Origin: a phage
Sequence record: PZ445524.1
Reading direction: 5' to 3' (one strand)
Length of the DNA stretch: 64,000 nucleotides
The notes beneath the pieces are model-generated. The model searched no databases. It was not told the origin of the DNA and worked only from the letters and a program-made list of their open reading frames with translations. Below are positions 1-64,000 of this stretch, piece after piece (the stretch's first letter is position 1; each line of letters begins with the position of its first letter). The position numbers and the translations under genes are program-made.

Positions 1-265
1 GTTGACGTTTTAACTCTTTTATCATTTCTTCGTTCATCGTAATATAAAGATCGCGTAAAGCAGGTTTTAACATTCCATTTACTGGAGAACTAAATGGACA
101 TACATAATCTTTTCCTACAAGCTTTTTGGTGAATTCCATATCACAGAACTTAAATCCCGGCTCATTGGTATAAATTCCCCAATTAGTTGACATCATTTTA
201 TTGGCATATTCCAGTGCCTGGATTTGATTCATAATTCCATCAATTTGAAACTTTTTAATATTCAT
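1..265 (-). CDS. hypothetical protein, 5' part only (gene runs off window edge)
   Basis: ATG at 265-263 overlaps stop of upstream ORF (TAATG); frame open for 88 codons down to position 1 ([14 protein letters not shown]...); absent from ORF track because truncated. Confidence 0.45.
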   Translation of the reverse strand, partial: MNIKKFQIDGIMNQIQALEYANKMMSTNWGIYTNEPGFKFCDMEFTKKLVGKDYVCPFSSPVNGMLKPALRDLYITMNEEMIKELKRQ

Positions 266-726
266 TAGTAAAGGTCCTCAGAGTAAAGTTCTTTTTCACT
301 ACCACCACGTTCAATACGTACTTGTCCAGCGTAAGTTGCAATAATCATTGCTTCTTCACGTGTCCAATAATTACTATATTGGTCAATAAACCCTTGGTCA
401 TCATCACAAACTTGCTGAGTAACTAATTGAGGTTTAACTACATCTAAAACTTCTGCCATATCTTTAGAATAATGACGAGCACCTGGAATAATAAGAGTTC
501 GTCCATCTTTTAATTTAAAACGATTAGCTGCGCAAACAATTCGTCGTTGATACTTTTGATTTTCATCCCAATATGCAGTCTGCCAACAGATTTCAGGAAC
601 TTCTTTCAGAATATCTTCTTCTGTGCATTTATAACCATGCGCTTTAAATTTTTCAACAAGACTTTCTGGAGTTTCACGAGATAAAGGAACATTCAGCATT
701 TTTAAACGATTGATAAATGGGTTCAT
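265..726 (-). CDS. hypothetical early protein (153 aa)
   Basis: ORF track; same strand and tight packing with neighbours. Confidence 0.6.
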
Positions 727-1052
727 TTAAACCATCCTTTAATACGCTGCCACAAAGTTTTCTGCTGAGCTTTGTTAACACCAATTGAACGAATAACCGG
801 TTGAGATTCCTGGAATTCTTTATAATCGGCAAGGTAAATTTCGTAAGCTGCATCCGTAAATGAACTTATCGCTGCCATAAAATTATTGCGAATACCTACT
901 GGAGCATCTTTACTTTCACGAATAATCATGTATTTACCAGTCTTAATCTTTACAATAGTTCCAAGATAAGCTCCATGGTACCAAATATCCCAACCCTCTT
1001 GAGTAGGTTCTGCGCAACGACGAAGTTCATTAACGATTTCTAACTTGTTCAT
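723..1052 (-). CDS. hypothetical early protein (109 aa)
   Basis: ORF track; 4-nt overlap with downstream gene. Confidence 0.6.
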
Positions 1053-1062
1053 TATTTATTCC

Positions 1063-1698
1063 TCACAGTTCAGATGCTACAGTGATTACAGCTTCAATGT
1101 TTTCTGCCGAGCGTTTAATGTCAAGATACACATTACCGTTTTTAGCGATTTTACATGACATTCCGATATCAGTAAATTTCTGAATATGATGTTCCATCAT
1201 TTTGTATCCAAAAATTCGCATATTTCCATTGTTGTTAATTTCAAAATTACGAATTCCGTTAGTGCGTTTTTCTAAAATAGCAAGATAATTACTACGATAA
1301 ATTTCAACCTTTTTAAGAACAAATCCATTTTTATCTAAAAGTTTTAACACGAGGTCTTTATCTTCTTCCATATCGGAAGTAATCTCGCGAGCTTTACGAG
1401 TTGCTCGTTTTTTCAGTAGTTCCGGAGCATTTTCCTGTGCGTATAAAGTAGCTGCATTTGAAATAATATCCTGAGCTTCACCTGTAATGATTAATCCATC
1501 ACCAGATTTCTCCACCAGGCCTTTTTTAATCAATACCCCAATATTACTATTAACTACTGCGTTACCTAAATCTGGATGCACCTCACGAACTTCTGCAGCT
1601 GTAATGAAATCTTTCTTAGCAATGGTAATTAAAATCGTAGCAGTTTTTTCATTCAGAACATCGTTAGAAGCTTTGATGATGTAAGTTACTTTAGACAT
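1063..1698 (-). CDS. motA: MotA, activator of middle transcription (binds MotA box)
   Basis: 211 aa ORF; sequence recognised from memory as T4 MotA; lies downstream of gene 52 as in T4; preceded by early promoter/leader motif. Confidence 0.9.
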   Translation of the reverse strand: MSKVTYIIKASNDVLNEKTATILITIAKKDFITAAEVREVHPDLGNAVVNSNIGVLIKKGLVEKSGDGLIITGEAQDIISNAATLYAQENAPELLKKRATRKAREITSDMEEDKDLVLKLLDKNGFVLKKVEIYRSNYLAILEKRTNGIRNFEINNNGNMRIFGYKMMEHHIQKFTDIGMSCKIAKNGNVYLDIKRSAENIEAVITVASEL

Positions 1699-1739
1699 TT
1701 TCTAATCTCCGTAATTCTGTATCAGTAGTTGATAGTTGT

Positions 1740-1769
1740 ATAGTACCACAGTATGCTTTGGTTGTAAAC
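1740..1769 (-). promoter_or_regulatory. early promoter (GTTTAC -35, TGg-TACTAT -10) with conserved leader, upstream of motA
   Basis: minus strand reads GTTTAC-N18-TACTATACAACTATCAACT...GGAG-ATG; same module repeated at other sites. Confidence 0.6.
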
Positions 1770-1795
1770 CGTTTTGTGAAAAAATTTTTTGAAAT

Positions 1796-1822
1796 AAAAA
1801 AAGGGAGAGCCTCGGCTCTCCC
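1796..1822 (-). terminator. rho-independent terminator (GC hairpin + U-run on minus strand)
   Basis: minus strand GGGAGAGC-CGAG-GCTCTCCC followed by TTTTTTT; directly after stop of small gene at 1828. Confidence 0.6.
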
Positions 1823-1827
1823 TAAAA

Positions 1828-1977
1828 TTACTGCATGAATGTGATAACTATCATGATAACACGTTGAATTCCGAACGCAAGAAGACCTCCTGCTACGGCT
1901 GGAACAACACCTAACCCCGCCAGTAAAATGCTACCAGATACTAATGCAGCGCTTGTAATACCAATGAATGGACTCAT
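1828..1977 (-). CDS. small membrane protein (49 aa)
   Basis: hand-translated: MSPFIGITSAALVSGSILLAGLGVVPAVAGGLLAFGIQRVIMIVITFMQ; ATGA start/stop overlap with gene 52; below track size cut-off. Confidence 0.5.
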   Translation of the reverse strand: MSPFIGITSAALVSGSILLAGLGVVPAVAGGLLAFGIQRVIMIVITFMQ

Positions 1978-3302
1978 TTGATTTCCTCTAAATCTTTGGT
2001 GTATTCTGTAACTACATCAGTAGTTTTCCAATATTCGTTTTCTTCTTTTTTAGCTTTAGCTTCTTCAGCAAGTTTCTTCGCTTCATCGGAAGTCATATGA
2101 AAAATATTCATTCCAACTAGTTTATCAACATAAGAAGAATACATATCGATTTTCGAAAGTTCTTCGGTCAGTTCTTTACGAGTTTTACCCTGTACAACGA
2201 TTTCACCTGAAATTACCTTCTTAATGAAATGTGCCTTGGCAAAGGCTAAACGAAAAGCTGACTCAGTTTCTTTAATTTTGTTATCAATTCGTTTTTGGAC
2301 ATAAGTTTTACGAACTTCAACGAAGTCTTTAATTAAATCGACTACGTTATCGTAAACTTGTAGTTTTCCTTTCTCATTAATAACCGTAATATTCTGGGAA
2401 CGACGCTCAATCAACCCGAAGTCTTTCATAATTTTTGCATGGCGTTCTTCTTCGTTATCGCTCAAAGAGTATTCTTTGCGGAATTTAACTTTGAAGCCAA
2501 AGCCATGCTCACCACAAGCATCATCCCATGTAATGAAGCCTTTATCTTCAAGCGGGTCTAAGATTTTACTCACATAAGTTTCACGATCATACTTATACGG
2601 AATCTCAGTGATATGCATTTGAGTTCGTGAAGTAAACTTGTATGTTCCACGAATTTCATATTGCCCATCAATTTCAACGACTTCACCACGAAATTCTGGG
2701 AATTCTACTTTCGGTTTAGTTACTTTCTTTCCTTGAAGAGCTTGCAGTACAGCTTTCTTAACAGAAGAAACACTATGAGGAAGAATGTAAGTTGCATAAC
2801 CAGTTGCAATACCGGAAACGCCATTAAGAAGAACAGTAGGAATAACAGGCAAATAGAAAGCAGGCGGAATGTGTTCTTTATCTTGATGTACCGGAGCATA
2901 TTCAGTATCTTTATATACGTTATAGAAATTTTTACTTACACGAGCAAAAATATAACGACTTGCTGCTGCCTTTTGGACAGTACGAGAACCAAAGTTTCCT
3001 TGACCATCTAATAGAGGAAAGTTATTATTCCAAGTATTAGCCATCAAAGCGCCCGCATCTTGTGCAGAGTTTTCGCCATGATGATATCCAAGGTCCGCTA
3101 CACCACCTGCGATAGAAGCGAGTTTGTGAAACTTATCTTTATTTCCTCGTGCCAAATCAAGAGCTCGAGCAATAACAAATCGTTGAACTGGCTTAAATCC
3201 ATCAATCATATTTGGAATGGCACGATTTTCAACCGTGTACATAGCATAAGCCAATGCTTCATTATCAATGATACTTTTTAAATCGCGATTATTCAGTTGC
3301 AT
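1974..3302 (-). CDS. 52: DNA topoisomerase II medium subunit (GyrA-like)
   Basis: 442 aa, matches T4 gp52 length; GyrA/ParC-type N-terminal region (PNMIDGFKPVQRF); position beside motA and ndd. Confidence 0.95.
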   Translation of the reverse strand: MQLNNRDLKSIIDNEALAYAMYTVENRAIPNMIDGFKPVQRFVIARALDLARGNKDKFHKLASIAGGVADLGYHHGENSAQDAGALMANTWNNNFPLLDGQGNFGSRTVQKAAASRYIFARVSKNFYNVYKDTEYAPVHQDKEHIPPAFYLPVIPTVLLNGVSGIATGYATYILPHSVSSVKKAVLQALQGKKVTKPKVEFPEFRGEVVEIDGQYEIRGTYKFTSRTQMHITEIPYKYDRETYVSKILDPLEDKGFITWDDACGEHGFGFKVKFRKEYSLSDNEEERHAKIMKDFGLIERRSQNITVINEKGKLQVYDNVVDLIKDFVEVRKTYVQKRIDNKIKETESAFRLAFAKAHFIKKVISGEIVVQGKTRKELTEELSKIDMYSSYVDKLVGMNIFHMTSDEAKKLAEEAKAKKEENEYWKTTDVVTEYTKDLEEIK

Positions 3303-3439
3303 AAATTTACCATACTAGTGAATGTAGTGCCATAATAACATCAGAAATGAAAAGCACGACTTGAATTAATCCGAACATTACTCCATAATATAGTGCTACC
3401 AATAAAGTAGCAAGGGCTAATGAATAGCCCAAGATTTTC

Positions 3440-3598
3440 TTAATCATTAGTAGATAACAACACAAATGTTAAATATGCACACATACCCTGGGCTAAAGCT
3501 TGTGAAAACACACTGCTAGCATCGATACAGATAGTTAAAACACATGCTACTATCCAACAAATAAATGAAATAACTCCTAATAATTTTGCGATATTCAT
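3440..3598 (-). CDS. small membrane protein (52 aa), ac-like
   Basis: track ORF 3440..3628 trimmed to ATG at 3598, which is preceded by GAGGAG SD; single hydrophobic helix; at the position of ac/52.1 in T4. Confidence 0.5.
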   Translation of the reverse strand: MNIAKLLGVISFICWIVACVLTICIDASSVFSQALAQGMCAYLTFVLLSTND

Positions 3599-3608
3599 AA
3601 TATTCTCC

Positions 3609-3764
3609 TCAACTATTTTTAGAACCAATGTACGCGAATAATGATAAAATCGCTAATACGCCCTGAGCTGATGCTTGCAAAAATACTGAAGTTTCTCCAG
3701 TTATTACTGTTCCGATGCATAAAAAGAACCAACAGAAAAAGGCTATACCGTGAACAAATTTCAT
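3609..3764 (-). CDS. small membrane protein (51 aa), paralog of 3440..3598
   Basis: hand-translated MKFVHGIAFFCWFFLCIGTVITGETSVFLQASAQGVLAILSLFAYIGSKNS; shares the SVF.QA.AQG motif with its neighbour. Confidence 0.5.
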   Translation of the reverse strand: MKFVHGIAFFCWFFLCIGTVITGETSVFLQASAQGVLAILSLFAYIGSKNS

Positions 3765-3771
3765 ATTTTCC

Positions 3772-3852
3772 TCACTGGCGTCCGAAGACGCCTTTGGTTT
3801 TAAGATTGTTACGATAGAACTGCATCACATGTTCGTTATGGAAATTACTCAT
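3772..3852 (-). CDS. stp: Stp peptide (26 aa), activator of the host PrrC anticodon nuclease system
   Basis: hand-translated [26 protein letters not shown], which I recognise as T4 Stp; lies between ac-like genes and ndd as in T4. Confidence 0.8.
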
Positions 3853-4307
3853 TAATATGCCTGCAAAACAAATTTAAAGTTATCAGCCAACATACGGTTC
3901 ATTTCTTCAAGTGTTTGATACTCAGAATGATGATTACGAGTAAACGCCAAAGCTAACTGACCTTTTCCAAATCCCGTCGTCAGAGGTTTCATCTTAGAAG
4001 CAGGCAGATAAAACACTGTGTATGGAACATTGTTATTTGCAATAGTACGCGCAAGTTGAGACCGGCGTTGACGAATATGACTTAAAACCGCACTGAATCC
4101 TTGCTTAGAACGTTGATTACCTACATAAAATCGTGCAGACACACATGGATTACTAAATGGACGACCATCTAATTTACTTACTAAAAAGTAAAATCCAGGT
4201 TTAGATAAAATATCTTTATGCGGAGTTCCTAAAAACCATTCACCACCCTTGATTGTACCAATAACAGTTGCGCCTGCATTGTTCAGATCAGTAACAGTCA
4301 TGTATTT
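3852..4307 (-). CDS. ndd: Ndd nucleoid disruption protein
   Basis: 151 aa from [11 protein letters not shown] (track ORF extended 17 codons upstream); length and position match T4 ndd. Confidence 0.85.
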
Positions 4308-4370
4308 CATATTAATTTCCTCTAAATTATTTTCTACTCCAAGGCCGCATGAATACACACGGCCATTAAA

Positions 4371-4586
4371 TTAATCGTCGCAGTCGACGCTCAATTCCCA
4401 AAACTCTTCTACAGTATAAGTTTCAGTATCATTTTCAATACAGAAACGTTCATTACTGTTATTTGCTAAAGTAGCATTAACTGTCGGTTTCTCGCTAGTG
4501 CTCTTAAGAGGTGAAATACGAATTAACTGATCACCGTTATCTAAACAGAAAATTTCACCAACTTTTACATCTTTAAAACTTTTCAT
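4371..4586 (-). CDS. hypothetical protein (71 aa)
   Basis: ORF track. Confidence 0.55.
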   Translation of the reverse strand: MKSFKDVKVGEIFCLDNGDQLIRISPLKSTSEKPTVNATLANNSNERFCIENDTETYTVEEFWELSVDCDD

Positions 4587-4701
4587 AATTCACCTCAAGG
4601 AGTATAAAATCCAAATGCAGTTGTTGACCATCCCATCCAATACGGAAAATTTGCACCAATGTAAAACATGAGAATATAAAACCAACCGCTCAGCAAATTC
4701 A

Positions 4702-4920
4702 TCATTTTACACCATTCCAAATTGTTTCAACCACGGATTTTAAACCATTTTGATGAATATCAATTCCGACTACCGCCATCAAATAAATTCCAACTACAAC
4801 TGAACCTAAGGCAAAAATCAGCATGAAAATGAATAAAGCCGGAAAAATATTATCGAAAAACCATTCAATAAATGTAAAAGCACTGCGTTTACGCTTCATA
4901 TTTTCCTCACATAAATCCAA
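4702..4920 (-). CDS. small membrane protein (72 aa)
   Basis: ORF track; hydrophobic core. Confidence 0.5.
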   Translation of the reverse strand: MDLCEENMKRKRSAFTFIEWFFDNIFPALFIFMLIFALGSVVVGIYLMAVVGIDIHQNGLKSVVETIWNGVK

Positions 4921-5020
4921 AGTAAACGTTTAATACATCAATCATTAAAACGATTGGGAATATACTCAAAACTATTAGTATTATAACTACATTCCATATA
5001 GCTTTAATAATCTTTTTCAT
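4907..5020 (-). CDS. small membrane protein (37 aa)
   Basis: track ORF 4907..5116 runs through an early promoter; trimmed to ATG at 5020, which is preceded by GGAGG in the conserved leader. Confidence 0.45.
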   Translation of the reverse strand: MKKIIKAIWNVVIILIVLSIFPIVLMIDVLNVYFGFM

Positions 5021-5048
5021 TTTCTGTTCCTCCGTAGTTGATAGGGTA

Positions 5049-5078
5049 ATAGTACCACGGAAGAACAGTCTTGTAAAC
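5049..5078 (-). promoter_or_regulatory. early promoter with conserved leader
   Basis: GTTTAC-N18-TACTAT on minus strand, leader ...CAACTACGGAGGAACAGAAA-ATG. Confidence 0.55.
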
Positions 5079-5262
5079 AACTTTTTAAAAATATTCGTAA
5101 TAAATGTGAATACCAACTACTACCGCTGAAACCTGTGCAACCCACCACGCACAAGCAATAAGTACAGAATTCAAAATTTTCATAATAACCTCATCACAAA
5201 AGTAAATGTTAAACAAATTAATGGAATACTAATTAACCAAACAAAACACCACCATAATGAAC

Positions 5263-5535
5263 TCATAGTTCAATCTCAGCGATTTTCATTTCATTACTAT
5301 TAATAGCCGCTTTAAGACTATCTGAAAGAATTACATTCCAATGGTCATTCATATGACCACTAACTAAGCGTGTAATTTCTTCAGGAGTTGAAAAATAAGG
5401 CTGATCAGACTCCCAATGCGATAGTCCCAAGCGAGTATAAATCATACCTTCATCATCGCTAGAATATTCAACTGACACAAACTCATCAGTTATTTTATGT
5501 TTAGCGTAATAAAATTTAAATTTCATTTTACTCAA
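5263..5535 (-). CDS. hypothetical protein (90 aa)
   Basis: ORF track. Confidence 0.55.
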   Translation of the reverse strand: MSKMKFKFYYAKHKITDEFVSVEYSSDDEGMIYTRLGLSHWESDQPYFSTPEEITRLVSGHMNDHWNVILSDSLKAAINSNEMKIAEIEL

Positions 5536-5738
5536 TAATCCGCTAAAAGATCAACGATTGCATCACGAAGACACTTATTCGCAATACGTTTAAGAGCAAT
5601 TTCAGTTTCTGGAGCATTTTGAATAATCATTGAATTCAATTCAGCCTCAGCAAACTGAAGTTCTTTAACTAATTCAGCTTTATATTTTCCTTGCCCTTTC
5701 TTAGCTTTTGCTCGTTTTAATTCAGCTGTAGTAAACAT
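5532..5738 (-). CDS. hypothetical protein (68 aa)
   Basis: track ORF starts at TTG inside leader; trimmed to first ATG (MFTTAELKR) after GGAG. Confidence 0.55.
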   Translation of the reverse strand: MFTTAELKRAKAKKGQGKYKAELVKELQFAEAELNSMIIQNAPETEIALKRIANKCLRDAIVDLLADY

Positions 5739-5772
5739 TTTATTCTCCAAATCCGTATCAGTTGATAGTTGT

Positions 5773-5802
5773 ATATTACCACAGTCCTTGTGGTATGTAA
5801 AC
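5773..5802 (-). promoter_or_regulatory. early promoter with conserved leader
   Basis: GTTTAC-N18-TAATAT then ACAACTATCAACTGATACGGATTTGGAG-ATG. Confidence 0.55.
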
Positions 5803-5820
5803 CGTTTTGGGAAAAAATTT

Positions 5821-6378
5821 TTAAATGGAGAGATACCATCCGTTGTAGTTGCTTTTTCTTACAACCTTACGAAGGTCTTCTCTATCACCGATGAATTTCG
5901 GAGTGTACTGGATGACACCTGGGTGAATTTCTTTAGTGTTGAATATAATTATACAGTCAGCGACTTGGTGATTCAGAATGGGCCCTAGATTTATTCCAGA
6001 ACCGTATGGATACTCTCCGCTGCATCCGGTTGTTACCGAAATCCAACGTGAGTCAGTTTGATGTGTCTTAACTTCTACACGAAGCCCACAGTATTTTGGA
6101 TGCGCCAATACATCCCATGCATATGTGTACGGATCATCGACATCTTCTTGACCTTTGTTAACATACCCGCTCAGCCAATCTGCTACAAAAAACTCTGCGT
6201 ACACAGCGATACGGCATCTTTCGATAACTTCTGCCTTATCCTGATTTGGGTTTTGTTTTAAAGAGTATCTTGCAGTATCAGCAATTTTGACCTTCATTTC
6301 ACTGGTCAAGTCACTGTTCGATAGGGTAAATGTCGGAATCTGAAATAGTCTCTGTAACCCAGGATTCGTTTTCTGCAT
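5821..6378 (-). CDS. denB: endonuclease IV (DenB), cytosine-DNA-specific ssDNA endonuclease
   Basis: 185 aa, the T4 DenB length; sits immediately downstream of rIIB as in T4; assignment positional. Confidence 0.7.
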   Translation of the reverse strand: MQKTNPGLQRLFQIPTFTLSNSDLTSEMKVKIADTARYSLKQNPNQDKAEVIERCRIAVYAEFFVADWLSGYVNKGQEDVDDPYTYAWDVLAHPKYCGLRVEVKTHQTDSRWISVTTGCSGEYPYGSGINLGPILNHQVADCIIIFNTKEIHPGVIQYTPKFIGDREDLRKVVRKSNYNGWYLSI

Positions 6379-6462
6379 TTAAACTTTCCTTTATGTCGGA
6401 ATCACCGATATTCATATAATAAATCATAATTTCTCTTAAAACAAAAGGGCCGAAGCCCTTAT

Positions 6463-6657
6463 TTATTTGAATTGTGCAATTCTTTTCTCTAGACATTCAG
6501 CATAAGATTTCATTGAGATGAACTGTGAAAGTAGCAGTTCTTGCTCAACTGCGTTAACTGTTAGAAACTTTGTGCTTTCTAAAAATTTACTCAGTGCATT
6601 AATTTTGAGCATTAATTGATCATATTCTTCTTTTACTCGTGCTTGATAACCTAACAT
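6463..6657 (-). CDS. hypothetical protein (64 aa)
   Basis: ORF track; flanked by two GGGC-UUCG-GCCC hairpins. Confidence 0.5.
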   Translation of the reverse strand: MLGYQARVKEEYDQLMLKINALSKFLESTKFLTVNAVEQELLLSQFISMKSYAECLEKRIAQFK

Positions 6658-6689
6658 AATTTTCCTTAATATGATAAGGGCCGAAGCCC

Positions 6690-7628
6690 TTATTTAAATT
6701 GTTCAGTAACGTCTTCAACTACTTCGTATTGGCAGGTACGCATTTTAGCATCGTTGTAATCAATCGGAATTGATACTACATCACGCGGATGTACTTTAAC
6801 TTTTACAACTCGGCTAGTTGAACTGCCAAAGTGACGAATATAAGATTTAGAACACACATGCAGACCACGAGAACAAGTTTGTGTATCATCGTCATTCACA
6901 CGAGTACGTGGCATTTTAACTACTTTACCCGGACTGTTATCAAAGGTGTTTGAGTGACAGTCAAAGTAATTGCTGCGAACTACTTTCCAAGCATAGAAGT
7001 AACCATCTTCTGTAATTTCAATATCGTTTGCTACCAAGAAATCAAAGAGTCGAGATACCGCTTTTTGGCTTGGGTTTTCTAGCAGATTTTCCAAGAACGG
7101 AAAATAAAATTCAAAGTTTTCGCCTTTTTCCATCGAGTCAAGAATACGATCAACCAAACCAGACCGCAATTCAATATTTTGATAGAACAAGCTTCCACCT
7201 TCAATTCGAACATCGCCGGAAATATATTTTTCAACAGCACGACGAACATTAATTTTTTGTGCCGCTTCTTCCAACTTATCCGCTACAAGCAGATTAAGAA
7301 TTTCCTGGAAGTTTGAATGAGTATTAGGAGTTGCGTTATAAGTTACACCGTCAACAGTAATTGAAATGAATTTTTTAGATGCATTCCAAATAATGTCAGA
7401 TTTAGCAACTGGAGCAATAACTGCATCGCTATTAACTTTAACTGTAATATCACCGCTAATAGTAACTTTAGGGTGTTTAGCTTCTTCAGCATTTTTCAAA
7501 ACACGACGGATTGTGTCAACCGATACACCTTGCCAATCAGCCAATTCCTGTTGGGTATAATTACCACTTGAATACAGCTTAACAATTTCAGCTTGTTCGT
7601 TTTTGGTCAGGCATTTAATATTGTACAT
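6690..7628 (-). CDS. rIIB: rIIB protein
   Basis: 312 aa, T4 rIIB length; directly downstream of 725-aa rIIA. Confidence 0.9.
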   Translation of the reverse strand: MYNIKCLTKNEQAEIVKLYSSGNYTQQELADWQGVSVDTIRRVLKNAEEAKHPKVTISGDITVKVNSDAVIAPVAKSDIIWNASKKFISITVDGVTYNATPNTHSNFQEILNLLVADKLEEAAQKINVRRAVEKYISGDVRIEGGSLFYQNIELRSGLVDRILDSMEKGENFEFYFPFLENLLENPSQKAVSRLFDFLVANDIEITEDGYFYAWKVVRSNYFDCHSNTFDNSPGKVVKMPRTRVNDDDTQTCSRGLHVCSKSYIRHFGSSTSRVVKVKVHPRDVVSIPIDYNDAKMRTCQYEVVEDVTEQFK

Positions 7629-7639
7629 AATTTTCCTTA

Positions 7640-9817
7640 TTAGGCCGCAAGGGCCTTCATAGTTTTAGCGATTTGGGAAACTTCATCATCACTTAAAGAG
7701 TTGCGATAACCGATGAAGTCGGAAACAATACGGAATTTCTTGGTAAACTCAGCAACCATTTTATCACTGTTTTTTGAAGCATTATTTGATAATACATCAA
7801 AAAGATTAGTTACTGTCCAGATGTCATGACCGATGGTATCTTTTCCACCATTAAAATATACACCCTGTAATGAACTAACCATATTAGCAAGTCGTGTATA
7901 TTCTTCAGAAACTTCATCTACACTGAAGTACTTCATCATAAAATCTAACTCAGGATACTTGATAATTTTATCAATATATCGTTTAGCTGAACTTGAATAA
8001 CCTACATACTTATCATAATCTACATCATCAAAAGCATCTACATATAAATCACGCAAAGCTTCAAAAATACATTGGCACTGACCGAGTTCTTTTACCTTTT
8101 TCTGTAAAAGCGGACGAATAACATAAAATTCATTAATGCCAATAAGATTAGCCATACGAATCAAAATATTCATAGATGGATGACAAAGAGATGTAGTACC
8201 ATCCATAGAGAAAATATCAGAACGATGCATATACGCTACATAACCAGTAATTTCATCTGCTTCTGATGTGAGCGTAAATAATTCCTCTTTTTCCCAGCGC
8301 CCATCTTTAATTTCAAACTTAAATGCTGTAGCAGCTTTAGGACGAGGAGCTTTACTTTTAACTACCTTTGGAATATAGCTTTTAACTAAAGCTTCAATTT
8401 CTGACAAATAATGAATGTTAACTTCATCACTTTCAAACATCGCCATAATATCAGGAAGTAAATCAATCTGCGATTCTACTTCTGGATTAATAAACAGAAG
8501 ACGCTCATTGTGATGAATATTCAAAGTGTTATTAAATTCACTATCATCTAACGCATGCGCTAATCCACGAACAATATTAACACGATTTTTAATATTATCA
8601 ATAACGATATTAATTTTTGTTGTATTAATACCAAACAGACGATAACTTGATGCAACGGCTGAAGTTTCATGACTTTGCTTAATGCGCTTCAGTCGAGGGT
8701 CAAGATTTACTTCATACACAACTCCTGCATTGCATAACTTACTGTCAGGTTCAAACATGCTCTGCATCTTTTTATATGACAGATTTTTAGTCGTGAATTT
8801 GACTGAATTACTAATCATATAATCTCGAGCAGAATACCCCATCTTCATCAATTCACGATATGTGTGACGAGGAGATGTAGATTCTTTAAATCGTTTTACA
8901 TCTTCATTAAATGCTTTCTCACTGAGTTCTTTAACTCGTTCAATAATATTTTTACGAGTACGATCATCCAGTGAAAGAGCCTCGCGTGATGGAGCAATAT
9001 CCAATGAACCCATTGGAAACTTAATGTAATTCACTTCATTGCGAATGCTTAGCCAGTTACGGTCTCTAATAACACCATCGATAGGATAAACAATACCGCC
9101 GTAGATAGCATATAATCCACCACGATCAGGCCAGTATCTTTCTGGATTTACGCCGTAATAATCATCGAAATCCGGAAAATAATCAATTTCGCGGTCAAGA
9201 CCATTAATGATAGCCAAATCTTTGAATGGTCGCATGATATAAGAAACTTCATAAGCAAAGTTTCTAAAGTCTTTTTCTTCAACTGGAACTACGATTTCAA
9301 TACCAGTTTTATCATCTGGACCCATTTCTTTTACGAATGTAGGTTTAATTTGTGGACCATCGCCATCCATGTAAGCTACATAACCACGAATTTCACCTTT
9401 ATGATACGAAGTAATACTAAATGTATCAGTATAACTAAATGGAGATTTAGAACCTAAACCAAATCCGCCAATGAAATCGTTAGATTCAGCCTTAGATGAA
9501 CTGAAGTATGAATTATACAAACCAGGAGAATTATCATCACCCTGAATATCAAAATCACTCATACCCGGACCAAAATCTCGACAAACAAATCGTGGGTCTA
9601 AACGTCCAGGAACTTGTATGATAAATTTTTCAGGATTTCCATTAAGTGCATGGGCATCAATCATGTTGGTAATCAATTCACGGACTACTGCGCGAATCTT
9701 GTTTGTATACAAATCAGATGATAGAATTTTAAATACTTTAGGAGATGCTGTGATGCTAAATGCTTTTGATTTAGAACCATTACCAAGAATTGTTTCTTTT
9801 TCAGTGGTGATAATCAT
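7640..9817 (-). CDS. rIIA: rIIA protein
   Basis: 725 aa, T4 rIIA length; GHKL-ATPase-like N-terminus; followed by rIIB. Confidence 0.9.
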
Positions 9818-9827
9818 AATTTCCTCA

Positions 9828-10031
9828 TTAATTCATATTACGCTTAATAACTTCAGCAACTTCTAGTAATTCATCTTTAGTTGCGGTGTCGGATTGAATT
9901 TTATCTCTAATATCCTTAAAGCGGTTTTTAAATTCTTCGGCTTCTCCCATATCGAAAAAGCGTTGAATGATTCTATATTCTCGATGAACTGCTTTATCAA
10001 AAAGTTCTAAATTTACTCTATATGATTTCAT
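9828..10031 (-). CDS. hypothetical protein (67 aa), rIIA.1-like
   Basis: ORF track; between gene 60 and rIIA. Confidence 0.55.
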
Positions 10032-10056
10032 TTCAATATCCTCATTTGCCCAATTA

Positions 10057-10086
10057 ATTATACCACATCCTTGTGGTAAAGTAAAC
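10057..10086 (-). promoter_or_regulatory. early promoter (GTTTAC-N18-TATAAT)
   Basis: minus strand GTTTACTTTACCACAAGGATGTGGTATAAT; -35 overlaps gene 60 stop. Confidence 0.55.
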
Positions 10087-10430
10087 TACTGGCTCATCCA
10101 TTCTTTACGAAGGTCAGCATTATCTCCCATGAGCATTTCAAAAAGCTCTTTCCAGTTCTCAGGAAGTTTAACAACATCATATACTGGATTTTGAATCATT
10201 TCACGATATTCAGATTTTTCCAAAGAGCCAAGTCCTTTAATATAACGGATGCTATGTTTAGGTAAAGCATCTTTAGCACTCTCATATTCAGCGACTGTAT
10301 AAAACCATTCTTGTTTTTTACCGACCTGAGCGATGATTACAGGAGTTTTGACAAAGCGAATTCTTCCTTGTTCAAACAGTTCTGGCCAATTACTAAAAAA
10401 TCCGAGCAAAGAAGGATAAATAGAACCTAA
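10086..10430 (-). CDS. 60: DNA topoisomerase II small subunit gp60, segment 2 (codons 47-160, after the bypass)
   Basis: frame resumes with UUA right after landing GGA: LGSIYPSLLGFFSNWPE...; track ORF 10086..10409 is this segment. Confidence 0.9.
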   Translation of the reverse strand, partial: LGSIYPSLLGFFSNWPELFEQGRIRFVKTPVIIAQVGKKQEWFYTVAEYESAKDALPKHSIRYIKGLGSLEKSEYREMIQNPVYDVVKLPENWKELFEMLMGDNADLRKEWMSQ

Positions 10431-10480
10431 TCCAATAATCTCTTAATTATGAGGTATTTCTATAGATAGCCCGAAGGCTA
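10431..10480 (-). other. 60: 50-nt untranslated coding gap of gene 60 (translational bypass element)
   Basis: take-off GGA 10483-10481, stop UAG 10480-10478, UAGCC-UUCG-GGCUA hairpin 10481-10466, landing GGA 10433-10431. Confidence 0.9.
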
Positions 10481-10618
10481 TCCATCGTGATCTGCGTCTG
10501 TCATAATAGCGACATTCGCATAGTTCATTGAAGAGGATTTAATAGAACGACGAACATTGTTCTGCAATTTATATTTTTTCATATCAACGCTAGAAGAATC
10601 AATTTTTACAAATTTCAT
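10481..10618 (-). CDS. 60: DNA topoisomerase II small subunit gp60, segment 1 (codons 1-46)
   Basis: MKFVKIDSSSVDMKKYKLQNNVRRSIKSSSMNYANVAIMTDADHDG then UAG; GyrB-C-terminal-like TDADxDG motif. Confidence 0.9.
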
Positions 10619-11417
10619 TATACACCTCATAGAACTTTTCATCAGGAATCCAACCGCGTTTAAATTCATTAAATGCTCGGCCGAATAATTTTGAATTCAC
10701 AGTTATATTATTAACTGATTTCCATTTAGCAACTCCCGTTCGTTTATAATGATCGGGGTCATATTTCGTGACGTACCATTCATATAAATTTGGTATTAAT
10801 TTTACAGCCTCTGGATTTGTCGCTGATTTATTATACCATGGTTTCGCTTTTTCAAGTTCAGCTGCTTTTGCAGTAGCAGCAACAGTATTTCCAATACCAA
10901 CTAATTTTTCAGCTTTAATGCGTGGATCATTAACATGAAGACGAAAAACTTCGCCTTTTTCATTTTTAAAGCATGTCATGCCTTTAATTCCAGGAAGCTT
11001 AACACCTTTATTAACACCGCACCATTCCTTTGGGTTAAATGATCCTTTAATTAATAAGGCGCATTTACCCGATTTAATACTTCTCATTAAAACTTTATCT
11101 TTCATAAAGTTTTTTGACCATTCAGATACTGCTCTTTGATGGTAAATTCTAGCAATTTCATATAATTTACTAGAACGTAAATATTTTTCAGTGTTTAACA
11201 TTCTATTCATCGCATATGCCATTTCACGATTACGATGAATTTTATATAGTAGAAAATGTGCTAAAAAGTGTTCACGAAAAGTCAGTTTCACCAAATTTTC
11301 TTTATCATCAGAACCTCCCATTGATCTTGGAAGGATATGATGAATTTCACCCTTAAATTTAGAAACGCGGGTTTTACCCCGCACTATTAAGTCATTATAG
11401 ATTTTTTCGTAATTCAC
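10599..11417 (-). CDS. mobA: HNH homing endonuclease MobA
   Basis: 272 aa; HNH motif EIHHILPRSMGGSDDKENLVKLTFREHFLAH; located between 39 and 60. Confidence 0.85.
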   Translation of the reverse strand: MNYEKIYNDLIVRGKTRVSKFKGEIHHILPRSMGGSDDKENLVKLTFREHFLAHFLLYKIHRNREMAYAMNRMLNTEKYLRSSKLYEIARIYHQRAVSEWSKNFMKDKVLMRSIKSGKCALLIKGSFNPKEWCGVNKGVKLPGIKGMTCFKNEKGEVFRLHVNDPRIKAEKLVGIGNTVAATAKAAELEKAKPWYNKSATNPEAVKLIPNLYEWYVTKYDPDHYKRTGVAKWKSVNNITVNSKLFGRAFNEFKRGWIPDEKFYEVYNEICKN

Positions 11418-12948
11418 CTACTGTTATCCATTTACCATTAATCTGTACTTCATCATTTTCATTTACGATAATTGTATCGCCATTTAGTTCGAAAGTAAAC
11501 CACTCGCCATCTTCTTTTTCTTCAAACGCCTTTTCACCAAGAACTAGACCAGTGATTGCGCAAATATCAAATAGTTCTTTGTTTTTAAGCATATCGGCAT
11601 ATGACATACCCCAGCTATTAAGAACTTTACCGCGCAATGGATAACCACCATGAAGTTCTTTATCGCGAACATCAATAAGATATCCGATAGCAGAATCACC
11701 CTCAGTCAAGAAAAGAGTAGTGTCAGCATCTTTACCGCAAAGATTCGCTTTGATATGTTTATGAACCTTAGCTTTAGAAGCCTTTTTAGCTGCTTTAGTT
11801 TCTGCTGCTTTTTCTGCCGCCAATTTACGAGCCAAAGCAGCTTCAATAATCGGCATCAGAATTGCTTCATTATTTAGAATAGCGCGTGAAATCTTTTTAG
11901 CATCAAGCTGAATATGACTACGAATTTCACCAAATGGAGAAGTCAAACGCTCTTTAGTTTGAGAATCAAATCGCATGTTTTTCATATCACGAACAAACAT
12001 AACGATAGTCAAACATTCTTTAACACGTGCTTTAGTTACATCAATTTTGAACTTACGTTTGATTTGTGGAATAAGGTCTTCACAAATATCATCCATAACA
12101 CAGTCAATGTGATGGCCACCATTCTTAGTGTGGATGTTATTCACATAAGTTAATTGACGAAATCCATCCGGTGAACGACCAACCGCAATAGAACAATTTT
12201 CTTGTTCTTGAACAATAGCATGTTCATCATACTGCCGTGCATATTTCTTAAAATTGCCCTGAACCTTTTTACCATTAAAGGTAAATTGGATATCAGGATA
12301 AACAACAGCAAGTGTCTGGAGACGATCTAGTGTAATGTCAAGATAAACTTGGGACAGCTCATTAGTTTCAAATGACATAAAATCAGGAATGAAAGTAACA
12401 CGAGTTCCTTTCCATTTTCCAGGAATATCTTCCCATGATTTATTTTCCATGCCATTTGAACAACGAACTACAATATTATTTTGACCATCGCCAGTTTCAC
12501 CAACAAACATCACAGAAAAAATGTTTGTCAAACTAGAACCAACACCATTCATACCGCCAGTGACGCGTTCTTTATCATCACCAAAGTTACCACCTGCTTT
12601 TGGAATAGTCCATGCAGCAACAGGACCAGGAATTTCTTCACCGGTAGGTGTTTTAACCATCGCTTGTGGAATACCACGACCGTTATCTTCAACTGTTACT
12701 TGATTGTTTTTAATAGTAACATTAATTTTATTTGCGAATTTAAACTTAGTACGAATACCTTCATCTACTGAGTTATCGATAATTTCATCAATAAGCTTAA
12801 CAAGACCAGGTACATACTGAACACTTTCCCATTTACCAAACAGAAAGCGCTCATGCATTTCATTAGCAGAAGAGCCAATATACATGCCGCTACGCTTTTT
12901 GATATGTTCAATATCGCTCAGAATTTTAATTTCATTCTTAATCATCAC
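11395..12948 (-). CDS. 39: DNA topoisomerase II large subunit (GyrB-like ATPase)
   Basis: 517 aa; MIKNEIKILSDIEHIKKRSGMYIGS and GHKL ATPase motifs. Confidence 0.95.
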   Translation of the reverse strand: MMIKNEIKILSDIEHIKKRSGMYIGSSANEMHERFLFGKWESVQYVPGLVKLIDEIIDNSVDEGIRTKFKFANKINVTIKNNQVTVEDNGRGIPQAMVKTPTGEEIPGPVAAWTIPKAGGNFGDDKERVTGGMNGVGSSLTNIFSVMFVGETGDGQNNIVVRCSNGMENKSWEDIPGKWKGTRVTFIPDFMSFETNELSQVYLDITLDRLQTLAVVYPDIQFTFNGKKVQGNFKKYARQYDEHAIVQEQENCSIAVGRSPDGFRQLTYVNNIHTKNGGHHIDCVMDDICEDLIPQIKRKFKIDVTKARVKECLTIVMFVRDMKNMRFDSQTKERLTSPFGEIRSHIQLDAKKISRAILNNEAILMPIIEAALARKLAAEKAAETKAAKKASKAKVHKHIKANLCGKDADTTLFLTEGDSAIGYLIDVRDKELHGGYPLRGKVLNSWGMSYADMLKNKELFDICAITGLVLGEKAFEEKEDGEWFTFELNGDTIIVNENDEVQINGKWITVGELRKNL

Positions 12949-13014
12949 TTATCCTCGTTTGGTTTCGGGAATATTATACTCCAATAATCATAAAGCTAAA
13001 GGCCCGAAGGCCTT

Positions 13015-13284
13015 TTATTTAAAACGAATAGTCGAATCCTTGAAGAATAGTCCAGAACATACTGTTCCTTCTACTTTCTGCCCAGTAGGTCCAATAGCAC
13101 GAAATCCAGTATGCTGGAAATCATTTTCAGAGCAACCGAACCAATTATATCCAGTGATTTCAATATTAGTAAAACCACTTGAAGACAAAACTTTGGTTGC
13201 ATTATCAGCATCAGTACATCCTATTAAAGACACTGCTAATACTAATGCTGCAATAGAACGATTAATATATTTCATAATTTTCAC
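13015..13284 (-). CDS. putative lipoprotein (89 aa)
   Basis: N-terminal signal peptide with lipobox LIGC. Confidence 0.6.
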   Translation of the reverse strand: MKIMKYINRSIAALVLAVSLIGCTDADNATKVLSSSGFTNIEITGYNWFGCSENDFQHTGFRAIGPTGQKVEGTVCSGLFFKDSTIRFK

Positions 13285-13652
13285 TTAAATTTAATGGCTT
13301 GAAGAAGACTAATAACTCTCAAGCGGCTTCTTTCATCTTTAACTGTAAAAGAAAGAGGGTCACCAGATTTCATAGTGATAGTGCATCCAAAATCAAAATT
13401 TTCGGGAACTTCTTCGAAGAAGTCAAATTCTTCAGCATAAATTAGAACATTACTCTGCATACTGTGAAGAATTTTTCCATTATTTCCAGACGCTGTACTA
13501 ATCATCGTAACATTATGACCTTTCATATCTTCAACGATAAATTCGCTTGTAGATATTACAGCATTAATAGAACCATTCCTATAAATAGCAGACATTAGAT
13601 ATTTCTTTTCTTCGCCTTCGCGAATACGATATTTCTTACCGATTTTAAACAT
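13281..13652 (-). CDS. hypothetical protein (123 aa)
   Basis: track ORF starts at GTG 13658; first ATG at 13652. Confidence 0.6.
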   Translation of the reverse strand: MFKIGKKYRIREGEEKKYLMSAIYRNGSINAVISTSEFIVEDMKGHNVTMISTASGNNGKILHSMQSNVLIYAEEFDFFEEVPENFDFGCTITMKSGDPLSFTVKDERSRLRVISLLQAIKFK

Positions 13653-13654
13653 AA

Positions 13655-13831
13655 TCACCCTTTAAGTAAGTCGTAAAAACCACCATTCACATGCTTAGGA
13701 GCAGAAGGCCGACGAGTAGACAAACGATGACATTTAGGGCAAACATCATTTTCTCGTTCAGAAATCTTTTTAATTTTTTCATATTCATGCCCGCAGTCTT
13801 CAGATTGGCATTTATAATCATACATTGGCAT
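13655..13831 (-). CDS. small zinc-ribbon protein (58 aa)
   Basis: hand-translated MPMYDYKCQSEDCGHEYEKIKKISERENDVCPKCHRLSTRRPSAPKHVNGGFYDLLKG; two CxxC pairs; below track cut-off. Confidence 0.55.
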   Translation of the reverse strand: MPMYDYKCQSEDCGHEYEKIKKISERENDVCPKCHRLSTRRPSAPKHVNGGFYDLLKG

Positions 13832-13833
13832 AA

Positions 13834-14253
13834 TTATTCCTTAAAATGAGCTTTCAGCATCTGATACAAAGACCATGCCTGTTCATTATTTTCAATAGTA
13901 ACTTTCATTACCGGGAATTCTGTGAAATCTTCTATTTGTTCTTGCTCTTCCTGCTCTTGTTCTTCAGCAGCCTGATATGGATTTTCAACTTCGTCAAAGA
14001 ACCCAGCTTCGTTAGTAGAGAGCCAGATAAAGTTTTCGTCAAGGATATCACCGCCGGCACAACGTTTGAGTACACCTATGGATGTCATAATTTTAGTAGG
14101 ACGCCCAAGATAATCAGCATCTAAAATTTTAAAAGGCTCCATACCTAAACGTCGTGCATAGATTCCGTTATCAGTATGGTCTTTAATAAAATTTTCTTGA
14201 GCTTGTTTATTTTTAAATTGATACCATTTATTAACTTCAAATTTAATAGCCAT
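13834..14253 (-). CDS. hypothetical acidic protein (139 aa)
   Basis: ORF track; [10 protein letters not shown] acidic stretch. Confidence 0.6.
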
Positions 14254-14468
14254 TAATAAATTTCCTTCCAGTAAGTTGTGCCGTCTTCAGTAATTTCACG
14301 AAATACACCGTAAATTGGCTGTTTATCACCGACTTTCTCATACACATAAACAGAAGTCAAGTGAGTAAACTTGCTAGTATGTTCCTTTTGAACTACTACC
14401 AAATTTGGATCAAATAATACATCTTCAAATTCGTCATTAGTGCAATTCTGAACAATTTTACGTTTCAT
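14253..14468 (-). CDS. hypothetical protein (71 aa)
   Basis: ORF track; 1-nt overlap with upstream gene. Confidence 0.55.
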
Positions 14469-14481
14469 TATAATTTCCTCA

Positions 14482-14751
14482 TTAATTGAACATTGGAGCG
14501 ATACGTTTCAGAAGAGTAGCAGCACCTTTGGCGAATTTTACATCATGAAAAACAGTTTCTTCTTCCGTTACAACACGAACTTTAATGTTTTCACAATCCC
14601 AATTTTTACGAACAATCTTCAAAAGCTGCAGTAAATCTTTACATTCAGCAATATCGATAACACATCCACGAGAATCTTCCATTATCGCACGATAACCGTA
14701 AGCCATACCATAATCGTTGAAAGATTGCTCGATGATAATTAAGTTTTCCAT
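14482..14751 (-). CDS. hypothetical protein (89 aa)
   Basis: track ORF starts at TTG in leader; trimmed to ATG (MENLIIIEQ) after GGAG. Confidence 0.55.
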   Translation of the reverse strand: MENLIIIEQSFNDYGMAYGYRAIMEDSRGCVIDIAECKDLLQLLKIVRKNWDCENIKVRVVTEEETVFHDVKFAKGAATLLKRIAPMFN

Positions 14752-14775
14752 TTTATTCTCCAAGTTGTTTTCTGT

Positions 14776-14818
14776 ATCAGTAGTTGATATTGATATAGTA
14801 CCATAATCAACTACTGAT
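14776..14818. repeat. 13-bp perfect inverted repeat flanking a promoter -10 element
   Basis: atcagtagttgat (14776-14788) and atcaactactgat (14806-14818) are exact reverse complements, 17 bp apart. Confidence 0.8.
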
Positions 14819-14848
14819 GTATATAGTTTTATGAAAAAATTTTAAACT

Positions 14849-15346
14849 TTATGCACAGCGAGCTTTGCTATAGTGTTTAATCCAACTTTCAGGAATGACT
14901 TTGTATGTTCCTAAAAATACCGCGTTGTACAGCTTAACACCATCTTCTACCCACTGATCGGTAATGTATGCGCACATAGCACGAGTACGGTGTTTTTGAA
15001 CAACCCCTTCCTCATCTTCAGTAAATTCGAATTCATAAGGAGCAACGAACTTGATAGCTTGACCGAGTTTCCACTTAAAGTCTACACCTACATGCGAAGT
15101 ATCAATCGTTTCAATTCCTTTAGCAGGAACAGCTTTCAAAAACGCAGATTCAAGAAATTTCGCGCGAACATAACCAAACTGAGGTTTAGACTTTCCATCT
15201 TTAGGAATGATACGCACTTTTACTTCAGAATCTTCATCTTTAACGCCGTGTTTAAGCTGAATGCTTACAATTTCGACCAATTTTCCTGCTGCTTTAGAAC
15301 GGGATTTATCAGATACACGAGCAATTTCACCAATATTAATAATCAT
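14849..15346 (-). CDS. hypothetical protein (165 aa), MotB-region paralog A
   Basis: ORF track; C-terminal block CAYITDQWVEDGVKLYNAVFLG resembles that of 15423..15965. Confidence 0.6.
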   Translation of the reverse strand: MIINIGEIARVSDKSRSKAAGKLVEIVSIQLKHGVKDEDSEVKVRIIPKDGKSKPQFGYVRAKFLESAFLKAVPAKGIETIDTSHVGVDFKWKLGQAIKFVAPYEFEFTEDEEGVVQKHRTRAMCAYITDQWVEDGVKLYNAVFLGTYKVIPESWIKHYSKARCA

Positions 15347-15422
15347 AGTTATCTCTCACTTGTTAAAAAGATTTTATACTCCGCGGGACCATTATACTCT
15401 GGTCCCAAGAGTTTGTAAACTA

Positions 15423-15965
15423 TTAATTTAAAATAGCTACCACCGCACTACGAGGTACTACGCTAAAATCACCTGCATGAACAACGTTCAGAAGTTCAAC
15501 ACCATCTTCAATCCATTGGTCTGTTACCCAACCACAGACCGAAATAAATGGGGTCTTAATAGCTACTGCATGAGTCAAAAGGTCAGTAGGATCAACTTCT
15601 TTGAAGAGGATAAGCTCTGCTTCAAAGACTATAGTTTTAATTACTTCATCATTATCTAAGCGATGTGCTCGAATCACGTAAGCTTTATTCTTATCATACC
15701 AGTTACTTTTTGAAAAGCTTTTAACCACAAACTCGCCTTCACCAAAAGCATTAGTCAATGCTTTATAACCCAAATTTAGTTCAGTAGTTTTAATTTCAGT
15801 TTCAACCAGTTTGTAGGTTTTGCCAATTTCGATGGTCCGAGCAGTCATAAATGTTTCCTTAATTTCTAATGGTTTAACAAGAGTGCCGTACATGCTTGCT
15901 ATATCCATATCAAACGGTTTATCTACAGGATTCGGTGTGTATTCAGGATTATAATTAAATTTCAT
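15423..15965 (-). CDS. hypothetical protein (180 aa), MotB-region paralog B
   Basis: ORF track; C-terminal block CGWVTDQWIEDGVELLNVVHAG. Confidence 0.6.
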   Translation of the reverse strand: MKFNYNPEYTPNPVDKPFDMDIASMYGTLVKPLEIKETFMTARTIEIGKTYKLVETEIKTTELNLGYKALTNAFGEGEFVVKSFSKSNWYDKNKAYVIRAHRLDNDEVIKTIVFEAELILFKEVDPTDLLTHAVAIKTPFISVCGWVTDQWIEDGVELLNVVHAGDFSVVPRSAVVAILN

Positions 15966-15967
15966 AA

Positions 15968-16468
15968 TTATCTCATTTCAATAAAATCTACGAGTTCAGC
16001 ATGCGATTTGCGGAACATTACTTGATGCCCACCAATGATAACTTCATCTTCAGGAACTTCGTATACAGCGAGATAAAATCCTTTAGAAGATAATTCTTCC
16101 CGCTCTTCTCGTGTGAACCATCTCATCATATCATACTCACTAGCGAAAGCAAAATGATAAAGAGCTATAAACCATCCTGGAATATGATATTCTACTCCAA
16201 CATAATCTTTCTTGAACTTAGTATTAATTACTATATTAGCGTTTTTAACTAATAGTTTATCTTCGTGTGGTAAAGGAATTCTTTTATTATTATCGCTATG
16301 ATGCATAAAATTAGGTCTGTCATAACCTACGTGTAATAGCCACTCTTCGCTCCATGAATCTATTATACTCCTGTACGGCGTTATTTGAACACAAAGATTT
16401 CGACGTATTGTTATAGCGTCTTCATAATCAAGAATACTAAACGATGATTCAACACGATAAATTTTCAT
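15968..16468 (-). CDS. hypothetical protein (166 aa)
   Basis: ORF track; early promoter GTTTAC-N18-TATTAT upstream at about 16506-16535. Confidence 0.6.
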   Translation of the reverse strand: MKIYRVESSFSILDYEDAITIRRNLCVQITPYRSIIDSWSEEWLLHVGYDRPNFMHHSDNNKRIPLPHEDKLLVKNANIVINTKFKKDYVGVEYHIPGWFIALYHFAFASEYDMMRWFTREEREELSSKGFYLAVYEVPEDEVIIGGHQVMFRKSHAELVDFIEMR

Positions 16469-16532
16469 TTTTATTATCCTCAGTAGCTATGGTGTTATAA
16501 TACCATAACTAACCGAGGAAGTAAACAACTTT

Positions 16533-17216
16533 TTATCGTTTTGTTGGAAGAGATAGAGGATCGCATTCTTCCTCTGATGGAGCGTCTTCAAGACCCATAG
16601 CATACCGCAAAGCATACTTCATCATCAGGATGTCTTTCGCACAGTCATGAATAGAATCATGTGCAACAAATCCATCTAAAGTTCCCTTTGGAAGGGGGCA
16701 TGTGGTCATATCACGAACAAGGAGAAGTGCTTCAATTCTGGTACGAATATCACGCTGATTCCAGAATTTACATGGTTCTAACTTAAATGTGTCAAGTTCA
16801 TTCTCAGAAACACCATTAAGACGTTGAATATCACGAATGAGATCGACTAAAATTGGAAAATCAAACGACATTCCACGGCACCAGCCTTGAGATTTCCAAG
16901 GATCGATATTATGCGCATTGATGTAATCATTAAATTTTGCAATACCATCGATGGTGCTTACATCTTCATCTGATGGTGCAATATTTTTTCGAGCTTCAGG
17001 AGACTGATTTTTCCACCATTCGATAGTGCTTTTAGTAAAAAGACGATGTCCTTTTTGGCTTTTTAAATCAAATTTGATTTTAATGCCGCGTGAAACTAAT
17101 TCATCAAATGTTTCAACTACTTCTGGGTTAGGGTCAAAAGCAATTACAGCTAAATCAATAACAGCTGCTTTTTCACCACTTCCCATTGTTTCAAAATCTA
17201 TAATAAAATCAAACAT
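16533..17216 (-). CDS. dexA: exonuclease A (DEDD-family 3'-5' exonuclease)
   Basis: 227 aa, T4 DexA length; N-terminal DFET motif; position upstream of dda region. Confidence 0.85.
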   Translation of the reverse strand: MFDFIIDFETMGSGEKAAVIDLAVIAFDPNPEVVETFDELVSRGIKIKFDLKSQKGHRLFTKSTIEWWKNQSPEARKNIAPSDEDVSTIDGIAKFNDYINAHNIDPWKSQGWCRGMSFDFPILVDLIRDIQRLNGVSENELDTFKLEPCKFWNQRDIRTRIEALLLVRDMTTCPLPKGTLDGFVAHDSIHDCAKDILMMKYALRYAMGLEDAPSEEECDPLSLPTKR

Positions 17217-17491
17217 TAAATTTTCCTTGCTAAATCGCGAATTTGACCTACAGTATAGTCTTGAATATAAACTTTATTAATAGGTTCATCAATAAATTTT
17301 GCCATAGATTCAATATCTTTTTGCATCTCTTCAAGACTGTATATTATCTTTAAAGCTTTTTCGCGAATAGTAATATTTTCAGGACCAGAATTTTTCTCAA
17401 TGACAGCTTTAACATTTGTCATAAGAGATTTAAACTGACACCAACTTAATTCAATCATTAATAACCGCCTTATAAAGATGGCTAATTTCAC
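17216..17491 (-). CDS. hypothetical protein (91 aa)
   Basis: ORF track. Confidence 0.55.
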   Translation of the reverse strand: MKLAIFIRRLLMIELSWCQFKSLMTNVKAVIEKNSGPENITIREKALKIIYSLEEMQKDIESMAKFIDEPINKVYIQDYTVGQIRDLARKI

Positions 17492-17711
17492 CTAAAATGT
17501 AATCACTGATTGTAACAGTTTTTACTTCACCACAAAAGAATTCTAACGCAATCAAATCTCGTTCAATTTCTTCCAATTGAAGCATTAACTTGCCTGATTC
17601 AGTTTTCACATTTTTGCGATTTTTGCTATAAGCTATTTCATAAATTTCGCTTACTTTATCTTGAAGAAGATAAAACTGATCTTTAGTTATTTCCACGAAT
17701 AGCTTCCTCAA
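17451..17711 (-). CDS. hypothetical protein (86 aa)
   Basis: ORF track. Confidence 0.55.
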   Translation of the reverse strand: MRKLFVEITKDQFYLLQDKVSEIYEIAYSKNRKNVKTESGKLMLQLEEIERDLIALEFFCGEVKTVTISDYILGEISHLYKAVIND

Positions 17712-17717
17712 ATTTAA

Positions 17718-19037
17718 TCATACATAAAATACATCATAACGACCACGGGTAACACCAACATAAAGAAGTTGTTGGGCCAATTCAGCATCTGCATAATGAA
17801 TACAAGGCGTATAAATGAAAGCACGGTCTACAGACATACCCTGAGCTTTATGGAATGTTGATGCAGGAAGTGCTTTCACTTTACTGAACTGTGATTTAGC
17901 ATCCCAAAAATCACTCCACGGAGCTTTTCCGCCTTTGTTCCAATTTTTATAAGTTTCTGCCGTTTTACCTAAAAATAAATTAAACTTATATAGCTCTTCA
18001 TCAGATGAAATTATTTTAATCTTTTCACGATAATATTCATCATCGCCGTAAGTTTCTACTGTTAAATCCCAATGACGAATTAAGTATTCTCCAGAAACAC
18101 CACGAGCTTTAACAAAGGTTGATGTATACTCTGCTTCTATAATACGAACTAATTGTCCGTTATTAAAAATAATTTCTGACACAGGCTTTCCATCAATTTT
18201 ATATGTTTTAATTAATGGTTCCTGCATTACAATAATTTCACCGACAATAAAATCTTTATCAGTTTCAAAAATCTTTTTACGAATAATGCTATTTAACTTG
18301 TCAACAGATTTATTCGTAAATGCCATTACACGATTTTCAAACAAATCATCTAGTGATTTGACGATTGAAAAATAATTTACCATAAAATCGCGTAAAGCGG
18401 TATCACCAGTAAATCCACGTACTCCATGCCCGTCAACAACTTTATCATAAATCCACTTACCGTTACGAACGTCAGTAGCTACATCAATAATAGGAGCATT
18501 ACTGCGTTTAACTTCAGTGAGTTCACACTGATAAAAATCTTTATGTGTAAAGAATGGACTGATATAAGCAGTATTTTCTCCTGGGTCAACAGGTCTAATT
18601 TGCTTATTATCACCTATTCCAATTATGGTACACCAAGGTGGAATAGTTGAAAGCAGAATTTTAAATAGCTTTCTATCATACATTGACACTTCGTCGCAGA
18701 TTAATACCCTGCATTTAGCTAAATCTGGTACTTCCTTCTGCTCGAAGAGGACATTTTCTTCATATGTTACCGGGTTAATTTTAAGAATGCTATGAATAGT
18801 ACTTGCTTCTTTCCCTGATAGTTTTGAAAGAATCTTTTTAGCTGCATGAGTAGGAGCTGCTAAAATAATACCAGTTTCACCCGTAGATATTAAAGCTTCA
18901 ATGATGAACTTAGTAAGAGTAGTCTTACCAGTACCAGCAGGTCCATTAATAGTTACATGATGTTTCTTTTCTTTAATAGCCTTCATAACAATGTTAAAGG
19001 CATTTTTTTGACCTTCGGTCAAATCATCAAATGTCAT
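17718..19037 (-). CDS. dda: Dda DNA helicase (SF1B)
   Basis: 439 aa; Walker A GPAGTGKTT; T4 Dda length. Confidence 0.95.
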   Translation of the reverse strand: MTFDDLTEGQKNAFNIVMKAIKEKKHHVTINGPAGTGKTTLTKFIIEALISTGETGIILAAPTHAAKKILSKLSGKEASTIHSILKINPVTYEENVLFEQKEVPDLAKCRVLICDEVSMYDRKLFKILLSTIPPWCTIIGIGDNKQIRPVDPGENTAYISPFFTHKDFYQCELTEVKRSNAPIIDVATDVRNGKWIYDKVVDGHGVRGFTGDTALRDFMVNYFSIVKSLDDLFENRVMAFTNKSVDKLNSIIRKKIFETDKDFIVGEIIVMQEPLIKTYKIDGKPVSEIIFNNGQLVRIIEAEYTSTFVKARGVSGEYLIRHWDLTVETYGDDEYYREKIKIISSDEELYKFNLFLGKTAETYKNWNKGGKAPWSDFWDAKSQFSKVKALPASTFHKAQGMSVDRAFIYTPCIHYADAELAQQLLYVGVTRGRYDVFYV

Positions 19038-19345
19038 CGTAAATTCCCTGCAATTGGTATACTAACAATACGCCCAGTATCTAAAATTCGCCGATATAAT
19101 CTTTGTGTGTCTACATCAGGCTTAACATGTTTAACTTCTATTTTATTAAACCAAAACTTGCGTGGAGTCTCAACTAGTCTTGGAATTCCCATACCTAAAG
19201 CTAGTTTATATTGCTCTTTAAGAGTAGTAAATACTTTATCAGCAATCTCCCTTTCAAAAAATACAGCAGGACGATGTTCATCAAGTGGAACTGGCGCCGT
19301 AAATCCGTCTTTGTCTCGGTAAACTATCGCATATACATAAACCAT
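19034..19345 (-). CDS. hypothetical protein (103 aa)
   Basis: ORF track. Confidence 0.55.
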   Translation of the reverse strand: MVYVYAIVYRDKDGFTAPVPLDEHRPAVFFEREIADKVFTTLKEQYKLALGMGIPRLVETPRKFWFNKIEVKHVKPDVDTQRLYRRILDTGRIVSIPIAGNLR

Positions 19346-19346
19346 A

Positions 19347-20093
19347 TTATCCTCGGATAAGTTTAAAAATTGAACAATTTAGCGGATATCCTCTTTTCAG
19401 TTTAAGTTTATCAATAAAAGACAAATTTTGATACCGCTCTACACCTTGAATAATTTTATCACACATATCATATTGCATTTCTGCTTCTGACAACTTTTTC
19501 ACAATTTTCCAATCCGAGCCTTTAAGAAGAACGTTCAGTTTAACAACTTCAGCGCCTTCTGCTATGCGAGAACCATCAATACGAGCTTTAAGTGCTATAA
19601 TTCTTAGCTTAATGTCAGAGGTCTGTTTTGATTTAGAAAGCTGAGAAATGTGTTCAATTCGGTTTTCACGTTTTTTCTGTATAGCTTTAATTTGATTATA
19701 AGTCTTTTTGATTTTAGCCCATTTCTTTTCATCTAAATTTAGTTTATGAACTTTTTTCGCAGATGAACGACCAATTCGCAAAGCAAATAAATCACGTTTT
19801 TCAATCAACTCCTCTAAAGTATAATCAGAACGAAATGTATTATACTTTTTCTTTACTGCAATAACATTCCCTTTAATGTATCCAATGTTATTATCAAAAC
19901 GTTCTAATGATAATTTCTCTCCTTCAATACGATTATCAAAAGGTTCTCCTGAGTAAGCACAAACTTTCTGATCTAAAATGTTCTTAATGTAATTGAAATC
20001 TAAGTTAAAATCTTTAGAACGTCTTTTTGCAGATGCCTGAGTATGCTCTAGACGACGTTTAATTTTACGAATTTGATTATTAGACAGCTTCAT
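19347..20093 (-). CDS. srd: Srd-like protein (host sigma/RNase E modulator)
   Basis: 248 aa; positional match between dda and modA; assignment from memory. Confidence 0.6.
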   Translation of the reverse strand: MKLSNNQIRKIKRRLEHTQASAKRRSKDFNLDFNYIKNILDQKVCAYSGEPFDNRIEGEKLSLERFDNNIGYIKGNVIAVKKKYNTFRSDYTLEELIEKRDLFALRIGRSSAKKVHKLNLDEKKWAKIKKTYNQIKAIQKKRENRIEHISQLSKSKQTSDIKLRIIALKARIDGSRIAEGAEVVKLNVLLKGSDWKIVKKLSEAEMQYDMCDKIIQGVERYQNLSFIDKLKLKRGYPLNCSIFKLIRG

Positions 20094-20216
20094 ATTTTTC
20101 TCACATCTTACGGACGGTTAACTACTTATACTATAACATTTTTACCTTAACTTGTAAACAACTTTATGTAAAAATGCTTTAAAACTTTCATGGTATAATG
20201 AATTTAAGTCCTTCCA

Positions 20217-20819
20217 TTATAGATTAAATCCTTCAAAATCAAGAGTATAGATAGTGTATGTTGAATACTTTTTGTACTCATATCTATCTGCAATTCTAAA
20301 TACACTTCCAGCTGGTATCATTACTTCTTGTTCATCTGAAACTAATTCCATATTACGATAACGATGGCTATCCGGAAACTTAAAGTTTGGATTGTATTCT
20401 TTACAACGTAGAGCTTTTATAGCATACTCCTGGAAATTGAATACCATAGGAGCTTTGAATTCAAAAATAACTTGTGTGTTATACTCTAAACCGGAAGCAA
20501 AATGTAGAGCTATATTTTTATCATATGAAGCTGATACTACTTTATCAAATTTAATAATATCAATTCCTTGATTTAATACTTGTTTAGTCTCAGCTGGAAC
20601 ACCTCTCCAAAGAGGTTTATCGTTTGGAACCAAACGAGATTTGATTATTTCATTTAACCAAGTATGATCATCTGGCTTATTAGTAATACAATGAATTAAA
20701 AGTTCAATTTCAGATAAATTAAACCCTTCAGAAAGTAATTCTTCACGAATAGAAGCACGCACCGATGCATCCATTGATTTTATTTTAAAATCTTTTAGTT
20801 GCATTACTGAGTATTTCAT
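20217..20819 (-). CDS. modA: ADP-ribosyltransferase ModA
   Basis: 200 aa; ART-like R (LWRG), S.S and E.E (EQEVMIP) motifs. Confidence 0.8.
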   Translation of the reverse strand: MKYSVMQLKDFKIKSMDASVRASIREELLSEGFNLSEIELLIHCITNKPDDHTWLNEIIKSRLVPNDKPLWRGVPAETKQVLNQGIDIIKFDKVVSASYDKNIALHFASGLEYNTQVIFEFKAPMVFNFQEYAIKALRCKEYNPNFKFPDSHRYRNMELVSDEQEVMIPAGSVFRIADRYEYKKYSTYTIYTLDFEGFNL

Positions 20820-21439
20820 TCAACTACCTCAATATCATAAACTTTAAATGTTCCAAATGAATCGTGTAATTTTTCTTTTGAAATAGAAGTTATTCTATAC
20901 TTTCCAATTGGAATCATCCATTCTTGTTCACGCACAATCATCATTAAGTTATCAGTACGCTCTGAATCTAGCCCATCAGTATCTTCATACGTGTACTTGA
21001 ACTCAGTATTAGGAGAAGAAAGTATAATATCGCTGATATGGTCAGAATAATTAAAAGCTTTATCAGTTTTTAAGCGAAGTATTATTTTAGTAAAATATTC
21101 AGCATAAGAAAAAGAACATGCTGTGAGTAAACTAGTAGTAAATGAATCTACCCTGTTCGTTGAAAACACTTCTCCAACTTGTAAATCTTTAATAAGTTCT
21201 TCTGTTGATTTTGATATACCACGATATAACTGATAAGGCGATTTAGTTAAATGCTTTTTAATGATTTTATTCAATTGCCGATGAAGAGCTTCATTCTTTT
21301 TGGCTTCCATACATTGCCAAAGAACAGATTGCTCAAAGTCAGTAAATTTTTCACAGACTTTTTTATACATATCATATTGAAAATCAACGCTTTCAGCTTT
21401 TATAGATAACTGTTCAACATCTGCAAGATTAATAATCAT
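20816..21439 (-). CDS. modB: ADP-ribosyltransferase ModB
   Basis: 207 aa; paralog of ModA with LYRG and EQEWMIP motifs. Confidence 0.8.
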   Translation of the reverse strand: MIINLADVEQLSIKAESVDFQYDMYKKVCEKFTDFEQSVLWQCMEAKKNEALHRQLNKIIKKHLTKSPYQLYRGISKSTEELIKDLQVGEVFSTNRVDSFTTSLLTACSFSYAEYFTKIILRLKTDKAFNYSDHISDIILSSPNTEFKYTYEDTDGLDSERTDNLMMIVREQEWMIPIGKYRITSISKEKLHDSFGTFKVYDIEVVE

Positions 21440-21506
21440 GATAGCCTCCGTATACTTCAGAAGCTATCATATCATCGTTAGGAAGGAAAGTAAACAACTT
21501 TTTGAA

Positions 21507-21689
21507 TTATTTTGCCCAGGGAGCCCAGGGCGGAGGGTCAAGATGGTATGAAGCTAGTTCTTCTAGAAGAGCATCTGGGGCTTCAATTCCATAATTCTGT
21601 AATACTATACGGTACTCTTTCTTATAATCACTAGAATCATTCCGGATATTCGTAGAATGATTATCTTCTAACATCTCAAATAAATCCAT
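21507..21689 (-). CDS. hypothetical protein (60 aa)
   Basis: ORF track. Confidence 0.5.
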   Translation of the reverse strand: MDLFEMLEDNHSTNIRNDSSDYKKEYRIVLQNYGIEAPDALLEELASYHLDPPPWAPWAK

Positions 21690-21697
21690 ATTAATTC

Positions 21698-22168
21698 CTA
21701 GCGATAAAAACCAAAATAACGATTAGCTTCAATAATCTTTCTTTCTTCTTCGGACATTCTCCAACGTAGTCCAACATCAAAATGAGCCCAGACCATCTTA
21801 ACAAATGCGTTTATATCTTTAATATCTTCAATAATGAATGTTTTACTTTTAAAAGGCTGACTCGCTAATTTAACTTTATCATCTTCAAACAGGTCAAAAA
21901 GACCATATTCATGAGCTCTTTTATAGCCTTTAATAGTTAAAGCTTCAGAAGAAGAAAACGGTGAATCAGTATCCTGCAAAATATCTTCAGTATGCTTTAT
22001 AATTAGAATAACATTTTCTGGATATTTTCTTTCTTTTATATCTTCAATTAAAAAATCCGGATTTTCTGCTAAAGGAATAATTAATGAGCATTTTTTACCA
22101 AGAGTATTTACTGATTTACCTTCTTTAGACATGAATTCTACTGAATAATGTTTTGCTACTTCAATCAT
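21698..22168 (-). CDS. hypothetical protein (156 aa)
   Basis: ORF track. Confidence 0.6.
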
Positions 22169-22321
22169 GTGATTTCCTTTTGCCTACTAATGGACCATCG
22201 GGAATTTTGTTTTCCTGGATATATTTCTCATTTTCTTCCATCATTTTACGACCAATTTTAAGAAGCAAATCCATTGCTTCATTTGCTTTAGCTTTAGCCT
22301 CTTCTAACGTCATATCTTTGT

Positions 22322-22525
22322 TCATGATTTATCCCCATAGATGTCTCTCATCAATTTAAGCGCTGAGCGCTCTAATTTCTTTTCTTTCTCAGCACTAATC
22401 ATTGATTTCATCCATTCTTCCGATTCGTTCTGCATTTCTTTATTTGCTTGTTCAACCCAACCATCATCAATATACATTGAGTTTGGTCTATTGAACCATT
22501 CAAGAATTTTCTTCAGAACTTTCAT
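22322..22525 (-). CDS. hypothetical protein (67 aa)
   Basis: ORF track. Confidence 0.5.
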
Positions 22526-22997
22526 TTGTTTTACCTAAAACAATAGTAGGATTATCATCAAATTCATGAATTTTGAGTAAATTTGGATTTAAACTATTCC
22601 ATACAGAAGAAATAAAGTATGATAAAGCATCTTCACTCACAATTATAAACTTATTTCCTTTATCTATTTTCCAGTCATATACTGAATCGTACGAATAAAA
22701 AGATAAAGGATTACCATTATATTGTTCTGCGCTAACATTAATGTATTCGGATTTAGTAAATGCTTCAATTGCTCTAAACGGACTATTTGGCACAGTTTCA
22801 ATAATTCCGATCTTTTTAAGTTTTATTTCAACATCTTCTGGAACTGGCATTGAAACGAAATTTTCTACGAGATACATAGGGTTACAATAACCCTTATCAA
22901 TCACTACGGCTACAGTAATTGGAACATCTTTAGCAAACGACATGCTATTACTGCTAATATACATTTCAAACAAAATCGCTTCCATAATTTTCCTCAA
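22500..22997 (-). CDS. hypothetical protein (165 aa)
   Basis: ORF track. Confidence 0.6.
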
Positions 22998-23326
22998 TCA
23001 CAAGATGTAGATGAACAACTAGAATCACAAGAACTTCCACATGAATCGCCCGTCCATACATGAACAGGAACATTAGTATCATATGAATCAGAACTAGACT
23101 GCGCATTAGATGATGTAGTAGGTGTTGACCAGCGCCGAGGATTTTTATAATATTCTTGGGCTTCTTCATAAGTCATAGTAACTGCTTCTACTGTTCCATC
23201 TCCCATATAAACATATTCAACTACAGTTAAAGGAAGGTAGTCATTTGAAATAGGAACTACACCTTCCCCAGGAGTCGTAGAGAAAAAATCCGTAAAGAAA
23301 CTTTTAAACCAATTAAAGATAAACAT
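22994..23326 (-). CDS. hypothetical protein with Ser/Cys-rich C-terminal tail (110 aa)
   Basis: ORF track; tail [18 protein letters not shown]. Confidence 0.6.
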
Positions 23327-23532
23327 TACAAAAAGCCTCTTTTGAATTCAACTTGTTTATCGCCATAATCATATCGAATCTCTGCATTAAATTCGACAGA
23401 ACCATCGGCGTACATCATAAATGAATGCACAACAACTTCTGTAGACCATGGTTGTAGTTCATATTTCTTCATTACATGCCGTGAAATGATAATATCTAAA
23501 TCTTCATTCGGTTTAATCCAACGATTTAACAT
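23326..23532 (-). CDS. hypothetical protein (68 aa)
   Basis: ORF track. Confidence 0.5.
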   Translation of the reverse strand: MLNRWIKPNEDLDIIISRHVMKKYELQPWSTEVVVHSFMMYADGSVEFNAEIRYDYGDKQVEFKRGFL

Positions 23533-23598
23533 AGCGCTCTCCTCTATAAGATAATTCTATTATACCATACTCATTTTGGAAAGTAAACCGTTTAAATG

Positions 23599-23622
23599 AA
23601 AAAAGGACTCCCGAAGGAGTCC
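23599..23622 (-). terminator. rho-independent terminator downstream of soc
   Basis: minus strand GGACUCC-UUCG-GGAGUCC followed by UUUUUU. Confidence 0.65.
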
Positions 23623-23630
23623 TTGAATTA

Positions 23631-23867
23631 TTAACCACCTATTTCTGTTGGCGTAAACATTGCAGCATTCTTAGTTTTCCAGTCAGCTGCATCAGAAACT
23701 ACAGTAGAATATGCCGCCTTTTCAGAAGGAAAGGTCTGATAATGAGAATCTGCAATACGATGCTCGTTAGAATAGATTTCAAATGGAACAGAAACTTCCA
23801 TACCTTTAACTTCTTTACCTTCACCTGCTGGATGAGTAAAGGTCTTTATATTAACGAAACCACCCAT
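23631..23867 (-). CDS. soc: small outer capsid protein Soc
   Basis: 78 aa; HYQTFPSEKAAYSTV block recalled from Soc; late promoter TATAAATA and AAGGAG SD upstream. Confidence 0.8.
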   Translation of the reverse strand: MGGFVNIKTFTHPAGEGKEVKGMEVSVPFEIYSNEHRIADSHYQTFPSEKAAYSTVVSDAADWKTKNAAMFTPTEIGG

Positions 23868-23898
23868 AATAAACTCCTTTATTGTTTAATTACAGGTG

Positions 23899-23906
23899 TA
23901 TTTATA
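23899..23906 (-). promoter_or_regulatory. late promoter TATAAATA (gp55-dependent) for soc
   Basis: exact TATAAATA on minus strand about 30 nt upstream of soc ATG; overlaps stop codon of the HNH gene. Confidence 0.7.
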
Positions 23907-24753
23907 AACCATTTTCAAATCTCTTTATCATGTTTATATAATTTTCGTCAGGATAACCTAGGCTAACTGCTAGCTTTCTAAAATTGACATATTTAGGTTT
24001 GTTGTTATTAATCCATAATTCTCTAAGCTCTTTTTCATAATTCCATTTAAGTTGATTTCTGCGTGCAATTTTGCTTAAAGTTTTTCCTTTAGCTTTTAAA
24101 GCTTTTTCAGATGACTGTTTTAATTTTTGAATATTTAAAACTTCTTCTATAGATAAATTATTTTCCTTTGAATATCTTATGCAAAAATCTTTTACTATGG
24201 CTATTAGGCAATTTTTGTGAGTACCTAAAATTTCTGGATTATTTTCTTCAACTAAAATTCCCCAATACCTTCGATAGCGAGGCATATCCCTTGAAATCCA
24301 GTCATTATACCAAAAATCAAAGTTGGAATACATGAAAGATTTTCTTTTACGAAGAGTATCTTGGTTTATCCATTGCTCACGTTTATCAGCCCATAACTTA
24401 ATAGTAAAGTCTTTCTCTAAGTCAGAAAGCTTCTTAAATTGTGAGCTATTTACTGAGGTCATTCTCTGGAATGCATTCAGCAATCCAAATCTTCCAGTTG
24501 AACATAAGAGATAGTGAACATATATGTGTTGATATATTGGGAGATATACTCTATTCCAAGGATATATTTTAAAATCACTATACTCAGGAAATGCACATTT
24601 AGGAAGTATATGATGGGCTTCTGTTTTAGATTTAATGTGAGTGTTTAACTTATACTTATCTATAATTTTTAAATACTCATCTAAAAGTTCCCATTGCGGG
24701 AACTTTTCTTTAAGAGCAGATTTGAAATTAATATCCATTATCTTGACGTTCAA
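23902..24753 (-). CDS. free-standing HNH homing endonuclease (283 aa)
   Basis: HNH-like motif EAHHILPKCAFPEY similar to MobA/MobD-type motifs; basic C-terminal region; between soc and 56. Confidence 0.7.
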   Translation of the reverse strand: MNVKIMDINFKSALKEKFPQWELLDEYLKIIDKYKLNTHIKSKTEAHHILPKCAFPEYSDFKIYPWNRVYLPIYQHIYVHYLLCSTGRFGLLNAFQRMTSVNSSQFKKLSDLEKDFTIKLWADKREQWINQDTLRKRKSFMYSNFDFWYNDWISRDMPRYRRYWGILVEENNPEILGTHKNCLIAIVKDFCIRYSKENNLSIEEVLNIQKLKQSSEKALKAKGKTLSKIARRNQLKWNYEKELRELWINNNKPKYVNFRKLAVSLGYPDENYINMIKRFENGL

Positions 24754-25246
24754 AATTATGTTTGTTCTTCAAATAATAAAGTTTAAAGATTTCTTCAGCC
24801 GACATTCCAAGAGCAATAAATTTATTCATGAAAAAGTGAAATTGGTCAATCAGTTCAAATTTAATTTCAAGCTGATCTTCGGGAGATAAATCTTGAATTT
24901 TCTTGGATTGCATTTCAGAATAACGTTTCTTCCAAGGTTTCCATACAGCAGAAGCTTCTTTTTCACCATTACTCATACCACCAAGAGAAGTATATAGCTC
25001 GCGAGTTTCGTCTGCGATATAATCGTCTTGGTTTCGCAGCCAAGCAAGAACTTCTCCTGCAGTTTCAAGTGAATCGGGATGACGATTTGTTTCTGGTTTA
25101 TCATTAGCCAAACGAATCTGTAAATGCCGCTGCATATCAAGCATAACCTGCAATGGGTCTTTTTCATCACCGAGAATATCCCAGTATTCATTTTGAGCTT
25201 TATCAACACCTTCGATCAAATGAGCACATTCATTAAAGTGAGCCAT
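24728..25246 (-). CDS. 56: dCTP pyrophosphatase (dCTPase)
   Basis: 172 aa from MAHFNECAHLIEG; MazG-like; track N-terminal extension rejected because it runs through the RBS of an opposite-strand gene. Confidence 0.85.
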   Translation of the reverse strand: MAHFNECAHLIEGVDKAQNEYWDILGDEKDPLQVMLDMQRHLQIRLANDKPETNRHPDSLETAGEVLAWLRNQDDYIADETRELYTSLGGMSNGEKEASAVWKPWKKRYSEMQSKKIQDLSPEDQLEIKFELIDQFHFFMNKFIALGMSAEEIFKLYYLKNKHNFERQDNGY

Positions 25247-25317
25247 TATTTTTCCTTTCAATTCATGGGTTAGTAGATTAATTATACAATAAATATATAA
25301 AGCAATAAGGAGGACAT

Positions 25318-25518
25318 ATGGTACAAAAATTAATGGCACTTGTTGATGCCATAAAAGGTAATAAGAAACGTATAGCTTTTACTATTTCTGCTATGGTAGG
25401 AATTTTACTCTGGAACTTTATTTTATCACCTGTTGCAATTGCACATGGTATTAATATTCCAGTAGTTACTCTTGATACATTCGTAGATTTAGCATTTGCT
25501 TTAGTTGGGTTAATTTAA
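25318..25518 (+). CDS. small hydrophobic protein (66 aa), plus strand
   Basis: perfect SD AAGGAGG at 25307-25313, 4 nt before ATG; intergenic between 56 and 61; two hydrophobic segments. Confidence 0.6.
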   Translation: MVQKLMALVDAIKGNKKRIAFTISAMVGILLWNFILSPVAIAHGINIPVVTLDTFVDLAFALVGLI

Positions 25519-26543
25519 ATCTTAGCATATTTAGATAGCCGCATTTTAGCCATCAACCCCTGGGCAATATTATTTTTCATATATTCCATAATTTGTTCAG
25601 GGGTTGCACCTTCCTTTCTAATCATATCATTAACATCTTTTGATTTCCAGGGAGATTTATCCCAAAACATAACCCTTTCTCCTGCATCAACTAATTTAGT
25701 CATCCGTTTAATAGTGTCAGGGTGACGAGGTTCATTATCTAAAACCCACACTCGTCTATCTTTAAATGGAACAACTTCTAGGTCTAATTGACCACCCGTA
25801 ATAGCTATACCATTTTCAATAAAAAGTGAATCTATAGGTCCTTCTAGAACATATACATCACCATCTTTAACTCGTTCGACTCCATAGATTTTTGTTGCTT
25901 CAGGATAAGCTTTGATGGTGATATATTTTTGAGGAGCATCTTTCTTTAATGCACGTCCTTGAAAAGACTCAGCTTTTCCATTAGCATTATAAATTGGAAT
26001 AACAAGACGAGGCTCAGAAATTTCCTTTTTATATGTTCCCGGTGCTATGCTATTAACCAATTTAGGCCATTCGGTTGTAAACCAAAGATATTTCCATTTA
26101 TCCTTTGGAATACAACGAGCTTTTACATATTTTATAATTGGATGGTCTTCCGCCAGTTTATCTAATCTAACACATGACGGAAGAGATTTAATTATTTTCT
26201 TCTCAGGTTGTTTAGGAAGTTCTTTAGGTTTTTCTACTGGACGACTTTTACCTTTTTCTTTTCTTATTTCAAAGATATACTCACGATATAAATCAGGTTC
26301 AAACTCCTTTAAATATATTCCGATTGGTGCATGATAGTTACAGTTATAACAATGAATATTTCCTTCATTATTATCACCATAATACCATCCACGGGCTTTA
26401 TTTTGGTCGGTTTTTGAATCTCCACACACTGGGCATCTAAACCGTAATTTAAAAGTTGAACTATTATTTACTTGTGTGAATTTAGGTAAATGAGCTAATG
26501 CACGGTATGCAAACTCATTATCAATCCAAGGTATTGATGACAT
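25515..26543 (-). CDS. 61: DNA primase
   Basis: 342 aa; N-terminal zinc ribbon CPVCGDS...CYNC; T4 gp61 length. Confidence 0.95.
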   Translation of the reverse strand: MSSIPWIDNEFAYRALAHLPKFTQVNNSSTFKLRFRCPVCGDSKTDQNKARGWYYGDNNEGNIHCYNCNYHAPIGIYLKEFEPDLYREYIFEIRKEKGKSRPVEKPKELPKQPEKKIIKSLPSCVRLDKLAEDHPIIKYVKARCIPKDKWKYLWFTTEWPKLVNSIAPGTYKKEISEPRLVIPIYNANGKAESFQGRALKKDAPQKYITIKAYPEATKIYGVERVKDGDVYVLEGPIDSLFIENGIAITGGQLDLEVVPFKDRRVWVLDNEPRHPDTIKRMTKLVDAGERVMFWDKSPWKSKDVNDMIRKEGATPEQIMEYMKNNIAQGLMAKMRLSKYAKI

Positions 26544-26545
26544 TT

Positions 26546-26710
26546 TTACTCTTCTTTTTCTTTAGATTCCTCTTTTTTCTTTTTAGGAATCTGTTCAGGA
26601 CCTTTATTTACTACAGCGCCTGATGTTGTTCCAGTAGAGATATTTTCAGGACTACCACCTGAATCTCCAGCGACCATATCTTCTTTGATAAATTCTTTAT
26701 ATGTTTTCAT
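26546..26710 (-). CDS. small charged protein (54 aa)
   Basis: hand-translated MKTYKEFIKEDMVAGDSGGSPENIS...KKKKEESKEKEE; GAGG SD upstream. Confidence 0.5.
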   Translation of the reverse strand: MKTYKEFIKEDMVAGDSGGSPENISTGTTSGAVVNKGPEQIPKKKKEESKEKEE

Positions 26711-26711
26711 A

Positions 26712-27338
26712 TTAACCTCTATTCATAAAAGCATTAAAAATTTGGTCATCAATAGAAACATTTACTTTAGACTGTTTTTCGGATGGTAATTCATATCCAC
26801 ATATTACAATTTTGTGATCAATATCAAAATACACAGAAGCAATATGATTAATGATATTTTCAGTGAAGTCTAAATCAACATCAATGTCTTTTTGACCAAA
26901 GCCCAAAGGATAAATAATGCGAGTAATTCGATTATCTTTAACAAAGATTCCACCGACATACTCTGTGCTGCGTTTAAAGTCTACACGCCGACGAAATGAA
27001 AAATATTCAGGCTCTTTATGAGCTCGGCTCATAGGGCACAACGAATAACTAGAATAAGAAATGTCAAATCCTACGCCTTCAATATGAACTAAATTGTCAT
27101 GATTAAACCAATTATAATCATATGCCAAGTCCATTAGATTGTCATATGTGAAAGGCACCGGATTAACATCATTGGTCACAAGCATATAATTAGCAACTGC
27201 TATAATTTCATTATTTTTAACGAATACAAACCGTGATTGATGCGAATGGCCTGGACCTGCGTTTTCACGATTAATGATATAACACTGGGCACCTTTATAT
27301 TTGTACGTGTCTTTACACTTGTGCATTTGATAAAGCAT
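26712..27338 (-). CDS. hypothetical protein (208 aa)
   Basis: ORF track. Confidence 0.6.
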   Translation of the reverse strand: MLYQMHKCKDTYKYKGAQCYIINRENAGPGHSHQSRFVFVKNNEIIAVANYMLVTNDVNPVPFTYDNLMDLAYDYNWFNHDNLVHIEGVGFDISYSSYSLCPMSRAHKEPEYFSFRRRVDFKRSTEYVGGIFVKDNRITRIIYPLGFGQKDIDVDLDFTENIINHIASVYFDIDHKIVICGYELPSEKQSKVNVSIDDQIFNAFMNRG

Positions 27339-27631
27339 TATTCACCTACCACTTCAGCGATGATATTTTTATTATTAAAGTTTTTATCGCAATACAGAAC
27401 ATAATTATACTGCATTACACCACCAGACTTAAGCTGTTTTTGCACTTCAGCTTTCATTTCAGGACGATCGCGCTCAACGATATTCATAATATCTGCTTCA
27501 ATTTGAGTTTCAACCTCAGTCTGATCCGCAGTCATAGACCATTCGCACAAATCTTTATCATAACCTGCCATAGCAGGCTGAGCAGCACAAGAAGCTAAAG
27601 CAAAAATTGTAGCAAAGATAAATTTTTTCAT
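27338..27631 (-). CDS. sp: Spackle-like periplasmic protein (superinfection exclusion / lysozyme inhibitor)
   Basis: 97 aa with N-terminal signal peptide MKKFIFATIFALASCAAQPAMA; position between 61 and 41. Confidence 0.7.
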   Translation of the reverse strand: MKKFIFATIFALASCAAQPAMAGYDKDLCEWSMTADQTEVETQIEADIMNIVERDRPEMKAEVQKQLKSGGVMQYNYVLYCDKNFNNKNIIAEVVGE

Positions 27632-27691
27632 GATAATCTCCTCAGTAGTTTATGTTTATATAGTATCTCAATTTCCAACAAAAGTAAACAG

Positions 27692-27991
27692 TTATTTTAA
27701 AACTTCTGCATAATCACATGTTACAAACTGTTTCTCTAGCTTAACGATCTTACGAAAATACCTTTTACACTGACGAATCTGTCGCTTCGTAGGACGTACA
27801 GCAAACTTAATAAATTCCACTCGACCAAATGGAGGACTTTCTTCTGCTGGAATATCTAACACCAATTCCCACGTATCGGCAATAAGTGCTTTGAATTGCG
27901 TATTTTTCCTGACGCTATACGGAGTAGGTTTAAATAAAACAATATGCATATTATCCTCGGCAATCCACTTCACATACTTTCTTTTCATCAA
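27692..27991 (-). CDS. hypothetical protein (99 aa)
   Basis: ORF track. Confidence 0.55.
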   Translation of the reverse strand: MMKRKYVKWIAEDNMHIVLFKPTPYSVRKNTQFKALIADTWELVLDIPAEESPPFGRVEFIKFAVRPTKRQIRQCKRYFRKIVKLEKQFVTCDYAEVLK

Positions 27992-28133
27992 TGAAAGCTT
28001 TAACTAATGCTTTATTAACTTCAGCATACTGAGTAGTAGCCCATTGAACGTCATCTTTCATCATTGTGGTTTCTTTAGTAAACATGCTTTCATTCTTAAA
28101 CCACCCCATAAAAACTACCTTTACCAATTCCAT
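27951..28133 (-). CDS. dmd: Dmd antitoxin (inhibitor of host RnlA/LsoA RNase toxins)
   Basis: 60 aa MELVKVVFMGWFKNESMF..., recognised from memory; immediately upstream-adjacent to 41. Confidence 0.75.
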   Translation of the reverse strand: MELVKVVFMGWFKNESMFTKETTMMKDDVQWATTQYAEVNKALVKAFIDEKKVCEVDCRG

Positions 28134-28191
28134 AACAATCTCCTCATTTAACCAACAAGACTACTATACCATAGTCTTGTCAGCTTGTAAA

Positions 28192-29619
28192 CTAAAATTT
28201 TAATTCATTTGCCAAAGCATCTAACTGGGCTCGAGTGGATTCATTTCTTTGATAGCGATTCTGCTCAGCCTGAATCTGTTGTGAACCTGCTACTTCGTTC
28301 ACTTCAGTTGGAGTAGAATCTTGTTCAATTTCTACCCATTTCTGATTTCCTTTTTGAACACCCATCAAAAACTTATTCCATTTGTTCTTATCGCCATATC
28401 GTGATTTGATTTGCTTAATGAGTTGTTGTTCAGCAGCTGCTAACTCCTCGGTTTCAATGACCGCAAGCATAAAATCGGCTGTTGCTGGAAGACCGGCAGA
28501 TTCTGCAATATCGCTCATGTTAACATCAGAAGAATCCCAAGCTTGTTTACCAACCTGTGCTGCAGTCCAAAGAACAGTTTCGGTTTCAACAGCAAGAGCA
28601 CGCAATTCCTCTGCAATAGCTTTAACAGTTGTGTAACTATTTTCTGAATAAACTCTAATGCGGCAAGATTTACAAATACCCAGATAGTCGACAATAATGA
28701 TTGTTGGAACAAAATTCTTCTTGAGCTTCAATTCGTTTAAAAGTGATCGAAATGTATTAGCATCTGCTCCACCGGTAGGATACTGTTTAACGATTAAACG
28801 ACCGAGAGTAGATTTCTCACGCCATTTTTCCATTTTTCCTTTATATTCAGCGTAAGAAATATGCCCATCATCAATGTCATCAAGAGAAACATCAAGCATA
28901 TTAGCATCAATACGCTTAGCACAGACTTCTTCTGCCATTTCCATGGAAATGTAAAGAACATTATGTCCGAGCTGCAAATAATCTGCTGCCAATGAACACA
29001 GACCTAATGACTTACCAACGTTAACGCCAGCCATTAAAACGTTCAGTGTTCCAGTCTCAGCTCCGCCTTTAGTAATTTTGTTTAGAATTCTGAGTTTAAA
29101 TGGAACCTTACGAGCTTTATTCATATAAGATAGCCAACGTGCTTCGTAGTCAGCCATCCAATCATGACCAACGTAGCTATCAAATGAAATTGATAATGCT
29201 TGGCGCATGATGTCAGGAATAGCACCAACATCCGGCATTTTCTTATTTCGTTTTTCCGGAGGAAGCTCAGCATTAGTTTGAATTTCGATTATTTTAGACG
29301 TAGCATTAAACATCGCCCTTTGCTGAACATATTTTTCTGTTTCTTTTACTAACCAGCTGTGGTCTTCCGGAGAATCAGCCAGTTTTGAAATAAGTGTTTT
29401 TACACCAGAATATTCTGTTTCAGTAAATGAACTATTTTCTAATGCAACATTTAACGCATTAATAGATGGAACGCTATGATACTCATTGACATGAGATTTA
29501 ATTAATTTGAATGTATTTTTAGCTGGACCACTTTCAAAATATTCTGAATCCATATATGGCCAAACTTTTGAAAAATAAGCTTGATCAAATATGAGATGAG
29601 AAAGAATAATTTCTACCAC
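28192..29619 (-). CDS. 41: replicative DNA helicase (DnaB-like)
   Basis: 475 aa; Walker A GVNVGKS; T4 gp41 length. Confidence 0.95.
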   Translation of the reverse strand: MVEIILSHLIFDQAYFSKVWPYMDSEYFESGPAKNTFKLIKSHVNEYHSVPSINALNVALENSSFTETEYSGVKTLISKLADSPEDHSWLVKETEKYVQQRAMFNATSKIIEIQTNAELPPEKRNKKMPDVGAIPDIMRQALSISFDSYVGHDWMADYEARWLSYMNKARKVPFKLRILNKITKGGAETGTLNVLMAGVNVGKSLGLCSLAADYLQLGHNVLYISMEMAEEVCAKRIDANMLDVSLDDIDDGHISYAEYKGKMEKWREKSTLGRLIVKQYPTGGADANTFRSLLNELKLKKNFVPTIIIVDYLGICKSCRIRVYSENSYTTVKAIAEELRALAVETETVLWTAAQVGKQAWDSSDVNMSDIAESAGLPATADFMLAVIETEELAAAEQQLIKQIKSRYGDKNKWNKFLMGVQKGNQKWVEIEQDSTPTEVNEVAGSQQIQAEQNRYQRNESTRAQLDALANELKF

Positions 29620-29628
29620 ACTTACTCC

Positions 29629-29991
29629 TTAAAAGAATTTAAATTTTTTCTTTGACCTTTTATTAAATGCATCTTGTAGTTGCATTGTAATACATTTTTC
29701 TACATGAGGAGCTAACTCAGCTTTTCTTTCTTGGTCAAGAACAGCAAAGTCCATTACAACCTTTCCATCAACCCAATCCAGTTTAGTTACATACACTATA
29801 TGTGTAGAACCATCTTCTAGTTTAATGACAATCTCCTGGATAACATTTTCCATAGCGGATTTAATTATCTTAAGAGACTCATTAAAAAGACGTTCTTTTC
29901 TTTCTTCTTCCCCCTCCGAAGAGGGGGATTCATCGATAATTTCTAGATCTAAATCTAAATCATCTTTATTCATTAAATTCTTCCATATCAC
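29629..29991 (-). CDS. 40: gp40 head vertex assembly chaperone (positional)
   Basis: 120 aa ORF between uvsX and 41, as gene 40 in T4. Confidence 0.6.
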   Translation of the reverse strand: MIWKNLMNKDDLDLDLEIIDESPSSEGEEERKERLFNESLKIIKSAMENVIQEIVIKLEDGSTHIVYVTKLDWVDGKVVMDFAVLDQERKAELAPHVEKCITMQLQDAFNKRSKKKFKFF

Positions 29992-31147
29992 TTAACTGTT
30001 CAAGGTCAGTTTCTAAATCAGCTGCTGATTTACTTTTACTTTCTGGAGATTTAAATTTTTCAACCTTTGAGTTAATCAATTCATCAACTTCAGCTTCAAC
30101 AATTTCATTACTATCAATAGCACCTAACTGATAAGCACGTTTAATAGCATCTCGGAATGGTTGATGCTTAAATAAAGGACCCCAGAATGTAGTACAGTTA
30201 GTATCTTTTGCACGCCAAGATTTTTCTTCGCGAATCATCTCGCCGGTTTCTTCGTCAAGAAATTCACGAGCATACCAGCCATTTTTTGGTTTTACTACAA
30301 ATCCTAATTCTAGAGCCATATCTAACAATCCAGAATAAGGATCGATACCACCGTCAAATTTAACATCAATAAAGAATTTACTTTTTTCTTTAACGGTACG
30401 AGATTTTTCTACATTTAGAACAAATTGATACCCCTGAAGATCAGAACCATCTTTAATCTGACGCTTACCGATAATGAATACAGTATCAGCCGAATACATT
30501 ACGCCTGTACCACCTGTCATCACGGTTTTACTAAACATTTCAATTGTTTCAATTGTATGGTTAACCGCAACACATGGAATATTTTTAATGCTAAAATAAG
30601 GAGTAACAATACGGAATAATGACTTCAGTGATTTAGCACGAGTCATATCTGCCACAGATTTTTCATTCAAGGCATCTTCCGTTTCTTTCTTAGAAGCCAT
30701 ATTACCGATTGAGTCGATGAATACAATAACCTTTTCACCACGCTCAATAGCTTCAAGCTGGTTCACCATATCAATTTTCAGCTGTTCAACTGACTGAATT
30801 GGCGTATGAATTACTCGTTCCGGGTCAACTCCCATGGATCGCAAATAAGCTGGAGTAATACCAAATTCGCTATCATAGAATAAACAAACCGCGTCAGGAT
30901 ATTTGTTCAAATACGCTGCAACCATAGTCAAAGACATATTTGATTTAAAGTGTTTAGAAGGCCCTGCGAAAATAGTTAAACCAGACTGCATACCGCCATC
31001 AATCGCACCAGAAATAGCAATATTAAGCATTGGGATTTTTGTGCGAATTACATCCTTTTCATTAAAGAATTTAGATGTAGTCAGTTCAGCAGTCATTTTA
31101 GAAGTGGAAGCTTTAATCAAACGGGATTTTAAATCTGCAATAGACAT
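29966..31147 (-). CDS. uvsX: UvsX recombinase (RecA-like)
   Basis: 393 aa; Walker A GPSKHFKS; RecA fold; T4 UvsX length. Confidence 0.95.
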   Translation of the reverse strand: MSIADLKSRLIKASTSKMTAELTTSKFFNEKDVIRTKIPMLNIAISGAIDGGMQSGLTIFAGPSKHFKSNMSLTMVAAYLNKYPDAVCLFYDSEFGITPAYLRSMGVDPERVIHTPIQSVEQLKIDMVNQLEAIERGEKVIVFIDSIGNMASKKETEDALNEKSVADMTRAKSLKSLFRIVTPYFSIKNIPCVAVNHTIETIEMFSKTVMTGGTGVMYSADTVFIIGKRQIKDGSDLQGYQFVLNVEKSRTVKEKSKFFIDVKFDGGIDPYSGLLDMALELGFVVKPKNGWYAREFLDEETGEMIREEKSWRAKDTNCTTFWGPLFKHQPFRDAIKRAYQLGAIDSNEIVEAEVDELINSKVEKFKSPESKSKSAADLETDLEQLSDMEEFNE

Positions 31148-31454
31148 TCATTTTTTCCATAGGCATCATTATATTTTTCTCGCGGTTTATAATAAAGGGT
31201 TTATACTTAGAGTTTAACTACATTAAAACTTATTTAAGATAGAATAATTTTATCACTCAATCTTTTAGCATTATCGCTTGAAGTCTCAGTTAACTGAGCA
31301 TTTGGCTATTCGATGAACTTCTCTCTTTTCTAATCAATATAACAAAAGAAGTCCCAAAAAGCAAACAGACCTAAACCGATAATAAGCAATAAAGGTCCTA
31401 ACATTTATTCCACCGGTTAAAGATAAATAACTTTCTAATAATAGTTCATAATTT

Positions 31455-32510
31455 TTATAAATCAATAGCTTTTTTGAACGCATCTTGCCATTCGGCTTTC
31501 TTTTCACGGGTTTTATTTAAAATATCATGTTGAATAGAAAGCATCTCTTTACGTAAAACATCACTGTGTTTTAACTCATTGACTCTATCAATGAGTTCAG
31601 CACGATTATTTACATAAAAACGAGCATCATTAATAATTCGATGTTTGGTATCAAATTCTTCGTCAATTAGCATCACTGCATCAGATGCCATTGTTTCCCA
31701 GACGCGTAAGGTAATAAAGTTGTCATTATAATTCTTGTCACCAATAATTAATGCAGCAATAGCTTGACTATTCTTTTCAGATACCATGTTCATAGGAATT
31801 TTTCCAGTGAACACCGGAGCTTTGGTCCAAGGATATTTAGGATTTTTAAACTGTTTTTCTCGTGCATTGCCAAAAAACTCAATATTTAAACCGGTGTCAA
31901 ATAAGAATTCTACCATCTTGGATTCGCGTTGACCGGACCGAAATGAACCGCCATAAATAACATCCAAAGTTTTCTTGGTAGGCTTAGATAATTGAAAATC
32001 GTTCATATGAATTTTATATTGTTCAATAGGAAAATATTCAAATTCAATAACATTATCAACTTTCTTATGCGCAGCCTTAGCAATGTCTAAATTTATACCT
32101 TGGGAAATCACTTTAATTGGTGATTTAATTAATAGCTCTTCTTCAGTGTACAAATATGCCCATGGTCTATTTTTAACATTTGGCCAAGACTGCGAAAACG
32201 GCAAACGTATATCTGTAAATAAATAATAAATTTTACTTTTGTATTTTGCCATAAATTTTTGCGCAGATAAAATTGCTAAATTAGGTTTACCACCAAAAAA
32301 GTTAATAGAAGAATTAACAACTATCAAACGGTCATAATCATTAACATCTACTTCATCAAAAGATTTAGTGTAAACACCATTTTTAAGAGAAATAATGTCG
32401 ACATTAAGACCCATTTCAGAAATAACTTTAAAAAGATAAATAGTTTCAGAAGATGGAACAGTTTTAAAATTAATAACATTATTACCCATATTAATTATAG
32501 CAATTTTCAT
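31455..32510 (-). CDS. bgt: DNA beta-glucosyltransferase
   Basis: 351 aa; sequence recognised as T4 beta-gt (MKIAIINMGNNVINFKTV...). Confidence 0.9.
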   Translation of the reverse strand: MKIAIINMGNNVINFKTVPSSETIYLFKVISEMGLNVDIISLKNGVYTKSFDEVDVNDYDRLIVVNSSINFFGGKPNLAILSAQKFMAKYKSKIYYLFTDIRLPFSQSWPNVKNRPWAYLYTEEELLIKSPIKVISQGINLDIAKAAHKKVDNVIEFEYFPIEQYKIHMNDFQLSKPTKKTLDVIYGGSFRSGQRESKMVEFLFDTGLNIEFFGNAREKQFKNPKYPWTKAPVFTGKIPMNMVSEKNSQAIAALIIGDKNYNDNFITLRVWETMASDAVMLIDEEFDTKHRIINDARFYVNNRAELIDRVNELKHSDVLRKEMLSIQHDILNKTREKKAEWQDAFKKAIDL

Positions 32511-32533
32511 ATTATTCCTTTTATGTTAAACGA

Positions 32534-33274
32534 TTAAGCGTATTTTCCTACATAATCTTTTTTCGAAATATGTGTTTCGCCAGTATTCCACCAATGATCA
32601 ACCAAGTAAAAATGACGAGAATACACATGTAGGCTTCCAACATTCCATATAATGGAACCTGCTTTATACTGGCGAGTTGAATCACCTGCATTCAAATCAG
32701 ATACTAATTTATCTAATACGTATTTTTGCCATGCATAATCATTACGGAATCCGAAGACCACGTCATTTGAGCGCATGTTAACAACCGCATTGATTTTCTT
32801 GTCACGAATCAGGTATTGTACTGTATTCGTGCACATAAAATCTGACATACCATCTTTATTATAGTCAAACTGCATAGATGGACGAGTATAAATCATGATA
32901 CCACGTCGAGAATCAGGATTTTGACCAAGTTCAGCTAAACACATATCATACTGGGCATAGTTATCTTCTGACCAAATAGCCCAACCATAATTCGAGTTAA
33001 TTTCGCCTTTAGAAGATGCTACTTGTTGCCAAATCTTCGGTGTTTCACCCGGAATATCTTTAACGAACAAGCTCTTAGATTTATACCATTCAAGTTCACG
33101 CTGAATGTATTCATCATTAAGAGCGCCAAAAATAAACGGTTCATCTGCTACAAATGATGCGCCAATAATTTCAATAGTTTTAACACCAGTTTTATCAACT
33201 ACGAAATCTTTTTCTTTTAATGCAAGCCCCAAATGAAGACGGATTTCTTCAACTGTCATAGAGTCACTAATCAT
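32534..33274 (-). CDS. 42: dCMP hydroxymethylase
   Basis: 246 aa; thymidylate-synthase-like fold; T4 gp42 length. Confidence 0.9.
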   Translation of the reverse strand: MISDSMTVEEIRLHLGLALKEKDFVVDKTGVKTIEIIGASFVADEPFIFGALNDEYIQRELEWYKSKSLFVKDIPGETPKIWQQVASSKGEINSNYGWAIWSEDNYAQYDMCLAELGQNPDSRRGIMIYTRPSMQFDYNKDGMSDFMCTNTVQYLIRDKKINAVVNMRSNDVVFGFRNDYAWQKYVLDKLVSDLNAGDSTRQYKAGSIIWNVGSLHVYSRHFYLVDHWWNTGETHISKKDYVGKYA

Positions 33275-33427
33275 TTAAACCTCAATTGATACATTCATAT
33301 TTAACTTGTAACAGTAATAAACCCCAACCTAAAATAATAGTTGGAATCATAAGAGGAACCGTTACACTATAGTATATACTTATTATAACCATCAAGATTA
33401 AAAGCAATGCTGCTATAATTTTGCTTT

Positions 33428-33679
33428 TCATTCCTTCTCTCTGATGATAATTACCTGATTTGGCTGTGCAGACTTTTTAGTTTCACCGGCAATTGACCAA
33501 ATAAATGTAATAAACCAACCAATAATTGACCAGTTAAACAGTAAAGATGTGAAAAAGATTCCTACTGTCGATTTTGACCCACGCATCAAGGCAATGAACC
33601 ATGGAAGCATGTATATAATAATAGCCAACACGCCTGAAACTAAAACCATAAAAATTGAACCTGCTACTAAAGTTTCCAT
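33428..33679 (-). CDS. imm: Imm superinfection immunity membrane protein
   Basis: 83 aa, two TM helices; between 42 and 43. Confidence 0.8.
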   Translation of the reverse strand: METLVAGSIFMVLVSGVLAIIIYMLPWFIALMRGSKSTVGIFFTSLLFNWSIIGWFITFIWSIAGETKKSAQPNQVIIIREKE

Positions 33680-33686
33680 GTTTTCC

Positions 33687-34067
33687 TCACTTAGTCAAAT
33701 TTTTTACACATGAATTATAAGAATTCACTACATACTCCATCGGAGCATTTTTACCGGTACGCCACTGGTAATTATTAGCCCAATTTGCCCAAAGCACAGC
33801 ACAGTAGTTTTCAATTTTTTCTTCGCGTGTAATTACATCCGAATTACGATATGCTTGAGCAGATTCATCTGGACGAATAGCTTCGTCAAAATTCGCCTGC
33901 ATTTGTTCTACTGTCTGTTTTGGAGCTTCTTTATAACACTTGACATTAGGATTATAAAATTTGCTTGAACAGTTTACAATTTTTCCTACATCAGACTGAT
34001 TTACTACCGGTCCTTGAGCTACACAACCAGCAAGACCTAATGCAATAACCAAAATAGCGATTTTCAT
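33687..34067 (-). CDS. putative lipoprotein (126 aa), imm.1-like
   Basis: trimmed from TTG to ATG (MKIAILVIALGLAGC lipobox); conserved leader GGAG upstream. Confidence 0.6.
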   Translation of the reverse strand: MKIAILVIALGLAGCVAQGPVVNQSDVGKIVNCSSKFYNPNVKCYKEAPKQTVEQMQANFDEAIRPDESAQAYRNSDVITREEKIENYCAVLWANWANNYQWRTGKNAPMEYVVNSYNSCVKNLTK

Positions 34068-34104
34068 TTCATTCTCCAAATCCGTATCAGTAGTTGATAG
34101 TTGT

Positions 34105-34134
34105 ATAGTACCATAGAAGAACAGGGATGTAAAC
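34105..34134 (-). promoter_or_regulatory. early promoter with conserved leader
   Basis: GTTTAC-N18-TACTATACAACTATCAACTACTGATACGGATTTGGAG. Confidence 0.55.
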
Positions 34135-34219
34135 AGTTTTATGAAAAAAAATTTTTAGGGAATCCAAAGGGTCCAGAATCATCTCTTTTTCATAAGTATA
34201 GATTTATATTACTTGTATG

Positions 34220-34240
34220 AAAAAGGGACCTGGAGGTCCC
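34220..34240 (-). terminator. rho-independent terminator downstream of gene 43
   Basis: minus strand GGGACC-UCCA-GGUCCC followed by UUUUU. Confidence 0.65.
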
Positions 34241-34253
34241 TAGATTTATTCTA

Positions 34254-36950
34254 TCAGCCAAACAGGAAGTCTAACGAAGCTTTTTCTTCATAGTCCATGC
34301 CAGCCGATTCACACATACCCGCAAGCGGTTTAACAAACGATTTTTGGAACAAAGTTGAGTGGTCAATCCAAGATAGTACATCAGAACGAATTTCTTTTGG
34401 AAGTTCTGTACCCGATGGCCAAGCAATGCACTTGTCACCAAATGGATTTCCTTCACGTAATGGAAGAACCATTACCTTATTTCCATCCAAAATTGGAGCT
34501 ACACCCAGACCACTAACAGCTCGACGATAAGTTAGCACACCGCGAATATGGAACGGGCATTTAAATCCTGGCCAACCTTTATCATCATATTTCGCTATAT
34601 CGTTCGCAGTTTTTACTTCAGCAATAACTTTATAGTCAAGTTGACGATATTCTTTCTCGAAGTTCTTGTAGTATTCTTGGACAGACTCTTCACCTTCCTG
34701 AAGAATACGACGAATACTTTCTTCGAGAGCTTCTTGCACTGCTTTTGGTGTTGAACTCTGCTGAGTTTCCATACCCATGATTTTTAGATGCGGTTCAGCA
34801 AATCGTTTATCTTCCATATCATAAACGTTCAGAGCATAACGCTTTTTCGCTTTCCAAAATCCACCAACACCCTTTGAACCAAGTGGAGGGCAAGAAATAG
34901 CTTCACGGTCCATATGCATCAGATGCTCGCGGTTATTCATATAATCACATAACTCACGATATGCAACATCAATCATAGGTTCCATCTTTTTCTTACCGAA
35001 CTGATTCATAAATTCAACCAAATCGTTCTGCTCTTTGAATCGGTCAAGACCTACTTTTTCAATAACTTTATCTACACAAACATATACAGAATCAGTATCA
35101 CCTGCTGCAATGAAATCTTCGCCATTAGTTCCGCATACTTTATTCAGATATTCATTAATTTTACGAGCAATCCACTGAATACCGACTTGACCAAAAATTG
35201 TGATAGCAGTAGCATTTCGCAAATCATAGTAACGGAAATGAATATTACCAAGAGCACCATAAAGACTGTTAATGAGAATTTTACGGTTTAGCTGATTTGT
35301 ATTAGCAAGTGTAGCCGCTTTTTCACATTCTTCAATCAGACTATTGAGAACAGATTCGGTGTAATTCGATAGTTCATTTAAGAAATCATCACTGAACTTA
35401 ACATATCGTTCAACTTCTGGTTTAGTTGAACAAGACCCTGCGCCTTTCATAATAATCTTTTTAATAGCTTCGGCATTCATTTCTTCAGCGAACATTTTCT
35501 TTTTCCAATCTTTACGCTGGAAAAATACTTTAGCGATTTCCTTTGGAATGATACCTTCTTGATGCTTATCATACATCCATCCATTCGGAGAACAAGAATA
35601 TTCATCACTCGGTTTAGGAGCTGTTCCTGCGATATATTCATGAATTGGATGAACTTTAAACTGACCACGAATAGTCTCAGGACTAATGTTAACCTGACGA
35701 ATAATGCTCGGATACAGAGACGTCAAGTCAAAACTCATAATATATCGACGAGCAATTGGTTTAGGTTCAAATACAAATGCACCCGGAAAACTTTGTTTAA
35801 CGTGCGAACCTTGCTGAGGAATAACCTTATGTTCACCTTTCAATGAGTTAAAAATAATAGCATCCCAAGTTTTAATAGGACTCATTACGCCAGAAAAAGG
35901 CATTTTAGCGTAATAAGACATACTTAAAACTAGATCGATAAACCCGCGAATTTTATCGATTGCTTGAACTGATTCTACGTCAATGATGTTATAACTAATG
36001 TATCGTTGATGATTAGTCTCACGAAGTTTATTAATAGGACCGTCGTATGGTAATTTACCTTTTTTGGTTTCATGCTGAGCAACTGATTCCAAAGAGAATG
36101 ACGGCAAATTAGTAAAAGCGAATTTCTTGTACAAATCTAAATAATCAAGAATAGATACGCCATCAATAGAATAAATTTCTTTGCTACCGTACATATTTTG
36201 AATTAGTTTAGATTTTACCCGACCGATTGGAGAGAAGCGTTTCATACTGCGTTCACCCAGAATCATTTTAACGCGATTCATGATATACGGAACGTCAAAT
36301 CCCTCAATATTCCAACCAGTAAAAATAGCAGGTCGTTTCTGTTCCCAGAGATTGATATATTCCATGAGCATATCACGCTCATTATCGAATGGCATATAAA
36401 TTACTCGGTCAAGAATTTCTTGAGGAACTTCATCACCACCTTCACAGTCAAGCTTAGCAGCTAACTTTGCATCCCATTTTGATACTGAACCATACATTGA
36501 ATTCAAAAGGTCGAAAACATAAAAACGGTCATCAATTGAATCGTAATGAGTGATAGCATCAATTTCATATTCAGCTTTCATTGGGTCAGGAAATTTATCA
36601 CCAGTAACCTCAATGTCACAGTTAGCTACACGAACAAATTTTCGGTCATAAACAATTTCTGAACCATACGTATCACTGATATAAGCGAGTTTAAAATCGT
36701 TCATACCGAGAGCTTCGAGACCGATGTCTTCCATTCGCTTCATCCAATCTCGAGCATCTTTCATTGATGGAAATTTTTGAGGAGCGCAATTTTTACCATA
36801 GATGTCTTTGTACTTTGACTCTTCCTTACAATGCCTAAACATAGTCGGAAGATATTCTACTTCACGAGTACGTTCCTTTCCGTTTTCATCAATATAACGT
36901 TCAACAATGTTATTTCCGACTGTTTCAATAGAGATATAAAATTCTTTCAT
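34254..36950 (-). CDS. 43: DNA polymerase (family B) with 3'-5' exonuclease
   Basis: 898 aa; sequence recognised as T4-type gp43; exo motifs and DTDS polymerase motif. Confidence 0.98.
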   Translation of the reverse strand: MKEFYISIETVGNNIVERYIDENGKERTREVEYLPTMFRHCKEESKYKDIYGKNCAPQKFPSMKDARDWMKRMEDIGLEALGMNDFKLAYISDTYGSEIVYDRKFVRVANCDIEVTGDKFPDPMKAEYEIDAITHYDSIDDRFYVFDLLNSMYGSVSKWDAKLAAKLDCEGGDEVPQEILDRVIYMPFDNERDMLMEYINLWEQKRPAIFTGWNIEGFDVPYIMNRVKMILGERSMKRFSPIGRVKSKLIQNMYGSKEIYSIDGVSILDYLDLYKKFAFTNLPSFSLESVAQHETKKGKLPYDGPINKLRETNHQRYISYNIIDVESVQAIDKIRGFIDLVLSMSYYAKMPFSGVMSPIKTWDAIIFNSLKGEHKVIPQQGSHVKQSFPGAFVFEPKPIARRYIMSFDLTSLYPSIIRQVNISPETIRGQFKVHPIHEYIAGTAPKPSDEYSCSPNGWMYDKHQEGIIPKEIAKVFFQRKDWKKKMFAEEMNAEAIKKIIMKGAGSCSTKPEVERYVKFSDDFLNELSNYTESVLNSLIEECEKAATLANTNQLNRKILINSLYGALGNIHFRYYDLRNATAITIFGQVGIQWIARKINEYLNKVCGTNGEDFIAAGDTDSVYVCVDKVIEKVGLDRFKEQNDLVEFMNQFGKKKMEPMIDVAYRELCDYMNNREHLMHMDREAISCPPLGSKGVGGFWKAKKRYALNVYDMEDKRFAEPHLKIMGMETQQSSTPKAVQEALEESIRRILQEGEESVQEYYKNFEKEYRQLDYKVIAEVKTANDIAKYDDKGWPGFKCPFHIRGVLTYRRAVSGLGVAPILDGNKVMVLPLREGNPFGDKCIAWPSGTELPKEIRSDVLSWIDHSTLFQKSFVKPLAGMCESAGMDYEEKASLDFLFG

Positions 36951-36986
36951 AGATATTCCTTAGTTTATAGCCCGAGTTATTAGGCT
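36951..36986 (-). promoter_or_regulatory. gene 43 translational operator (hairpin + SD region bound by gp43)
   Basis: RNA AGCCU-AAUAACUC-GGGCU (5-bp stem, 8-nt loop) at 36986-36969, followed by AUAAACUAAGGAAUAUCU-AUG. Confidence 0.7.
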
Positions 36987-37010
36987 CTTGATATATTATA
37001 CTCCAAATAA

Positions 37011-37024
37011 GGGGCCGAAGCCCC
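37011..37024 (-). promoter_or_regulatory. GGGGC-UUCG-GCCCC tetraloop hairpin between regA and 43
   Basis: perfect stem with UUCG loop on minus-strand RNA, right after regA stop. Confidence 0.6.
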
Positions 37025-37028
37025 TTGC

Positions 37029-37397
37029 TTAATTACCAATCGTATATTTAGGAACGAGTTTCCATTCATGTTTTTGTTTAAAAGAAATAACTCGGAAGTT
37101 ATTAGTTAAATCTTTCATAAAAGTTCTTTGACCAGGAACGATTTCAATCAGTCCCCAATCTTCTAACAGCCATGCAATCGAATCACGACGAACTTCATCT
37201 TCTTCTGTCATTTCAACTTGGCGACCATCCATACGAAGCATTTCTTTAAAATGAACGATATAGTATAGTCCTTTTTTCTGAAGAATATGACAGGACTGAT
37301 ACAGAACTTTATCTTTATTATTAGCAATTCCCATACGAGTCAAAGTTTCTTTTACTTTCAGAAAATCTTCAGGTTTTTTAAGAGTAATTTCAATCAT
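37029..37397 (-). CDS. regA: RegA translational repressor
   Basis: 122 aa, T4 RegA length; position 62-regA-43. Confidence 0.9.
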   Translation of the reverse strand: MIEITLKKPEDFLKVKETLTRMGIANNKDKVLYQSCHILQKKGLYYIVHFKEMLRMDGRQVEMTEEDEVRRDSIAWLLEDWGLIEIVPGQRTFMKDLTNNFRVISFKQKHEWKLVPKYTIGN

Positions 37398-37398
37398 T

Positions 37399-37962
37399 TT
37401 ACCATTCCAATGCTAGTTTTTTGAGTTGTTTCTGTTCTTTTACGTTCTTAGTCACTTCTTTCAAAAAATCATCCGTGACTAAACCTTTTAGTTCTTTTAA
37501 TACTAAAGGAAGTTTTCCATTTTTAGTAAGAATTGATTTATAGTTAATTGCATCATTTGTATTAACTTGATACCGCTTAGCAAGTAACTTAATAATCAAT
37601 ACTTCGGTGGAATCTTCAACCAGTTTTGCCCATTTACCATATCTTTTACCACGAGGAACTGCAGCCATTAGATAATTAAAATGAGCTTCATCACTTAAGC
37701 CTGATCCAATTAAATTCATAGCATATACAGCTGGCATGCACTCTGGAAATTGTGATAATGCATTCTCAACCATGAATTTTGAATAATCTTTTTGAGCAAT
37801 AGAACATTTAGTTTTATTATTGATAGCTCCAATTATTTCAAAAAATTCATTTTCAGCTTTTTCTTTAAAAGAATCAGCAGCGGATTGGACAGCTGTCCAA
37901 TCTTTTGAATACCAAGCAACTTGATGCTCGTTTAATTGAATATCATCTTCAAATAAGCTCAT
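37399..37962 (-). CDS. 62: clamp loader small subunit
   Basis: 187 aa from MSLFEDD; downstream of 44. Confidence 0.9.
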
Positions 37963-37963
37963 A

Positions 37964-38923
37964 TCACTTCCACTGCATTTCACATGCTAATTGAATGAAA
38001 AGATAAGCTAGATGCAATTCAGTATTAGCTGCAATACCATGATACTGATTATTTTCGCCGACAATTTCGTACATACGAATAATACTTTGTGGAGTTACAC
38101 GTGAATAGATTTCTTCGGCAAGTTTACCCACGAACCACGAATAATCAGCTGCATATTTTGGTGCTAAAGCTCTGAGTTGTTTAACATCTTTATTTTTGAG
38201 AGACTCAAGAACATCATCAATAGCACCACGATCGTTAGTAACCAGTGATAAAATACCAGCATCCAAAACACCTTTAGATGAATAACTATCGAGCTCGCCA
38301 ATAGTTTTACGAAAATCAGGAAAATTCTTTTTAACCAAAGCTGCTACAACTTTCATATCAGCTATAGCAATTCCTTCATGCTTACAGATTTCAGTCAATC
38401 GACGAATCATCTGCTTCATCATTTCAATTTTATCTTCATCGGTCGGTTGACCGAATGTAATAACTCGACAGCGTGACTGAAGTGGTTTAATAATACCATC
38501 AATATTGTTAGCAGTAATAATAATACTACAGTTTGAACTATAAGCTTCCATAAAGGAACGAAGATGTCGCTGAGACTCTGCTAACCCTGAGCGGTCAAAT
38601 TCATCAATAACGATTACTTTTTGACGACCATCAAATGAAGCGGCGCTGGCAAAATTAGTCAAAGGACCGCGAACGAAATCAATTTTACAGTCTGATCCAT
38701 TTACAAACATCATATCAGCATTTACATCATGACACAATGCTTTTGCTACAGTTGTTTTACCTGTTCCTGGAGAAGGAGAATGAAGAATAATATGTGGAAT
38801 CTTACCTTTACTTGTAATAGATTTAAAGGTTTCTTTATCAAAGGCGGGAAGAATACATTCATCGATAGTAGATGGACGATATTTCTGTTCAAGAATGTGT
38901 TCTTTTTCATTTACGGTAATCAT
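37964..38923 (-). CDS. 44: clamp loader ATPase subunit (AAA+)
   Basis: 319 aa from [15 protein letters not shown]; Walker A GTGKTT. Confidence 0.95.
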
Positions 38924-38957
38924 AATTTCCTCATTCAAGTTTTAGTGTAAATTATAA

Positions 38958-38971
38958 AGGGCCGAAGCCCT
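38958..38971 (-). promoter_or_regulatory. AGGGC-UUCG-GCCCU hairpin between 45 and 44
   Basis: seen on minus-strand RNA immediately after gene 45 stop. Confidence 0.55.
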
Positions 38972-38974
38972 CTA

Positions 38975-39661
38975 TTAAAAATCGTGGGTAGAATCAGCTT
39001 CAAGAGCTACTACATAATTCGCATGTTCACCTTCAAATTTAGCAGCACCTTGTTTACCTTTTGCCCAGAGCAGAAGTTTATAATTTCCTGGTTGCATTTT
39101 CATATTTGCCATATTGATAATGAAATTAAATGTATTTTCACCATCATAATCACCAAGAGTCAAAGAATATTTAACACGGGTCAAAGCAGAATCTTCTACT
39201 TTATTAAAACCGTTAATTACGATTTTACCTTCTTTTACCGTGATAGCAATTGTATCAATTTGCAGACCACGAGATACACGCAACAGTTGTTGAAGGTCTT
39301 CAGCTTTAATTTCAGTAACAACAGATGCTACCGGGAATGGAATTGGTTTATTAGGAGCAACTACTGTACTCGGATCGGCTGCTGGCCAAAAAATTGTTGA
39401 ACGAGCATCAGCAATTTTAATATTTCCATCTTCTGACTGGGAAATTTCTGCATCATCATTAACTAGAGACAGAATACCGAGAAAACCGTTCAAATCGTAA
39501 ATTGCTACATCAAAATCAATAACGTCAGAAATATTTGCTTCCGCATAAGTTGTACCATTAACTGCACGAGTCATAATAAATTGACCTGATTTAAGCATAA
39601 TGCCAGAGTTAATAGTAGCGAAATTTTTAAGCAGAGCAGTAGTATCTTTAGACAGTTTCAT
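38975..39661 (-). CDS. 45: sliding clamp
   Basis: 228 aa, T4 gp45 length and position. Confidence 0.95.
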   Translation of the reverse strand: MKLSKDTTALLKNFATINSGIMLKSGQFIMTRAVNGTTYAEANISDVIDFDVAIYDLNGFLGILSLVNDDAEISQSEDGNIKIADARSTIFWPAADPSTVVAPNKPIPFPVASVVTEIKAEDLQQLLRVSRGLQIDTIAITVKEGKIVINGFNKVEDSALTRVKYSLTLGDYDGENTFNFIINMANMKMQPGNYKLLLWAKGKQGAAKFEGEHANYVVALEADSTHDF

Positions 39662-39716
39662 GTAATTTCCTTCAATTCAAATGAGATTTAATTTTATAAC
39701 TAATTTAATAAAGCAA

Positions 39717-40106
39717 TTAACGATTAAAATCAGCCGCAATTGTTTCCGCAACAATTTGAGCAGCAACAATTAGACGTTCATCTGCGTTACCGCAATAATC
39801 ATCTTCAAGACGTTCACCACATGAAGTCATAATAAATTTAGCACCGGCGTTTAGGGATTCTGTAGTATGTTTGCGCATCAGTTCAATCCATTTATTACTC
39901 ACTTCACAATCGATAGCTTCATAATATGCATGACGAGCAGGTGCAGATTTAATTTTGTTCTGAATAACTTCCATCGCGTTATCAGAAAGAGACAAAACCC
40001 ATGCTCGACGAATTTTATTTTGGTTTTGTGGATTTGATTCAGAACGCACGTGTTTTGGCTGAATATCTTTTACGTCAACAGTATAATTCACAGTAATTTT
40101 AGTCAT
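39717..40106 (-). CDS. rpbA: RNA polymerase-binding protein RpbA
   Basis: 129 aa; between 46 and 45 as in T4. Confidence 0.65.
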
Positions 40107-40115
40107 AATACACCT

Positions 40116-40304
40116 TTAGTCATAATAATCAGTAACAGTCCAAGCTTCATTTCTATTGGACATTATTTTTGTATATTCTGCTTTAAATGCATTCCTAAGC
40201 ATAGATTCAGTAACTATATGCTCTTCATTAGAAAAATTATTTCTCAGAATATATCGTTTTATTTCAGGAATAGTTAATAGATGCTGTCCAGTTGAATATT
40301 CCAT
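40116..40304 (-). CDS. hypothetical protein (62 aa)
   Basis: ORF track. Confidence 0.5.
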   Translation of the reverse strand: MEYSTGQHLLTIPEIKRYILRNNFSNEEHIVTESMLRNAFKAEYTKIMSNRNEAWTVTDYYD

Positions 40305-40359
40305 GTTTTTCCTCCATAGAGATTATACTCTAATAAATTAAAGCATAATCTCTTATAAA

Positions 40360-42042
40360 TTAAACCATTACAGTAAATCGACCAACTTTCTTCATTTGAA
40401 GATGCTGACCATATTCTTGCGGGTCATGGTCTTTATGCGAAATTATAAAAACATTAGTGTTTTTCATTGAATTTATAATATTAGCTACACCTTTAATACC
40501 TTCGGCATCAAATGACCCATCAAACACTTCATCGAGTATTAATGTACTAATACTAACACCAGATACAGTAGAAGCAATATCACGCCAAGTAAATAAAAGA
40601 GCAATATCAATTCTTGCTTTTTCACCTTCACTAAATGAAGCATAACTAAAATCTTCGCGACCACGGGATTTAATTGTCTCATTAAATTCTTCATCTAATG
40701 TAAACACATAATCCGCTTCCATTATTTTAAGATAATGGTTAATCTGCTTATTAAATAATGGAATGTACTTTTTAATAATAGCACCTTTAATACCAGAATC
40801 TTTGAGCATATCAGTCAAAATTCCTCGGTGGTATTTTTCCATTACTAAATTAGTTTTTGTCTTAACAATTTTATCAAGTTCTTCTTGAAGCAGTGCTATT
40901 TCATCAGCATGGTCAATAAACTCAGAAGATGCTTTTTCTATAGCCGCTTTAACCTTTTTAGCTTTATCTACTGCTGCGATCAGAGATTGCTTTTTATTGC
41001 GAATATCATTTGCCAACGACTGCTGGGTTTTAATATTATCTCGGTATTCATCAACAAGAACTTTTAAATTATCACGATGTGTTGAAAGCTGTTCAAACGA
41101 ATGCGTACATTCAGAAACTTTATCTTTAATTTTAGAAACAACTTTATCACCGGAACTCAATTGCGACAAACAGGTTGGACATAATCCACCTTCGTGATAC
41201 ATATTAATGACTTTATTATATGAGTCAATTTTTGATTTAATTAAAACTGCTTCTTGACCGATTTTATTAAATGCATCAGTCGGGTCTTCATCTAAAACAA
41301 TATTAACTAATCTTTCATTAGCTTCTTCTATTTCCGATTTTAGCGTTCTAGCTTCTTTTGCCAAATCATCATACATATTTTGCAGACGAGTAAGGTTGTC
41401 ACCCGTTAATTTTTTCTGGCGTTCAACGTTATCATTATATATTTTAATTTGTTGGATAATACTATCTTTTTTAACATCAAGCACTTGGTTTTGTGAATTT
41501 AATTCGCGTATTAGTGCTTTATTAAGCTTATCCATTTCAGCTAATGTTCCTACCTCGAGCAGGTCTTCCACAAGCTTTCTTCGCGCAGGGGTCGACAAAC
41601 CCATGAAAGGGGTATACCCTGCTGTACCAAGGACAACAATCTGCTTGAAACTGGCATATGACATTCCGATAAGCTGTTCAAATTCTGCTTGGAAATCTTT
41701 ACTGCTGGCAGATTCATTAAGACGTGTACCGTTAACGGTGATTTCGAAAACGTTTGGTTTTTGTCCTCTTTTGATATAATACTTTTTCTCATCATATTCC
41801 ATCCACAGTTCAACTAAAAGTTCTTTCTTATTTGTGCTGTTTATTAATTGACCTTTCTTTACATCGCGAAATGGCTTGCCAAAAAGCCCAAATGTGATGG
41901 CTTCTAGCATAGTAGACTTACCACCGCCATTTCGTCCAGTAATAAGAGTTTTTTGAACCTTATCTAATTGAATGTCAACTCCATTTTGACCAACTGACAT
42001 TATATTTTTATATTTTACTCTATTAAGTTTAAAATTCTTCAC
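40360..42042 (-). CDS. 46: recombination nuclease subunit (Rad50/SbcC-like ATPase)
   Basis: 560 aa; Walker A GRNGGGKST, coiled coil, CPTC zinc hook. Confidence 0.95.
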   Translation of the reverse strand: MKNFKLNRVKYKNIMSVGQNGVDIQLDKVQKTLITGRNGGGKSTMLEAITFGLFGKPFRDVKKGQLINSTNKKELLVELWMEYDEKKYYIKRGQKPNVFEITVNGTRLNESASSKDFQAEFEQLIGMSYASFKQIVVLGTAGYTPFMGLSTPARRKLVEDLLEVGTLAEMDKLNKALIRELNSQNQVLDVKKDSIIQQIKIYNDNVERQKKLTGDNLTRLQNMYDDLAKEARTLKSEIEEANERLVNIVLDEDPTDAFNKIGQEAVLIKSKIDSYNKVINMYHEGGLCPTCLSQLSSGDKVVSKIKDKVSECTHSFEQLSTHRDNLKVLVDEYRDNIKTQQSLANDIRNKKQSLIAAVDKAKKVKAAIEKASSEFIDHADEIALLQEELDKIVKTKTNLVMEKYHRGILTDMLKDSGIKGAIIKKYIPLFNKQINHYLKIMEADYVFTLDEEFNETIKSRGREDFSYASFSEGEKARIDIALLFTWRDIASTVSGVSISTLILDEVFDGSFDAEGIKGVANIINSMKNTNVFIISHKDHDPQEYGQHLQMKKVGRFTVMV

Positions 42043-42302
42043 AAAAGATTCCTTTTAATGTATCTTTTAGACCATTCTATCATATCATCATAATCTAAAA
42101 AGTATTCATCAAATTCAGCCATGCAAACAACACCTTGTGCTGTTTTTGATGTAATATAAATTATTCCAACATATCTAGAATCTTCTTCGATATAATCAAT
42201 ATTTGCTATGAATTCATCATTAATGTCAAATGTCGAAAACTTCACAGTATGCATCCTTAATACAAGATACAGCCATATCTTGTAGTGATTTAGGTGTGTC
42301 AT
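42039..42302 (-). CDS. hypothetical protein (87 aa)
   Basis: ORF track; start uncertain (overlaps next ORF). Confidence 0.5.
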   Translation of the reverse strand: MTHLNHYKIWLYLVLRMHTVKFSTFDINDEFIANIDYIEEDSRYVGIIYITSKTAQGVVCMAEFDEYFLDYDDMIEWSKRYIKRNLL

Positions 42303-42489
42303 TATCTAAAATGTTGAAGTTAAAAGATACAGCCCAGTCAGTGCAGACTGTAACCTTTTTAATACAATTATCTTCAACTTCTAGCGGTTCAAACCAGTAT
42401 TCAATAATTTCTTTATGCCCAATATCATCTTTTACTTCGCATTCAAAATGCTGACTCATCATAACATTTTTAAATTCATCAAAAGTCAT
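42226..42489 (-). CDS. hypothetical protein (87 aa)
   Basis: ORF track. Confidence 0.5.
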   Translation of the reverse strand: MTFDEFKNVMMSQHFECEVKDDIGHKEIIEYWFEPLEVEDNCIKKVTVCTDWAVSFNFNILDNDTPKSLQDMAVSCIKDAYCEVFDI

Positions 42490-43505
42490 TGTGTTGCCTC
42501 TACATATAGCTGATTTGCATATTGAATAAGTGCTTCACGGTCAGAATCAGTGATGTCTGGAATTGCATTAATATACTCTTCCATTAATGTCTGAAGCGAT
42601 TGAACTTCAACTTCTTCACTGTCATCTGACTCGACAGAGTTATCAATCTTTGACACAACTCGTAACGAATGCACAACTTTTTCTAGTTCAGATTCGAACT
42701 TCGTCAGATTTTTGTCTACTTCAGTTACTATAACACGTACTGATAGATTTGTAAAATCTTTATAGTCAATTTTTCCTTTAAATGGATAATGAATTCTACG
42801 ATGCCAGGTAGTATTGTTTGGAATAAATTCCATTCGTTCTGTTTCTGTATCAAACATCCAGAACCCACGAGGGTCATTCTCGTCACCTGCAGTTAGTGTC
42901 CATGGTGTCCCAATATATCTGACGTTTGCAGCCTCAGAAATAGTATGGAAGTGACCAGACCACACTTCTTTATAAGTCTTAAGGAAATCAGGTTCAAGAC
43001 CGTGAGATTTCATTCCTTTATAAAAATAAAATCCATTCAGTTCCCAGTGACCAACACAAAAAGAAGCAGATGAAGTTTTGATGTGCTCAAGAATTTCACC
43101 AGTATTTTCTTCGCACATCCAAGGAATCAAATCAATCAAACATCCGTCAAAATCTACTGTAGTAGGCTTATCATATACTTTAACATTAGGATATTTAGCC
43201 AAAAGCTCAGTAGAAGCATTTGGAGTTAAAGTATTTTTAAAGTGCATATCATGGTTTCCTACAACAGTATGCAGGGTAATACCAGCATCATCAAGCATTT
43301 GAACTATTTCACGAGCAAACTCCATAGTTTTATGCGTGATTGCTTTTCGCACATCAAAAATATCGCCGTATTGAATCCAGGTAGTAATTCCATTTTTCTT
43401 AGAATATTCTATCGCTTGCTTAATTCCATCCAACTGAATGGATTGAACCCACTCATCATCGGCTTTAACGCCTAAATGCCAATCACCTAAATTTAAAATT
43501 TTCAT
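42486..43505 (-). CDS. 47: recombination nuclease subunit (Mre11/SbcD-like)
   Basis: 339 aa; phosphoesterase motifs DWHLG, GNHD. Confidence 0.95.
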   Translation of the reverse strand: MKILNLGDWHLGVKADDEWVQSIQLDGIKQAIEYSKKNGITTWIQYGDIFDVRKAITHKTMEFAREIVQMLDDAGITLHTVVGNHDMHFKNTLTPNASTELLAKYPNVKVYDKPTTVDFDGCLIDLIPWMCEENTGEILEHIKTSSASFCVGHWELNGFYFYKGMKSHGLEPDFLKTYKEVWSGHFHTISEAANVRYIGTPWTLTAGDENDPRGFWMFDTETERMEFIPNNTTWHRRIHYPFKGKIDYKDFTNLSVRVIVTEVDKNLTKFESELEKVVHSLRVVSKIDNSVESDDSEEVEVQSLQTLMEEYINAIPDITDSDREALIQYANQLYVEATQ

Positions 43506-43642
43506 ATATCAAGAACCGTCATTGAAATGCAAAATAAAATTATTGAAATAAATCCATCTGGAGTGCTAAAGAACCCAATCCAACATGCTCTAGTGAATAG
43601 ATAAAATGCAAGAAAAAGTATCACATATCCAAGAAATATCAT
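43502..43642 (-). CDS. small membrane protein (46 aa)
   Basis: hand-translated MIFLGYVILFLAFYLFTRACWIGFF...; GGAG SD; ATGA overlap with gene 47 start. Confidence 0.45.
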   Translation of the reverse strand: MIFLGYVILFLAFYLFTRACWIGFFSTPDGFISIILFCISMTVLDI

Positions 43643-43667
43643 TATATCAAACTCCGTATAAAGCTAA

Positions 43668-43681
43668 AGGGCCGAAGCCCT
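43668..43681 (-). promoter_or_regulatory. AGGGC-UUCG-GCCCU hairpin at 3' end of alpha-gt
   Basis: seen in sequence. Confidence 0.55.
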
Positions 43682-44884
43682 TTATTTTGTAATAATGTCA
43701 AACTGTTCTTTAAAGCAGAAGCTTGAATCTTGATGCTGATACAAAAATTCATATGCTTTTTCTCGCTCACGGTCATAAAGAGCTCGGTCAGATGACAGTT
43801 CTTTAATACGTTCAAATGTTGATTCCATGTCATTTTCATCAAACCAAATGATACCGCTATCATGCGAGGTCAAAGGAGTATTATCAACACGGAATTTTAA
43901 ATTTTCGCCAGTAGATTTCCAGAAAACAGGAATTGTACCGCAAGCACCTAATTCAAGATGAGTATATTCGAGTGAGCGTTGTAAGTATTTCTGGTTAAGT
44001 TTACTCAACTGATATCCAAAGCCAGATTTACTCATTCGTTCAAGCATTTCACTATTAATATAACAATCTAGGATTTGTGCCGGTTGATTCGGCGCGAGAT
44101 TCATTTTATCAATCTCACGATTACCGTAATATTCATACGGAATACCTTTTTCCTTAATTGCAATAAAAGCAGGGGAACGTTCAAGACCTTCCATTACAGT
44201 GGATTTACCAGAAGGTTTTAAGAATTTTTCGTGAAAATCAAACATCTGATAAAAACCTTTCCATGTAGTCGTACGACCAATCCAACGGTTGATGTTCATG
44301 TTAATTTCAGAAACATCTTTCCAATAAGTTGACCGAACCTTCGCAATATCCATAGGAGGCTGAAAGTTATATACTGTCGGTGCTTCTTCAATATCATCAA
44401 ACAGAGAAACAGTTTCTGGATACCATTCTTTCATCAGAACTTTATTAAAATCACCATTATCAGAATGGCTAAAAATAACATCAGCTCGACGAACAGTTTC
44501 TTCTAATCCCAAATTTCGACGCAAAGAAAGAACAGAATGATCATGCTGATAAACTACAACACGAATAGAAGGTTTAATATTATCTAAAAGTTTTTTATAG
44601 TTATTAATCGTGGCTTCTTGAACGGAAGTAGCAGGAACAGAATTAATAATTAGAATATCACAATCATTAATCAGTTTAAGTGCTTTATCGTATTCTTTAG
44701 CTAAAATAACTGGAATTGAAAATGATTTGTGGTCATGAGAACTTGTACGAGTAAATGATTTATCTTTAGCATAAACCAAAGTTACTTCATGACCATTTTT
44801 AATAAACCAATCACGTTGCTCGAGTGAGAATTTTGTTACACCACAACCTTCAAGACCCCGAGCCAGAAAAATGCATACTTTCAT
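43682..44884 (-). CDS. agt: DNA alpha-glucosyltransferase
   Basis: 400 aa, T4 alpha-gt length; position between 55 and 47. Confidence 0.9.
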   Translation of the reverse strand: MKVCIFLARGLEGCGVTKFSLEQRDWFIKNGHEVTLVYAKDKSFTRTSSHDHKSFSIPVILAKEYDKALKLINDCDILIINSVPATSVQEATINNYKKLLDNIKPSIRVVVYQHDHSVLSLRRNLGLEETVRRADVIFSHSDNGDFNKVLMKEWYPETVSLFDDIEEAPTVYNFQPPMDIAKVRSTYWKDVSEINMNINRWIGRTTTWKGFYQMFDFHEKFLKPSGKSTVMEGLERSPAFIAIKEKGIPYEYYGNREIDKMNLAPNQPAQILDCYINSEMLERMSKSGFGYQLSKLNQKYLQRSLEYTHLELGACGTIPVFWKSTGENLKFRVDNTPLTSHDSGIIWFDENDMESTFERIKELSSDRALYDREREKAYEFLYQHQDSSFCFKEQFDIITK

Positions 44885-44908
44885 TTAATATCCTCTTTGT
44901 TTTGGTTC

Positions 44909-44932
44909 ATTTTACCAAAAAATTTATAAAGC
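44909..44932 (-). promoter_or_regulatory. MotA-dependent middle promoter for alpha-gt
   Basis: minus strand ATTGCTTTATAA (MotA box) - 11 nt - TAAAAT, about 25 nt upstream of ATG. Confidence 0.55.
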
Positions 44933-45128
44933 AATATAGGAGCCGAAGCTCCTATCCACATAATACGCCATACAGAGGCTCGTTAGAACTTTTAAATTTT
45001 ATGCGCTTATATGTTATAGTTCCTTCTGCTTTAGCTTTATCATGAGACTCTTTAAAGCGTCTCATCATTTCCTCTTTAGAGGAACGAATTTTATTATAAT
45101 CTATTTCAGAAGTCTGGGTGTTCATCTT

Positions 45129-45335
45129 TCACAGTTGCCACCATTTTTTGACTTGATAAGAATCAACCCACACTTTCATATTAGGGTCTGCTCTTACAAT
45201 AGGAGGATTAACTTCTTTAATTGAACTATTACGGTATTCTTTTTCAGAAATTTTCACACAAAGATGACCATTCAAAGATTCAGTAAATCCTGCATTAATT
45301 TTAAGACGCTTGAATTTTACGCGTGTAAGCATCAA
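45129..45335 (-). CDS. hypothetical protein (68 aa)
   Basis: ORF track; start uncertain. Confidence 0.4.
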   Translation of the reverse strand: MMLTRVKFKRLKINAGFTESLNGHLCVKISEKEYRNSSIKEVNPPIVRADPNMKVWVDSYQVKKWWQL

Positions 45336-45618
45336 TCATATCCTCAATCTGCGATCTAGTAGTCTTCCAAAGAATACTAATGAGTTCATCGTTATATGGC
45401 TGTTTTAGAATATCCCGACTTTTCTTGATAGCATATTCGTATTGAGCAAAATTATTATTTTCAGCTGCAATCTGAGCGTGCTTATAAAGACGATTCAGTT
45501 CGCGTTTGTTTTTAGACAATAACTTATTTGCTTTTCTTTCTGCTTCAAGACGGTTCTTTTCTTCAATAGAAGAAATAAGCTTTTCCACTTCATCATTAAT
45601 TTCGGGTTTATCAGTCAT
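45301..45618 (-). CDS. hypothetical protein (105 aa)
   Basis: ORF track. Confidence 0.55.
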   Translation of the reverse strand: MTDKPEINDEVEKLISSIEEKNRLEAERKANKLLSKNKRELNRLYKHAQIAAENNNFAQYEYAIKKSRDILKQPYNDELISILWKTTRSQIEDMIDAYTRKIQAS

Positions 45619-45619
45619 A

Positions 45620-45838
45620 TTATTTCTCTAATATAAAATAAAAATCATCATCTGTTAAATGATACCGATAGTTTAATTCTACACCATTAGATTTAAAAGC
45701 GGTATCATACGGATTTTCTGGATCAATATCAATGTCAAGAGCTAAAACTTCCCTGAGATACATTTTAAGTAAATAGGGAATAGCTTCAACTTCAGGTATT
45801 TCTTCCAAGAATCCGGAGAGGTTAATCGTTAGCCTCAT
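45620..45838 (-). CDS. hypothetical protein (72 aa)
   Basis: ORF track. Confidence 0.5.
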
Positions 45839-46379
45839 ATAAAAAATCCAAACTAGGAGAATCGTCTACAACACTTTTCTTTTCAGCCCCCGGTGTTCTA
45901 TAGGTTGATTCTTCGTAATGCGTCATTTTATCGTAGATGTCTTGAATAAAAGTTTCATCTACTAACGCAACCATATCGTCGTCACGACTGTCATAGACAT
46001 TGTGAACGAAGTAACTATATTTCTTTGCAACTTCCTTACGTTCTTTTTTAATACGTTGGACGAATGCATTAAAACAAGCTTGAGTTATATACGCATGTGG
46101 GTTTTTATATTTCGTTTCATCAAAATTATGAAGCCCCTTAATAGAAGCTTCTATACCATCTGCAATCATTTCTTGTTTCCAAGACTGGGTGTATCCTGAA
46201 AAGTTGAAACGTTTAGATAAGCCTTCTGCAATAAGCATAATGGCTAATCCGATAGTATCATTCTGACGAACTACTTTATTTGGGTCTTTATTATTTGCTA
46301 ATTCTGTTTTCCAATCAATAATAGCTTGTAAAAGCTCTTTATTGTTTACGTAATTATATTTAGGCTTAGTTTCTGACAT
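45822..46379 (-). CDS. 55: late-transcription sigma factor gp55
   Basis: 185 aa from [10 protein letters not shown]; region-2-like sigma motif; T4 gp55 length. Confidence 0.9.
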
Positions 46380-46457
46380 TTTCACCTCTTAGCTCAATTC
46401 ATAGATCTATTATATCATAATATTTGAAGATCTATCTTAAAGCATAGAGGATATCAG

Positions 46458-46727
46458 TTATCTAAGTAAGCAGTATGCTTGGAACACTTTCTCCATCATC
46501 TTTTTAAATTCATGAATATCTATATAATGACTAGTTAAATCAGCATGATATAAAAAGTCTAAAAACTTTTCATGTGTGCTAACATATTCACTTTCATTTA
46601 ATTCAGAAACATGACTTTCCCAATATCCAACACCAGTCTTATTTGGGAAAAATGAAATTTTCATGTATTGGTCAACATAGAAAATGCCATAATTTTCAAT
46701 AGTAATAGAAATATTAATAAATTTCAT
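46458..46727 (-). CDS. hypothetical protein (89 aa)
   Basis: ORF track. Confidence 0.55.
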   Translation of the reverse strand: MKFINISITIENYGIFYVDQYMKISFFPNKTGVGYWESHVSELNESEYVSTHEKFLDFLYHADLTSHYIDIHEFKKMMEKVFQAYCLLR

Positions 46728-46945
46728 ACATTCATCAACTTAGCCGCTTCAAGAGCTGCATCTAGTGAATCAAATTGATCGACATATTCAATCAGTTCGC
46801 CGTAATTAGCATATAACCACCATTGGCTAAATTCATACTCAAGGATGAATCCGTTTCCTTCAATTTGAGTTAAACCAATGCCATTTGTATTTACTTCATA
46901 TCCAGCAAGACGCAAATCGTTAATAAGAGCTTCGTTCATATTCAT
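46724..46945 (-). CDS. hypothetical protein (73 aa)
   Basis: ORF track. Confidence 0.55.
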   Translation of the reverse strand: MNMNEALINDLRLAGYEVNTNGIGLTQIEGNGFILEYEFSQWWLYANYGELIEYVDQFDSLDAALEAAKLMNV

Positions 46946-47268
46946 ACCTTAGTAATTTTCAGGTCTGCAAATTTTTTCTTGCGTTGATTTTTCATGCGAC
47001 GAATAGTTTTATCGGAAATTTCATGCTTTTGATAAGCTTTAGATTCTACACCAAAAGCTTTAACATCAAATTCTGACAAGATATATTGAACCAACAATTC
47101 ACGGACAGTATTGCGTCCAATCTTCTGATCATTCTGTTTCATCGTCTGATGAAGCTCTTTTTCCCATTTATCCAAAATTTGAGGAGTTACAATATCGCCT
47201 TTTTCTAGCAAAGAAACTACTTTATCATATGCGTAAGAATTAATGACGTTTTTAATTTGAATAGTCAT
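46942..47268 (-). CDS. hypothetical protein (108 aa)
   Basis: ORF track. Confidence 0.55.
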   Translation of the reverse strand: MTIQIKNVINSYAYDKVVSLLEKGDIVTPQILDKWEKELHQTMKQNDQKIGRNTVRELLVQYILSEFDVKAFGVESKAYQKHEISDKTIRRMKNQRKKKFADLKITKV

Positions 47269-47303
47269 ACATTATCCTCAATTACGTTAAAATTTTATCA
47301 TCC

Positions 47304-47320
47304 AAAAAGGGCCGAAGCCC
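47304..47320 (-). terminator. GGGC-UUCG-GCCC hairpin + U5 terminator
   Basis: directly after stop of 47321..47521. Confidence 0.6.
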
Positions 47321-47521
47321 TTAGCTAAACTTTTTGGCACCCTTCCAGCCTTCGTACATCATTGCGGCTGATATTAATATTGCTCCTGAGCAACTTGAAT
47401 ATTTGTGGTTCCAAAACCAATTCAGAAAAACTTCGTCATCAATACCTTGGGCTATCATATTTTCAAAGAACTGACGACGAGCTTCGGCAATTCGCTGCGA
47501 TAATTTAGATTCAGGATTCAT
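47321..47521 (-). CDS. hypothetical protein (66 aa)
   Basis: ORF track. Confidence 0.55.
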   Translation of the reverse strand: MNPESKLSQRIAEARRQFFENMIAQGIDDEVFLNWFWNHKYSSCSGAILISAAMMYEGWKGAKKFS

Positions 47522-47653
47522 TTAAATTTCCCAATTACCATTTTCATCAATAAATTTAATCCAGTCATTTACTGACCACTTAGTTGTATCGCCTTTTGGA
47601 GTAACATTTAAAGTATATAGTCCTTGCTTAAAAAGCATTCGTTTGATATTCAT
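47522..47653 (-). CDS. hypothetical protein (43 aa)
   Basis: track ORF 47522..47737 trimmed to internal ATG (MNIKRMLFKQ) to remove overlap with upstream gene. Confidence 0.4.
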   Translation of the reverse strand: MNIKRMLFKQGLYTLNVTPKGDTTKWSVNDWIKFIDENGNWEI

Positions 47654-47660
47654 ATTTTCC

Positions 47661-47954
47661 TCAGCTATAACGATAACACTCGTTTGATTTACGCTTAGCA
47701 ACCCGTTGAGAAGTATTATAATCAAAATCATCGTCAATGTAAACTGATTTTTTCAACTTTCTTACTTCACCGCGTAATTGACGATTTAACTCATCTTTAA
47801 CTTCTGAATCAATGCCTTTCATTCTACGCCATTTATCTGAGCGAAAAATGTTTTCAACCATATCTTTATGACTTACCCCATCAGGAGCTTTACGCTTTCC
47901 GAAATAGTCATAATCACGAACTTTCAAGTCTTTACGACGATACGTTTTACCCAT
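47661..47954 (-). CDS. hypothetical basic protein (97 aa)
   Basis: track ORF trimmed to MGKTYRRKDLK. Confidence 0.5.
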   Translation of the reverse strand: MGKTYRRKDLKVRDYDYFGKRKAPDGVSHKDMVENIFRSDKWRRMKGIDSEVKDELNRQLRGEVRKLKKSVYIDDDFDYNTSQRVAKRKSNECYRYS

Positions 47955-48254
47955 GGAGTTTAATTTCCTTAGCAACTGAACTAAATACAGCACGATCACA
48001 AACCATGCGTTTGTTCCATTTAATCACAGTATAATGAACATCTAGATCATCGACTGCTGTAACAATAACGATATGTCCGTTAACACGATAATACTGATCA
48101 ATTTTAATCTCTTTATCAACCATATCAATTCCTCAAAGGCAATTCATGTGTTAATAATACCACAGTTTGAGCTCGTTGTAAACAACTTTGTGAAAATTAT
48201 TTTAGGGAATGATAAGAAGGGAACGATAGCTTAGAATGGTAATATACAGAATGT

Positions 48255-48277
48255 GAGAAAGAAAGGCCCAGAGGGCC
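48255..48277 (-). terminator. GC hairpin + U-rich tract downstream of nrdH
   Basis: minus strand GGGCC-UCU-GGGCC then UUUCUUUCU. Confidence 0.5.
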
Positions 48278-48281
48278 CGTC

Positions 48282-48590
48282 TTAATCTTCTATGATATCT
48301 CTATCATATCCAAGTGAAATGAGAGTTTCTTTGAAGTGTTTAATGTTCTTTTGTCTAGAATCATTAATGAAAATGACTGGATAACGAATGTTAAGAGATG
48401 TGAATCCAGCGCGTTTAGCAAGAGATACAATCAGTGGACGATCATACTCAATCTTACCATTATTTGTAAGAACTTTATAGAAAGTAAAAGGAGCATTGAG
48501 CTCCTTTAGAAGTTTTGTAACTGATTGACATCCAGGACAACGACCTACTTCATCTGGAATTCCATAGACTTCAATCTTATTTTGTTTCAC
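48282..48590 (-). CDS. nrdH: glutaredoxin-like protein NrdH
   Basis: 102 aa; CPGC redox motif. Confidence 0.85.
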   Translation of the reverse strand: MKQNKIEVYGIPDEVGRCPGCQSVTKLLKELNAPFTFYKVLTNNGKIEYDRPLIVSLAKRAGFTSLNIRYPVIFINDSRQKNIKHFKETLISLGYDRDIIED

Positions 48591-48592
48591 AA

Positions 48593-48805
48593 CTATTCCT
48601 TACTAAGAGCAGCATTCAGCTTGTTAGTAATTTTATCCAGACGCTCATTGAACTCACTAGAAGATAAGCCCTTTTCTGGAGAAATCAAACTAATCACGAA
48701 AAATATAGCAATAAAAGGAATAAGGAAAATAGCTCCAACTGCCATAAACAGAAAGAATGTTACAGTTGTAAGAAAATCAGCTAAACCTTTACGAAATTTA
48801 TACAT
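48593..48805 (-). CDS. small membrane protein (70 aa)
   Basis: ORF track; hydrophobic. Confidence 0.55.
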   Translation of the reverse strand: MYKFRKGLADFLTTVTFFLFMAVGAIFLIPFIAIFFVISLISPEKGLSSSEFNERLDKITNKLNAALSKE

Positions 48806-48923
48806 TTACCTTTACCTTTAATTAATTAACCAAGCATTGATAAGCACTAAACTATACTGGGAATAAAATTCTGGACCAAAATGAAAAATCATATCATTTA
48901 TAGTATCCATAATATAATTCAAT

Positions 48924-49394
48924 TTAATCATGTTTCCACACCCCATCGGTATTTGACCAAAGCCGCTGATTATCTGATCCTCGCCACAGCTTTTTAGTCG
49001 GAAGATTTTTCTCATACTTCCCATCAATAATAACATCAACATATTTAAGCATTTCTAGTTGTTTAATATCTTCAAACTTATATCCAGTCCACAACCAAAT
49101 GCTTTTATTGGGATAAAGATTTTTTACTGTTTGAACAATGCAATGAATAACATCTCGGTTATCAGGATAGAGAGGGTCACCTCCGGTTATAGTCAATCCT
49201 TCTATATAATCATTATTCAAACATTCAATTAATTGTTCTAGTGTTTCACCAGTGAATGGAACGCCATTTCTAGCATTCCATGTTGATTTATTATAACACC
49301 CTTCACATTTATGCAAACAGCCTGTAACGAAAAGAACGGTCCTGCAGCCAGGACCATTAATAAAATCGCAAGGATAAAATCTATCATAATTCAT
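48924..49394 (-). CDS. nrdG: anaerobic ribonucleotide reductase activating protein (radical SAM)
   Basis: 156 aa; CxxxCxxC-type cluster motif GCLHKCEGC. Confidence 0.9.
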   Translation of the reverse strand: MNYDRFYPCDFINGPGCRTVLFVTGCLHKCEGCYNKSTWNARNGVPFTGETLEQLIECLNNDYIEGLTITGGDPLYPDNRDVIHCIVQTVKNLYPNKSIWLWTGYKFEDIKQLEMLKYVDVIIDGKYEKNLPTKKLWRGSDNQRLWSNTDGVWKHD

Positions 49395-51208
49395 TGGTGT
49401 TTAACCCTATGCATGATTTCTTTATTTTTGCCGAGATTAAATCCGCGTTCGTTCGGATTTCCCAAATAACCACACGTTCTTCTTATTGTGTTCATCTTTT
49501 TAGGATCAGTTTCTCCACAAATAGAACAAACAAATCCGTTTTCAGTAGGAGTCATTTCATGGGTACTTCCACATGTAAAACATTTATCTACTGGCATATT
49601 AACACCAAAATAATCTAAATGTTGTGCAGCATAATCCCACACGGCCTCAAGACCTTTCAAGTTATTTTTCATATCAGGAAGTTCAACATAAGAAATGTGA
49701 CCACCTGTCGCAATGAAATGATATGGCGCTTCACGAGAAATCTTTTCAAACGGAGTAATATTTTCTTCTACTGAAACATGGAAACTGTTAGTGTACCAAC
49801 CTTTATCGGTAACATCTTTTACGCTTCCATATTTTTCTGTATCGAGTTTACAGAAGCGATAACAAAGGTTTTCAGCAGGAGTCGAATATAAACTAAAAGC
49901 AAATCCAGTTCTTTCAGTCCACTGTTTAAGACGAGCATTCATTTTAGTTAAAATTTCTCGTCCAATATCACGACCGGCAAGAATATTCAATTCGTGAATA
50001 CCAATGTATCCTAAAGACACTGAACTTCTACCGTTTTTAAATAACTCAATTATGTCGTCATCAGGTTTAAGACGAACCCCGAATGCACCTTCTTGGTAAA
50101 GAATAGGAGCAACAGTAGCTTTAACTCCTTTTAAGGAACTAATTCTACACATCAAAGCTTCAAAACATAAATCCATTCGTTCATTAAATAGCTCAACAAA
50201 TTTCTGTTCATTGAACTGTGTTCCAATATAAGAATCTAACGCGATGCGAGGAAGATTCAGTGTTACAACACCAAGATTATTACGTCCATCAAGAATTTCA
50301 TTACCAGTCGAATCTTTCCATACGCTCAAGAAACTACGGCATCCCATCGGAGAAACAGGAACAGATGAACCAGTGATAGCTTTATTGTTCTTAGCTGAAA
50401 TAATATCAGGATACATCCTTTTGCTTGCACACTCTAGAGCAAGCTGCTTAATATCATAGTTCGGATCATCTTTATAAAGATTAACACCTTCTTCGACGAA
50501 CATAACAAGCTTAGGGAAAATAGGAGTTATCCCATCACGACCAAGACCTTTAATACGATTTTTCAGAATTGCTTTCTGAATCATTCGTTCAGTCCAGTCA
50601 GTTCCCGTACCAAATGTAATTGTTACAAAAGGTGTTTGCCCGTTTGAACTAAAGAGAGTATTTACTTCATATTCATAAGCTTGGAATGCATCGTATACGT
50701 CTTTTTCTGTTTTAGATTGAGCATAATTCAACGCATCAGCGATTTGCCATTTTTCTGCATCTTCAATATGTTTTGCATAGGTGCGTTTAACATAAGGAGA
50801 AAGTACTTTATCTACATTCGCAAAAGTCGTTCCGCCGTATTGGTGAGAAGCAACCTGTGCAGTAATTTGTGCCATAATTGCAGTAGCAACACCGATTGAT
50901 TTAGGAGTTTCAATCTGCGCATTACCAAGCTTAAATCCGTTCTCAAGCATTCCTTTTAAATCTACTAAACAGCAATTAGTAAATGGAAGAGCAGGGGAAT
51001 AATCAATATCATGGAAATGAATAATTCCGCTTTCATGCGCTTTCATAATAAAAGACGGGACCATATTTTTGGCAATGTGTTTAGACACAATACCAGCCAT
51101 AAGGTCCCGTTGAGTTGGAAAAACACGAGAATCTTTATTAGCATTCTCGTTTAAAAGGTCTTTATTAGTTTTATGAATCAATCCTTCAATTTCTTTTTCA
51201 ATTGTCAT
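49391..51208 (-). CDS. nrdD: anaerobic ribonucleoside-triphosphate reductase, uninterrupted
   Basis: 605 aa continuous ORF; C-terminal glycyl-radical and Cys-rich region; 4-nt overlap with nrdG. Confidence 0.95.
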   Translation of the reverse strand: MTIEKEIEGLIHKTNKDLLNENANKDSRVFPTQRDLMAGIVSKHIAKNMVPSFIMKAHESGIIHFHDIDYSPALPFTNCCLVDLKGMLENGFKLGNAQIETPKSIGVATAIMAQITAQVASHQYGGTTFANVDKVLSPYVKRTYAKHIEDAEKWQIADALNYAQSKTEKDVYDAFQAYEYEVNTLFSSNGQTPFVTITFGTGTDWTERMIQKAILKNRIKGLGRDGITPIFPKLVMFVEEGVNLYKDDPNYDIKQLALECASKRMYPDIISAKNNKAITGSSVPVSPMGCRSFLSVWKDSTGNEILDGRNNLGVVTLNLPRIALDSYIGTQFNEQKFVELFNERMDLCFEALMCRISSLKGVKATVAPILYQEGAFGVRLKPDDDIIELFKNGRSSVSLGYIGIHELNILAGRDIGREILTKMNARLKQWTERTGFAFSLYSTPAENLCYRFCKLDTEKYGSVKDVTDKGWYTNSFHVSVEENITPFEKISREAPYHFIATGGHISYVELPDMKNNLKGLEAVWDYAAQHLDYFGVNMPVDKCFTCGSTHEMTPTENGFVCSICGETDPKKMNTIRRTCGYLGNPNERGFNLGKNKEIMHRVKHQ

Positions 51209-51678
51209 TTTAAACTCTTTCTAAGCTGCTTCTTGAATGAAGCTATTAATTGTGTTTTGGTGTCAGATTCATTATATTCAAATCCTCTTTGAAGCATCTC
51301 GGCCATCATTTCCTCTTTTCCTAAACGAGAAAATTCCTTTGATTTATCTCCAACAAAGTTAGGGTGAATATTATTTTGGGTGTAATCGGATTTTAAATAA
51401 GTAAGTAAATTTTCTAACCATTCAAGATAATCAACACCTTGTCCCTTTAAGCCAGAACGATTAAATTTATGCTTCATTTGACCTTCTGCGGCATTGCATA
51501 GATTACAAAGCAATCCACGTACCTTTCCTGCTTTTGGTCCATTTAATTCATGGTCATGATCGAGGTGATTAGCTTGAACATCAGGATTTAGTTCTCGTTG
51601 GCAAATTAAGCATTTACCGTTTTGTGCATCATAAAATTTCTGTTTTTCTTCTTTATATAATTTGCCAGTCAATAACAT
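51205..51678 (-). CDS. 49: endonuclease VII (Holliday junction resolvase)
   Basis: 157 aa; zinc-binding CxxC...C motifs; T4 gp49 length. Confidence 0.9.
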   Translation of the reverse strand: MLLTGKLYKEEKQKFYDAQNGKCLICQRELNPDVQANHLDHDHELNGPKAGKVRGLLCNLCNAAEGQMKHKFNRSGLKGQGVDYLEWLENLLTYLKSDYTQNNIHPNFVGDKSKEFSRLGKEEMMAEMLQRGFEYNESDTKTQLIASFKKQLRKSLK

Positions 51679-51719
51679 AATAAACCCTTACCTTAAATAG
51701 ATAAGGGTATTTATTATTT

Positions 51720-52205
51720 TCAAGTATTGTAAAACATTTGATGCAATCGCTTATATTGCCGAATCTTTTGGTCAGAAAAAGAAATTTGAGTTTCAAGCCA
51801 TTCAATATATTCTGCCGCAGCTTGCATCAAATTTCCTTCGTAATCATCAATATCTTTTTTCAACGCCGATTTAGCTAATGCGTATGAAATACGTTCACCT
51901 TGAAAACCGGCTTTAGGCTTCTGAATAACTTGATTAGTTCGCTCTACAACTTCTTCAATTTCGCCATTTTCGACTGATTCAGTATTCCACAAGCACCAAT
52001 ACGTAATTGGCTTATCATAGATGTTAATAATCTTTCCATCAGAAAGTTCAATTTCAATAATTCCAGTATCAGGTTCTATATCATCTTCACATTCTTTTGC
52101 AAGTTCACGAACTTTAAAGACAGTACCTGCACTAAGTTCCGGCCAGTAATTACACAGCCCTATATCAGCACGATTAATTCTAAACCACTTATCTACTGTA
52201 ATCAT
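51720..52205 (-). CDS. pin: Pin-like protein (inhibitor of host Lon protease), positional
   Basis: 161 aa from MITVDKWFRIN; between 49 and nrdC as pin in T4. Confidence 0.55.
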   Translation of the reverse strand: MITVDKWFRINRADIGLCNYWPELSAGTVFKVRELAKECEDDIEPDTGIIEIELSDGKIINIYDKPITYWCLWNTESVENGEIEEVVERTNQVIQKPKAGFQGERISYALAKSALKKDIDDYEGNLMQAAAEYIEWLETQISFSDQKIRQYKRLHQMFYNT

Positions 52206-52327
52206 GTCCCATCTCCATATCAATTAAGTCATTTATTGTAGGTTCATTGTATACTGTTTCTTCATCAGTGTAAACCGGTTCTTCCGGCTCTGGCTCTACA
52301 GTTTCCCATCTAGCCGCCCACCAGGGT

Positions 52328-52537
52328 TTAACCCCGAAGCTTATTAAGTTCTTCATAATCAATCCAGGATTCTAATCCTGATGGCAAATCAGATTCAATT
52401 TCCCAAAGAAGTTCTTCAATTTTATGAAGACGATCTAATTCTTCAGCTGGAATAGTAACCATTGATGGAGTTCTTGATACACTAATATCGTAAATCATAT
52501 TTACCCCAGTTTGACCATGCAATCGCCGTATTTCCAC
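52328..52537 (-). CDS. hypothetical protein (69 aa)
   Basis: ORF track. Confidence 0.5.
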   Translation of the reverse strand: MEIRRLHGQTGVNMIYDISVSRTPSMVTIPAEELDRLHKIEELLWEIESDLPSGLESWIDYEELNKLRG

Positions 52538-52716
52538 TTAGAAATAGACTTTTCGCCATTAGAATAATAAACTTCGAGTTTAGCACGATTATTTTTAATT
52601 TGAATAACCTTGGCTGTCATCAAAGTTCCATATCCATAGTAAACTGCAACTTCATCACCTACATATACCGCGCTTCCGCGGTAATCATGGATATAATCAG
52701 TTCCTTCGAGCATCAT
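52501..52716 (-). CDS. hypothetical protein (71 aa)
   Basis: ORF track. Confidence 0.5.
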   Translation of the reverse strand: MMLEGTDYIHDYRGSAVYVGDEVAVYYGYGTLMTAKVIQIKNNRAKLEVYYSNGEKSISKWKYGDCMVKLG

Positions 52717-52976
52717 TTAAAGTATTCCCGCAATTGGTCAAATCCACCAATATGACTTCCATCAGGAGCAAATACCTGAGGCATTGTCAAGCCGATTTGA
52801 GTATCACGACCTAGTTTAGTCAGAAGCTCAGCAATTTTCTCATCATCAAAAACACCTTTTTCCGGCATAATGTTGATAAATTCAAACGGCTGTTTCTTCA
52901 CAGTCAAAAGACGTTTTGCATTATCGCAATACACACATTTATGGATGTTGCTATCATAACCATATACTTTAAACAT
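52713..52976 (-). CDS. nrdC: thioredoxin/glutaredoxin NrdC
   Basis: 87 aa; CVYC redox motif; T4 NrdC length. Confidence 0.9.
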   Translation of the reverse strand: MFKVYGYDSNIHKCVYCDNAKRLLTVKKQPFEFINIMPEKGVFDDEKIAELLTKLGRDTQIGLTMPQVFAPDGSHIGGFDQLREYFK

Positions 52977-52977
52977 A

Positions 52978-53220
52978 TTATTCCTTAATTCCTAGTACTT
53001 GTTTAAAAGTCTCGTCGTAATCAAGACTTTGGCCCGTTTGTTCTTTATGTTTGTATATAATATCACTTACTTCTGATAGCATATTTTTATATGAACGAGT
53101 TAAAGCTGATTTAAGCACGCTGTATCTATCAGGAAATTTACCGTGTTCATTATAATAAGCTATTGCTAATTCACGGACTGCCTTTTCGGCAGTCTCCATA
53201 TATTCTTTACGCTTGGTCAT
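52978..53220 (-). CDS. hypothetical protein (80 aa)
   Basis: track ORF trimmed to [13 protein letters not shown] to remove overlap. Confidence 0.5.
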
Positions 53221-53503
53221 TTTCTTCTCGGTCAAATCGGTGTTTACAATGGCGACATTTATAACGAAGATTATTAGTCTGCCAATGGACCAATTGCACC
53301 TGTTCAGTTCCACATTCAGGGCAATTAGGAACGTATTTAGAAGCCCTTTCGCGACGTTTAACCATAGCCATAATGGCATCCCATGCTGGAGGTTTAAAAT
53401 CTAAATCGTCAGTAACTAGCAGTCCTTTATCAAACCCAGCGCATGGAGTCCATTCAGGAAAATCTGAAGCTTCGGCAATATCTTCTAATAGACGCTTTTT
53501 CAT
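53207..53503 (-). CDS. zinc-ribbon protein (98 aa)
   Basis: CPECGTE...CRHCKHRF four-Cys motif. Confidence 0.6.
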
Positions 53504-54426
53504 TTCAATACCTCAATAGCATTACGTAAACCATTTGCTTTTGCATTAAGAGCTTTTAACAATTTGGTGTGTTCTGCAATTTGGGCTTCAACTTCAATCA
53601 AACGAGCATTGAGATATTCGCGTTCTTCTTTCATAGTATCATTCCCATGATTGGATTTTGGTGTAGGTTTAAATTCACTAGGGTCCTTTAATTTAATAAC
53701 AAATTTAGTTTCAAACAGTGAAAGACCATAATTCATATTATCATCAAAGGATTTGACTACATCCATATCAGATAATAACACGCGTAAATTATAAGCCAAA
53801 GAACTAATAGTTTCATTGTGTTTATTAGCTTCGCGTGGTTTCATATACGGAAGATTTTTATATATCTCGTGCGGAGCACAAATGATAATTGACAATTCAA
53901 ATTGCCCATTCTGGGACGATGGAGTGAATTTAGCCGTAACCCAGTCTTTTACATTTACATTAATAGTACGGTTATCACCATGACAAAACAGTCTACGAGA
54001 ATGCTTAAAAAGCATATTCACATTATTATTAAATTCGTGTGAAAATTCACTAGCAAATTTTTCTTTACTATCTTTAGAAAACCATTCTTCTAAATAAGTT
54101 CTTTTCACGTCGTTAATAATATTAAATGTAACAACACTAGCATTTGATACATTAGTCTCAATGTAGCTTGGATACATAAATTTTTTAACATTATTAACAG
54201 CTATCACAGAAGATAGTAATCGGGAACGTTTGAACCACTCGAGCAAAGAACCAAGAGAATGTGAATATGCATTTTGTGTATCTTTACAAATATGGTTTTC
54301 CCATCCAATATAGTCTAAAAAATCACGAAGAATATTATTGATTACTGCTCTGTGTCCTATCTGATAATTACGATGTTTAGTAATAAGACTGTCAAAATAA
54401 TCAATATAATGTTTACGAGTTTTCAT
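53500..54426 (-). CDS. hypothetical protein, coiled-coil-tailed family member 1 (308 aa)
   Basis: ORF track; C-terminal heptad-like segment EEREYLNARLIEVEAQIAEHTKLLKALNAK. Confidence 0.65.
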   Translation of the reverse strand: MKTRKHYIDYFDSLITKHRNYQIGHRAVINNILRDFLDYIGWENHICKDTQNAYSHSLGSLLEWFKRSRLLSSVIAVNNVKKFMYPSYIETNVSNASVVTFNIINDVKRTYLEEWFSKDSKEKFASEFSHEFNNNVNMLFKHSRRLFCHGDNRTINVNVKDWVTAKFTPSSQNGQFELSIIICAPHEIYKNLPYMKPREANKHNETISSLAYNLRVLLSDMDVVKSFDDNMNYGLSLFETKFVIKLKDPSEFKPTPKSNHGNDTMKEEREYLNARLIEVEAQIAEHTKLLKALNAKANGLRNAIEVLK

Positions 54427-54478
54427 GTTCTTCTCACTTGGTTAATGATTTATACTCCGAGCCATCCTTGGCTTTAAA

Positions 54479-55480
54479 TTACTTAATTAACTGTAAAGCT
54501 TGTTCCAGACGATCAAGACGATTAACAGATTCTTCCCAAATCCTTTTAGCCTGCTCATATTCTTTCTGCGCTTTATTAGAAATTTCTAGAACTTCTTTAT
54601 AAGCTTTTTCTAGTGCAATAACTTCTGGACGAATTTCTATCGGTTCAGGTGAATCATCAAGACATTCCATTAGTTCCTCAAGGGTAGTTTCTTCTTTAGG
54701 AGTATTCACAATTTCATCACATTTTTGTTGATAAATTTCTTTATCAGTAGGTGAGTACGCGCACTTTACTTCACGAAGACTAATTACAATTTTATATCCT
54801 TCCCAACCGCATATATTCTTAAAAGGATAAGTATGAATATTTTCTACTGTTTCCATACAAAGTAATGCGGTCTCTAATTGACGAGTTATAGTGCTAGCAA
54901 TTGAGAAAAATTTATTAATGTTCTTTTGGTTAGTTTCTGGTGTAAAAAATCCATAATTCACAAAAATAGATACTTTATTTTTATCAAGTTCATATTCTTT
55001 TATGATAATCATATCAGAAGCCAAAGGATGAATTTGACGATAATCGCCATAACATAATTTAGAAGCTGATTTTAGAATCTGTCCTTTGAAAAGTCTGAAA
55101 TTACTAATCCAACGACGAGTAAAAATATTCTCAGGGTCTTCTTTATTATTAAGATGATAAGAATTAACATCACCGAACCAATTATATCCTACTACATCTT
55201 TGGTTCGTTTAATTTCTTTCCCAAAATTACCAAGAATATCCCGATTAACCAAATATGAAAGAAGACGAGACTCTTTAAAGGTTTTCTTGATAAGATCTTT
55301 ATCTACACGGCTAGAAATTTTACGAATTTCATGAATAAATTTAGTAGAAGAAACAATACCTGCATCAACACTATTGAGCCATTGATTGATAATAGAAAGA
55401 ACGCTATTTTGGCCAAACATCGGTATAGCTTTATCATCAATAACGCTATTGAATGATTTGATATATTCGTTACGAGTCAT
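54479..55480 (-). CDS. hypothetical protein, coiled-coil-tailed family member 2 (333 aa)
   Basis: track ORF trimmed (it ran through an early promoter) to ATG after GGAG; C-terminal coiled-coil-like tail. Confidence 0.65.
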   Translation of the reverse strand: MTRNEYIKSFNSVIDDKAIPMFGQNSVLSIINQWLNSVDAGIVSSTKFIHEIRKISSRVDKDLIKKTFKESRLLSYLVNRDILGNFGKEIKRTKDVVGYNWFGDVNSYHLNNKEDPENIFTRRWISNFRLFKGQILKSASKLCYGDYRQIHPLASDMIIIKEYELDKNKVSIFVNYGFFTPETNQKNINKFFSIASTITRQLETALLCMETVENIHTYPFKNICGWEGYKIVISLREVKCAYSPTDKEIYQQKCDEIVNTPKEETTLEELMECLDDSPEPIEIRPEVIALEKAYKEVLEISNKAQKEYEQAKRIWEESVNRLDRLEQALQLIK

Positions 55481-55508
55481 ATTAATCTCCTCAGTAGAAA
55501 GTAAGAAC

Positions 55509-55538
55509 ATTATACCACATCCTTGTGGCAAAGTAAAC
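55509..55538 (-). promoter_or_regulatory. early promoter (GTTTAC-N18-TATAAT)
   Basis: minus strand GTTTACTTTGCCACAAGGATGTGGTATAAT. Confidence 0.55.
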
Positions 55539-56563
55539 TAGTTCAGTGCATTTAGTGCATTGTTCAGTTTAGAACGTTGCTTTGTCAGATTTTGAACCCT
55601 TGACTGAGCTTGTTTTAACACCTTTTCAGCTTCTAGCACTTCATTGGTCGCTTTAACGAGTTCAGCATCTACTGCTTTAAGAGACTTCTCAATCGCATCT
55701 GCATGCCATTTTTCAACAGGTTTAAGACTCGGATTTTCAACAGGAAGAAAATTCACTTTATTGAATTTCCATGCATCTTTATTACCTGAACTATACATCC
55801 AAAATTTAGGATCGTTTGATAAGTAATTGGATAAATTTAAATTTAAGTTATCTTGCACTTCCTGCTTTTTCTCTTGCGGGACTTCGTCCTTTCTCAAAAA
55901 TTCATATTTAAATGAAACGATCATATCAAGTTCATATGATGTTGTATCTAACTTAAATCGTTCAAAACGAGGTAAAATCTTAGATTGAACAGCAGCAACA
56001 ACATCCATATACTTAAATGCTTCTGTCAACTGTGATTTAAGGCATTCACAAATTGAAAGAGAATTTTTTGTATTAGGTTTAAAGCTAATTCGTGCAGTTC
56101 TATTATTTTCTTTTAACGGTCTTACTTCCATCTGAAGAGTATAACCATCAAATTTCAGATTCTTTAAGTTAATATCAGAGCCTTTTAATCGACTAGCAGT
56201 AGACAAAATTTGCTTTAATTGTCTACGGAATAGAGCAATAAATCTCCATTCAAGACGATAATGATTTGGATTGAAAAATCCAGATGATAAATCGACCTTA
56301 CTTTGACCAACGCCTTGAACAAATAGAGGATTTTTATAATCAATAGTTTTACAGAAATCGGTGAGCTGCTCACGAGCAGTCATTTGTGTAATATACCCCG
56401 CTTTACTAAAATGACGTAACCATTCACTGCTATTCATATATTTAAAGTGAATATCACGATTAACTTTATCAGGGTCTAAATTATTTTGGCACAAAAATGT
56501 CATAACATCACGAGTATAGCTGGCATTACGAACCATATCTTCAATTTGAGAACGAGTTTTCAT
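55538..56563 (-). CDS. hypothetical protein, coiled-coil-tailed family member 3 (341 aa)
   Basis: ORF track; N-terminus MKTR... like member 1; C-terminal coiled-coil-like tail. Confidence 0.65.
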   Translation of the reverse strand: MKTRSQIEDMVRNASYTRDVMTFLCQNNLDPDKVNRDIHFKYMNSSEWLRHFSKAGYITQMTAREQLTDFCKTIDYKNPLFVQGVGQSKVDLSSGFFNPNHYRLEWRFIALFRRQLKQILSTASRLKGSDINLKNLKFDGYTLQMEVRPLKENNRTARISFKPNTKNSLSICECLKSQLTEAFKYMDVVAAVQSKILPRFERFKLDTTSYELDMIVSFKYEFLRKDEVPQEKKQEVQDNLNLNLSNYLSNDPKFWMYSSGNKDAWKFNKVNFLPVENPSLKPVEKWHADAIEKSLKAVDAELVKATNEVLEAEKVLKQAQSRVQNLTKQRSKLNNALNALN

Positions 56564-56571
56564 GGTGTTCC

Positions 56572-57459
56572 TTAAGATTTAAGTAAATCAACAATTTTAA
56601 TTAACTTTTCACGCTCAGATTTAGCTTTACTACTCAATCCAGATAGTCTGAAAATTTCATCATCATATTGTTGAATAGAAATATTCAGCTCTTCAATCTG
56701 TTTATTAAAATAATCAATTTGTTCAGAATGTTTTTCGTTACTACGAAATGGTACAAGTTTTGTAGGCAATTTAGTTGAACTGGATTCATTCGGGCGATAA
56801 ATTAAAATGCAATTTGAACCAATCGGGCATTTAGCACCAGATGAATATTCTAACGTTCCAGCTTCTTTTAAAACTTCAAAAGCTAAACAGAGATGATGCC
56901 CCATATTAACATAATCTGTAGAGCGAGCTCTGATGTAATAATCATCTCCACGAGTACTAAATTTAAAGCATTTAAGGTCTTCTGTATTATTGGTCTTAAA
57001 AATCATTTGTTTATCTAGACCTTTAGCTAATCGAGCACCTAATGCTAATAATCGTCGTTGATTTTCCCACAAATCTGCGATCATTTGGTCGAATGATAAT
57101 TTCGGCATTAGTCGGCCATAAAGGTCATATCCTTTATTATAATTACGAAGGATTTCACTCGCGTTAATACGAGACAATGCTCCAATTTTATTAAGGGCTT
57201 TCATAATGCGATTAGATAAACTCATTCCAGACCCGTTTGTTCGCTGTAAATGTTTATCTAATCCAAACCCAATATCAACTTTAAATTTATCTAAAATTTC
57301 TGCATGAACATCTTTATCAATAACATTCAAATCCAAAGTTGGGTTAAATCTATGAAAAAATTTATCTGGCTCTCCACGACGAAGTACAGTCCATTCATTC
57401 AATTTTTTATTAACTAAAGATTTAATTACTGCATTGACATTATTAATTACTACTGACAT
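56572..57459 (-). CDS. hypothetical protein, coiled-coil-tailed family member 4 (295 aa)
   Basis: trimmed from TTG to ATG after GAGGAA; C-terminal coiled-coil-like tail. Confidence 0.65.
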   Translation of the reverse strand: MSVVINNVNAVIKSLVNKKLNEWTVLRRGEPDKFFHRFNPTLDLNVIDKDVHAEILDKFKVDIGFGLDKHLQRTNGSGMSLSNRIMKALNKIGALSRINASEILRNYNKGYDLYGRLMPKLSFDQMIADLWENQRRLLALGARLAKGLDKQMIFKTNNTEDLKCFKFSTRGDDYYIRARSTDYVNMGHHLCLAFEVLKEAGTLEYSSGAKCPIGSNCILIYRPNESSSTKLPTKLVPFRSNEKHSEQIDYFNKQIEELNISIQQYDDEIFRLSGLSSKAKSEREKLIKIVDLLKS

Positions 57460-57466
57460 ATTTTCC

Positions 57467-57874
57467 TCACTCAATTTCAATTTTACTAAATATACAGAAT
57501 AAGATAGAACAGACTATATAAGCACCACACACAGATTGAACTAATACCATTCCAAAGAACCAAACAATATTATCAAACCATGTCTGTTTTACGTCGAAAG
57601 GACGTAAACTTACAGTAATATTATCACCTTTTTCTATTGAAGAATACATCTCCGGTGAAATATATTCGCTAAATCTATAACCGTCTTTGAGTTCATATAC
57701 AGCAATAAACGATAAACTAGACCCCTTTCCTTGAGTTCCTGTAAGGGTATTAACTACAGTAACATCATAATCTTTATAATGCATATAATCATTAATTGCG
57801 TAATAACCATATGCAATTACTATACATAAACAACATATCAATAAATTCAATCTTTTAATTATCAACTGTTTCAT
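57467..57874 (-). CDS. membrane protein (135 aa)
   Basis: ORF track; N- and C-terminal hydrophobic helices. Confidence 0.6.
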   Translation of the reverse strand: MKQLIIKRLNLLICCLCIVIAYGYYAINDYMHYKDYDVTVVNTLTGTQGKGSSLSFIAVYELKDGYRFSEYISPEMYSSIEKGDNITVSLRPFDVKQTWFDNIVWFFGMVLVQSVCGAYIVCSILFCIFSKIEIE

Positions 57875-57929
57875 AATAATCTCAATTAAAAGGGCTTAGA
57901 ACCATTATACCATCCTTGGTATAAAGCGG

Positions 57930-58457
57930 TTATGCGAGTACCGTCTTTAACCGTTCTTCAAACTTCCGAAGAGTGTTCTGGCGTTCAGCTCTTTGCTTTT
58001 TGTAAGTTTCAATACGCTCTGAAATGAGAGTGTATCGTTCATTTACTGATTCTTTCATAAAATCAGGAATTTCACGAGAAGCTTTAATCTCATCAAATTT
58101 ATCAATAACAGCTTGCTCTTCAGCAATTAAGTTATCATACATCAAAATATCTTTCTTGATGAACTCAATATCTTCTTGAGTTACACGAGATAATTTAGAT
58201 GCTTTATCCTTTTTGTACTGTTCATTAGTATCACGAGACCAGTGTAATGTACGATTTTTATTCGTATTTTTGTAAATTTCTACAATACCAATCTCATCGA
58301 TAATAACGATCCAATTCCAACGAGATTTGTAAATTTGCCCTCCGTCAACCGTGATTTCACCTCCGATTGAGATGTCATTAAAGAACTTGCTTTGTGCTTC
58401 AGATTTAAATTTACCATCGTTGTAATTTACCAGGTTGAAAATATCTTTAGCGTTCAT
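57930..58457 (-). CDS. hypothetical protein (175 aa)
   Basis: ORF track; conserved early leader upstream. Confidence 0.6.
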   Translation of the reverse strand: MNAKDIFNLVNYNDGKFKSEAQSKFFNDISIGGEITVDGGQIYKSRWNWIVIIDEIGIVEIYKNTNKNRTLHWSRDTNEQYKKDKASKLSRVTQEDIEFIKKDILMYDNLIAEEQAVIDKFDEIKASREIPDFMKESVNERYTLISERIETYKKQRAERQNTLRKFEERLKTVLA

Positions 58458-58485
58458 TTTGTGTTCCTCCGTAGTTGATAGTTGT

Positions 58486-58515
58486 ATAGTACCACAGAGG
58501 AACAGTCTTGTAAAC
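58486..58515 (-). promoter_or_regulatory. early promoter with conserved leader
   Basis: GTTTAC-N18-TACTATACAACTATCAACTACGGAGGAACAC. Confidence 0.55.
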
Positions 58516-58517
58516 CA

Positions 58518-58832
58518 CTAAAAGAAACTTCTTTCACAATTTTTTCCACTGAACCACGCGCTCACTGCTTTCTTAGTCTCAGGAGCAGTGTTATCCATAA
58601 ACCATTCAAAGGCAGCCTTTTTATGATTCTGGAGGGCTTCTCGGGCTTTAATCTGCTCACGGTCTATTAACACTAACATATGAGCCTTTCTTGTCACCAG
58701 GGGCTTCTTATGATTTTTTGAATACTCCCAATCATTTGTCCATCGCATCGTTGTTGCGAATTGAAGTACAGCTTCTTTAATCTTAGTTTCGTAAATTTCA
58801 CGAGCCTTTGAGTATAACATCATTACCTCCAT
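58518..58832 (-). CDS. hypothetical protein (104 aa)
   Basis: ORF track. Confidence 0.55.
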   Translation of the reverse strand: MEVMMLYSKAREIYETKIKEAVLQFATTMRWTNDWEYSKNHKKPLVTRKAHMLVLIDREQIKAREALQNHKKAAFEWFMDNTAPETKKAVSAWFSGKNCERSFF

Positions 58833-58921
58833 TTACCAGTTTAATTCTAGTCATCTTTTTGATGGCAGTCCATATAATCTATTTCTGAACTGCCTTTTTG
58901 TCACAGAAGGCCTCTTATGAA

Positions 58922-59890
58922 TTATTTCAGAAGAGTAACCTCAGCGATTTCTTCCCAACCGTTTTTGTCGGTCATAATAAAGTCAGCAAGATAAAGAGCA
59001 GTACGCAGTGAAACATTGCGTAAACGGTTAACATTGACTTTCATCCATGATAATGCTTTATAAGTTTCTTCATCAGAAAGACCGCGCTTTTGCATCATGT
59101 CAGTTGAAAGAATAACATCTTCAACCCTGACCATAATTTCTTCATTAGTGTGAACACCCAAATCCAAATAAACTGAGCGGGACACTAATGCTTGTAAATG
59201 TGGAGCAAGTTTAGTACCACGGTCTAATTCGCGGTCAATGTCAACGTTTGTGATAAAAACAATCGTTCCTTTAAATTCAAACTCACGCTCAATGCCTTTT
59301 TCTTCTAAATAAGAAGATGCAGTGCTCCAGCAGACTTTACGGGTCTCTCCAGTGTCCAGAGCAGCTTTCAGAAGATTAAGAATGTCCATATCAGAGAAAA
59401 CATCCACATCATCAATCAAAAGGACAGAATTCTCTTCACGATTATTCCAGAGCTGTTCATAAAGACCGATACCAGAGATTTTACCGTTAATGCTTTTATA
59501 TTCAATGTATCCAATATCATTTGCTTTATTTAAAGCTTTATCTAAAGAATACGTTTTACCAATACCTGCTGCTCCCGAGATAATTAATGAACGAATATTT
59601 CCGTTAATAATACCATTCGTCATCATTCCCATAACATTAAATCTTTTATTAATGCGGGTTTTCATATCTTCATATGATTCTTTAACTTCTTCAACTTTTA
59701 CACCATCATATGAAATGTCTGATTTGTAAACCCAAACACCACGACGTTTACCGTCAATTTCAACAAAAACTTTACCATCTCCTTGTGCATCTACTGGTGC
59801 ATTATCTGGGAACCATTCGCCTAAGAGCTCAAAAGTTCCAGAGATTTCTTTACCGAAGTAGATACCCTTATTGATAGTTACAGTTTTCAT
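58922..59890 (-). CDS. AAA+ family ATPase (322 aa)
   Basis: Walker A GAAGIGKT, Walker B VLLIDDVD; trimmed from TTG to ATG after GGAG in conserved leader. Confidence 0.7.
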   Translation of the reverse strand: MKTVTINKGIYFGKEISGTFELLGEWFPDNAPVDAQGDGKVFVEIDGKRRGVWVYKSDISYDGVKVEEVKESYEDMKTRINKRFNVMGMMTNGIINGNIRSLIISGAAGIGKTYSLDKALNKANDIGYIEYKSINGKISGIGLYEQLWNNREENSVLLIDDVDVFSDMDILNLLKAALDTGETRKVCWSTASSYLEEKGIEREFEFKGTIVFITNVDIDRELDRGTKLAPHLQALVSRSVYLDLGVHTNEEIMVRVEDVILSTDMMQKRGLSDEETYKALSWMKVNVNRLRNVSLRTALYLADFIMTDKNGWEEIAEVTLLK

Positions 59891-59924
59891 TTTATTCTCC
59901 AAATCCGTATCAGTTGATAGTTGT

Positions 59925-59954
59925 ATAGTACCATAAAGCTTTATGCTTGTAAAC
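59925..59954 (-). promoter_or_regulatory. early promoter with conserved leader
   Basis: GTTTAC-N18-TACTATACAACTATCAACTGATACGGATTTGGAG. Confidence 0.55.
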
Positions 59955-59978
59955 AGTTTTGTGAAAAATTTTTGAAAT

Positions 59979-60002
59979 AAAAAAGGGAGCCCGAAGGCTC
60001 CC
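59979..60002 (-). terminator. rho-independent terminator (UUCG hairpin + U-run)
   Basis: GGGAGCC-UUCG-GGCUCCC then UUUUUU, right after stop at 60005. Confidence 0.65.
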
Positions 60003-60004
60003 TA

Positions 60005-61051
60005 TCATTTATAATAACTTCGGTGGTTTTCAAGATAGACCTTCTCAAGGAAGTCATCCCAGAAACCCATGTCTACTTTTTGCTGCATACCGTTCTTAGA
60101 AGCTTCAGTAGATGCTGCTTCTACTTGATCGACCACATCTTCCAAAAACTCTTGAACCGTTTTAAATGGATGTTTACCCAACTTCACGTCGAGAATAAAT
60201 GGAGCGTCTTTGAGTGGATAGACTAAGTCGCCAGTTTTGTAAATTTCCAATAGTTGAAGTCCACCACGACAAGCATGGCTCAGAGCTTTCCAGTCAATGC
60301 CTTCGTTGGCTTCGGCCTTACGAGCGCGTTCACCATATTCAGCATCTAATTTGTTCAGTGACTGCTTAAGCTCAATAAGAGAAAGAGTTGTCTGATATTT
60401 ACGACCCAACACAGTGTAGAACGTTTGTGGGCCTGTTTTCTCATGATTATGAAATACCCATTCACAGAACTCGTTCTCTGGAAGACGATGCTTAATATCT
60501 TCAACTTTAGTGCGACGCTGCTTAATAGAACCATCTTCTTGGTAATCAACCCATTGCTCAGGGATTTGATTAACTACTTTCAATACATCGCGTAATGCAG
60601 CCAAACGAGAACCCTTGACACCGTATTTAGAAGCTTGCTTGCGAACATATCCTAAATATGATTTCATGTTAGTCGTATAAAAACGAGAACGGTTGTCTTG
60701 AATAAACTTCCACACATCAGGCAAATCAGATTTAACCACTAGCTCAGGTGGAGTGTGAAGCATATCTAATGCTACAGTTTCACCATCTGCTGCTAATTTA
60801 AAGAAATACTTAAGACTGTATAGTTCATGGTCAATATCATCTTTAGTGTTTTTAGATGATGTGTTGTTAGTGTTTTTACTCATATGCTCTTTGACGTTTC
60901 CGATAAGAATATCGCGAGCAGGAGGAACAAAAATTTCTTTAAAATCTACATCAGATTCTGGGGTAGAAGTTCCATAAAGATGACTACCAAAATAAGACTT
61001 AACTACAGTTTTCATTATTAGACCTTTCATAATCTTCATTAAATTGTACAA
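60005..61051 (-). CDS. putative nucleotidyltransferase-fold protein (about 335-348 aa)
   Basis: N-terminal GS...D.D pattern (GSHLYGTSTPESDVDF) typical of pol-beta-superfamily NTases; true start may be ATG at 61015. Confidence 0.55.
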   Translation of the reverse strand: MYNLMKIMKGLIMKTVVKSYFGSHLYGTSTPESDVDFKEIFVPPARDILIGNVKEHMSKNTNNTSSKNTKDDIDHELYSLKYFFKLAADGETVALDMLHTPPELVVKSDLPDVWKFIQDNRSRFYTTNMKSYLGYVRKQASKYGVKGSRLAALRDVLKVVNQIPEQWVDYQEDGSIKQRRTKVEDIKHRLPENEFCEWVFHNHEKTGPQTFYTVLGRKYQTTLSLIELKQSLNKLDAEYGERARKAEANEGIDWKALSHACRGGLQLLEIYKTGDLVYPLKDAPFILDVKLGKHPFKTVQEFLEDVVDQVEAASTEASKNGMQQKVDMGFWDDFLEKVYLENHRSYYK

Positions 61052-61778
61052 TCAATCGATGATAATTAGATTTTGGATATCCTAATTTACTTATATAAGT
61101 TCCGAATGACCCACGTTTAGGTCTATTTAATTTAATCCATAACTTATAAAGTAAGTCATAGTCTTGCCAATGTTTACCAGTTCTTTGTCTAATTTTAGAT
61201 GAATTTGATTGTTTCTTTTTAGTTTCAAAATTATTCAAAGATTTTTTGACTGCAGCAGAGTGTTTTTCTTTAACTCCCGGTCGTTTAAAAGCAGCTTTCA
61301 CCCCTTTAGATATTTTTTCTTTAACTTCCGGTTTGTTTTGTGCTTCTAACTGGGATTCTGAAATTTTAGCCCTTATTTCAGGAAGACTTAATGTTATCGA
61401 ACGTTTTTCTCTGTATTCATTAGACTTCCACATTTCTTTCATTGTATTAGAATGTATTTTTGAAAATTTTTCTCTAACTAACTGATATCCTCTTGAAGTT
61501 AATTTGAGATTTCTTCCTAAAGAATCTTCTCCAAAATTATAAAATGACCACCATGCATAAATTAATCCAGGCGAATTATAATGAATTTTAGCTAAAAGCC
61601 AATGGGCTATAAAATGCTCTCTAGCTGTTAATAAAACTAGATTATCAGAATCATCATTACCACCAATACAAGATGGAATAATATGATGCTTTTCCGTATA
61701 AAAATTTAATTTAGATTTATCTAATTTTCTGAGTTTTCCTTTCTTAATTAAATTATTATATACTTTAGTATAATTCAT
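60999..61778 (-). CDS. HNH homing endonuclease, MobD-like
   Basis: 259 aa; HNH motif KHHIIPSCIGGNDDSDNLVLLTAREHFIAH; N-terminus similar to MobA. Confidence 0.8.
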   Translation of the reverse strand: MNYTKVYNNLIKKGKLRKLDKSKLNFYTEKHHIIPSCIGGNDDSDNLVLLTAREHFIAHWLLAKIHYNSPGLIYAWWSFYNFGEDSLGRNLKLTSRGYQLVREKFSKIHSNTMKEMWKSNEYREKRSITLSLPEIRAKISESQLEAQNKPEVKEKISKGVKAAFKRPGVKEKHSAAVKKSLNNFETKKKQSNSSKIRQRTGKHWQDYDLLYKLWIKLNRPKRGSFGTYISKLGYPKSNYHRLIVQFNEDYERSNNENCS

Positions 61779-61852
61779 TGGTTCTTCGTCTCATTTAATT
61801 TTGCTTTGCATTTATAACACATGTCTGTTCCACTTGAAATAAACATATTTCC

Positions 61853-62410
61853 TCACTTTGAAATCATAGTTGGAATAACAGAATCAAGATAAGTCTTTAG
61901 TGCAATAGCTTCGTCTTTGTTTAATGTAATGATATGTGATCGAAAATCGTCAATTTGACGAATAGATACTATATCTCCCTCTTCATAGCATTTTGACACA
62001 TTTAAAATAGTTTCATCATTATGATTACAGGAGTTAGTAATAATAGCATTACATTTTTTAAACCATTTTAAATTATGTTTTCTTTTAGTAGAATCATAAA
62101 AATATTTAATGTTAGTTATAAAATTATCCCAATTATTAATTGATAAGCACATTGACTCGCTTTTAATATTAAATCCTGGGCATGAAGAATAAAAATGAAT
62201 TTTATGCTCATCATTAATGCTTACAATTTTATCAGTGTAAGCATATTCAATTTGGGTTAAACGAACAATTTCGCTAGGCGTAAAATATAACATGTCATCT
62301 TCTTGCGTCAAACGATACATGTTATTTACTTTTTCTATAGCCAATTCACCAAAAAGCGGACTAACTTCTAATACTAATCGTTTCATATTGATTCTCTTCG
62401 ACTCACTCAC
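61853..62410 (-). CDS. hypothetical protein (185 aa)
   Basis: ORF track. Confidence 0.6.
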   Translation of the reverse strand: MSESKRINMKRLVLEVSPLFGELAIEKVNNMYRLTQEDDMLYFTPSEIVRLTQIEYAYTDKIVSINDEHKIHFYSSCPGFNIKSESMCLSINNWDNFITNIKYFYDSTKRKHNLKWFKKCNAIITNSCNHNDETILNVSKCYEEGDIVSIRQIDDFRSHIITLNKDEAIALKTYLDSVIPTMISK

Positions 62411-62740
62411 AATTACATACTCCTTTGAATAATATCAATAATGTTGTTCACCAGATTATAAGTAAACATTGGGTAATTATATTGAATCATCACATACACA
62501 ACAAACAAAATTTTCATTCTCTTCTCCTTGACAGTTGACAAGATTACTATACCATAACCTTGCCAACTTGTAAACCATTAAATGACGTTTTCAATAAAAT
62601 TCTGAAGCTTTGTGTGAGCATCAACCATGATTTTCATTTCTTCCTTTGCGAAAGCTGTACCTCTTTCCCGAGAAGAACATTCATAGTCAGAAACTGCATT
62701 AGCATATTCTTCAATTAGCTTCATTAAAAACATCTGCTTT

Positions 62741-62935
62741 TCAGTTTTCATTATTCCACCTAATCATTTCAAGATATTGAACTAACTTAGCTTTAGATTT
62801 ATCCAAATCCTTTTTAGCTGCTTCTATACCGTCGTATGAATATCCTTCACAATGCTCAACTGCTAATTGGTATGAATCTATTTCAATATCACGTGCTAAT
62901 TTAATGATTTTTTCAAACTGTTCACGTGTTAGCAT
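62741..62935 (-). CDS. hypothetical protein (64 aa)
   Basis: ORF track. Confidence 0.5.
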   Translation of the reverse strand: MLTREQFEKIIKLARDIEIDSYQLAVEHCEGYSYDGIEAAKKDLDKSKAKLVQYLEMIRWNNEN

Positions 62936-62937
62936 AA

Positions 62938-63156
62938 TTAAACTCTCGTATTATGATCGATAATTTCATCAAGAAACATATCTAACGCTTCTAAAGCATT
63001 ATCAACTTTAGCTTCAAGTTCTTCAATACCTGATAAGGCAAAGTTAATGCGTTCCTCATCTGCTTTACGAATTAAAGCTACCAATTCCTTAATTTTATCA
63101 GCTTGTTCGATACTAATCATTATTCCACCACATATGAAAGAGAGAATATTGCACAC
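62938..63156 (-). CDS. hypothetical protein (72 aa)
   Basis: ORF track. Confidence 0.5.
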
Positions 63157-63308
63157 GCCATGTGAGTTGCAACTTCATCACACATATTATAACGTTTCTT
63201 AAGAAGTTCTACAAGTTCTTCACTAGTAACTTCATCCATGTCGACGAAAAAATCACCATTAATGATGACGTAGATATTTCCTTCTTGATTGAGTGCTTCA
63301 ATTTTCAT
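63120..63308 (-). CDS. hypothetical protein (62 aa)
   Basis: track ORF trimmed to ATG (MKIEALNQ) after AGGAG, downstream of promoter. Confidence 0.5.
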
Positions 63309-63336
63309 GATGTTCTCCTCTTTATCCGATGGTTGT

Positions 63337-63366
63337 ATAGTACCACAGCTCAAACGGAAAGTAAAC
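63337..63366 (-). promoter_or_regulatory. early promoter
   Basis: GTTTAC-N18-TACTATACAACCATCGGATAAAGAGGAG. Confidence 0.55.
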
Positions 63367-63376
63367 CGGTAAAATG

Positions 63377-63398
63377 AAAAAAGTCTCCCGAAGGAGAC
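63377..63398 (-). terminator. rho-independent terminator (UUCG hairpin + U-run)
   Basis: GUCUCC-UUCG-GGAGAC then UUUUUU after stop at 63404. Confidence 0.6.
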
Positions 63399-63403
63399 TA
63401 ATG

Positions 63404-63790
63404 TTATTCGAGGGAAAGAAGATACTTACTCTGGTAAAACATTCCAGTAATATCATCTATCGTGCTTTGGATGGCTGGAGGCATTTCTTTATAAATGCTG
63501 TTAGATTGGTCTAGTATGCGATCAATCATTTTAATTGTGTCGGTAGGAAGTTTACTAGCATCTGGAATTGAAGGTGTGTATTTTCTACCAGAATACCCCA
63601 AATATTGCTCACCAAATTTATCAATCAAATCTGGCAACTCGGAGAAAATAAAATCGTATGCTTTGTGTCTAGCATAACTTTTAGTTTCAAAATGTGCAGA
63701 ATGAAAATAAGCTTGTGCAGCCATTAATAAACCTAAGTATTCATCTGCCTTTGAAGGTTTTCCACTTTGTGAAAAGTCGCTGAATTTCAT
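63404..63790 (-). CDS. hypothetical protein (128 aa)
   Basis: ORF track. Confidence 0.6.
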
Positions 63791-63981
63791 TCAGTCTCCA
63801 ATTTAATGTTCATAATTCTAGCGTATGATTGTGCCATCTCCGCGCCTCGTTCTATACATTCAAAATCAGAAGAGCACGGGTCATTTTTATAGGTCGTTCT
63901 CATAAAACTATAGAATTGTTCAGACGATTCTACGCTTTTATTTTCAAAAAGCATATAAACGTGCCTAATACCAGATTCCAT
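63787..63981 (-). CDS. hypothetical protein (64 aa)
   Basis: ORF track. Confidence 0.5.
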   Translation of the reverse strand: MESGIRHVYMLFENKSVESSEQFYSFMRTTYKNDPCSSDFECIERGAEMAQSYARIMNIKLETE

Positions 63982-64000
63982 AAATTTATCAAAATGAGGA

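Follow-up and report, generated by a model that had tools for sequence, protein, structure and literature searches.

The stretch of DNA considered here (the window) comprises 64,000 nucleotides of phage sequence record PZ445524.1. The window derives from a Tequatrovirus and is colinear with T4T at an identity of 92-99%, with the minus strand serving as the sense strand of every gene. On this strand, perfect C(UUCG)G hairpins number 14, with stem lengths ranging from 6 to 10 bp when G-U pairs are allowed (Table 1); 11 lie between cistrons, two within coding sequences (stp and gene 40) and one in the gene 60 bypass region. A first-pass annotation of the same sequence had named 13 of these, including that inside the stp coding sequence. 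All 13 are present at the places given, with full stems that are 1-4 nt longer per side, while the gene 40 hairpin had been missed. When positions were compared with those of T4T, orthologues of all 14 hairpins were found.

Table 1. The 14 C(UUCG)G hairpins of the window (all on the minus strand).
Location	Position	Stem (bp)	Placement	Downstream sequence or other trait	T4T orthologue
stp 3' end	3777-3792	6	within coding sequence	encodes G-V-F-G-R(Q); no U-run	165524-165539
denB.1 end	6445-6460	6	2 nt past stop	UUGUUUUA	167738-167755
rIIB/denB.1	6674-6693	8	overlaps rIIB stop	no U-run	167967-167984
gene 60	10462-10485	10	bypass region	take-off stem-loop of translational bypass	bypass region annotated at 2803-2852
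39.1/39	12998-13015	7	adjoins 39.1 stop	UUUAGCUUUA	5370-5387
soc end	23603-23624	9	6 nt past stop	UUUUCAUUU	15289-15310
gene 40	29909-29928	8	within coding sequence, 37 nt past uvsX stop	UCCCCCUC-UUCG-GAGGGGGA; codons S-P-S-S-E-G-E; no U-run	22315-22334
regA/43	37009-37026	7	2 nt past regA stop	no U-run	29938-29955
45/44	38954-38975	9 (one G-U)	adjoins gene 45 stop	no U-run	31883-31904
alpha-gt end	43665-43684	8	UAA stop forms stem base	UUUAGCUUUA	36594-36613
a-gt.2 end	44936-44955	8	overlaps a-gt.2 stop	AUUGCUUUA	38702-38721
55.3 end	47307-47322	6	overlaps stop	UUUGG (marginal U-run)	40810-40825
nrdC.11 end	59984-60003	8	1 nt past stop	UUUUUAUUU	55401-55420
rI.-1 end	63382-63399	7	4 nt past stop	UUUUUCAUUUU	58785-58802

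In 200 dinucleotide shuffles, minus-strand C(UUCG)G hairpins whose stems reached 6 bp or more averaged 0.07 and never exceeded one, as compared to the 14 observed. Likewise, CTTCGG was found 33 times on both strands, as opposed to 12.7 +/- 3.2 times in the shuffles, bearing out the earlier remark that the density of these hairpins was far above chance. The minus strand carries 60 tetraloop hairpins that form 6 or more Watson-Crick pairs; UUCG is the loop in 13 of these, with every other loop appearing at most twice. Each of the 14 hairpins was part of the minimum-free-energy fold of its own 46-54 nt context (-10.7 to -17.7 kcal/mol). The fold z-scores of single hairpins were modest (-1.3 to -4.3), and this was counted against the reading favored below. 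An origin by chance, as a compositional artefact or as a by-product of coding constraint could draw on the two hairpins found in coding sequence, as well as on CTTCGG words that resemble background in having little or no stem (at most 4 bp), namely, five others on the minus strand and 14 on the plus strand (1-3 bp). Given the excess over the shuffles and the intercistronic location of 11 of the 14 hairpins, the likelihood of such an origin is, however, vanishingly small, and for the intercistronic set, it is refuted by the shuffles, by conservation and by the compensating stem changes considered below.

All 11 intercistronic hairpins start -4 to +6 nt from where the upstream stop codon ends and lie 16-93 nt before the next start. 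In relatives, 130 intercistronic hairpins start a median of 7 nt (interquartile range 2-9) beyond the stop codon's first base, with a median of 52 nt separating the end of the hairpin from the next ATG. This spacing suggests that the intercistronic hairpins are attached to the upstream cistron and was counted in favor of the preferred explanation. The same tight spacing, in the window and in relatives, could also point to a ribosome-linked function, since a terminating ribosome must melt a hairpin that starts at or a few nt from the stop codon, with subsequent events being gated by translation. By suppressing hairpin formation, a closely coupled ribosome would suppress termination as well, whereas RNA that is not being translated would be terminated or capped. 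Another possibility is that the hairpins affect how ribosomes are released and re-initiate at the following cistron. The stop codon lies within the stem at 6674, 43665 and 44936, and gene 60 offers an example of a CUUCGG stem that lies beside a stop codon and acts within the ribosome. Still, the spacing may merely reflect genome compaction and protection of the complete coding sequence, and the 45/44 hairpin lies 22-36 nt past the stop in relatives L010-L012. As such, a ribosome-linked function was deemed unlikely.

A clear U-run follows four of the 11 intercistronic hairpins (6445, 23603, 59984 and 63382), while that following a fifth (47307) is marginal. For three of the four, a strong early-type promoter was found within 15-30 nt, namely, TTTACT, 17 nt and TGG-TATAAT after the soc hairpin, an early-promoter cassette comprising TTTACA, 17 nt and TGG-TACTAT (repeat families D1-D3) after the nrdC.11 hairpin, and a cassette comprising TTTACT, 17 nt and TGG-TACTAT after the rI.-1 hairpin. 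The U-run is conserved in relatives at these three junctions. At soc, the hairpin was kept in 13 of 13 distinct relatives (loop UUCG in 10 and UCCG in two), with a clear U-run in 10, while at nrdC.11, a UUCG hairpin was seen in about 10 distinct relatives. At rI.-1, most relatives present a hairpin and U-run, with loops of UUCG, GAAA, UUAG and others. The denB.1 hairpin was graded as terminator-like, with its U-run being found here and in close relatives only, whereas some relatives carry at the 55.3 junction a hairpin with a -10-like loop instead. Judging from these sequence traits, the hairpins at 23603, 59984 and 63382 are putative intrinsic terminators, and four, perhaps five, U-run hairpins would each close a transcription unit in this manner.

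The other six intercistronic hairpins (6674, 12998, 37009, 38954, 43665 and 44936) are not followed by a terminator-grade U-run. Mapped MotA-dependent middle promoters adjoin four of these. The 3' arms of the hairpins at 12998 and 43665 continue into the MotA-box-like UUUAGCUUUA, with TATAAT found 12 nt on, matching the mapped T4 middle promoters P39 and P47, respectively. At 44936, AUUGCUUUA is followed 12 nt later by TAAAAT, matching PmobB/Palpha-gt.1. At 37009, TATAAT lies 8 nt downstream of the hairpin, which adjoins P43 and is then followed by the gene 43 operator and start. Lying directly at such promoters, these four hairpins may thus separate an upstream transcript from one newly started. 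Between the 38954 hairpin and the start of gene 44, neither a U-run nor a promoter-like sequence was found. The region separating genes 45 and 44 contains no mapped middle promoter, and hence, when mapped middle promoters alone are considered, transcription of gene 44 probably depends on read-through past the hairpin.

In relatives, a tetraloop hairpin was found at the 45/44 junction in 12 of 12 distinct cases (gp45 identity 53-100%; UUCG in eight, UACG in two, GAAA and UUUG in one each), while at regA/43, loops of UUCG, GAAA, UCCG, CGUG and UUAC appear on differing stems. At neither junction was a U-run present, be it in the window or in any relative. The annotated division into U-run hairpins as probable terminators and others, such as those at 45/44 and regA/43, as stability or processing elements was accordingly supported in terms of the split, but not in terms of processing, with the stability role being presumed. 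At rIIB/denB.1, a UUCG hairpin built on another stem was present in 10 of 11 distinct relatives, among which rIIB identity went down to 54%, and most relatives have a U-run, which is absent here. A UUCG hairpin was found at the 39.1 junction in nine of 17 distinct relatives, a UUUG variant of the alpha-gt hairpin in L007, and a different stem and a U-run at the a-gt.2 junction in L012 (77% identity).

Were all intercistronic hairpins, with or without a U-run, transcription terminators or attenuators, then a fraction of polymerases would be halted at every gene end by an extra-stable hairpin, acting by itself or in concert with Rho or T4-modified RNA polymerase. Such a view is consistent with the U-runs found in relatives at rIIB/denB.1 and 39.1/39, where the window phage has none, with the U-run seen in 75 of the 130 intercistronic UUCG hairpins of relatives, and with the ability of stable promoter-adjoining stem-loops in RB49/phi1 to lower expression downstream to the same degree as rrnB T1 (PMC2839356). 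However, the standard model of intrinsic termination requires a U-tract, such as the 45/44 and regA/43 hairpins lack in every relative, and polymerase probably passes the 45/44 hairpin efficiently, given that none of the mapped middle promoters belongs to gene 44 itself. General termination is, therefore, distinctly unlikely. In the preferred reading of the hairpins as gene-end punctuation, those without a U-run would instead have to be read through, most likely folding fast in the resulting transcripts into a highly stable structure that caps the upstream cistron at its 3' end. Following downstream cleavage, this structure would bar the way to 3'-to-5' exonucleases, and it would also prevent upstream sequence from base pairing with the AU-rich region at which translation of the next gene initiates. 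Counted against this putative stabilizing role was a review of T4 post-transcriptional control in which a stabilizing tetraloop is mentioned for the gene 60 stem-loop only (PMC3014915).

At orthologous junctions where the flanking proteins are down to 53-54% identical, a GC-rich tetraloop hairpin is kept on a different stem. Among 40 distinct junction hairpins, changes on both sides were seen in six of seven stem pairs and the closing C-G was kept in 38, a count that is partly circular in that each row is the best hairpin picked near a stop codon; such a hairpin occurs in only 3% of random 89-nt segments. UACG and GAAA, members of the recognized stable tetraloop classes UNCG and GNRA, are among the loops that replace UUCG in relatives, together with UCCG and the one-step variant UUUG. 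Such swaps suggest that what has been selected is stability and not a DNA word. The first-pass annotation had tied its reading to conservation in related phages; there, the hairpins are indeed kept, with compensating stem changes, and have been selected as RNA helices. At 39.1/39, nrdC.11 and 55.3/55.2, some relatives have no hairpin or present a different element, such that the hairpins are dispensable or replaceable.

If the sequences instead acted as DNA-level palindromes, whether as cruciforms, binding sites for proteins, components of the MotA box or patches of short homology driving modular recombination, as with promoter-early stem-loops (PeSLs), the RNA hairpin would be a by-product. 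Four hairpins overlap or adjoin MotA boxes of mapped middle promoters, three precede early-promoter cassettes, the core AGGGCUUCGGCCCU is common to five (repeat families D4/D5), and the PeSL stem-loops of RB49/phi1 are recombination sites (PMC2839356). Yet, orientation tracks transcription, with the hairpins being in the sense orientation in 14 of 14 cases in the window and in 23 of 24 over the whole of T4T, including four of four after the plus-strand genes 23, uvsW, 35 and 37, and with relatives presenting 5-7 sense and no antisense hairpins per 20 kb. Moreover, orthologous loops have been exchanged for the unrelated GAAA and UACG on differing stems, copies have little in common past the stem and stop-codon context, no promoter lies near the 45/44 hairpin, and stems contain four G-U pairs as opposed to none of the antisense equivalent A-C, albeit small numbers. 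A DNA-level role is thus very improbable. The hairpins are real, non-random, strand-specific and orthologous to those of T4.

The gene 60 hairpin, originally listed as punctuation, corresponds instead to the take-off stem-loop of translational bypassing, a role that it would be predicted to serve here and that applies to this one of the 14 hairpins only. As in the known element, both the take-off codon (GGA) and the stop (UAG) are contained in the 5' arm, the tip reads CC-UUCG-GG, and a landing GGA closes the 50-nt gap. As for the hairpins in coding sequence, that in stp is followed 2 nt downstream by the UGA stop and 12 nt downstream by the start of the next gene, and is kept in L031 (ndd identity 62%), while relatives retain the stem of the gene 40 hairpin with a UCAG loop. 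The role of these two is uncertain, and their conservation could be due to the encoded proteins.

Considered together, the window hairpins are the C(UUCG)G hairpin family of T-even phage mRNA (Tuerk et al., 1988), very probably acting in three ways as gene-end punctuation, with the terminator and 3' cap or stabilizer roles being those suggested above. The family has been known from T4 since 1988, such that the window set is conserved, rather than new. Each member is a short GC-rich stem with a C-G closing pair and the unusually stable UUCG tetraloop as its cap, almost always placed where a cistron ends. The extra-stable hairpins described in T4 in 1988 (Tuerk et al., 1988, PNAS 85:1364) lie at gene ends, where they terminate transcription or protect RNA ends, and later accounts describe T4 intergenic regions as rich in CUUCGG hairpins at which reverse transcriptase stops and which serve as terminators or stabilizers (PMC8948821; bioRxiv 10.1101/2022.08.31.505936; citing Tuerk 1988 and/or Miller 2003). 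The window hairpins share with those of T4 the loop, the closing pair, intercistronic placement on the sense strand, genome lineage and a positional orthologue each. No essential difference was noted, with a few flanks differing. Unlike T4, the window phage lacks mobB, and hence the 44936 hairpin directly precedes alpha-gt.

With intrinsic terminators of E. coli and its phages, the hairpins at 6445, 23603, 59984 and 63382 (and, marginally, 47307) share a stem rich in GC, a short loop and an immediate U-run, as well as a location that follows a stop codon and precedes a new promoter. By contrast, nine of the 14 window hairpins have no terminator-grade U-run, and the UUCG loop is found in 42% of strong post-stop tetraloop hairpins at T4-like loci. 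REP/BIME elements, such as that of malE-malF in E. coli, are 3' stem-loop stabilizers of mRNA within polycistronic operons. Like these, the hairpins without a U-run are stable intercistronic structures found right after the upstream stop codon, where they may similarly protect the upstream cistron by blocking 3'-to-5' exonucleases, a stabilizing effect that at the window sites is presumed. REP elements are, however, longer imperfect palindromes of ~35 nt that have their own consensus and bind protein, whereas the window hairpins are minimal stems of 6-10 bp with a tetraloop. Finally, the PeSLs of RB49/phi1 combine an intergenic GC-rich stem-loop with a strong early promoter (Arbiol et al., 2010, PMC2839356). 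The hairpins at 23603, 59984 and 63382, each followed by such a promoter, resemble this terminator-plus-promoter module, although PeSL-type hairpins form a separate set in the window, apart from the CUUCGG hairpins.

Stems were grown outward from every CTTCGG motif on both strands. This revealed 14 minus-strand sites with uninterrupted stems of 6-10 bp, with plus-strand motifs yielding stems of at most 3 bp. All 13 C(UUCG)G hairpins listed in the first-pass annotation were recovered, with real stems slightly longer than listed, but one hairpin, that within gene 40, had been overlooked. As a family criterion, flanks were to pair on the sense strand into a stem of 2-8 or more pairs, G-U allowed; in all 14 hairpins, the UUCG loop is closed by a C-G pair. 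Their density had been described as far above chance for an AT-rich genome. Indeed, the 14 minus-strand hairpins compare with a mean of 0.07 and a maximum of 1 in 200 dinucleotide shuffles, and the two strands together carry 33 CTTCGG motifs, as opposed to 12.7 +/- 3.2 in shuffles. On the minus strand, 60 tetraloop hairpins have 6 or more Watson-Crick pairs; UUCG caps 13 of these, and every other loop appears in two or fewer. A chance origin is excluded. Minimum-free-energy folds of 46-54 nt contexts contain each hairpin, with energies of -10.7 to -17.7 kcal/mol that already include the tabulated tetraloop bonus; z-scores of individual hairpins relative to shuffles are modest (-1.3 to -4.3). 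Covariance models of Rfam 15 gave no hits across the whole window at gathering score, and Rfam holds no model for the CUUCGG hairpin family.

Gene context was assigned from window ORFs and the annotation of the T4 reference genome (T4T; HM137666). Eleven of the 14 hairpins, named here by start coordinate, are intercistronic, with A/B denoting the junction between genes A and B. Each of the 11 starts between -4 and +6 nt from where the upstream stop codon ends, with the UAA stop forming the stem base in several instances, and stops 16-93 nt short of the following start codon. Among relatives, 130 distinct intercistronic UUCG hairpins start at a median of 7 nt past the stop codon's first base (IQR 2-9) and end at a median of 52 nt ahead of the next ATG, with a U-run in 75 of the 130. 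On comparative grounds, the hairpins are thus part of the upstream cistron's 3' end. Such tight spacing to the stop codon also hints at a possible ribosome-linked role. A mobile-repeat origin was rejected, as little is common to the copies other than the stem and its stop-codon setting.

Hairpins and associated elements, with positions in the window unless T4T is specified
Feature	Position	Strand	Context
Intercistronic UUCG hairpin	6445	-	denB.1/denB
Intercistronic UUCG hairpin	6674	-	rIIB/denB.1
Intercistronic UUCG hairpin	12998	-	39.1/39
Intercistronic UUCG hairpin	23603	-	soc/mrh.2
Intercistronic UUCG hairpin	37009	-	regA/43
Intercistronic UUCG hairpin	38954	-	45/44
Intercistronic UUCG hairpin	43665	-	alpha-gt/47.1
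Intercistronic UUCG hairpin	44936	-	a-gt.2/alpha-gt
Intercistronic UUCG hairpin	47307	-	55.3/55.2
Intercistronic UUCG hairpin	59984	-	nrdC.11/nrdC.10
Intercistronic UUCG hairpin	63382	-	rI.-1/mobD.5
Other UUCG hairpin	3777	-	stp
Other UUCG hairpin	10462	-	gene 60
Other UUCG hairpin	29909-29928	-	gene 40
T4T C(UUCG)G hairpins outside the window	106515-106534, 114195-114210, 155822-155843, 159639-159656 (T4T)	+	a few nt after genes 23, uvsW, 35, 37
70-90 nt repeat copies	1713-1790, 5022-5099, 5746-5823, 14768-14845, 34078-34155, 48127-48204, 58459-58536, 59898-59975, 62513-62583, 63304-63374		
Terminator-like hairpin, non-UUCG	1802-1823	-	AGGGAGAGC-CGAG-GCUCUCCCU, then U7, then early-promoter cassette (probable)
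Terminator-like hairpin, non-UUCG	34224-34241	-	AGGGACC-UCCA-GGUCCCU, then U4; after gene 43; then early-promoter cassette (probable)
Second hairpin family, -10-like loop	62533-62568, 40318-40353, 28150-28185, 21437-21471, 16484-16511, 15384-15407	-	intergenic

A 4-kb piece of the window matched some 600 T4-type phage records, the top matches showing ~98% identity and T4 96.8%. The window is colinear with positions 161922-168920 and then 1-59403 of T4T, with most blocks sharing 92-99% identity. Both mobA and the gene 60 bypass cassette are present, and the T4 segA, mobB, mobC, and I-TevII segments are absent. In the colinear alignment, matches of more than 200 bp to T4T are missing at ~5295-5736, 13280-13650, 14543-14744, 15535-15980, 23906-24728, 46452-46713, and 52329-52712. 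Together with the missing T4 genes, these segments form a mosaic of the usual kind, made up of indels of homing endonucleases and small ORFs. As nearly all annotated genes in the T4 counterpart of the window lie on the minus strand, this was taken as the sense strand. When positions were compared with T4, as had been proposed, positional orthologues were found in T4T for each of the 14 hairpins. The complete T4T genome contains 24 CUUCGG hairpins with a stem of at least 5 bp, 23 of which are in the sense orientation relative to the local gene; the sole antisense example is a weak 5-bp stem within segE. All four plus-strand T4T hairpins lie directly 3' of plus-strand genes. Given that 23 of 24 hairpins are in the sense orientation, plus-strand genes included, hairpin orientation tracks transcription rather than the replication strand or a DNA word.

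Hairpin conservation was considered in 96 T4-like phage loci from IMG/VR, anchored on gp45, gp39, and nrdC.11. For each junction, the homologue of the upstream protein was located and the best hairpin within 100 nt of its stop codon was taken. The hairpins proved to be kept at orthologous junctions in related phages, with compensating stems. Of 11 distinct relatives compared at rIIB/denB.1, with rIIB identity of 54-99%, 10 present a UUCG hairpin and one a UUUG hairpin, on stems as varied as UAAGGGC, GGGGAC, GGAGGC, GGGGC, AGGAGCC, AAGGGAC, and AAAGGGCC. At 45/44, a tetraloop hairpin is found in 12 of 12 distinct relatives (gp45 identity 53-100%), the loop being UUCG in eight, UACG in two, and GAAA or UUUG in one each. 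At the soc junction, all 13 distinct relatives have a hairpin (loop UUCG in 10, UCCG in two), followed by a clear U-run in 10. At regA/43, stems differ, loops include UUCG, GAAA, UCCG, CGUG, and UUAC, and a U-run is never seen; at the rI.-1 junction, most relatives present both hairpin and U-run, with UUCG, GAAA, UUAG, and other loops. In the most distant loci (nrdC.11 identity ~45% or less), the UUCG hairpins are gone.

When 40 distinct junction hairpins were aligned with the loop as anchor, 97% of cells paired and double-sided changes were seen at six of the seven stem pairs, a count that is partly circular, each row having been chosen as the best hairpin close to its stop codon. In 38 of the 40, a C-G pair closes the loop. 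Because two GAAA-loop hairpins misplaced by MAFFT were left out so as to keep the alignment ungapped, loop exchange is under-represented. As a background control, a comparably strong tetraloop hairpin was found in 89 of 3,000 random 89-nt sense segments (29 with UUCG); across all loci, 314 of 2,772 distinct post-stop segments contain a strong tetraloop hairpin (132 UUCG, 21 GAAA, seven UCCG, five UACG, and five UUUG). Together, the strand specificity and the compensating stem changes show, on comparative grounds, that the hairpins function as RNA helices. Moreover, since UUCG gives way at the same junctions to UACG and GAAA, members of other recognized stable tetraloop classes, the property under selection appears to be thermodynamic stability. 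A role at the DNA level, with the hairpins serving as a MotA box, recombination module, or cruciform, conflicts with an orientation linked to transcription, with the exchange of loops at orthologous junctions, and with copies that lack shared flanks. The physical overlap with promoters is nevertheless real, and a recombination role like that of promoter-early stem-loop (PeSL) cassettes is conceivable (PMC2839356). A strand-of-action test based on internal G-U versus A-C pairs returned 4 versus 0, the right direction in numbers too small to weigh. One-step variants of the motif, namely, a UUUG loop for UUCG or a U-G closing pair for C-G, occur in close relatives at the rIIB (locus L020), alpha-gt (L007), 45/44 (L015), and a-gt.2 (L009) junctions; these natural variants are potential ready-made tests of the importance of loop stability.

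For intrinsic terminators, a GC-rich stem-loop followed at once by at least five U in 8 nt was sought. Such a U-run follows hairpins 6445, 23603, 59984, and 63382, and marginally 47307, and is absent after 3777, 6674, 10462, 12998, 29909, 37009, 38954, 43665, and 44936. In a generic promoter and terminator scan, promoter-like sites were no commoner than in shuffles and, within 1-20 kb, 6445 was the only hairpin called terminator-like on the sense strand. Flanks were therefore read by hand. No usable 3'-end map of T4 transcripts or terminator atlas from RNA-seq was found in the literature searched. Hairpins 23603, 59984, and 63382 are followed, 15-30 nt downstream, by a promoter-like sequence comprising TTTAC(T/A), 17 nt, and TGG-TA(T/C)(A/T)AT (-35/TGn/-10), with T4 early promoters having been described as being of the UP/-35/TGn/-10 type. 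A PeSL cassette joins a stem-loop, between a stop codon and the following start, to a sigma-70-type early promoter with -35, -10, and an AT-rich upstream region; of the 14 hairpins, a putative early promoter of this kind lies downstream of these three and not of the other 11. The promoter after 59984 and 63382 is part of a 70-90 nt repeat family with at least 10 copies in the window. These are 60-85% identical to reference copies and include GTTTAC, ~17 nt, TGGTA(C/T)TATA, and a conserved leader reaching the Shine-Dalgarno sequence; judging from these motifs, the repeats are probably early-promoter cassettes. Four copies lie directly 3' of putative terminator hairpins. Two strong terminator-like hairpins with loops other than UUCG, at 1802-1823 and 34224-34241, each precede such a probable cassette. 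The U-run hairpins have the anatomy of standard intrinsic terminators and, because strong early-type promoters follow, their most likely role is to end one early unit ahead of the one after it.

Different flanks were seen in the non-U-run class. The 3' arms of 12998, 43665, and 44936 continue into (U/A)UU(A/U)GCUUUA, 12 nt, and TA(T/A)AAT, the first of these elements fitting the consensus for the MotA box, (a/t)(a/t)TGCTT(t/c)a, which is centred at -30. In T4T, the mapped middle promoters P39 (5349), P47 (36576), PmobB (38682), and P43 (29933) lie directly downstream of hairpins 5370, 36594, 38702, and 29938, respectively. The loop GCUUCG was itself considered as the MotA box of P43 and at 55.3/55.2 and rejected, its spacing to the -10 element being 14-15 nt versus the usual ~12-13 nt. 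Hairpin 38954, at 45/44, is followed by neither U-run nor promoter, and the table of mapped middle promoters lists none between P45 and gene 44; considering middle promoters alone, gene 44 is therefore probably transcribed through this hairpin. The proposal that every intercistronic hairpin is a transcription terminator conflicts with these data, since the lack of a U-run is conserved at 45/44 and regA/43, and since polymerase probably has to pass the hairpin to reach gene 44. Polymerase would have to read through the non-U-run hairpins, and the most plausible account of them is that each would act as a 3' cap shielding the upstream cistron from 3'-to-5' exonucleases, enzymes listed as acting on T4 mRNA (PMC3014915), and may also provide a structural insulator ahead of the initiation region that follows. 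The sequences at 12960-12997 and 36985-37008 (minus strand), after the 39.1/39 and regA/43 hairpins, have TT(A/T)TTGGAGTATAATAT in common, almost unchanged, and the RegB cleavage motif GGAG is found 5-15 nt past hairpins 12998, 37009, and 43665. These may reflect promoter consensus, a duplicated hairpin-promoter module, or a RegB site beside a protective hairpin.

Hairpin 10462 carries the hallmarks of translational bypassing, with the sequence GAU GGA UAG CCUUCGGGCUAUC ... AUUAUU GGA, the take-off codon in the 5' arm, a stop codon directly thereafter, and a gap of 50 nt (hand count) between take-off and landing GGA. Translation of gene 60 ends with ...DADHDG*, and the bypass region is annotated in T4T. 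This hairpin is the gene 60 take-off stem-loop, with its own established role in bypassing; a review of T4 mRNA decay mentions a stabilizing tetraloop for this stem-loop only (PMC3014915). Hairpin 3777 codes for the final Stp residues (...GVFGRQ*). Hairpin 29909 (UCCCCCUC-UUCG-GAGGGGGA; 8 bp, -16.7 kcal/mol) lies 37 nt past the uvsX stop codon, in codons specifying SPSSEGE; in relatives, the CCCCCUC/GAGGGGG stem is kept with a UCAG loop instead. Hairpins 3777 and 29909, both within coding sequence, may have a function of their own or may persist through constraint on the encoded protein.

The family is already known, the window copies being orthologues of those in T4. Tuerk et al. are said to have reported this T4 family as CUUCGG hairpins in 1988, and the UUCG tetraloop, first recognized via T4 hairpins, then became a standard model of RNA stability. 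To that model, meeting the family again in a relative of T4 contributes nothing new. What is added is that stems compensate at orthologous junctions where flanking proteins share as little as 53% identity, with UUCG giving way to UACG or GAAA, that the hairpins tightly abut stop codons, and that U-run hairpins go with early and non-U-run hairpins with MotA-dependent middle promoters. Such comparative details help annotate transcription-unit boundaries in T4-like genomes and design experiments on the role of the non-terminator hairpins. In one source, CUUCGG hairpins are described as especially abundant in T4, mostly intergenic, and stops for reverse transcriptase (PMC8948821); another describes CUUCGG as recurrent in T4 hairpins acting as terminators or RNA stabilizers (bioRxiv 10.1101/2022.08.31.505936).

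Given their placement across T4-like phages, at a median of 7 nt from the stop codon's first base with the next start ~50 nt off, it is conceivable, if rather improbable, that the hairpins are translation-gated gene-end switches and that hairpin-promoter pairs are compact insulating modules, perhaps exchanged by recombination like PeSLs. A ribosome on the stop codon would hold the hairpin melted, allowing read-through where translation of the upstream gene is efficient. RNA left uncoupled or untranslated would undergo termination in the U-run class, or receive a cap against exonucleases in the non-U-run class. Hairpin and abutting early or MotA-dependent promoter would then form one insulating module. 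A second family of intergenic hairpins in the window has stems of 8-16 bp and TATA(A/G)T-type loops (GGUAUA, AAGUAUA, GAGUAUAA, and AUUAUAAC), and in relatives such a -10-like-loop hairpin stands in place of the UUCG hairpin at 55.3/55.2 and nrdC.11/nrdC.10. This second family resembles the PeSLs of phages RB49 and phi1, cassettes that combine a promoter with a stem-loop (PMC2839356).

Follow-up and report, generated by a model that had tools for sequence, protein, structure and literature searches.

Gene 60 of the phage studied here is interrupted by 50 nt that begin with a stop codon. The question that the locus raises is whether ribosomes hop over these nucleotides to make one protein, as has been described for phage T4, or whether the two halves of the gene are expressed in some other way. 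The DNA analyzed is a stretch of 64,000 nt (sequence record PZ445524.1; hereafter, the window), and the features discussed lie on its minus strand. We are almost certain that the element is the programmed translational bypass of T4 gene 60, carried by a T4-like phage. This bypass has been known since 1988 and has been characterized down to cryo-EM structures (Agirrezabala et al. 2017, PMC5462505, and, as cited there, Huang et al. 1988, Weiss et al. 1990 and Samatova et al. 2014), and the locus in the source phage is already known rather than new. For the source phage, we computed the anatomy of the element, its identity with T4, the contiguous conserved protein that it restores and the comparative support from other phages. 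The mechanism of take-off, sliding and landing comes from the published T4 experiments, which used the identical sequence, and the identity across all known signals is the sole justification for carrying it over.

Gene order and anatomy of the interrupted gene 60

The minus-strand gene order is the same as in T4, i.e., gene 39, mobA, gene 60, rIIA.1 and rIIA. Gene 39 (11395-12948) encodes the topoisomerase II large subunit's N-terminal part, which carries the GHKL ATPase and the GyrB transducer (Pfam HATPase_c and DNA_gyraseB; T4 annotation). It is followed by mobA (10599-11417; ORF list, PHROG 655 and T4T annotation), gene 60 (10618-10086; ORFs and T4 alignment), and rIIA.1 (10031-9828) and rIIA (9817-7640). 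A search with the 1.5-kb locus returned 503 phage records, almost all of them Tequatrovirus-type phages of enterobacteria, and the whole cassette of mobA and gap was common to 42 phage records. Several T4 records are 99.1% identical to this locus, and Shigella phage ESh36 and Salmonella phage Manna are 99.5-99.6% identical. The window shares only ~95% identity with its best database matches over 25 kb and, therefore, the source phage, judged from its sequence, is a Tequatrovirus that is a relative of T4 but not T4 itself.

Gene 60 starts with the ATG at 10618. Its first coding segment (10481-10618; 46 codons, MKFVKIDSSSVDMKKYKLQNNVRRSIKSSSMNYANVAIMTDADHDG), whose DNA is 100% identical to T4, closes with the take-off codon GGA at 10483-10481, and UAG follows directly at 10480-10478. 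The coding gap (10431-10480) comprises 50 nt, from this UAG through the landing GGA at 10433-10431, such that the first bases of the two GGA codons are exactly 50 nt apart. The second coding segment (10086-10430; 114 codons plus the stop TAG at 10088-10086) reads LGSIYPSLLGFF...KEWMSQ* and encodes, based on its translation and Pfam TOPRIM_C, the C-terminal part of the Toprim region of the topoisomerase II large subunit, giving a joined product of 46 + 114 = 160 aa. An earlier, sequence-only reading of the window had placed the take-off and stop codons, the landing codon, the frame that runs on to the stop and the length of the joined product just as above; each of these can be read directly from the minus strand or follows from the codon counts. 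The same reading had pointed out that the ORF track presents gene 60 as two unrelated ORFs, and the ORF list indeed splits the gene into 63 aa (10478-10669) and 107 aa (10086-10409). The former only stretches back to an upstream in-frame ATG within the overlapping mobA, the true first segment starting at 10618, and the latter opens at TTG 10409 (10407-10409), a synonymous Leu change that is peculiar to the source phage. T4 has CTG at this position and, therefore, the apparent start of the 107-aa ORF is not conserved, but an accident.

Stop codons close all three frames of the gap (two UAGs at offsets 0 and 18 in frame 0, and UAA in both frame 1 and frame 2), and its only GGN triplets are GGG/GGC buried in a hairpin and the landing GGA itself. 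The take-off codon and the landing codon match, both being GGA, such that one peptidyl-tRNA can read both. The GAG at 10440-10442 is placed like the mini Shine-Dalgarno (mini-SD) sequence to which Manning & Atkins (bioRxiv 10.1101/2022.08.31.505936), after Wills et al. 2008, ascribe a role in landing, and for which they specify A+U-rich surroundings and a GAG located 5-7 nt 5' of the landing codon. Here, the spacer between GAG and landing codon is 6 nt long (AUUAUU), and the gap's 3' part is 78% A+U. The nascent-peptide signal, KKYKLQNNVRRSIKSSS, occupies residues 14-30 of the first segment, and all 46 residues of this segment are the same as in T4 and in PDB 5NP6 chain C, the nascent chain on a ribosome stalled at the take-off codon. 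Residues Tyr16, Arg24, Ser28 and His44 of this peptide contact the exit tunnel in T4 (PMC5462505).

At the RNA level, the predicted take-off stem-loop (10462-10485) consists of a 10-bp stem (10485-10476 paired with 10471-10462) and a UUCG tetraloop (10475-10472), with the take-off GGA and the UAG both inside its 5' arm. Its core, UAGCC-UUCG-GGCUA, is found at 10480-10467; the slightly wider interval quoted by the sequence-only reading (10481-10466) includes the closing A-U pair. In silico folding, which that reading had suggested as a check, recovered the hairpin in both the minimum free energy (MFE) and the centroid structure, for 10500-10425 as well as for a 201-nt region, with a modest local fold z-score of -2.1 (10500-10425). 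Upstream of the take-off site, a 5' stem-loop (5' SL), GCGAAUGUCGCUAUUAUGACAGACGC, is predicted at 10493-10520 in the source phage by the MFE and centroid structures of the 201-nt region, and the sequence of this region is identical to T4. The 3' stem-loop, a barrier to forward slippage, is weak in the predicted fold, and its region bears four substitutions relative to T4. Both the 5' and the 3' stem-loops are poorly conserved among bypass cassettes (Manning & Atkins, bioRxiv 10.1101/2022.08.31.505936), and forward sliding in T4 is reportedly driven by the 5' SL (PMC5462505).

The most direct evidence for the nature of the element comes from the alignment with T4 (AF158101.6). Columns 1-231 are 100% identical, and these 231 nt begin 22 nt upstream of the start codon and end 22 nt beyond the landing codon, taking in the ribosome-binding region, start codon, nascent-peptide region, 5' SL, take-off stem-loop, gap, mini-SD and landing site. 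Further, positions 10480-10431 of the window equal, column for column, the T4 misc_feature described as 'non-coding translational bypass region in mRNA' (AF158101.6, 2803-2852). Given this coincidence and the 231 identical nucleotides, a chance match is not an issue. Gene 60 differs from that of T4 at nine positions, all of them in the second coding segment. All nine differences are synonymous in the landing frame, as opposed to the other two frames, in which six and nine of the nine, respectively, would be non-synonymous. The match to the T4 hop that the sequence-only reading had proposed is thus borne out by the alignment that it had recommended, with the 231 nt of signals identical and the protein identical to gp60.

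The joined product and its homologues in other phages

The joined 160 aa are identical to T4 gp60 within the gp39-gp60 fusion of cryo-EM structure 8YO3 (residues 517-676), and the predicted junction peptide is ...MTDADHDG joined to LGSIYPSLLGFFSNWPELFEQGR. In the unsplit gp39 of phage T6 (8YLU, 605 aa), AIMTDADHDGLGSIYPSLLGFF is uninterrupted and aligns across residues 46/47 without a gap. Even in a distant eukaryotic-type topoisomerase II, tdadhdglgsiypsllgff aligns to VDQDLDGCGKILGLLLAYF, and the junction is ungapped. A 133-aa query spanning the junction matched 1,949 phage records, and each sampled match was one contiguous piece of 393-399 nt; in comparison, the gap region was present in only 54 records. 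That is, the gap splits the invariant DxDxDG motif of the Toprim region and the joined product recreates the contiguous sequence of the homologues. Since these are continuous at the junction, the hop restores an invariant DxDxDG-x motif that is continuous in nearly all relatives.

The GyrB C-terminal homology that had been anticipated for the downstream part stood in one respect and failed in another: Pfam TOPRIM_C passes on the joined product (33.3 bits vs. a cut-off of 29), whereas DNA_gyraseB_C remains sub-threshold (20.5 vs. 29.8 bits). On gp39, HATPase_c scored 38.8 bits and DNA_gyraseB 51.4 bits. Taken together, TOPRIM_C on gp60 and the GHKL ATPase and GyrB transducer on gp39 identify the GyrB-like subunit of a type IIA topoisomerase.

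A sensitive DNA search recovered the gap region at 73-81% identity in four more groups of distant phages, namely Proteus phages (Bragavirus), Salmonella phage S16, an E. coli Gelderlandvirus and Shewanella phage Thanatos-1. The distant cassettes share one layout, i.e., gene 39, a homing endonuclease, an ORF of 44-46 codons, a break and the C-terminal segment. The gap is 50 nt with GGA/GGA as take-off/landing codons in the window and T4, 51 nt with GGG/GGA in the Proteus phages, 48 nt with GGU/GGC in the Salmonella S16 type (Gelderlandvirus), and 52 nt with GGU/GGU in Shewanella Thanatos-1. Consequently, gaps of 48-52 nt represent all three relative frames, and every codon pair is readable by a single tRNA-Gly. 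The take-off stem was 100% paired in all six sequences from the four lineages, compared to 18-45% pairing in a control in which the partner columns were shifted by 1-3 positions. The pair that involves the third base of the take-off codon is A-U, G-C or U-A and covaries with its partner, the covariation sample consisting of only four independent lineages with one pair changed on both sides.

In two Proteus phages, Pm5461 and SJ_PmiM (L003/L007, ~1549-1602), the 51-nt gap is in frame and UAG is the sole blocking codon. UAG readthrough with a 17-residue insertion would thus be formally possible in the Proteus phages, but the GGG/GGA match and the conserved hairpin favor hopping there as well.

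These cross-lineage patterns were considered as a new finding and rejected as such: codon matching and stem covariation in distant phages are already in Manning & Atkins 2022 (bioRxiv 10.1101/2022.08.31.505936), who report the same clades, codon pairs and stem conservation. The dozens of homologous bypass cassettes described in that study also mean that the sequence-only reading went too far in calling the hop one of very few natural cases. A scan of IMG/VR viral contigs for the take-off motif GAYGGNTAGCCTTNGGGCTA yielded only Proteus phage Pm5461 and two further matches (L010, 777-796; L011, 6399-6418); in the latter two, the 20-nt motif stands without topoisomerase context and the frames are closed or unrelated, so that both look like chance and were discarded. 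Overall, the matched codons, the gap lengths and the pairing of the stem are what hopping predicts, and not what splicing, independent initiation or frameshifting would predict.

Alternative explanations for the interruption

T4 has self-splicing introns in other genes, and the gap is located exactly where homologues run continuously, both of which speak for a small intron, or for removal of the 50 nt from the RNA by other means, with a continuous mRNA translated in the normal way. However, 50 nt is far below the size of group I or group II introns, the gap persists in T4 mRNA according to the 1988 work as cited in PMC5462505, and unspliced gene 60 mRNA gives the bypass product in vitro, with the ribosome imaged at the take-off codon (PMC5462505). 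Across the whole 64-kb window (1-64000), no Rfam family, introns included, reached its gathering score and ARAGORN found no tRNA; therefore, the window contains no recognized group I intron or tRNA cluster. We give removal from the RNA next to no credence. Similarly negligible, in our assessment, is the probability that a 50-nt insertion has broken the gene and left a pseudogene, or that the interruption is a sequencing or assembly error. That the automated annotations of the closest records fragment the gene, or call 'hypothetical proteins', would fit such a view, but the same 50 nt recur, at no less than 98% identity, in over 40 phage genomes that were sequenced independently, and the divergence from T4 downstream is purely synonymous. 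Further, lineages whose aligned bypass regions are only 73-81% identical retain the stem, the UAG, the mini-SD and the matched codons.

Decoding of the gap as amino acids, by UAG readthrough combined with ribosomal frameshifting, is formally possible for the Proteus phages alone, where the gap of 51 nt is in frame and the UAG is the only block. In the window, stops block every frame of the gap, ~16 extra residues would come to lie in the invariant DxDxDG-x motif as an insertion that is absent from homologues, and gaps of 48, 50, 51 and 52 nt obey no single frameshift rule, which together make such linear recoding improbable in the extreme. We also consider it very unlikely that two separate polypeptides are made, with termination at the UAG (10480-10478) and the second segment initiated on its own, at TTG 10409 or by means of the GAG mini-SD. 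The 107-aa ORF does open at this TTG, a GAG is present upstream of the landing site, and a fraction of ribosomes terminates in vitro and frees a 46-aa 'stop peptide' (PMC5462505). On the other hand, the landing frame opens at 10442 and offers no ATG, GTG or TTG until 10409, where T4 has CTG; starting there would lose the conserved GSIYPSL, a motif that every unsplit homologue has contiguous with DADHDG. In four lineages, the take-off codon co-varies with the landing codon inside the reading set of one tRNA, which independent initiation leaves unexplained. In T4 in vivo, the sole product detected by mass spectrometry, as relayed by Manning & Atkins after Wills 2008, lands at the GGA 50 nt downstream. 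Within 10000-11500, we counted 7 promoter-like sites vs. a mean of 6.7 in shuffled sequence, with none just upstream of the landing site, and a scan of the same interval for terminators found none. Programmed bypass is the reading that we favor, and nothing in the sequence speaks against it.

The mobA cassette, the T4 mechanism and related systems

The gene between the two halves of the split topoisomerase gene, mobA, is an intact ORF of 819 nt (272 codons) that shares 23 nt with the end of gene 39 and 20 nt with the start of gene 60. Its match to PHROG 655, 'homing endonuclease', has E = 2.5e-57, and the Pfam HNH match is weak; an HNH endonuclease gene thus separates the halves of gene 39/60. 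Compared to the T4T record, mobA has equal length and differs by one amino acid. The reference T4 sequence (AF158101.6) has 11 scattered extra bases in mobA relative to the window, and it is because of these that AF158101.6 annotates a mobA pseudogene and '60.1' (gp60.1).

The cassette (~11510-10432) is 98.6-100% identical to T4, vs. 94-99% for the flanking genes (8480-13010 compared to T4). Stretches of gene 39 and rIIA in the flanks fall to 94-95% in places. The identity profile against T4 over 8480-13010, inspected for a sharp co-conversion boundary at the cassette, showed only mild contrast. Hence, the difference between cassette and flanks would be compatible with mobility or recent lateral spread of the cassette, but it is modest and not decisive. 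That mobA and the gap form a mobile cassette was reported by Bonocora et al. (2011, PNAS 108:16351, as represented in papers citing it). A stronger view is that the cassette is a currently active mobile element, and that the incomplete hop may, in addition, act as a regulatory valve, for instance by adjusting the gp60:gp39 stoichiometry to temperature or growth state, or supply the 46-aa peptide as a product in its own right. Activity of the cassette is suggested by the intact mobA and by the 98.6-100% identity of the cassette to T4 within a genome only ~95% identical to its best database matches, and we regard the view as a whole as unlikely.

Based on the T4 work, the following model may be proposed for programmed bypass in the source phage. 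Ribosomes would initiate at the AUG at 10618, translate 46 codons and pause once peptidyl-tRNA-Gly occupies the take-off GGA (10483-10481) and the UAG has entered the A site. Through KKYKLQNNVRRSIKSSS and residues downstream of it, the nascent peptide would grip the exit tunnel and keep the peptidyl-transferase center inactive, while the short dynamic UUCG hairpin in the A site, i.e., the decoding site, would hinder release factor RF1. Anticodon and codon would then unpair, and the ribosome would slide forward over the undecoded gap, driven by EF-G pseudotranslocation and by refolding of the mRNA behind it, with folding of the 5' SL setting the direction. The GAG mini-SD, 6 nt upstream, would aid re-pairing of the same tRNA at the landing GGA (10433-10431), and translation would restart at UUA (10430-10428), yielding a single 160-aa gp60 that, with gp39, would reconstitute the GyrB-like subunit of the phage type IIA topoisomerase. 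Gene 39 would originally have been continuous, and a mobile DNA cassette made up of the gap and mobA would have split it. For T4, the inactive peptidyl-transferase center, the hairpin in the decoding site, sliding and the 5' SL have been described (PMC5462505), EF-G pseudotranslocation triggers take-off (PMC6551183), and the gap is kept in the mRNA with one polypeptide made in vivo (Huang 1988; Weiss 1990; Samatova 2014, as cited in PMC5462505).

As a departure from collinear decoding, the hop in gene 60 is a landmark, and it serves as a model of how a ribosome can be reprogrammed by nascent peptide, mRNA structure and EF-G. Because its signals are identical to those of T4, the locus in the source phage brings no new biology. 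Its practical value lies in annotation correction, since ORF calling and automated annotation break gene 60 into two or three fragments, and the recognition of the bypass from raw sequence alone represents a useful positive control. Public annotations of cassette-bearing phages, both the closest and the more distant ones (ESh36, L002, 2419-2915; L003-L007, ~1400-1950) give gene 60 as two or three CDSs, several of them labeled 'hypothetical protein', and also put a spurious opposite-strand ORF across the gap. Among the records compared, only HY01 and those derived from T4 have the bypass annotated.

With respect to known systems, there is a functional likeness to the mitochondrial 'byp' elements of Magnusiomyces capitatus, in which, according to Lang et al. 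2014 (PMC4000857, as cited in PMC5462505), peptidyl-tRNA likewise moves between matched take-off and landing codons over an untranslated insert; these differ in their unrelated sequence, in their genetic system, in being present many times per genome and in lacking a mobA or topoisomerase context. The cassettes of the Proteus, Salmonella S16 and Shewanella phages are closer, and share with the window the insertion point in DxDxDG, the UAG, the hairpin core UAGCC-UUNG-GGCUA, the mini-SD and the flanking homing endonuclease. They differ in gap length and codon pairs (and, in Thanatos-1, in a UUAG take-off loop instead of UUCG), their bypass region being only 73-81% identical to the window. The MobA-bypass cassette (Bonocora 2011, as represented in citing papers; Manning & Atkins 2022) has the same order as found here, that is, gene 39, HNH mobA, a short ORF2 as N-terminal extension, the gap and the remaining Toprim, with mobA overlapping both neighbors as in the window. 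Within it, the window cassette belongs to clade 1 of Manning & Atkins (E. coli phages), which always has GGA/GGA; mobA is intact in the window and in the T4T record, as opposed to a pseudogene in the reference T4 annotation (AF158101.6). Finally, compared to T4 gene 60 itself, the source phage differs in the nine synonymous substitutions of its second segment and in the carrier genome, another Tequatrovirus with ~95% identity to its best matches over 25 kb. It shares with T4 the take-off GGA, the UAG, the UUCG hairpin, the 50-nt gap, the GAG mini-SD, the landing GGA, the 46-aa nascent peptide and the 160-aa product, with the DNA of the signals and the protein both 100% identical.

Follow-up and report, generated by a model that had tools for sequence, protein, structure and literature searches.

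How does the gene for a topoisomerase subunit come to lie in two pieces, with an endonuclease gene between them and a stretch within one of the pieces that ribosomes would have to skip? We address this question for a stretch of phage DNA of 64,000 nucleotides (sequence record PZ445524.1), which we call the window. The locus is 98.1% identical to its T4 counterpart, and the source phage is a T4-like Tequatrovirus. At a genome G+C of 35%, the long open reading frames (ORFs) and their strong homology mean that the 39, mobA and 60 ORFs are not due to chance. All three are encoded on the minus strand (Table 1).

We are highly confident that the locus is a MobA-bypass mobile cassette of T4-type phages, inserted into the TOPRIM domain of the topoisomerase II large-subunit gene. 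A sequence-only reading of this DNA had already proposed the insertion of a homing endonuclease as the cause of the fragmentation, with the bypass element travelling along. The observation is confirmed, and the homing-insertion interpretation is supported by the comparisons below. Such an arrangement has been published before, with experimental support (Manning & Atkins 2022, bioRxiv 10.1101/2022.08.31.505936, and Bonocora et al. 2011 as summarised there), so that its novelty is low.

Table 1. Positions of the split topoisomerase gene, the mobile element and its parts in the window.
Feature	Position	Strand	Size	Basis or remark
Whole mobile element	10422..11530	-	1,106-1,109 nt	Homology breaks; 3-nt ambiguity at left edge
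Gene 39, topoisomerase II large subunit, N-terminal piece	11395..12945	-	516 aa	ORF, Pfam, PHROG 543
gp39 C-terminal extension, aa 474-516	11398..11526	-	43 aa	Element-encoded; BLASTP alignment to T2 ends at 473
mobA, free-standing HNH homing endonuclease gene	10599..11417	-	272 aa	ORF, PHROG 655
Gene 60, first segment	10481..10618	-	codons 1-46	ATG at 10618; identical to T4T in protein and nucleotide sequence
Take-off stem-loop GGAUAGCC-UUCG-GGCUAUCU	10464..10483	-		Spans take-off codon and UAG
Coding gap ('hop')	10431..10480	-	50 nt	50/50 nt as in T4T; annotated there as translational bypass region
Gene 60, second segment	10086..10430	-	codons 47-160 and stop	TOPRIM C-terminal associated domain, GyrB C-terminus
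Gene 52, topoisomerase II medium (GyrA-like) subunit	1974..3302	-	442 aa	ORF; T4T-aligned stretch

One subunit in two genes

Gene 39 had been read as a GyrB-like ATPase and gene 60 as a GyrB C-terminal piece. Pfam domains and collinearity with T2 bear out both assignments. In the ORF list gene 39 encodes 517 aa and has a GTG start (11395..12948). One codon 3' of this GTG lies an ATG at 12945, which agrees with the T4 and T4T annotation and has a GAGGA Shine-Dalgarno sequence upstream at a spacing of 6 nt. The product matches PHROG 543 (E = 1.4e-229) and the Pfam domains HATPase_c and DNA_gyraseB. It contains the GHKL ATPase, the transducer and the first half of TOPRIM (E415-G-D-S-A). Residues 1-473 are identical to T2 gp39 at 472/473 positions (BLASTP). 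The 43-aa extension that follows is missing from uninterrupted gp39 and kept in all cassette-bearing genomes examined. It is the counterpart of the 'CTE' of Manning & Atkins.

The TOPRIM domain is divided between the two proteins, with the EGDSA motif in gp39 and DADHDG in gp60. Gene 60 starts at an ATG preceded by a Shine-Dalgarno sequence of its own. Its first segment starts with an element-encoded N-terminal extension that contains the nascent-peptide signal (KYKLQNNVRRSIKSSS), and continues into a recoded homologous region that ends D41-A-D43-H-D45-G46, the TOPRIM DxD motif. Residues 27-46 of gp60 align with residues 472-491 of T2 gp39. The DNA of this region differs more than the protein: 39/57 nucleotides (68%) are identical to the uninterrupted gene, and 16/19 amino acids are kept.

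The 50-nt translational bypass of phage T4 gene 60 was reportedly described by Huang et al. in 1988. Here, the take-off codon GGA (codon 46) lies at 10483..10481 and is directly followed by a UAG stop at 10480..10478. Besides this stop, the gap contains the take-off stem-loop, a Shine-Dalgarno-like GAG (10442..10440) and the landing GGA (10433..10431). The GAG triplet precedes the landing codon by 6 nt, and take-off and landing codons are matched. When folded as RNA, the take-off hairpin reaches -9.9 kcal/mol (7-bp core, z = -3.37), and only 1/200 shuffled sequences is as stable. An Rfam scan of the whole window at gathering thresholds returns no group I intron and no other RNA family, so the hop is not covered by any curated family.

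Reading of gene 60 resumes out of frame at 10430, and the stop codon ends at 10086. The first 9 nt of the second segment (10430..10422) still belong to the recoded stretch of the element. Pfam identifies TOPRIM_C and DNA_gyraseB_C in the C-terminal part of gp60. Aligned to T2 gp39 472-605, gp60 is identical at 128/134 positions. Taken together, the domains of gp39 and gp60 are collinear with the 605-aa T2 gp39, in the order GHKL ATPase, transducer, TOPRIM, C-terminal tail. The whole predicted gp60 (160 aa) and the gap are identical to those of T4. Because gene 60 codons 1-46 and the gap are 100% identical to T4T, we infer that ribosomes bypass the gap to give the 160-aa gp60.

Two details of the sequence-only reading need adjustment. 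Its placement of the bypass 'immediately at the 5' end of gene 60' is loose, as the gap begins 138 nt, or 46 codons, into the gene. Furthermore, its range of 10431-12948 covers gene 39 and mobA but leaves out the 3' two-thirds of gene 60 (10086..10430): 10431 is the last base of the gap, and thus most of gene 60 falls outside.

Extent and diversity of the element

We compared the locus with two sets of genomes. The cassette-free set consists of seven relatives with an uninterrupted 605-aa gene 39 (T2 and six others). The cassette-bearing set consists of eleven genomes, this phage and ten others.

Homology to the seven cassette-free phages ends at 11531 and restarts at 10421, with sharp breaks on both sides. 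The upstream break falls after K472/A473 of gp39 (window 11531-11527), within the TOPRIM domain. Between the breaks, the element stands in for 64-67 nt of uninterrupted gene 39. The sequence-only reading had expected breakpoints against intact relatives at the mobA boundaries. Breakpoints are indeed present, but they fall outside the ORF, 113 nt before the mobA start and 177 nt past its stop. A single 1.1-kb element encloses both mobA and the 50-nt gap, in line with the idea that the bypass element travels in the cassette. The mobile unit is thus larger than mobA.

Position and length of the element are the same in the ten other cassette-bearing genomes. Its identity to these carriers is 98.6-100%, that of the flanks 94.5-97.8%. 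Among all eleven carriers, diversity is 0.82% in the element, 3.1% in the gene 39 flank and 4.4% in the gene 60 flank, that is, about four to five times lower in the element. The contrast is strongest with phage e11/2: the element is identical at 1109/1109 positions, against differences at 47 of 1751 flank sites (Fisher p = 1e-10). In their flanks, carriers are as distant from one another as from cassette-free genomes. The low diversity of the element points to a recent spread.

Outside the element, polymorphism restarts 9-17 nt past its left edge and 13 nt past its right edge. A search next to the element for a longer co-conversion tract of low diversity found none. Co-conversion tracts of free-standing T4 homing endonucleases are usually hundreds of bases long. 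Recent simple homing might leave such a tract, and later recombination could have erased one. That the co-conversion tracts accompanying MobA homing in nature measure no more than about 10-20 nt seems rather unlikely to us. If tracts are this short, they might stem from MobA making a nick instead of a double-strand break. Alternatively, frequent later recombination erased longer ones.

An active endonuclease gene, a relic or a spliced insert?

The 272-aa HNH ORF that the sequence-only reading had placed across the ends of both genes is found as described. Its first 23 nt (11417..11395) are shared with the 3' end of gene 39, whose stop codon they include, and its last 20 nt (10618..10599) with the 5' end of gene 60; the reading frame differs from both. 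The start is a GTG at 11417, directly after an in-frame TAG. MobA matches PHROG 655 'homing endonuclease' (E = 2.5e-57). The Pfam HNH model (PF01844) scores 20.1 bits (E = 7e-4), below its curated cut-off of 21.4, and we therefore rely on PHROGs, on a motif alignment with solved HNH structures and on the T4 Mob paralogues. The motif EIHHILPRSMGGSDDKENLVKLTFREH aligns with the HNH of a group II intron maturase and of Cas8f-HNH. A sequence search of the PDB yields motif-length matches only and no full-length structural relative. H26, H27, N41, H50 and H54 are invariant between MobA, T4 MobB, T4 MobC and the second HNH protein of the window. The catalytic residues of a beta-beta-alpha-metal motif, His, Asn and His, are present in MobA as H26/H27, N41 and H50.

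Could the cassette nevertheless be an immobile relic, in which the split and the hop are kept for the sake of the topoisomerase while MobA no longer homes? We consider this improbable. Decay occurs elsewhere: in the T4 reference record mobA is annotated as a pseudogene, broken up into mobA and 60.1, and the endonuclease has been lost or has decayed in several lineages that keep the bypass (Manning & Atkins, bioRxiv 10.1101/2022.08.31.505936). Moreover, the mobA GTG here has no obvious Shine-Dalgarno sequence before it; translation of mobA may be coupled to termination on gene 39. A scan of 9800..13300 for sigma-70 promoters and terminators gives 9 promoter-like sites where chance alone would give 14, and hence no usable evidence on the transcription of mobA or gene 60. 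Yet mobA is an uninterrupted ORF in this phage and in 10/10 other carriers examined, with H26/H27/N41/H50 conserved. It differs from T4T MobA at one of 272 residues. Among the eleven genomes, 11 variable mobA codons are synonymous and 4 non-synonymous. If about 75% of random changes are non-synonymous, so few non-synonymous codons have a P of about 1e-4, and mobA appears to be under purifying selection. The sequence-only reading would have given way had the ORF been a pseudogene, which it is not. The lower diversity of the element relative to its flanks also speaks against a relic, as it points to recent spread.

Even less probable is an ancestral, vertically inherited split, from which uninterrupted gene 39 arose by repeated loss or fusion. 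Loss does occur, as the 'hit and run' re-fusion in an Aeromonas clade illustrates (Manning & Atkins, bioRxiv 10.1101/2022.08.31.505936). However, the 64-67 nt of the uninterrupted genes are only about 68% identical to the copy in the element. Since the displaced 57 nt have a 68%-identical, protein-conserving copy in the element, simple deletion cannot interconvert the two alleles. Neither do the uninterrupted genes have any trace of the CTE or NTE codons, and a precise deletion would leave something other than what we see. In addition, the cassette occurs in only 42/552 matching phage records, scattered over flank haplotypes and near-identical among carriers.

That RNA or protein splicing removes the interruption, as an intron or intein, is hardly credible: many T4 homing endonucleases do live in group I introns, and the 50-nt gap has been speculated to be a degenerate intron derivative (PMC5009743), but gene 39 has its own stop, gene 60 its own translation start, the literature describes three separate topoisomerase subunits (PMC11461880), the Rfam scan at gathering thresholds detects no group I intron in the window, and the Pfam scan finds no Hint/intein domain. 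On this evidence we reject the intron or intein, the ancestral-split and the dead-relic readings.

Proposed mechanism and related elements

The preferred reading, a mobile MobA-bypass cassette, implies the following sequence of events. In a mixed infection, MobA would nick a conserved target in a gene 39 that lacks the cassette; the nick would fall about 20 nt upstream of the place occupied by the gap. Recombinational repair off the cassette-bearing genome would then copy the entire element into the target. The 50-nt insert is proposed to break up the MobA recognition site, so that the carrier genome would be immune. For T4-type phages, experiments have shown that MobA is active, that the element passes to T2 when both phages infect together and that the bypass insert is protective (Bonocora et al. 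2011, as cited in bioRxiv 10.1101/2022.08.31.505936). Near-identity to T4-type sequences suggests cleavage, immunity and bypassing in this genome as well. Low diversity of the element, its patchy occurrence and the purifying selection on mobA lend indirect support to cleavage, transfer and immunity.

The element would also offset the cost to the host gene. It carries the 43-aa tail that closes the upstream fragment, mobA as a free-standing HNH endonuclease gene, and the 50-nt coding gap. To gene 60 it gives a new start with a Shine-Dalgarno sequence and an N-terminal extension, which includes a recoded copy of about 20 displaced codons. The two fragments, gp39 and gp60, would come together with gp52 to form a working enzyme. 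According to PMC11461880, the tails contributed by the element make up a pendant on TOPRIM, and activity is seen with the split and with the fused enzyme alike. A second offset would come from the hop itself: ribosomes on gene 60 may leave at GGA-46, ahead of the UAG and the hairpin, slide 50 nt and land on the matched GGA, giving full-length gp60.

The cassette fits what has been published for MobA-bypass elements. These insert into TOPRIM at about aa 466-473, are 1097-1106 nt long, replace 55-75 nt and carry a homologous copy with 67-81% DNA identity. Their MobA has 269-279 aa and is out of frame, with a CTE of about 44 aa and an NTE of 44-46 aa (Manning & Atkins 2022, bioRxiv 10.1101/2022.08.31.505936). 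In their bypass cassettes the take-off codon sits in a stem-loop and is followed by a stop or hungry codon, the landing codon is matched and lies 6 nt after a Shine-Dalgarno-like GAG, and reading resumes out of frame. The values here are 272 aa for MobA, 43 aa for the CTE and 46 aa for the NTE. Insertion site, length and replacement, overlaps of the HNH ORF and the bypass cassette all agree with the published sequence criteria.

Compared to the T4 39-mobA-60 locus ('clade 1' of Manning & Atkins 2022), the insertion site, length, gene order, overlaps and CTE/NTE are the same. The DNA of the element is 99.6% identical and the flanks are 2-3% diverged. Unlike T4, the rest of the window is without segA, mobB, mobC, dam and the nrdD intron.

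A topoisomerase gene split likewise, with a MobA homologue between the halves, occurs in Acinetobacter phage vB_AbaM_DLP2, which belongs to a distant clade. DLP2 shares the UAG stop after the take-off codon and the GCCUUCGGGC hairpin top. However, its take-off codon appears to be GAU and its gap appears to be shorter, and its MobA is only 48% identical, matches in two pieces and has a shortened annotation. In Aeromonas phage Aeh1, MobE in nrdA is also a free-standing HNH Mob-family endonuclease that splits a host gene, and it provides terminal tails through which the fragments can reassemble. In contrast to the locus described here, Aeh1 has a different target gene and no translational bypass cassette. 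Endonucleases carried by introns and inteins (for example I-TevII in T4 nrdD) are likewise selfish genes in conserved T-even genes that spread by cleavage and repair. In those systems splicing of RNA or protein restores the host gene, whereas here the gene stays split and a ribosomal hop skips 50 nt.

Among cases of programmed translational recoding, the gene 60 hop is the classic extreme. Being linked to a homing endonuclease, it illustrates that selfish DNA may come with a device to limit the harm to its host gene. The window adds another natural and intact copy, with an open mobA on a non-T4 backbone, and this copy has the population-genetic signature expected for horizontal spread. Its value lies in confirmation, and no new question is opened. 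For annotation, gene 60 should be joined across the gap and mobA should start at the GTG.

The sequence-only reading also called the fragmented gene essential. T4 genes 39, 52 and 60 are DNA-delay genes, and 'essential' overstates the role of the topoisomerase. The product of gene 52 is the partner of gp39 and gp60. Gene 52 itself lies outside the cassette and is context only; its counterpart stretch in T4T is annotated at 163890..165218.

Structure of the split topoisomerase gene

The topoisomerase large-subunit gene of this phage is split by an element that holds both an HNH endonuclease gene, mobA, and the 50-nt coding gap of gene 60. The 39-mobA-60 arrangement is already known. All testable defining features of the published MobA-bypass element are found here (site, size, ORF sizes, overlaps, recoded homologous region and bypass signals). 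Hence, the interpretation in the sequence-only reading, which is also the established explanation, is supported.

All three genes lie on the minus strand (see table). A 272-aa HNH ORF had been placed at 10599..11417, separating and overlapping genes 39 and 60. These coordinates hold: mobA shares 23 nt with gene 39 and 20 nt with gene 60, in a frame that differs from both. The range proposed for the whole feature (10431-12948) ends on the final base of the gap, so that 345 nt of gene 60 fall outside it. The bypass, said to sit at the 5' end of gene 60, is indeed in that gene, 138 nt in and after codon 46 rather than at the very start. For gene 39, the ORF finder returned 517 aa, starting from a GTG one codon upstream of the ATG. 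We also correct the word "essential" for the topoisomerase gene, given the DNA-delay phenotype of T4 topoisomerase mutants.

Positions of features in the window (unless another locus is named)
Feature	Position	Strand	Details
Gene 39	12945..11395	-	516 aa; ATG at 12945 after a GAGGA Shine-Dalgarno sequence; the annotated T4 start
mobA	11417..10599	-	272 aa; GTG start directly after an in-frame TAG
Gene 60	10618..10086	-	46 codons to GGA (10483..10481), then UAG; gap 10480..10431; resumes at 10430
mobD	60999..61778		intact, 259 aa
Second Mob-type HNH ORF	23902..24753	-	283 aa; PHROG 655, E = 1.8e-33; HH-N-H motif conserved
Mob-like gene of phage F27	3001..3798 of F27 locus L024		after the intact topoisomerase gene
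Short junctions replacing T4T mobile elements	31136..31304, 44876..44899, ~49374..49394, 50671..50672		T4T alignment
Stretches without T4T counterpart at the same position	13280..13649, 14544..14743, 3612..3756, 5296..5735, 46453..46712, 52330..52711		T4T alignment

The joined gp60 (160 aa) is identical to that of T4T, MobA differs from its T4T counterpart by a single residue (T169A), and gp39 by three. HATPase_c and DNA_gyraseB domains are found in gp39, TOPRIM_C and DNA_gyraseB_C in the second part of gp60 (Pfam). Together the two proteins are collinear with the uninterrupted 605-aa gp39 of T2: residues 1-473 of gp39 match T2 1-473 at 472 of 473 positions, and gp60 27-160 matches T2 472-605 at 128 of 134. 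The split falls within the TOPRIM domain. Read from the sequence, the EGDSA motif (E415) is in gp39 and the DxD motif (D41-A-D43-H-D45) is in gp60, directly before the gap; both motifs have established roles in TOPRIM domains.

Boundaries and probable spread of the element

We compared the region with seven genomes that carry an intact gene 39 (T2, 232Ecol030PP, NBG2, RB27, T6, ECML-134 and P8). Nucleotide homology to all seven ends at 11531 and restarts at 10421. The left edge is ambiguous by 3 nt (11530..11527), and therefore the element measures 1,106-1,109 nt; it stands in place of 64-67 nt of the uninterrupted gene. On the right, the element ends 9 nt beyond the landing codon, as it does in clade 1 of Manning & Atkins (bioRxiv 10.1101/2022.08.31.505936). 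Homology does break around mobA, but outside the ORF: 113 nt before its start codon on one side and 177 nt after its stop codon on the other.

In the coding direction (5' to 3'), the element carries 43 codons that extend the C-terminus of gp39, then mobA. Next come the Shine-Dalgarno sequence, ATG and unique first 26 aa of gene 60, the displaced codons in recoded form (39/57 nt and 16/19 aa identical), the 50-nt gap and three further recoded codons. A single pair of breakpoints encloses mobA and the gap, and therefore the hop shares the foreign DNA block of mobA. The cassette reading turns on this: the bypass lies in the same element as the endonuclease, as had been proposed, although the mobile unit is larger than mobA.

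The displaced stretch varies in only 6 of 67 columns among the seven cassette-free genomes. In the more distant FL34 (intact gene 39), for which boundary work covered the displaced stretch alone, it is nearly unchanged, though gene 39 is just 78% identical elsewhere. Such conservation fits use as an endonuclease target. Compared with the window, FL34 is 78% identical in the N-terminal part of gene 39 and 98% in the 3' part (the gene 60 equivalent), which suggests that a cassette-free genome has recombined, with the junction in or close to the MobA target region.

The cassette is present in 42 of the 552 phage records that match the region; the remainder have an uninterrupted gene. In ten other carriers, the element has the same position and length and is 98.6-100% identical to ours. 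Averaged over pairs of the 11 carriers, diversity amounts to 0.82% in the element, against 3.1% in the neighbouring stretch of gene 39 and 4.4% in the gene 60 segment. Phage e11/2 matches the window at 1,109/1,109 element positions while the flanks differ at 47/1,751 (Fisher p = 1e-10). BF15, a carrier, and the non-carrier 232Ecol030PP each differ from the window at 30 positions of the gene 39 flank. Polymorphism restarts 9-17 nt from the left edge and 13 nt from the right edge; the one point of slight novelty is how closely the diversity trough keeps to the element. Repeated loss from an ancestrally split gene does not fit: uninterrupted genes have the displaced codons in another version and hold no remnant of the extensions. 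The sharp breaks against seven intact relatives and an element less diverged than its flanks argue for a homing-endonuclease insertion, and the diversity pattern is consistent with spread among diverged backbones more recently than these backbones split.

According to Bonocora et al. (2011), as related in Manning & Atkins (bioRxiv 10.1101/2022.08.31.505936), the nick made by MobA in cassette-free gene 39 falls roughly midway along the homologous region, ~20 nt upstream of the gap site, and the cassette is efficiently copied into T2 in mixed infections. By the same account, carrier DNA is shielded from nicking by the 50-nt insert, not by silent substitutions alone.

Bypass signals

The gap sequence UAGCCUUCGGGCUAUCUAUAGAAAUACCUCAUAAUUAAGAGAUUAUUGGA is identical to that of T4. 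The take-off codon and the UAG lie within a UUCG-capped hairpin (-9.9 kcal/mol, z = -3.4), a GAG triplet is found 6 nt upstream of the landing GGA, and gene 60 encodes the nascent-peptide segment KYKLQNNVRRSIKSSS. A predicted upstream 5' stem-loop is not significant alone (z = -1.5). In T4, as reported in the literature (bioRxiv 10.1101/2022.08.31.505936), these signals drive roughly 50% efficient bypassing. From the identity to T4 we infer that bypassing would be about 50% efficient here.

Phages pSe_SNUABM_01 and HY01 carry a variant gap (…GGCUAUCCAUUGAAA…) at the equivalents of window 10464 and 10461, which leaves the take-off stem weaker at its base and the gap without its second UAG. They also have V11I and L18S in the N-terminal extension of gp60. 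These changes are natural variants of the bypass signals.

MobA, its relatives and the genomic background

MobA matches PHROG 655 "homing endonuclease" (E = 2.5e-57) and scores just under the Pfam HNH threshold (20.1 against 21.4 bits). Its segment EIHHILPRSMGGSDDKENLVKLTFREH can be aligned to HNH motifs from a group II intron maturase and from Cas8f-HNH proteins. When MobA is aligned with T4 MobB, T4 MobC and the second HNH gene of the window, H26, H27, N41, H50 and H54 are the same in all. The gene is not a disrupted pseudogene: it is open in 11/11 carriers with HNH residues intact, and 11 of 15 variable codons are synonymous. This pattern is consistent with purifying selection on the endonuclease. 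In the T4 reference AF158101.6 (L003 3117..3913), the element contains an additional 11 nt, and mobA is annotated as a pseudogene with a separate ORF 60.1. T4T and several other T4-labelled records annotate a homing endonuclease at this site (an intact 819-nt mobA in T4T). The disruption may come from errors in early sequencing or be a genuine lesion of the laboratory strain.

MobA has full-length homologues in 73 phage records; its N-terminal HNH module by itself matches 785, which are Mob-family genes adjoining nrdA, primase and other genes. Acinetobacter phage DLP2 similarly has a 48%-identical MobA between two topoisomerase fragments; its downstream fragment reads ...GAU UAG CCUUCGGGCUAAUC..., with the hairpin top as in the window after what appears to be a different take-off codon. 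In Mosigvirus F27, by contrast, a related endonuclease, with 62% identity in its first 70 residues, directly follows an intact 606-aa topoisomerase gene rather than lying inside it. CJY920, a carrier, has ~890 extra bp directly after gene 60 (L004 4406..5293), and the 3' part of its gene 60 is 86% identical to ours. By position, the extra DNA may be the same kind of downstream insertion of an endonuclease gene as in F27. The second HNH ORF of the window lies between soc (23631..23867) and gene 56 (24728..25339), the exact T4 site of the unrelated GIY-YIG gene segF. Thus different endonuclease families use one site.

The window belongs to a T4-like Tequatrovirus, alignable to T4T 161922..168920 and 1..59403. 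For 10000..13000 the top database match is BF15 (98.5%), with T4 at 98.1%. Relative to T4T, the phage keeps mobA and mobD and lacks segA, mobB, mobC and the nrdD group I intron with I-TevII, with short junctions in their place; an Rfam scan at the gathering threshold found no intron in the window. Only 40 nt (25267..25306) replace the T4T dam segment (16792..17710; DNA adenine methyltransferase), and dam therefore appears to be absent at the T4T-equivalent position. One stretch without T4T counterpart, 13280..13649, encodes a 125-aa ORF (13281..13658; PHROG 622, unknown function) that weakly resembles goF-type families; in T2, T6 and RB27, the annotation at the equivalent place is a hypothetical protein. 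Another, 14544..14743, falls inside a 93-aa ORF (14482..14763; PHROG 3720, unknown function).

Follow-up and report, generated by a model that had tools for sequence, protein, structure and literature searches.

What a perfect 13-bp inverted repeat is doing between motB and the next gene, where it brackets the -10 box of a predicted promoter, is the question raised by positions 14776-14818 of the 64-kb stretch of phage DNA analysed here (the window). The window is a segment from a Tequatrovirus, T4-like but not T4 itself; its region 14400-15400 has its best match, at 98%, in Shigella phage ESh30, and T4 aligns to it in two pieces only. The two arms, ATCAGTAGTTGAT (14776-14788) and ATCAACTACTGAT (14806-14818), were verified to be perfectly reverse-complementary across a gap of 17 nt, and the centre of symmetry falls in the -10 hexamer TACTAT, both as in an earlier, sequence-only reading of this DNA. 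There is no longer perfect inverted repeat with a loop of up to 30 nt anywhere in the window, and from 60 dinucleotide-preserving shuffles we would expect a mean of 0.03 repeats of at least 13 bp per window. When mismatches are allowed, a repeat search extends the element to 20-nt arms with 85% complementarity and 3 nt between them. The next-longest perfect inverted repeats are those at 57210-57263 (12 bp, 30-nt loop), 18276-18320 (11 bp, 23 nt) and 40717-40763 (11 bp, 25 nt); altogether, the window contains 11 perfect inverted repeats of at least 10 bp, versus 3.2 expected by shuffling.

Read 5′ to 3′ on the minus strand, the interval between motB and the downstream ORF is TAA - agtttaaaattttttcataaaact - aTATACA - TCAGTAGTTGAT - taTGg - TACTAT - atcaat - ATCAACTACTGAT - acagaaaacaactt - GGAG - aataaa - ATG (Table 1). 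Its parts (UP-like block, -35, TGn, -10, GGAG and ATG) were assigned by aligning it with canonical early promoters found elsewhere in the window, of the form ...ttttttca.aaaac.GTTTACa-N17-TACTATacaactATCAACTACTGAT.... The proposal that the repeat lies in the promoter region of the gene at 14482-14751 is supported; we predict that this is a T4-type early sigma-70 promoter. Its spacer has the early-promoter length of 17 nt, and its TATACA -35 is also present in the orthologous promoter of Dhakavirus. A promoter scan missed the target promoter because the score of the -35 lies under the cut-off of the scan. The sequence-only reading had one arm replacing the -35 hexamer, which is incorrect, since the alignment shows a degenerate -35 (ATATAC/TATACA, 14824-14818) at the canonical distance, upstream of an arm that occupies the spacer. 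Conversely, the identification of the other arm with the conserved leader was right: the same 13-mer, ATCAACTACTGAT, recurs exactly after the -10 of two other early promoters (1721-1733 and 34086-34098, minus strand), with near-exact copies at 5030 and 58467. If the start lies 7 nt past the -10, where the consensus of T4 early promoters (PMC1524935, PMC2988021) would put it, transcription would begin at 14788, that is, between the arms. We also considered a divergent promoter on the plus strand and rejected it: a TATAGT occurs there, but at the distance of a -35 stands TCTGTA (2/6), and there is no plus-strand gene downstream.

Table 1. Genes around the inverted repeat and parts of the predicted promoter element (positions in the window)
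Feature	Positions	Strand	Remarks
dexA	16533-17216	-	
motB.2-like gene	15968-16468	-	
MotB-related 180-aa gene	15423-15965	-	
motB	14849-15346	-	Pfam PF17613 motB, E=6.5e-99; PHROG 1671; stop TAA 14851-14849
AT-rich, UP-element-like region agtttaaaattttttcataaaact	14825..14848	-	Aligns with ...attttttca(c/t)aaaac... in the 1769 and 34134 promoters
Degenerate -35 hexamer TATACA	14818..14823	-	ATATAC where other early promoters have GTTTAC; normal distance
5′ hairpin arm AUCAGUAGUUGAU	14806..14818	-	Fills the promoter spacer, about -30 to -18
17-nt loop	14789..14805	-	Extended -10 (TGg 14803-14801, TACTAT 14800-14795) and discriminator atcaat
3′ hairpin arm AUCAACUACUGAU	14776..14788	-	Conserved early-promoter leader; putative +1 to +13 of own transcript
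Shine-Dalgarno GGAG (14761-14758) and ATG (14751-14749) of the 89-aa ORF	14749..14761	-	Sequence reading
89-aa ORF, function unknown	14482-14751	-	PHROG 3720, E=3e-46; no Pfam match
cef	14253-14468	-	
goF	13834-14253	-	

Folding of the 43-mer as sense RNA gave -19.4 kcal/mol (z = -6.1), in a 43-nt structure with an 18-bp helix and a 2x2 internal loop: to the 13-bp stem, which is A/T-rich (G-C pairs are 4/13), the loop RNA can add an inner 5-bp helix by pairing UGGUA with UAUCA. As DNA, the element at 14776-14818 folds at -11.1 kcal/mol. The leader RNA of the element's own promoter, starting at 14788, is predicted to be unstructured (-0.6 kcal/mol). A scan of 14400-15200 on both strands with Rfam 15 gave no match at E <= 1.

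The hairpin shares with intrinsic terminators its stability and its intergenic location directly after a stop codon, but it differs from them in its A/T-rich stem, its 17-nt loop and the sequence that follows the stem, ACAGAAAACAAC, which contains no U-tract. A terminator scan of 13500-17500 returned zero terminator-like sites, and we ruled out a classical terminator for the target hairpin because its stem is not followed by a U-tract. Likewise, the stem ends 14 nt (14775-14762) short of GGAG, so that it does not mask the ribosome-binding site. Given the absent U-tract and this gap to the Shine-Dalgarno, neither canonical termination nor Shine-Dalgarno masking, the two best-documented functions of hairpins, fits this copy.

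The sequence-only reading suggested looking for the same symmetry in T4 and its relatives, and the identical 43-mer is found in T4 (NC_000866 6582-6624; AF158101) and in a total of 475 of the 498 records of the phage collection that have the region, among them T2, T4, T6, PST and RB phages. These counts come from BLAST against the phage collection, which was used because IMG/VR gave 7 motB loci and a metagenome scan 16. The flanking 43-mers are exact in fewer records (196 for the downstream and 72 for the upstream one). In the four variant types inspected (9 records; 10 records with one mismatch and 4 end-trimmed records were left out), all the changes are in the loop: TATGG to TGTGG in 5 records, TACTAT to TATTAT in 3, and atcaat to acaact in 1, the latter with three changed bases that match the canonical discriminator of other early promoters. 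The 5′ arm, i.e., the spacer, was thus unchanged in 484/484 records with a known 43-mer (475 exact plus 9 loop variants). With both arms constant throughout the inspected records, the target offers no covariation. The Tequatrovirus flanks have diverged by only a few percent, and conservation by itself does not distinguish selection for pairing from constraint on promoter and leader plus shallow divergence.

Hairpins also occur at this site in other genera. Downstream of motB in Dhakavirus, the -35 (TATACA) and the -10 (TACTAT) are as in the target, but the arms are GGTAGGGTA/TACCCTATC; in Gaprivervirus, also downstream of motB, the arms are GATAGGG(T)/CCCTATC, with a short loop that lacks the -10, and lie directly before the cef ribosome-binding site. 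The hairpins of these two genera are of 7-10 bp. Mosigvirus-type genomes show, behind a motB paralogue, the arrangement GTTTAC-T-TCTCCTCTGGTT-ttgatattataaccatatc-AACCAGAGGAGAA-taatATG, which is a perfect 13-bp repeat with a 19-nt loop and the same spacer/leader geometry, and in which the 3′ arm is the Shine-Dalgarno. Since the hairpins of other genera are at shifted positions, what recurs is the structure, and not a base-by-base homology.

Early promoters within hairpins are not limited to the target. We folded the -30 to +25 segment of each early-promoter candidate in the window (about 19), and in five of them the helix encloses the -10 and the fold has an energy of -19.7 to -23.7 kcal/mol (minus strand, 16526-16497, 15420-15391, the target at 14824-14795, 5078-5049 and 58515-58486). 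This is an enrichment of the class: among 3000 random windows of 56 nt, only 0.5% attain -19 kcal/mol, and the whole window contains only 17 loci at -19.5 kcal/mol or lower. At all five promoters, G.U pairs give the sense RNA a higher stability than the antisense RNA, and this strand asymmetry points to RNA rather than to duplex DNA. The Shine-Dalgarno of the next gene is inside the 3′ arm in three of the five (16526, 5078 and 58515). The hairpin of the motB promoter, PmotB (15391-15420, minus strand), pairs GGGACC with GGTCCC around TATAAT; in an alignment of Tequatrovirus, Gaprivervirus and Dhakavirus sequences its 7 pairs are paired in 100% of cells and 5 of them have changed on both sides, resulting in arm versions such as GGGGCC/GGCCCC, GGGGTC/GACCCC and GAGAGCC/GGCTCTC, and slid controls came nowhere close.

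Three of these sister elements deserve a brief description. The one at 16497-16526 (minus strand), upstream of the motB.2-like gene and at the position of T4 promoter P8.1, forms a 17-pair hairpin of -23.7 kcal/mol, whose 3′ arm, ACCATAGCTACTGAGG, holds a GAGG Shine-Dalgarno 8 nt from the ATG; according to the folding, this ribosome-binding site would be masked in RNA reading through from dexA. Those at 5049-5078 and 58486-58515 (minus strand) are paralogous early promoters with spacers CTGTTCTTCCGTGG and CTGTTCCTCTGTGG, which pair with the leader CTACGGAGGAACA(G) and bury GGAGG; the two spacers differ by C/U opposite G, so that pairing is retained via G.U. Several T4-type early promoters, therefore, pair their spacer with the leader or the Shine-Dalgarno of the downstream gene, a translational aspect that is absent from the papers on PeSLs, the promoter and stem-loop cassettes considered below.

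Arbiol et al. (2010, PMC2839356) described PeSLs (promoter-early stem-loops) as intergenic cassettes in which a sigma-70-like early promoter is combined with a stem-loop; the stem may precede the promoter, overlap the -35 or the -10, lie between the two boxes or follow the promoter. In the same work, one PeSL stem-loop reduced the expression of a downstream reporter as much as rrnB T1, and neighbouring cassettes were found to recombine, excising small genes as mini-circles (PMC2839356). The target resembles these cassettes in several respects. It is intergenic, with an early promoter that has an AT-rich upstream region and is followed by a Shine-Dalgarno and a start codon, as read from the sequence, and a stable stem-loop lies over the promoter, here a perfect 13-bp stem that encloses the -10. 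The design is multi-copy, with UP, -10, leader and Shine-Dalgarno blocks common to the promoters at 1769, 5802, 34134 and 59954, and the cassettes, of ~80-100 bp, are repeated at several genes. Additionally, it adjoins small variable genes, as shown by the deletion of the 89-aa ORF in T4 and by a different upstream gene in PP01. The T-even analogues are described as T4 early promoters with weaker, AT-rich stems (PMC2839356, PMC4122927). Comeau et al. (2014, PMC4122927) extended PeSLs to PST and T4 with a consensus, TTTACW-N17-TAYWAT, that the target fits except for its weak -35; there, the PST/T4 stems are said to sit just upstream of the promoter, whereas the stem of the target lies across it. 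The target also differs in that its stem is A/T-rich, unusually long and perfect, with a 3′ arm that is the leader itself, and the published promoter and terminator activities are those of a few RB49/phi1 elements. The target has every sequence-level feature of PeSLs for which it was tested, and the repeat is one example of an already described promoter-in-stem-loop design, not a new kind of element.

A similar topology is found in the T4 genes e, soc, 49 and I-TevI, where the promoter is within an inhibitory hairpin and the RNA from that promoter is made without the 5′ strand (reviewed in PMC3014915). The target would share this topology if initiation occurs 7 nt past the -10, as in the T4 consensus. 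However, the promoters of those genes are late and their 3′ strand buries the Shine-Dalgarno or the AUG, whereas the target promoter is early and its 3′ strand pairs with neither; the sisters at 16526, 5078 and 58515, in turn, do bury the Shine-Dalgarno.

We favour, with a probability that we would put at about 0.55, the interpretation of promoter and stem-loop as a PeSL-type element, in which the hairpin serves as a boundary on motB read-through RNA and the cassette aids gene shuffling. The promoter would drive the 89-aa ORF and then cef and goF, and its spacer is perfectly complementary to the opening 13 nt of the leader. Initiation between the arms would leave the RNA from this promoter without the 5′ arm and, consequently, with an open 5′ UTR. 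The upstream gene is motB, whose transcripts are the source of RNA reading across the element; such read-through RNA would carry both arms and could fold into a hairpin of -19 kcal/mol, with 13 bp plus the inner 5 bp. Most likely, then, the hairpin forms in vivo only in RNA reading through from motB, where it may mark off the motB unit from the cef-goF unit, be it by attenuation, by endonucleolytic processing at the AU-rich upstream tract or by protection of RNA ends. The sequence-only reading had proposed, as one option, a stem on a read-through transcript acting as a processing or termination site; a hairpin restricted to read-through RNA is favoured by the comparative evidence, but classical termination is excluded by the lack of a U-tract. 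At the DNA level, the repeated promoter/leader cassette would be a plausible substrate for homologous exchange that shuffles small genes. It counts against this interpretation that the 3′ arm is conserved as leader also at promoters without the repeat. The element offers a convenient, perfectly conserved T4 test case for the role of promoter-embedded hairpins, and in a model phage.

Alternatively, pairing might not have been selected at all: the spacer could have gained an inverted copy of the leader by recombination or template switching between cassettes, and this copy would persist within the constrained promoter of a young, recombining clade. We consider this origin unlikely, although it deserves serious attention, because the leader arm is multi-copy and thus available for ectopic copying, the single isolate with the canonical acaact in its loop shows gene conversion between cassettes, the divergence of the Tequatrovirus flanks is small, and the target hairpin has the layout of neither a terminator nor a mask over the Shine-Dalgarno. 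Nevertheless, spacers are normally free to vary, and they do differ among the other early promoters of the window, whereas that of the target is fixed in 484 records; hairpins with other sequences recur at the site in other genera, once without a promoter; and the sister hairpin of PmotB shows compensatory change. The hairpin might instead be a processing site at which RNase III cuts the motB-cef read-through RNA within the irregular helix of 13 plus 5 bp, which we judge improbable. The sense helix of the target (18 bp, 43 nt, -19.4 kcal/mol) has roughly the dimensions of small RNase III substrates; but the hairpins at the site in Gaprivervirus and Dhakavirus, of only 7-10 bp, are too short, no match to Rfam or to another family was found, and a review of T4 post-transcriptional control that was searched makes no mention of RNase III.

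The other option of the sequence-only reading was an operator, with a dimeric phage or host protein binding the two 13-bp half-sites to repress the promoter. The perfect symmetry centred on the -10 agrees with it, and the shut-off of T4 early promoters, by a factor yet to be identified, needs neither AsiA nor ModA (PMC2988021). Yet 30 bp separate the centres of the half-sites, other early promoters have the leader half-site in a single copy, and the arms at this site in other genera are of unrelated sequence; likewise, the strand asymmetry of the hairpin class, which depends on the use of G.U pairs in the sisters, is meaningless for the recognition of duplex DNA, and there is no known candidate repressor. 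The operator has no support, and we regard it as the least credible of these explanations. Only slightly better placed, and still very improbable, is the idea that the leader box from +1 to +13 could be the recognition element of the early-promoter shut-off factor, the inverted duplicate providing a symmetric site of high affinity. In a milder version, likewise improbable, enclosing early promoters in hairpins would be a widespread means in T4 of tying the expression of each early gene to its own promoter: read-through RNA would be untranslatable or unstable for the next gene, and the target would represent a variant that does not involve the Shine-Dalgarno. The PeSL-type interpretation remains our preferred one for the target.

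The gene downstream of the element has its own history. The 89-aa ORF is intact in the window and in roughly half of the relatives, and is internally deleted in T4, T6 and others. In T4 (AF158101, 6483-6652), what survives in the annotated 170-bp motB-cef spacer is the promoter, the start codon and, out of frame, the final ~17 codons; given the internal deletion of the ORF, the T4 motB-cef intergenic region is a gene remnant, and the promoter then feeds cef-goF. The endpoints of the deletion fall outside the repeat. For the same region, the annotation of the 1992 T4 record M89919 consists of coding sequences only.

Upstream of the element, the 180-aa gene (15423-15965) has its C-terminal ~60 residues in common with MotB (PHROG 1671 match at residues 117-178; motif ...TDQWIEDGV...), and since it carries the C-terminal part of MotB, the dexA-cef cluster contains MotB-domain paralogues. 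Some Tequatroviruses (PP01, 1606-1714; RB10-type) contain a Mosigvirus-like motB allele and a 139-aa paralogue, followed by the T4-type promoter-hairpin cassette. In PP01, the cassette is joined at a duplicated GCATAA, which comprises the last codon and stop common to motB-family genes; from its sequence, the GCATAA junction of PP01-type genomes looks like a recombination joint.

Finally, the window contains other hairpins of potential interest. At 21405-21490 (minus strand) there is a hairpin of ~19 bp and -21 kcal/mol, with GATGATATGATAGCTTCTG paired with CGGAGGCTATCATGATTATT, that buries the GGAGG and ATG of the gene beginning ATGATTATTAATC and resembles the hairpins known to inhibit translation initiation in T4. 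The 17 most stable 56-nt folds of the window also include strong G+C-rich hairpins at 1802-1823, 4343-4364, 10465-10486, 29908-29927 and 51050-51110, those at 1802 and 51050 scoring on both strands; these five are probably transcription terminators or RNA stabilisers.
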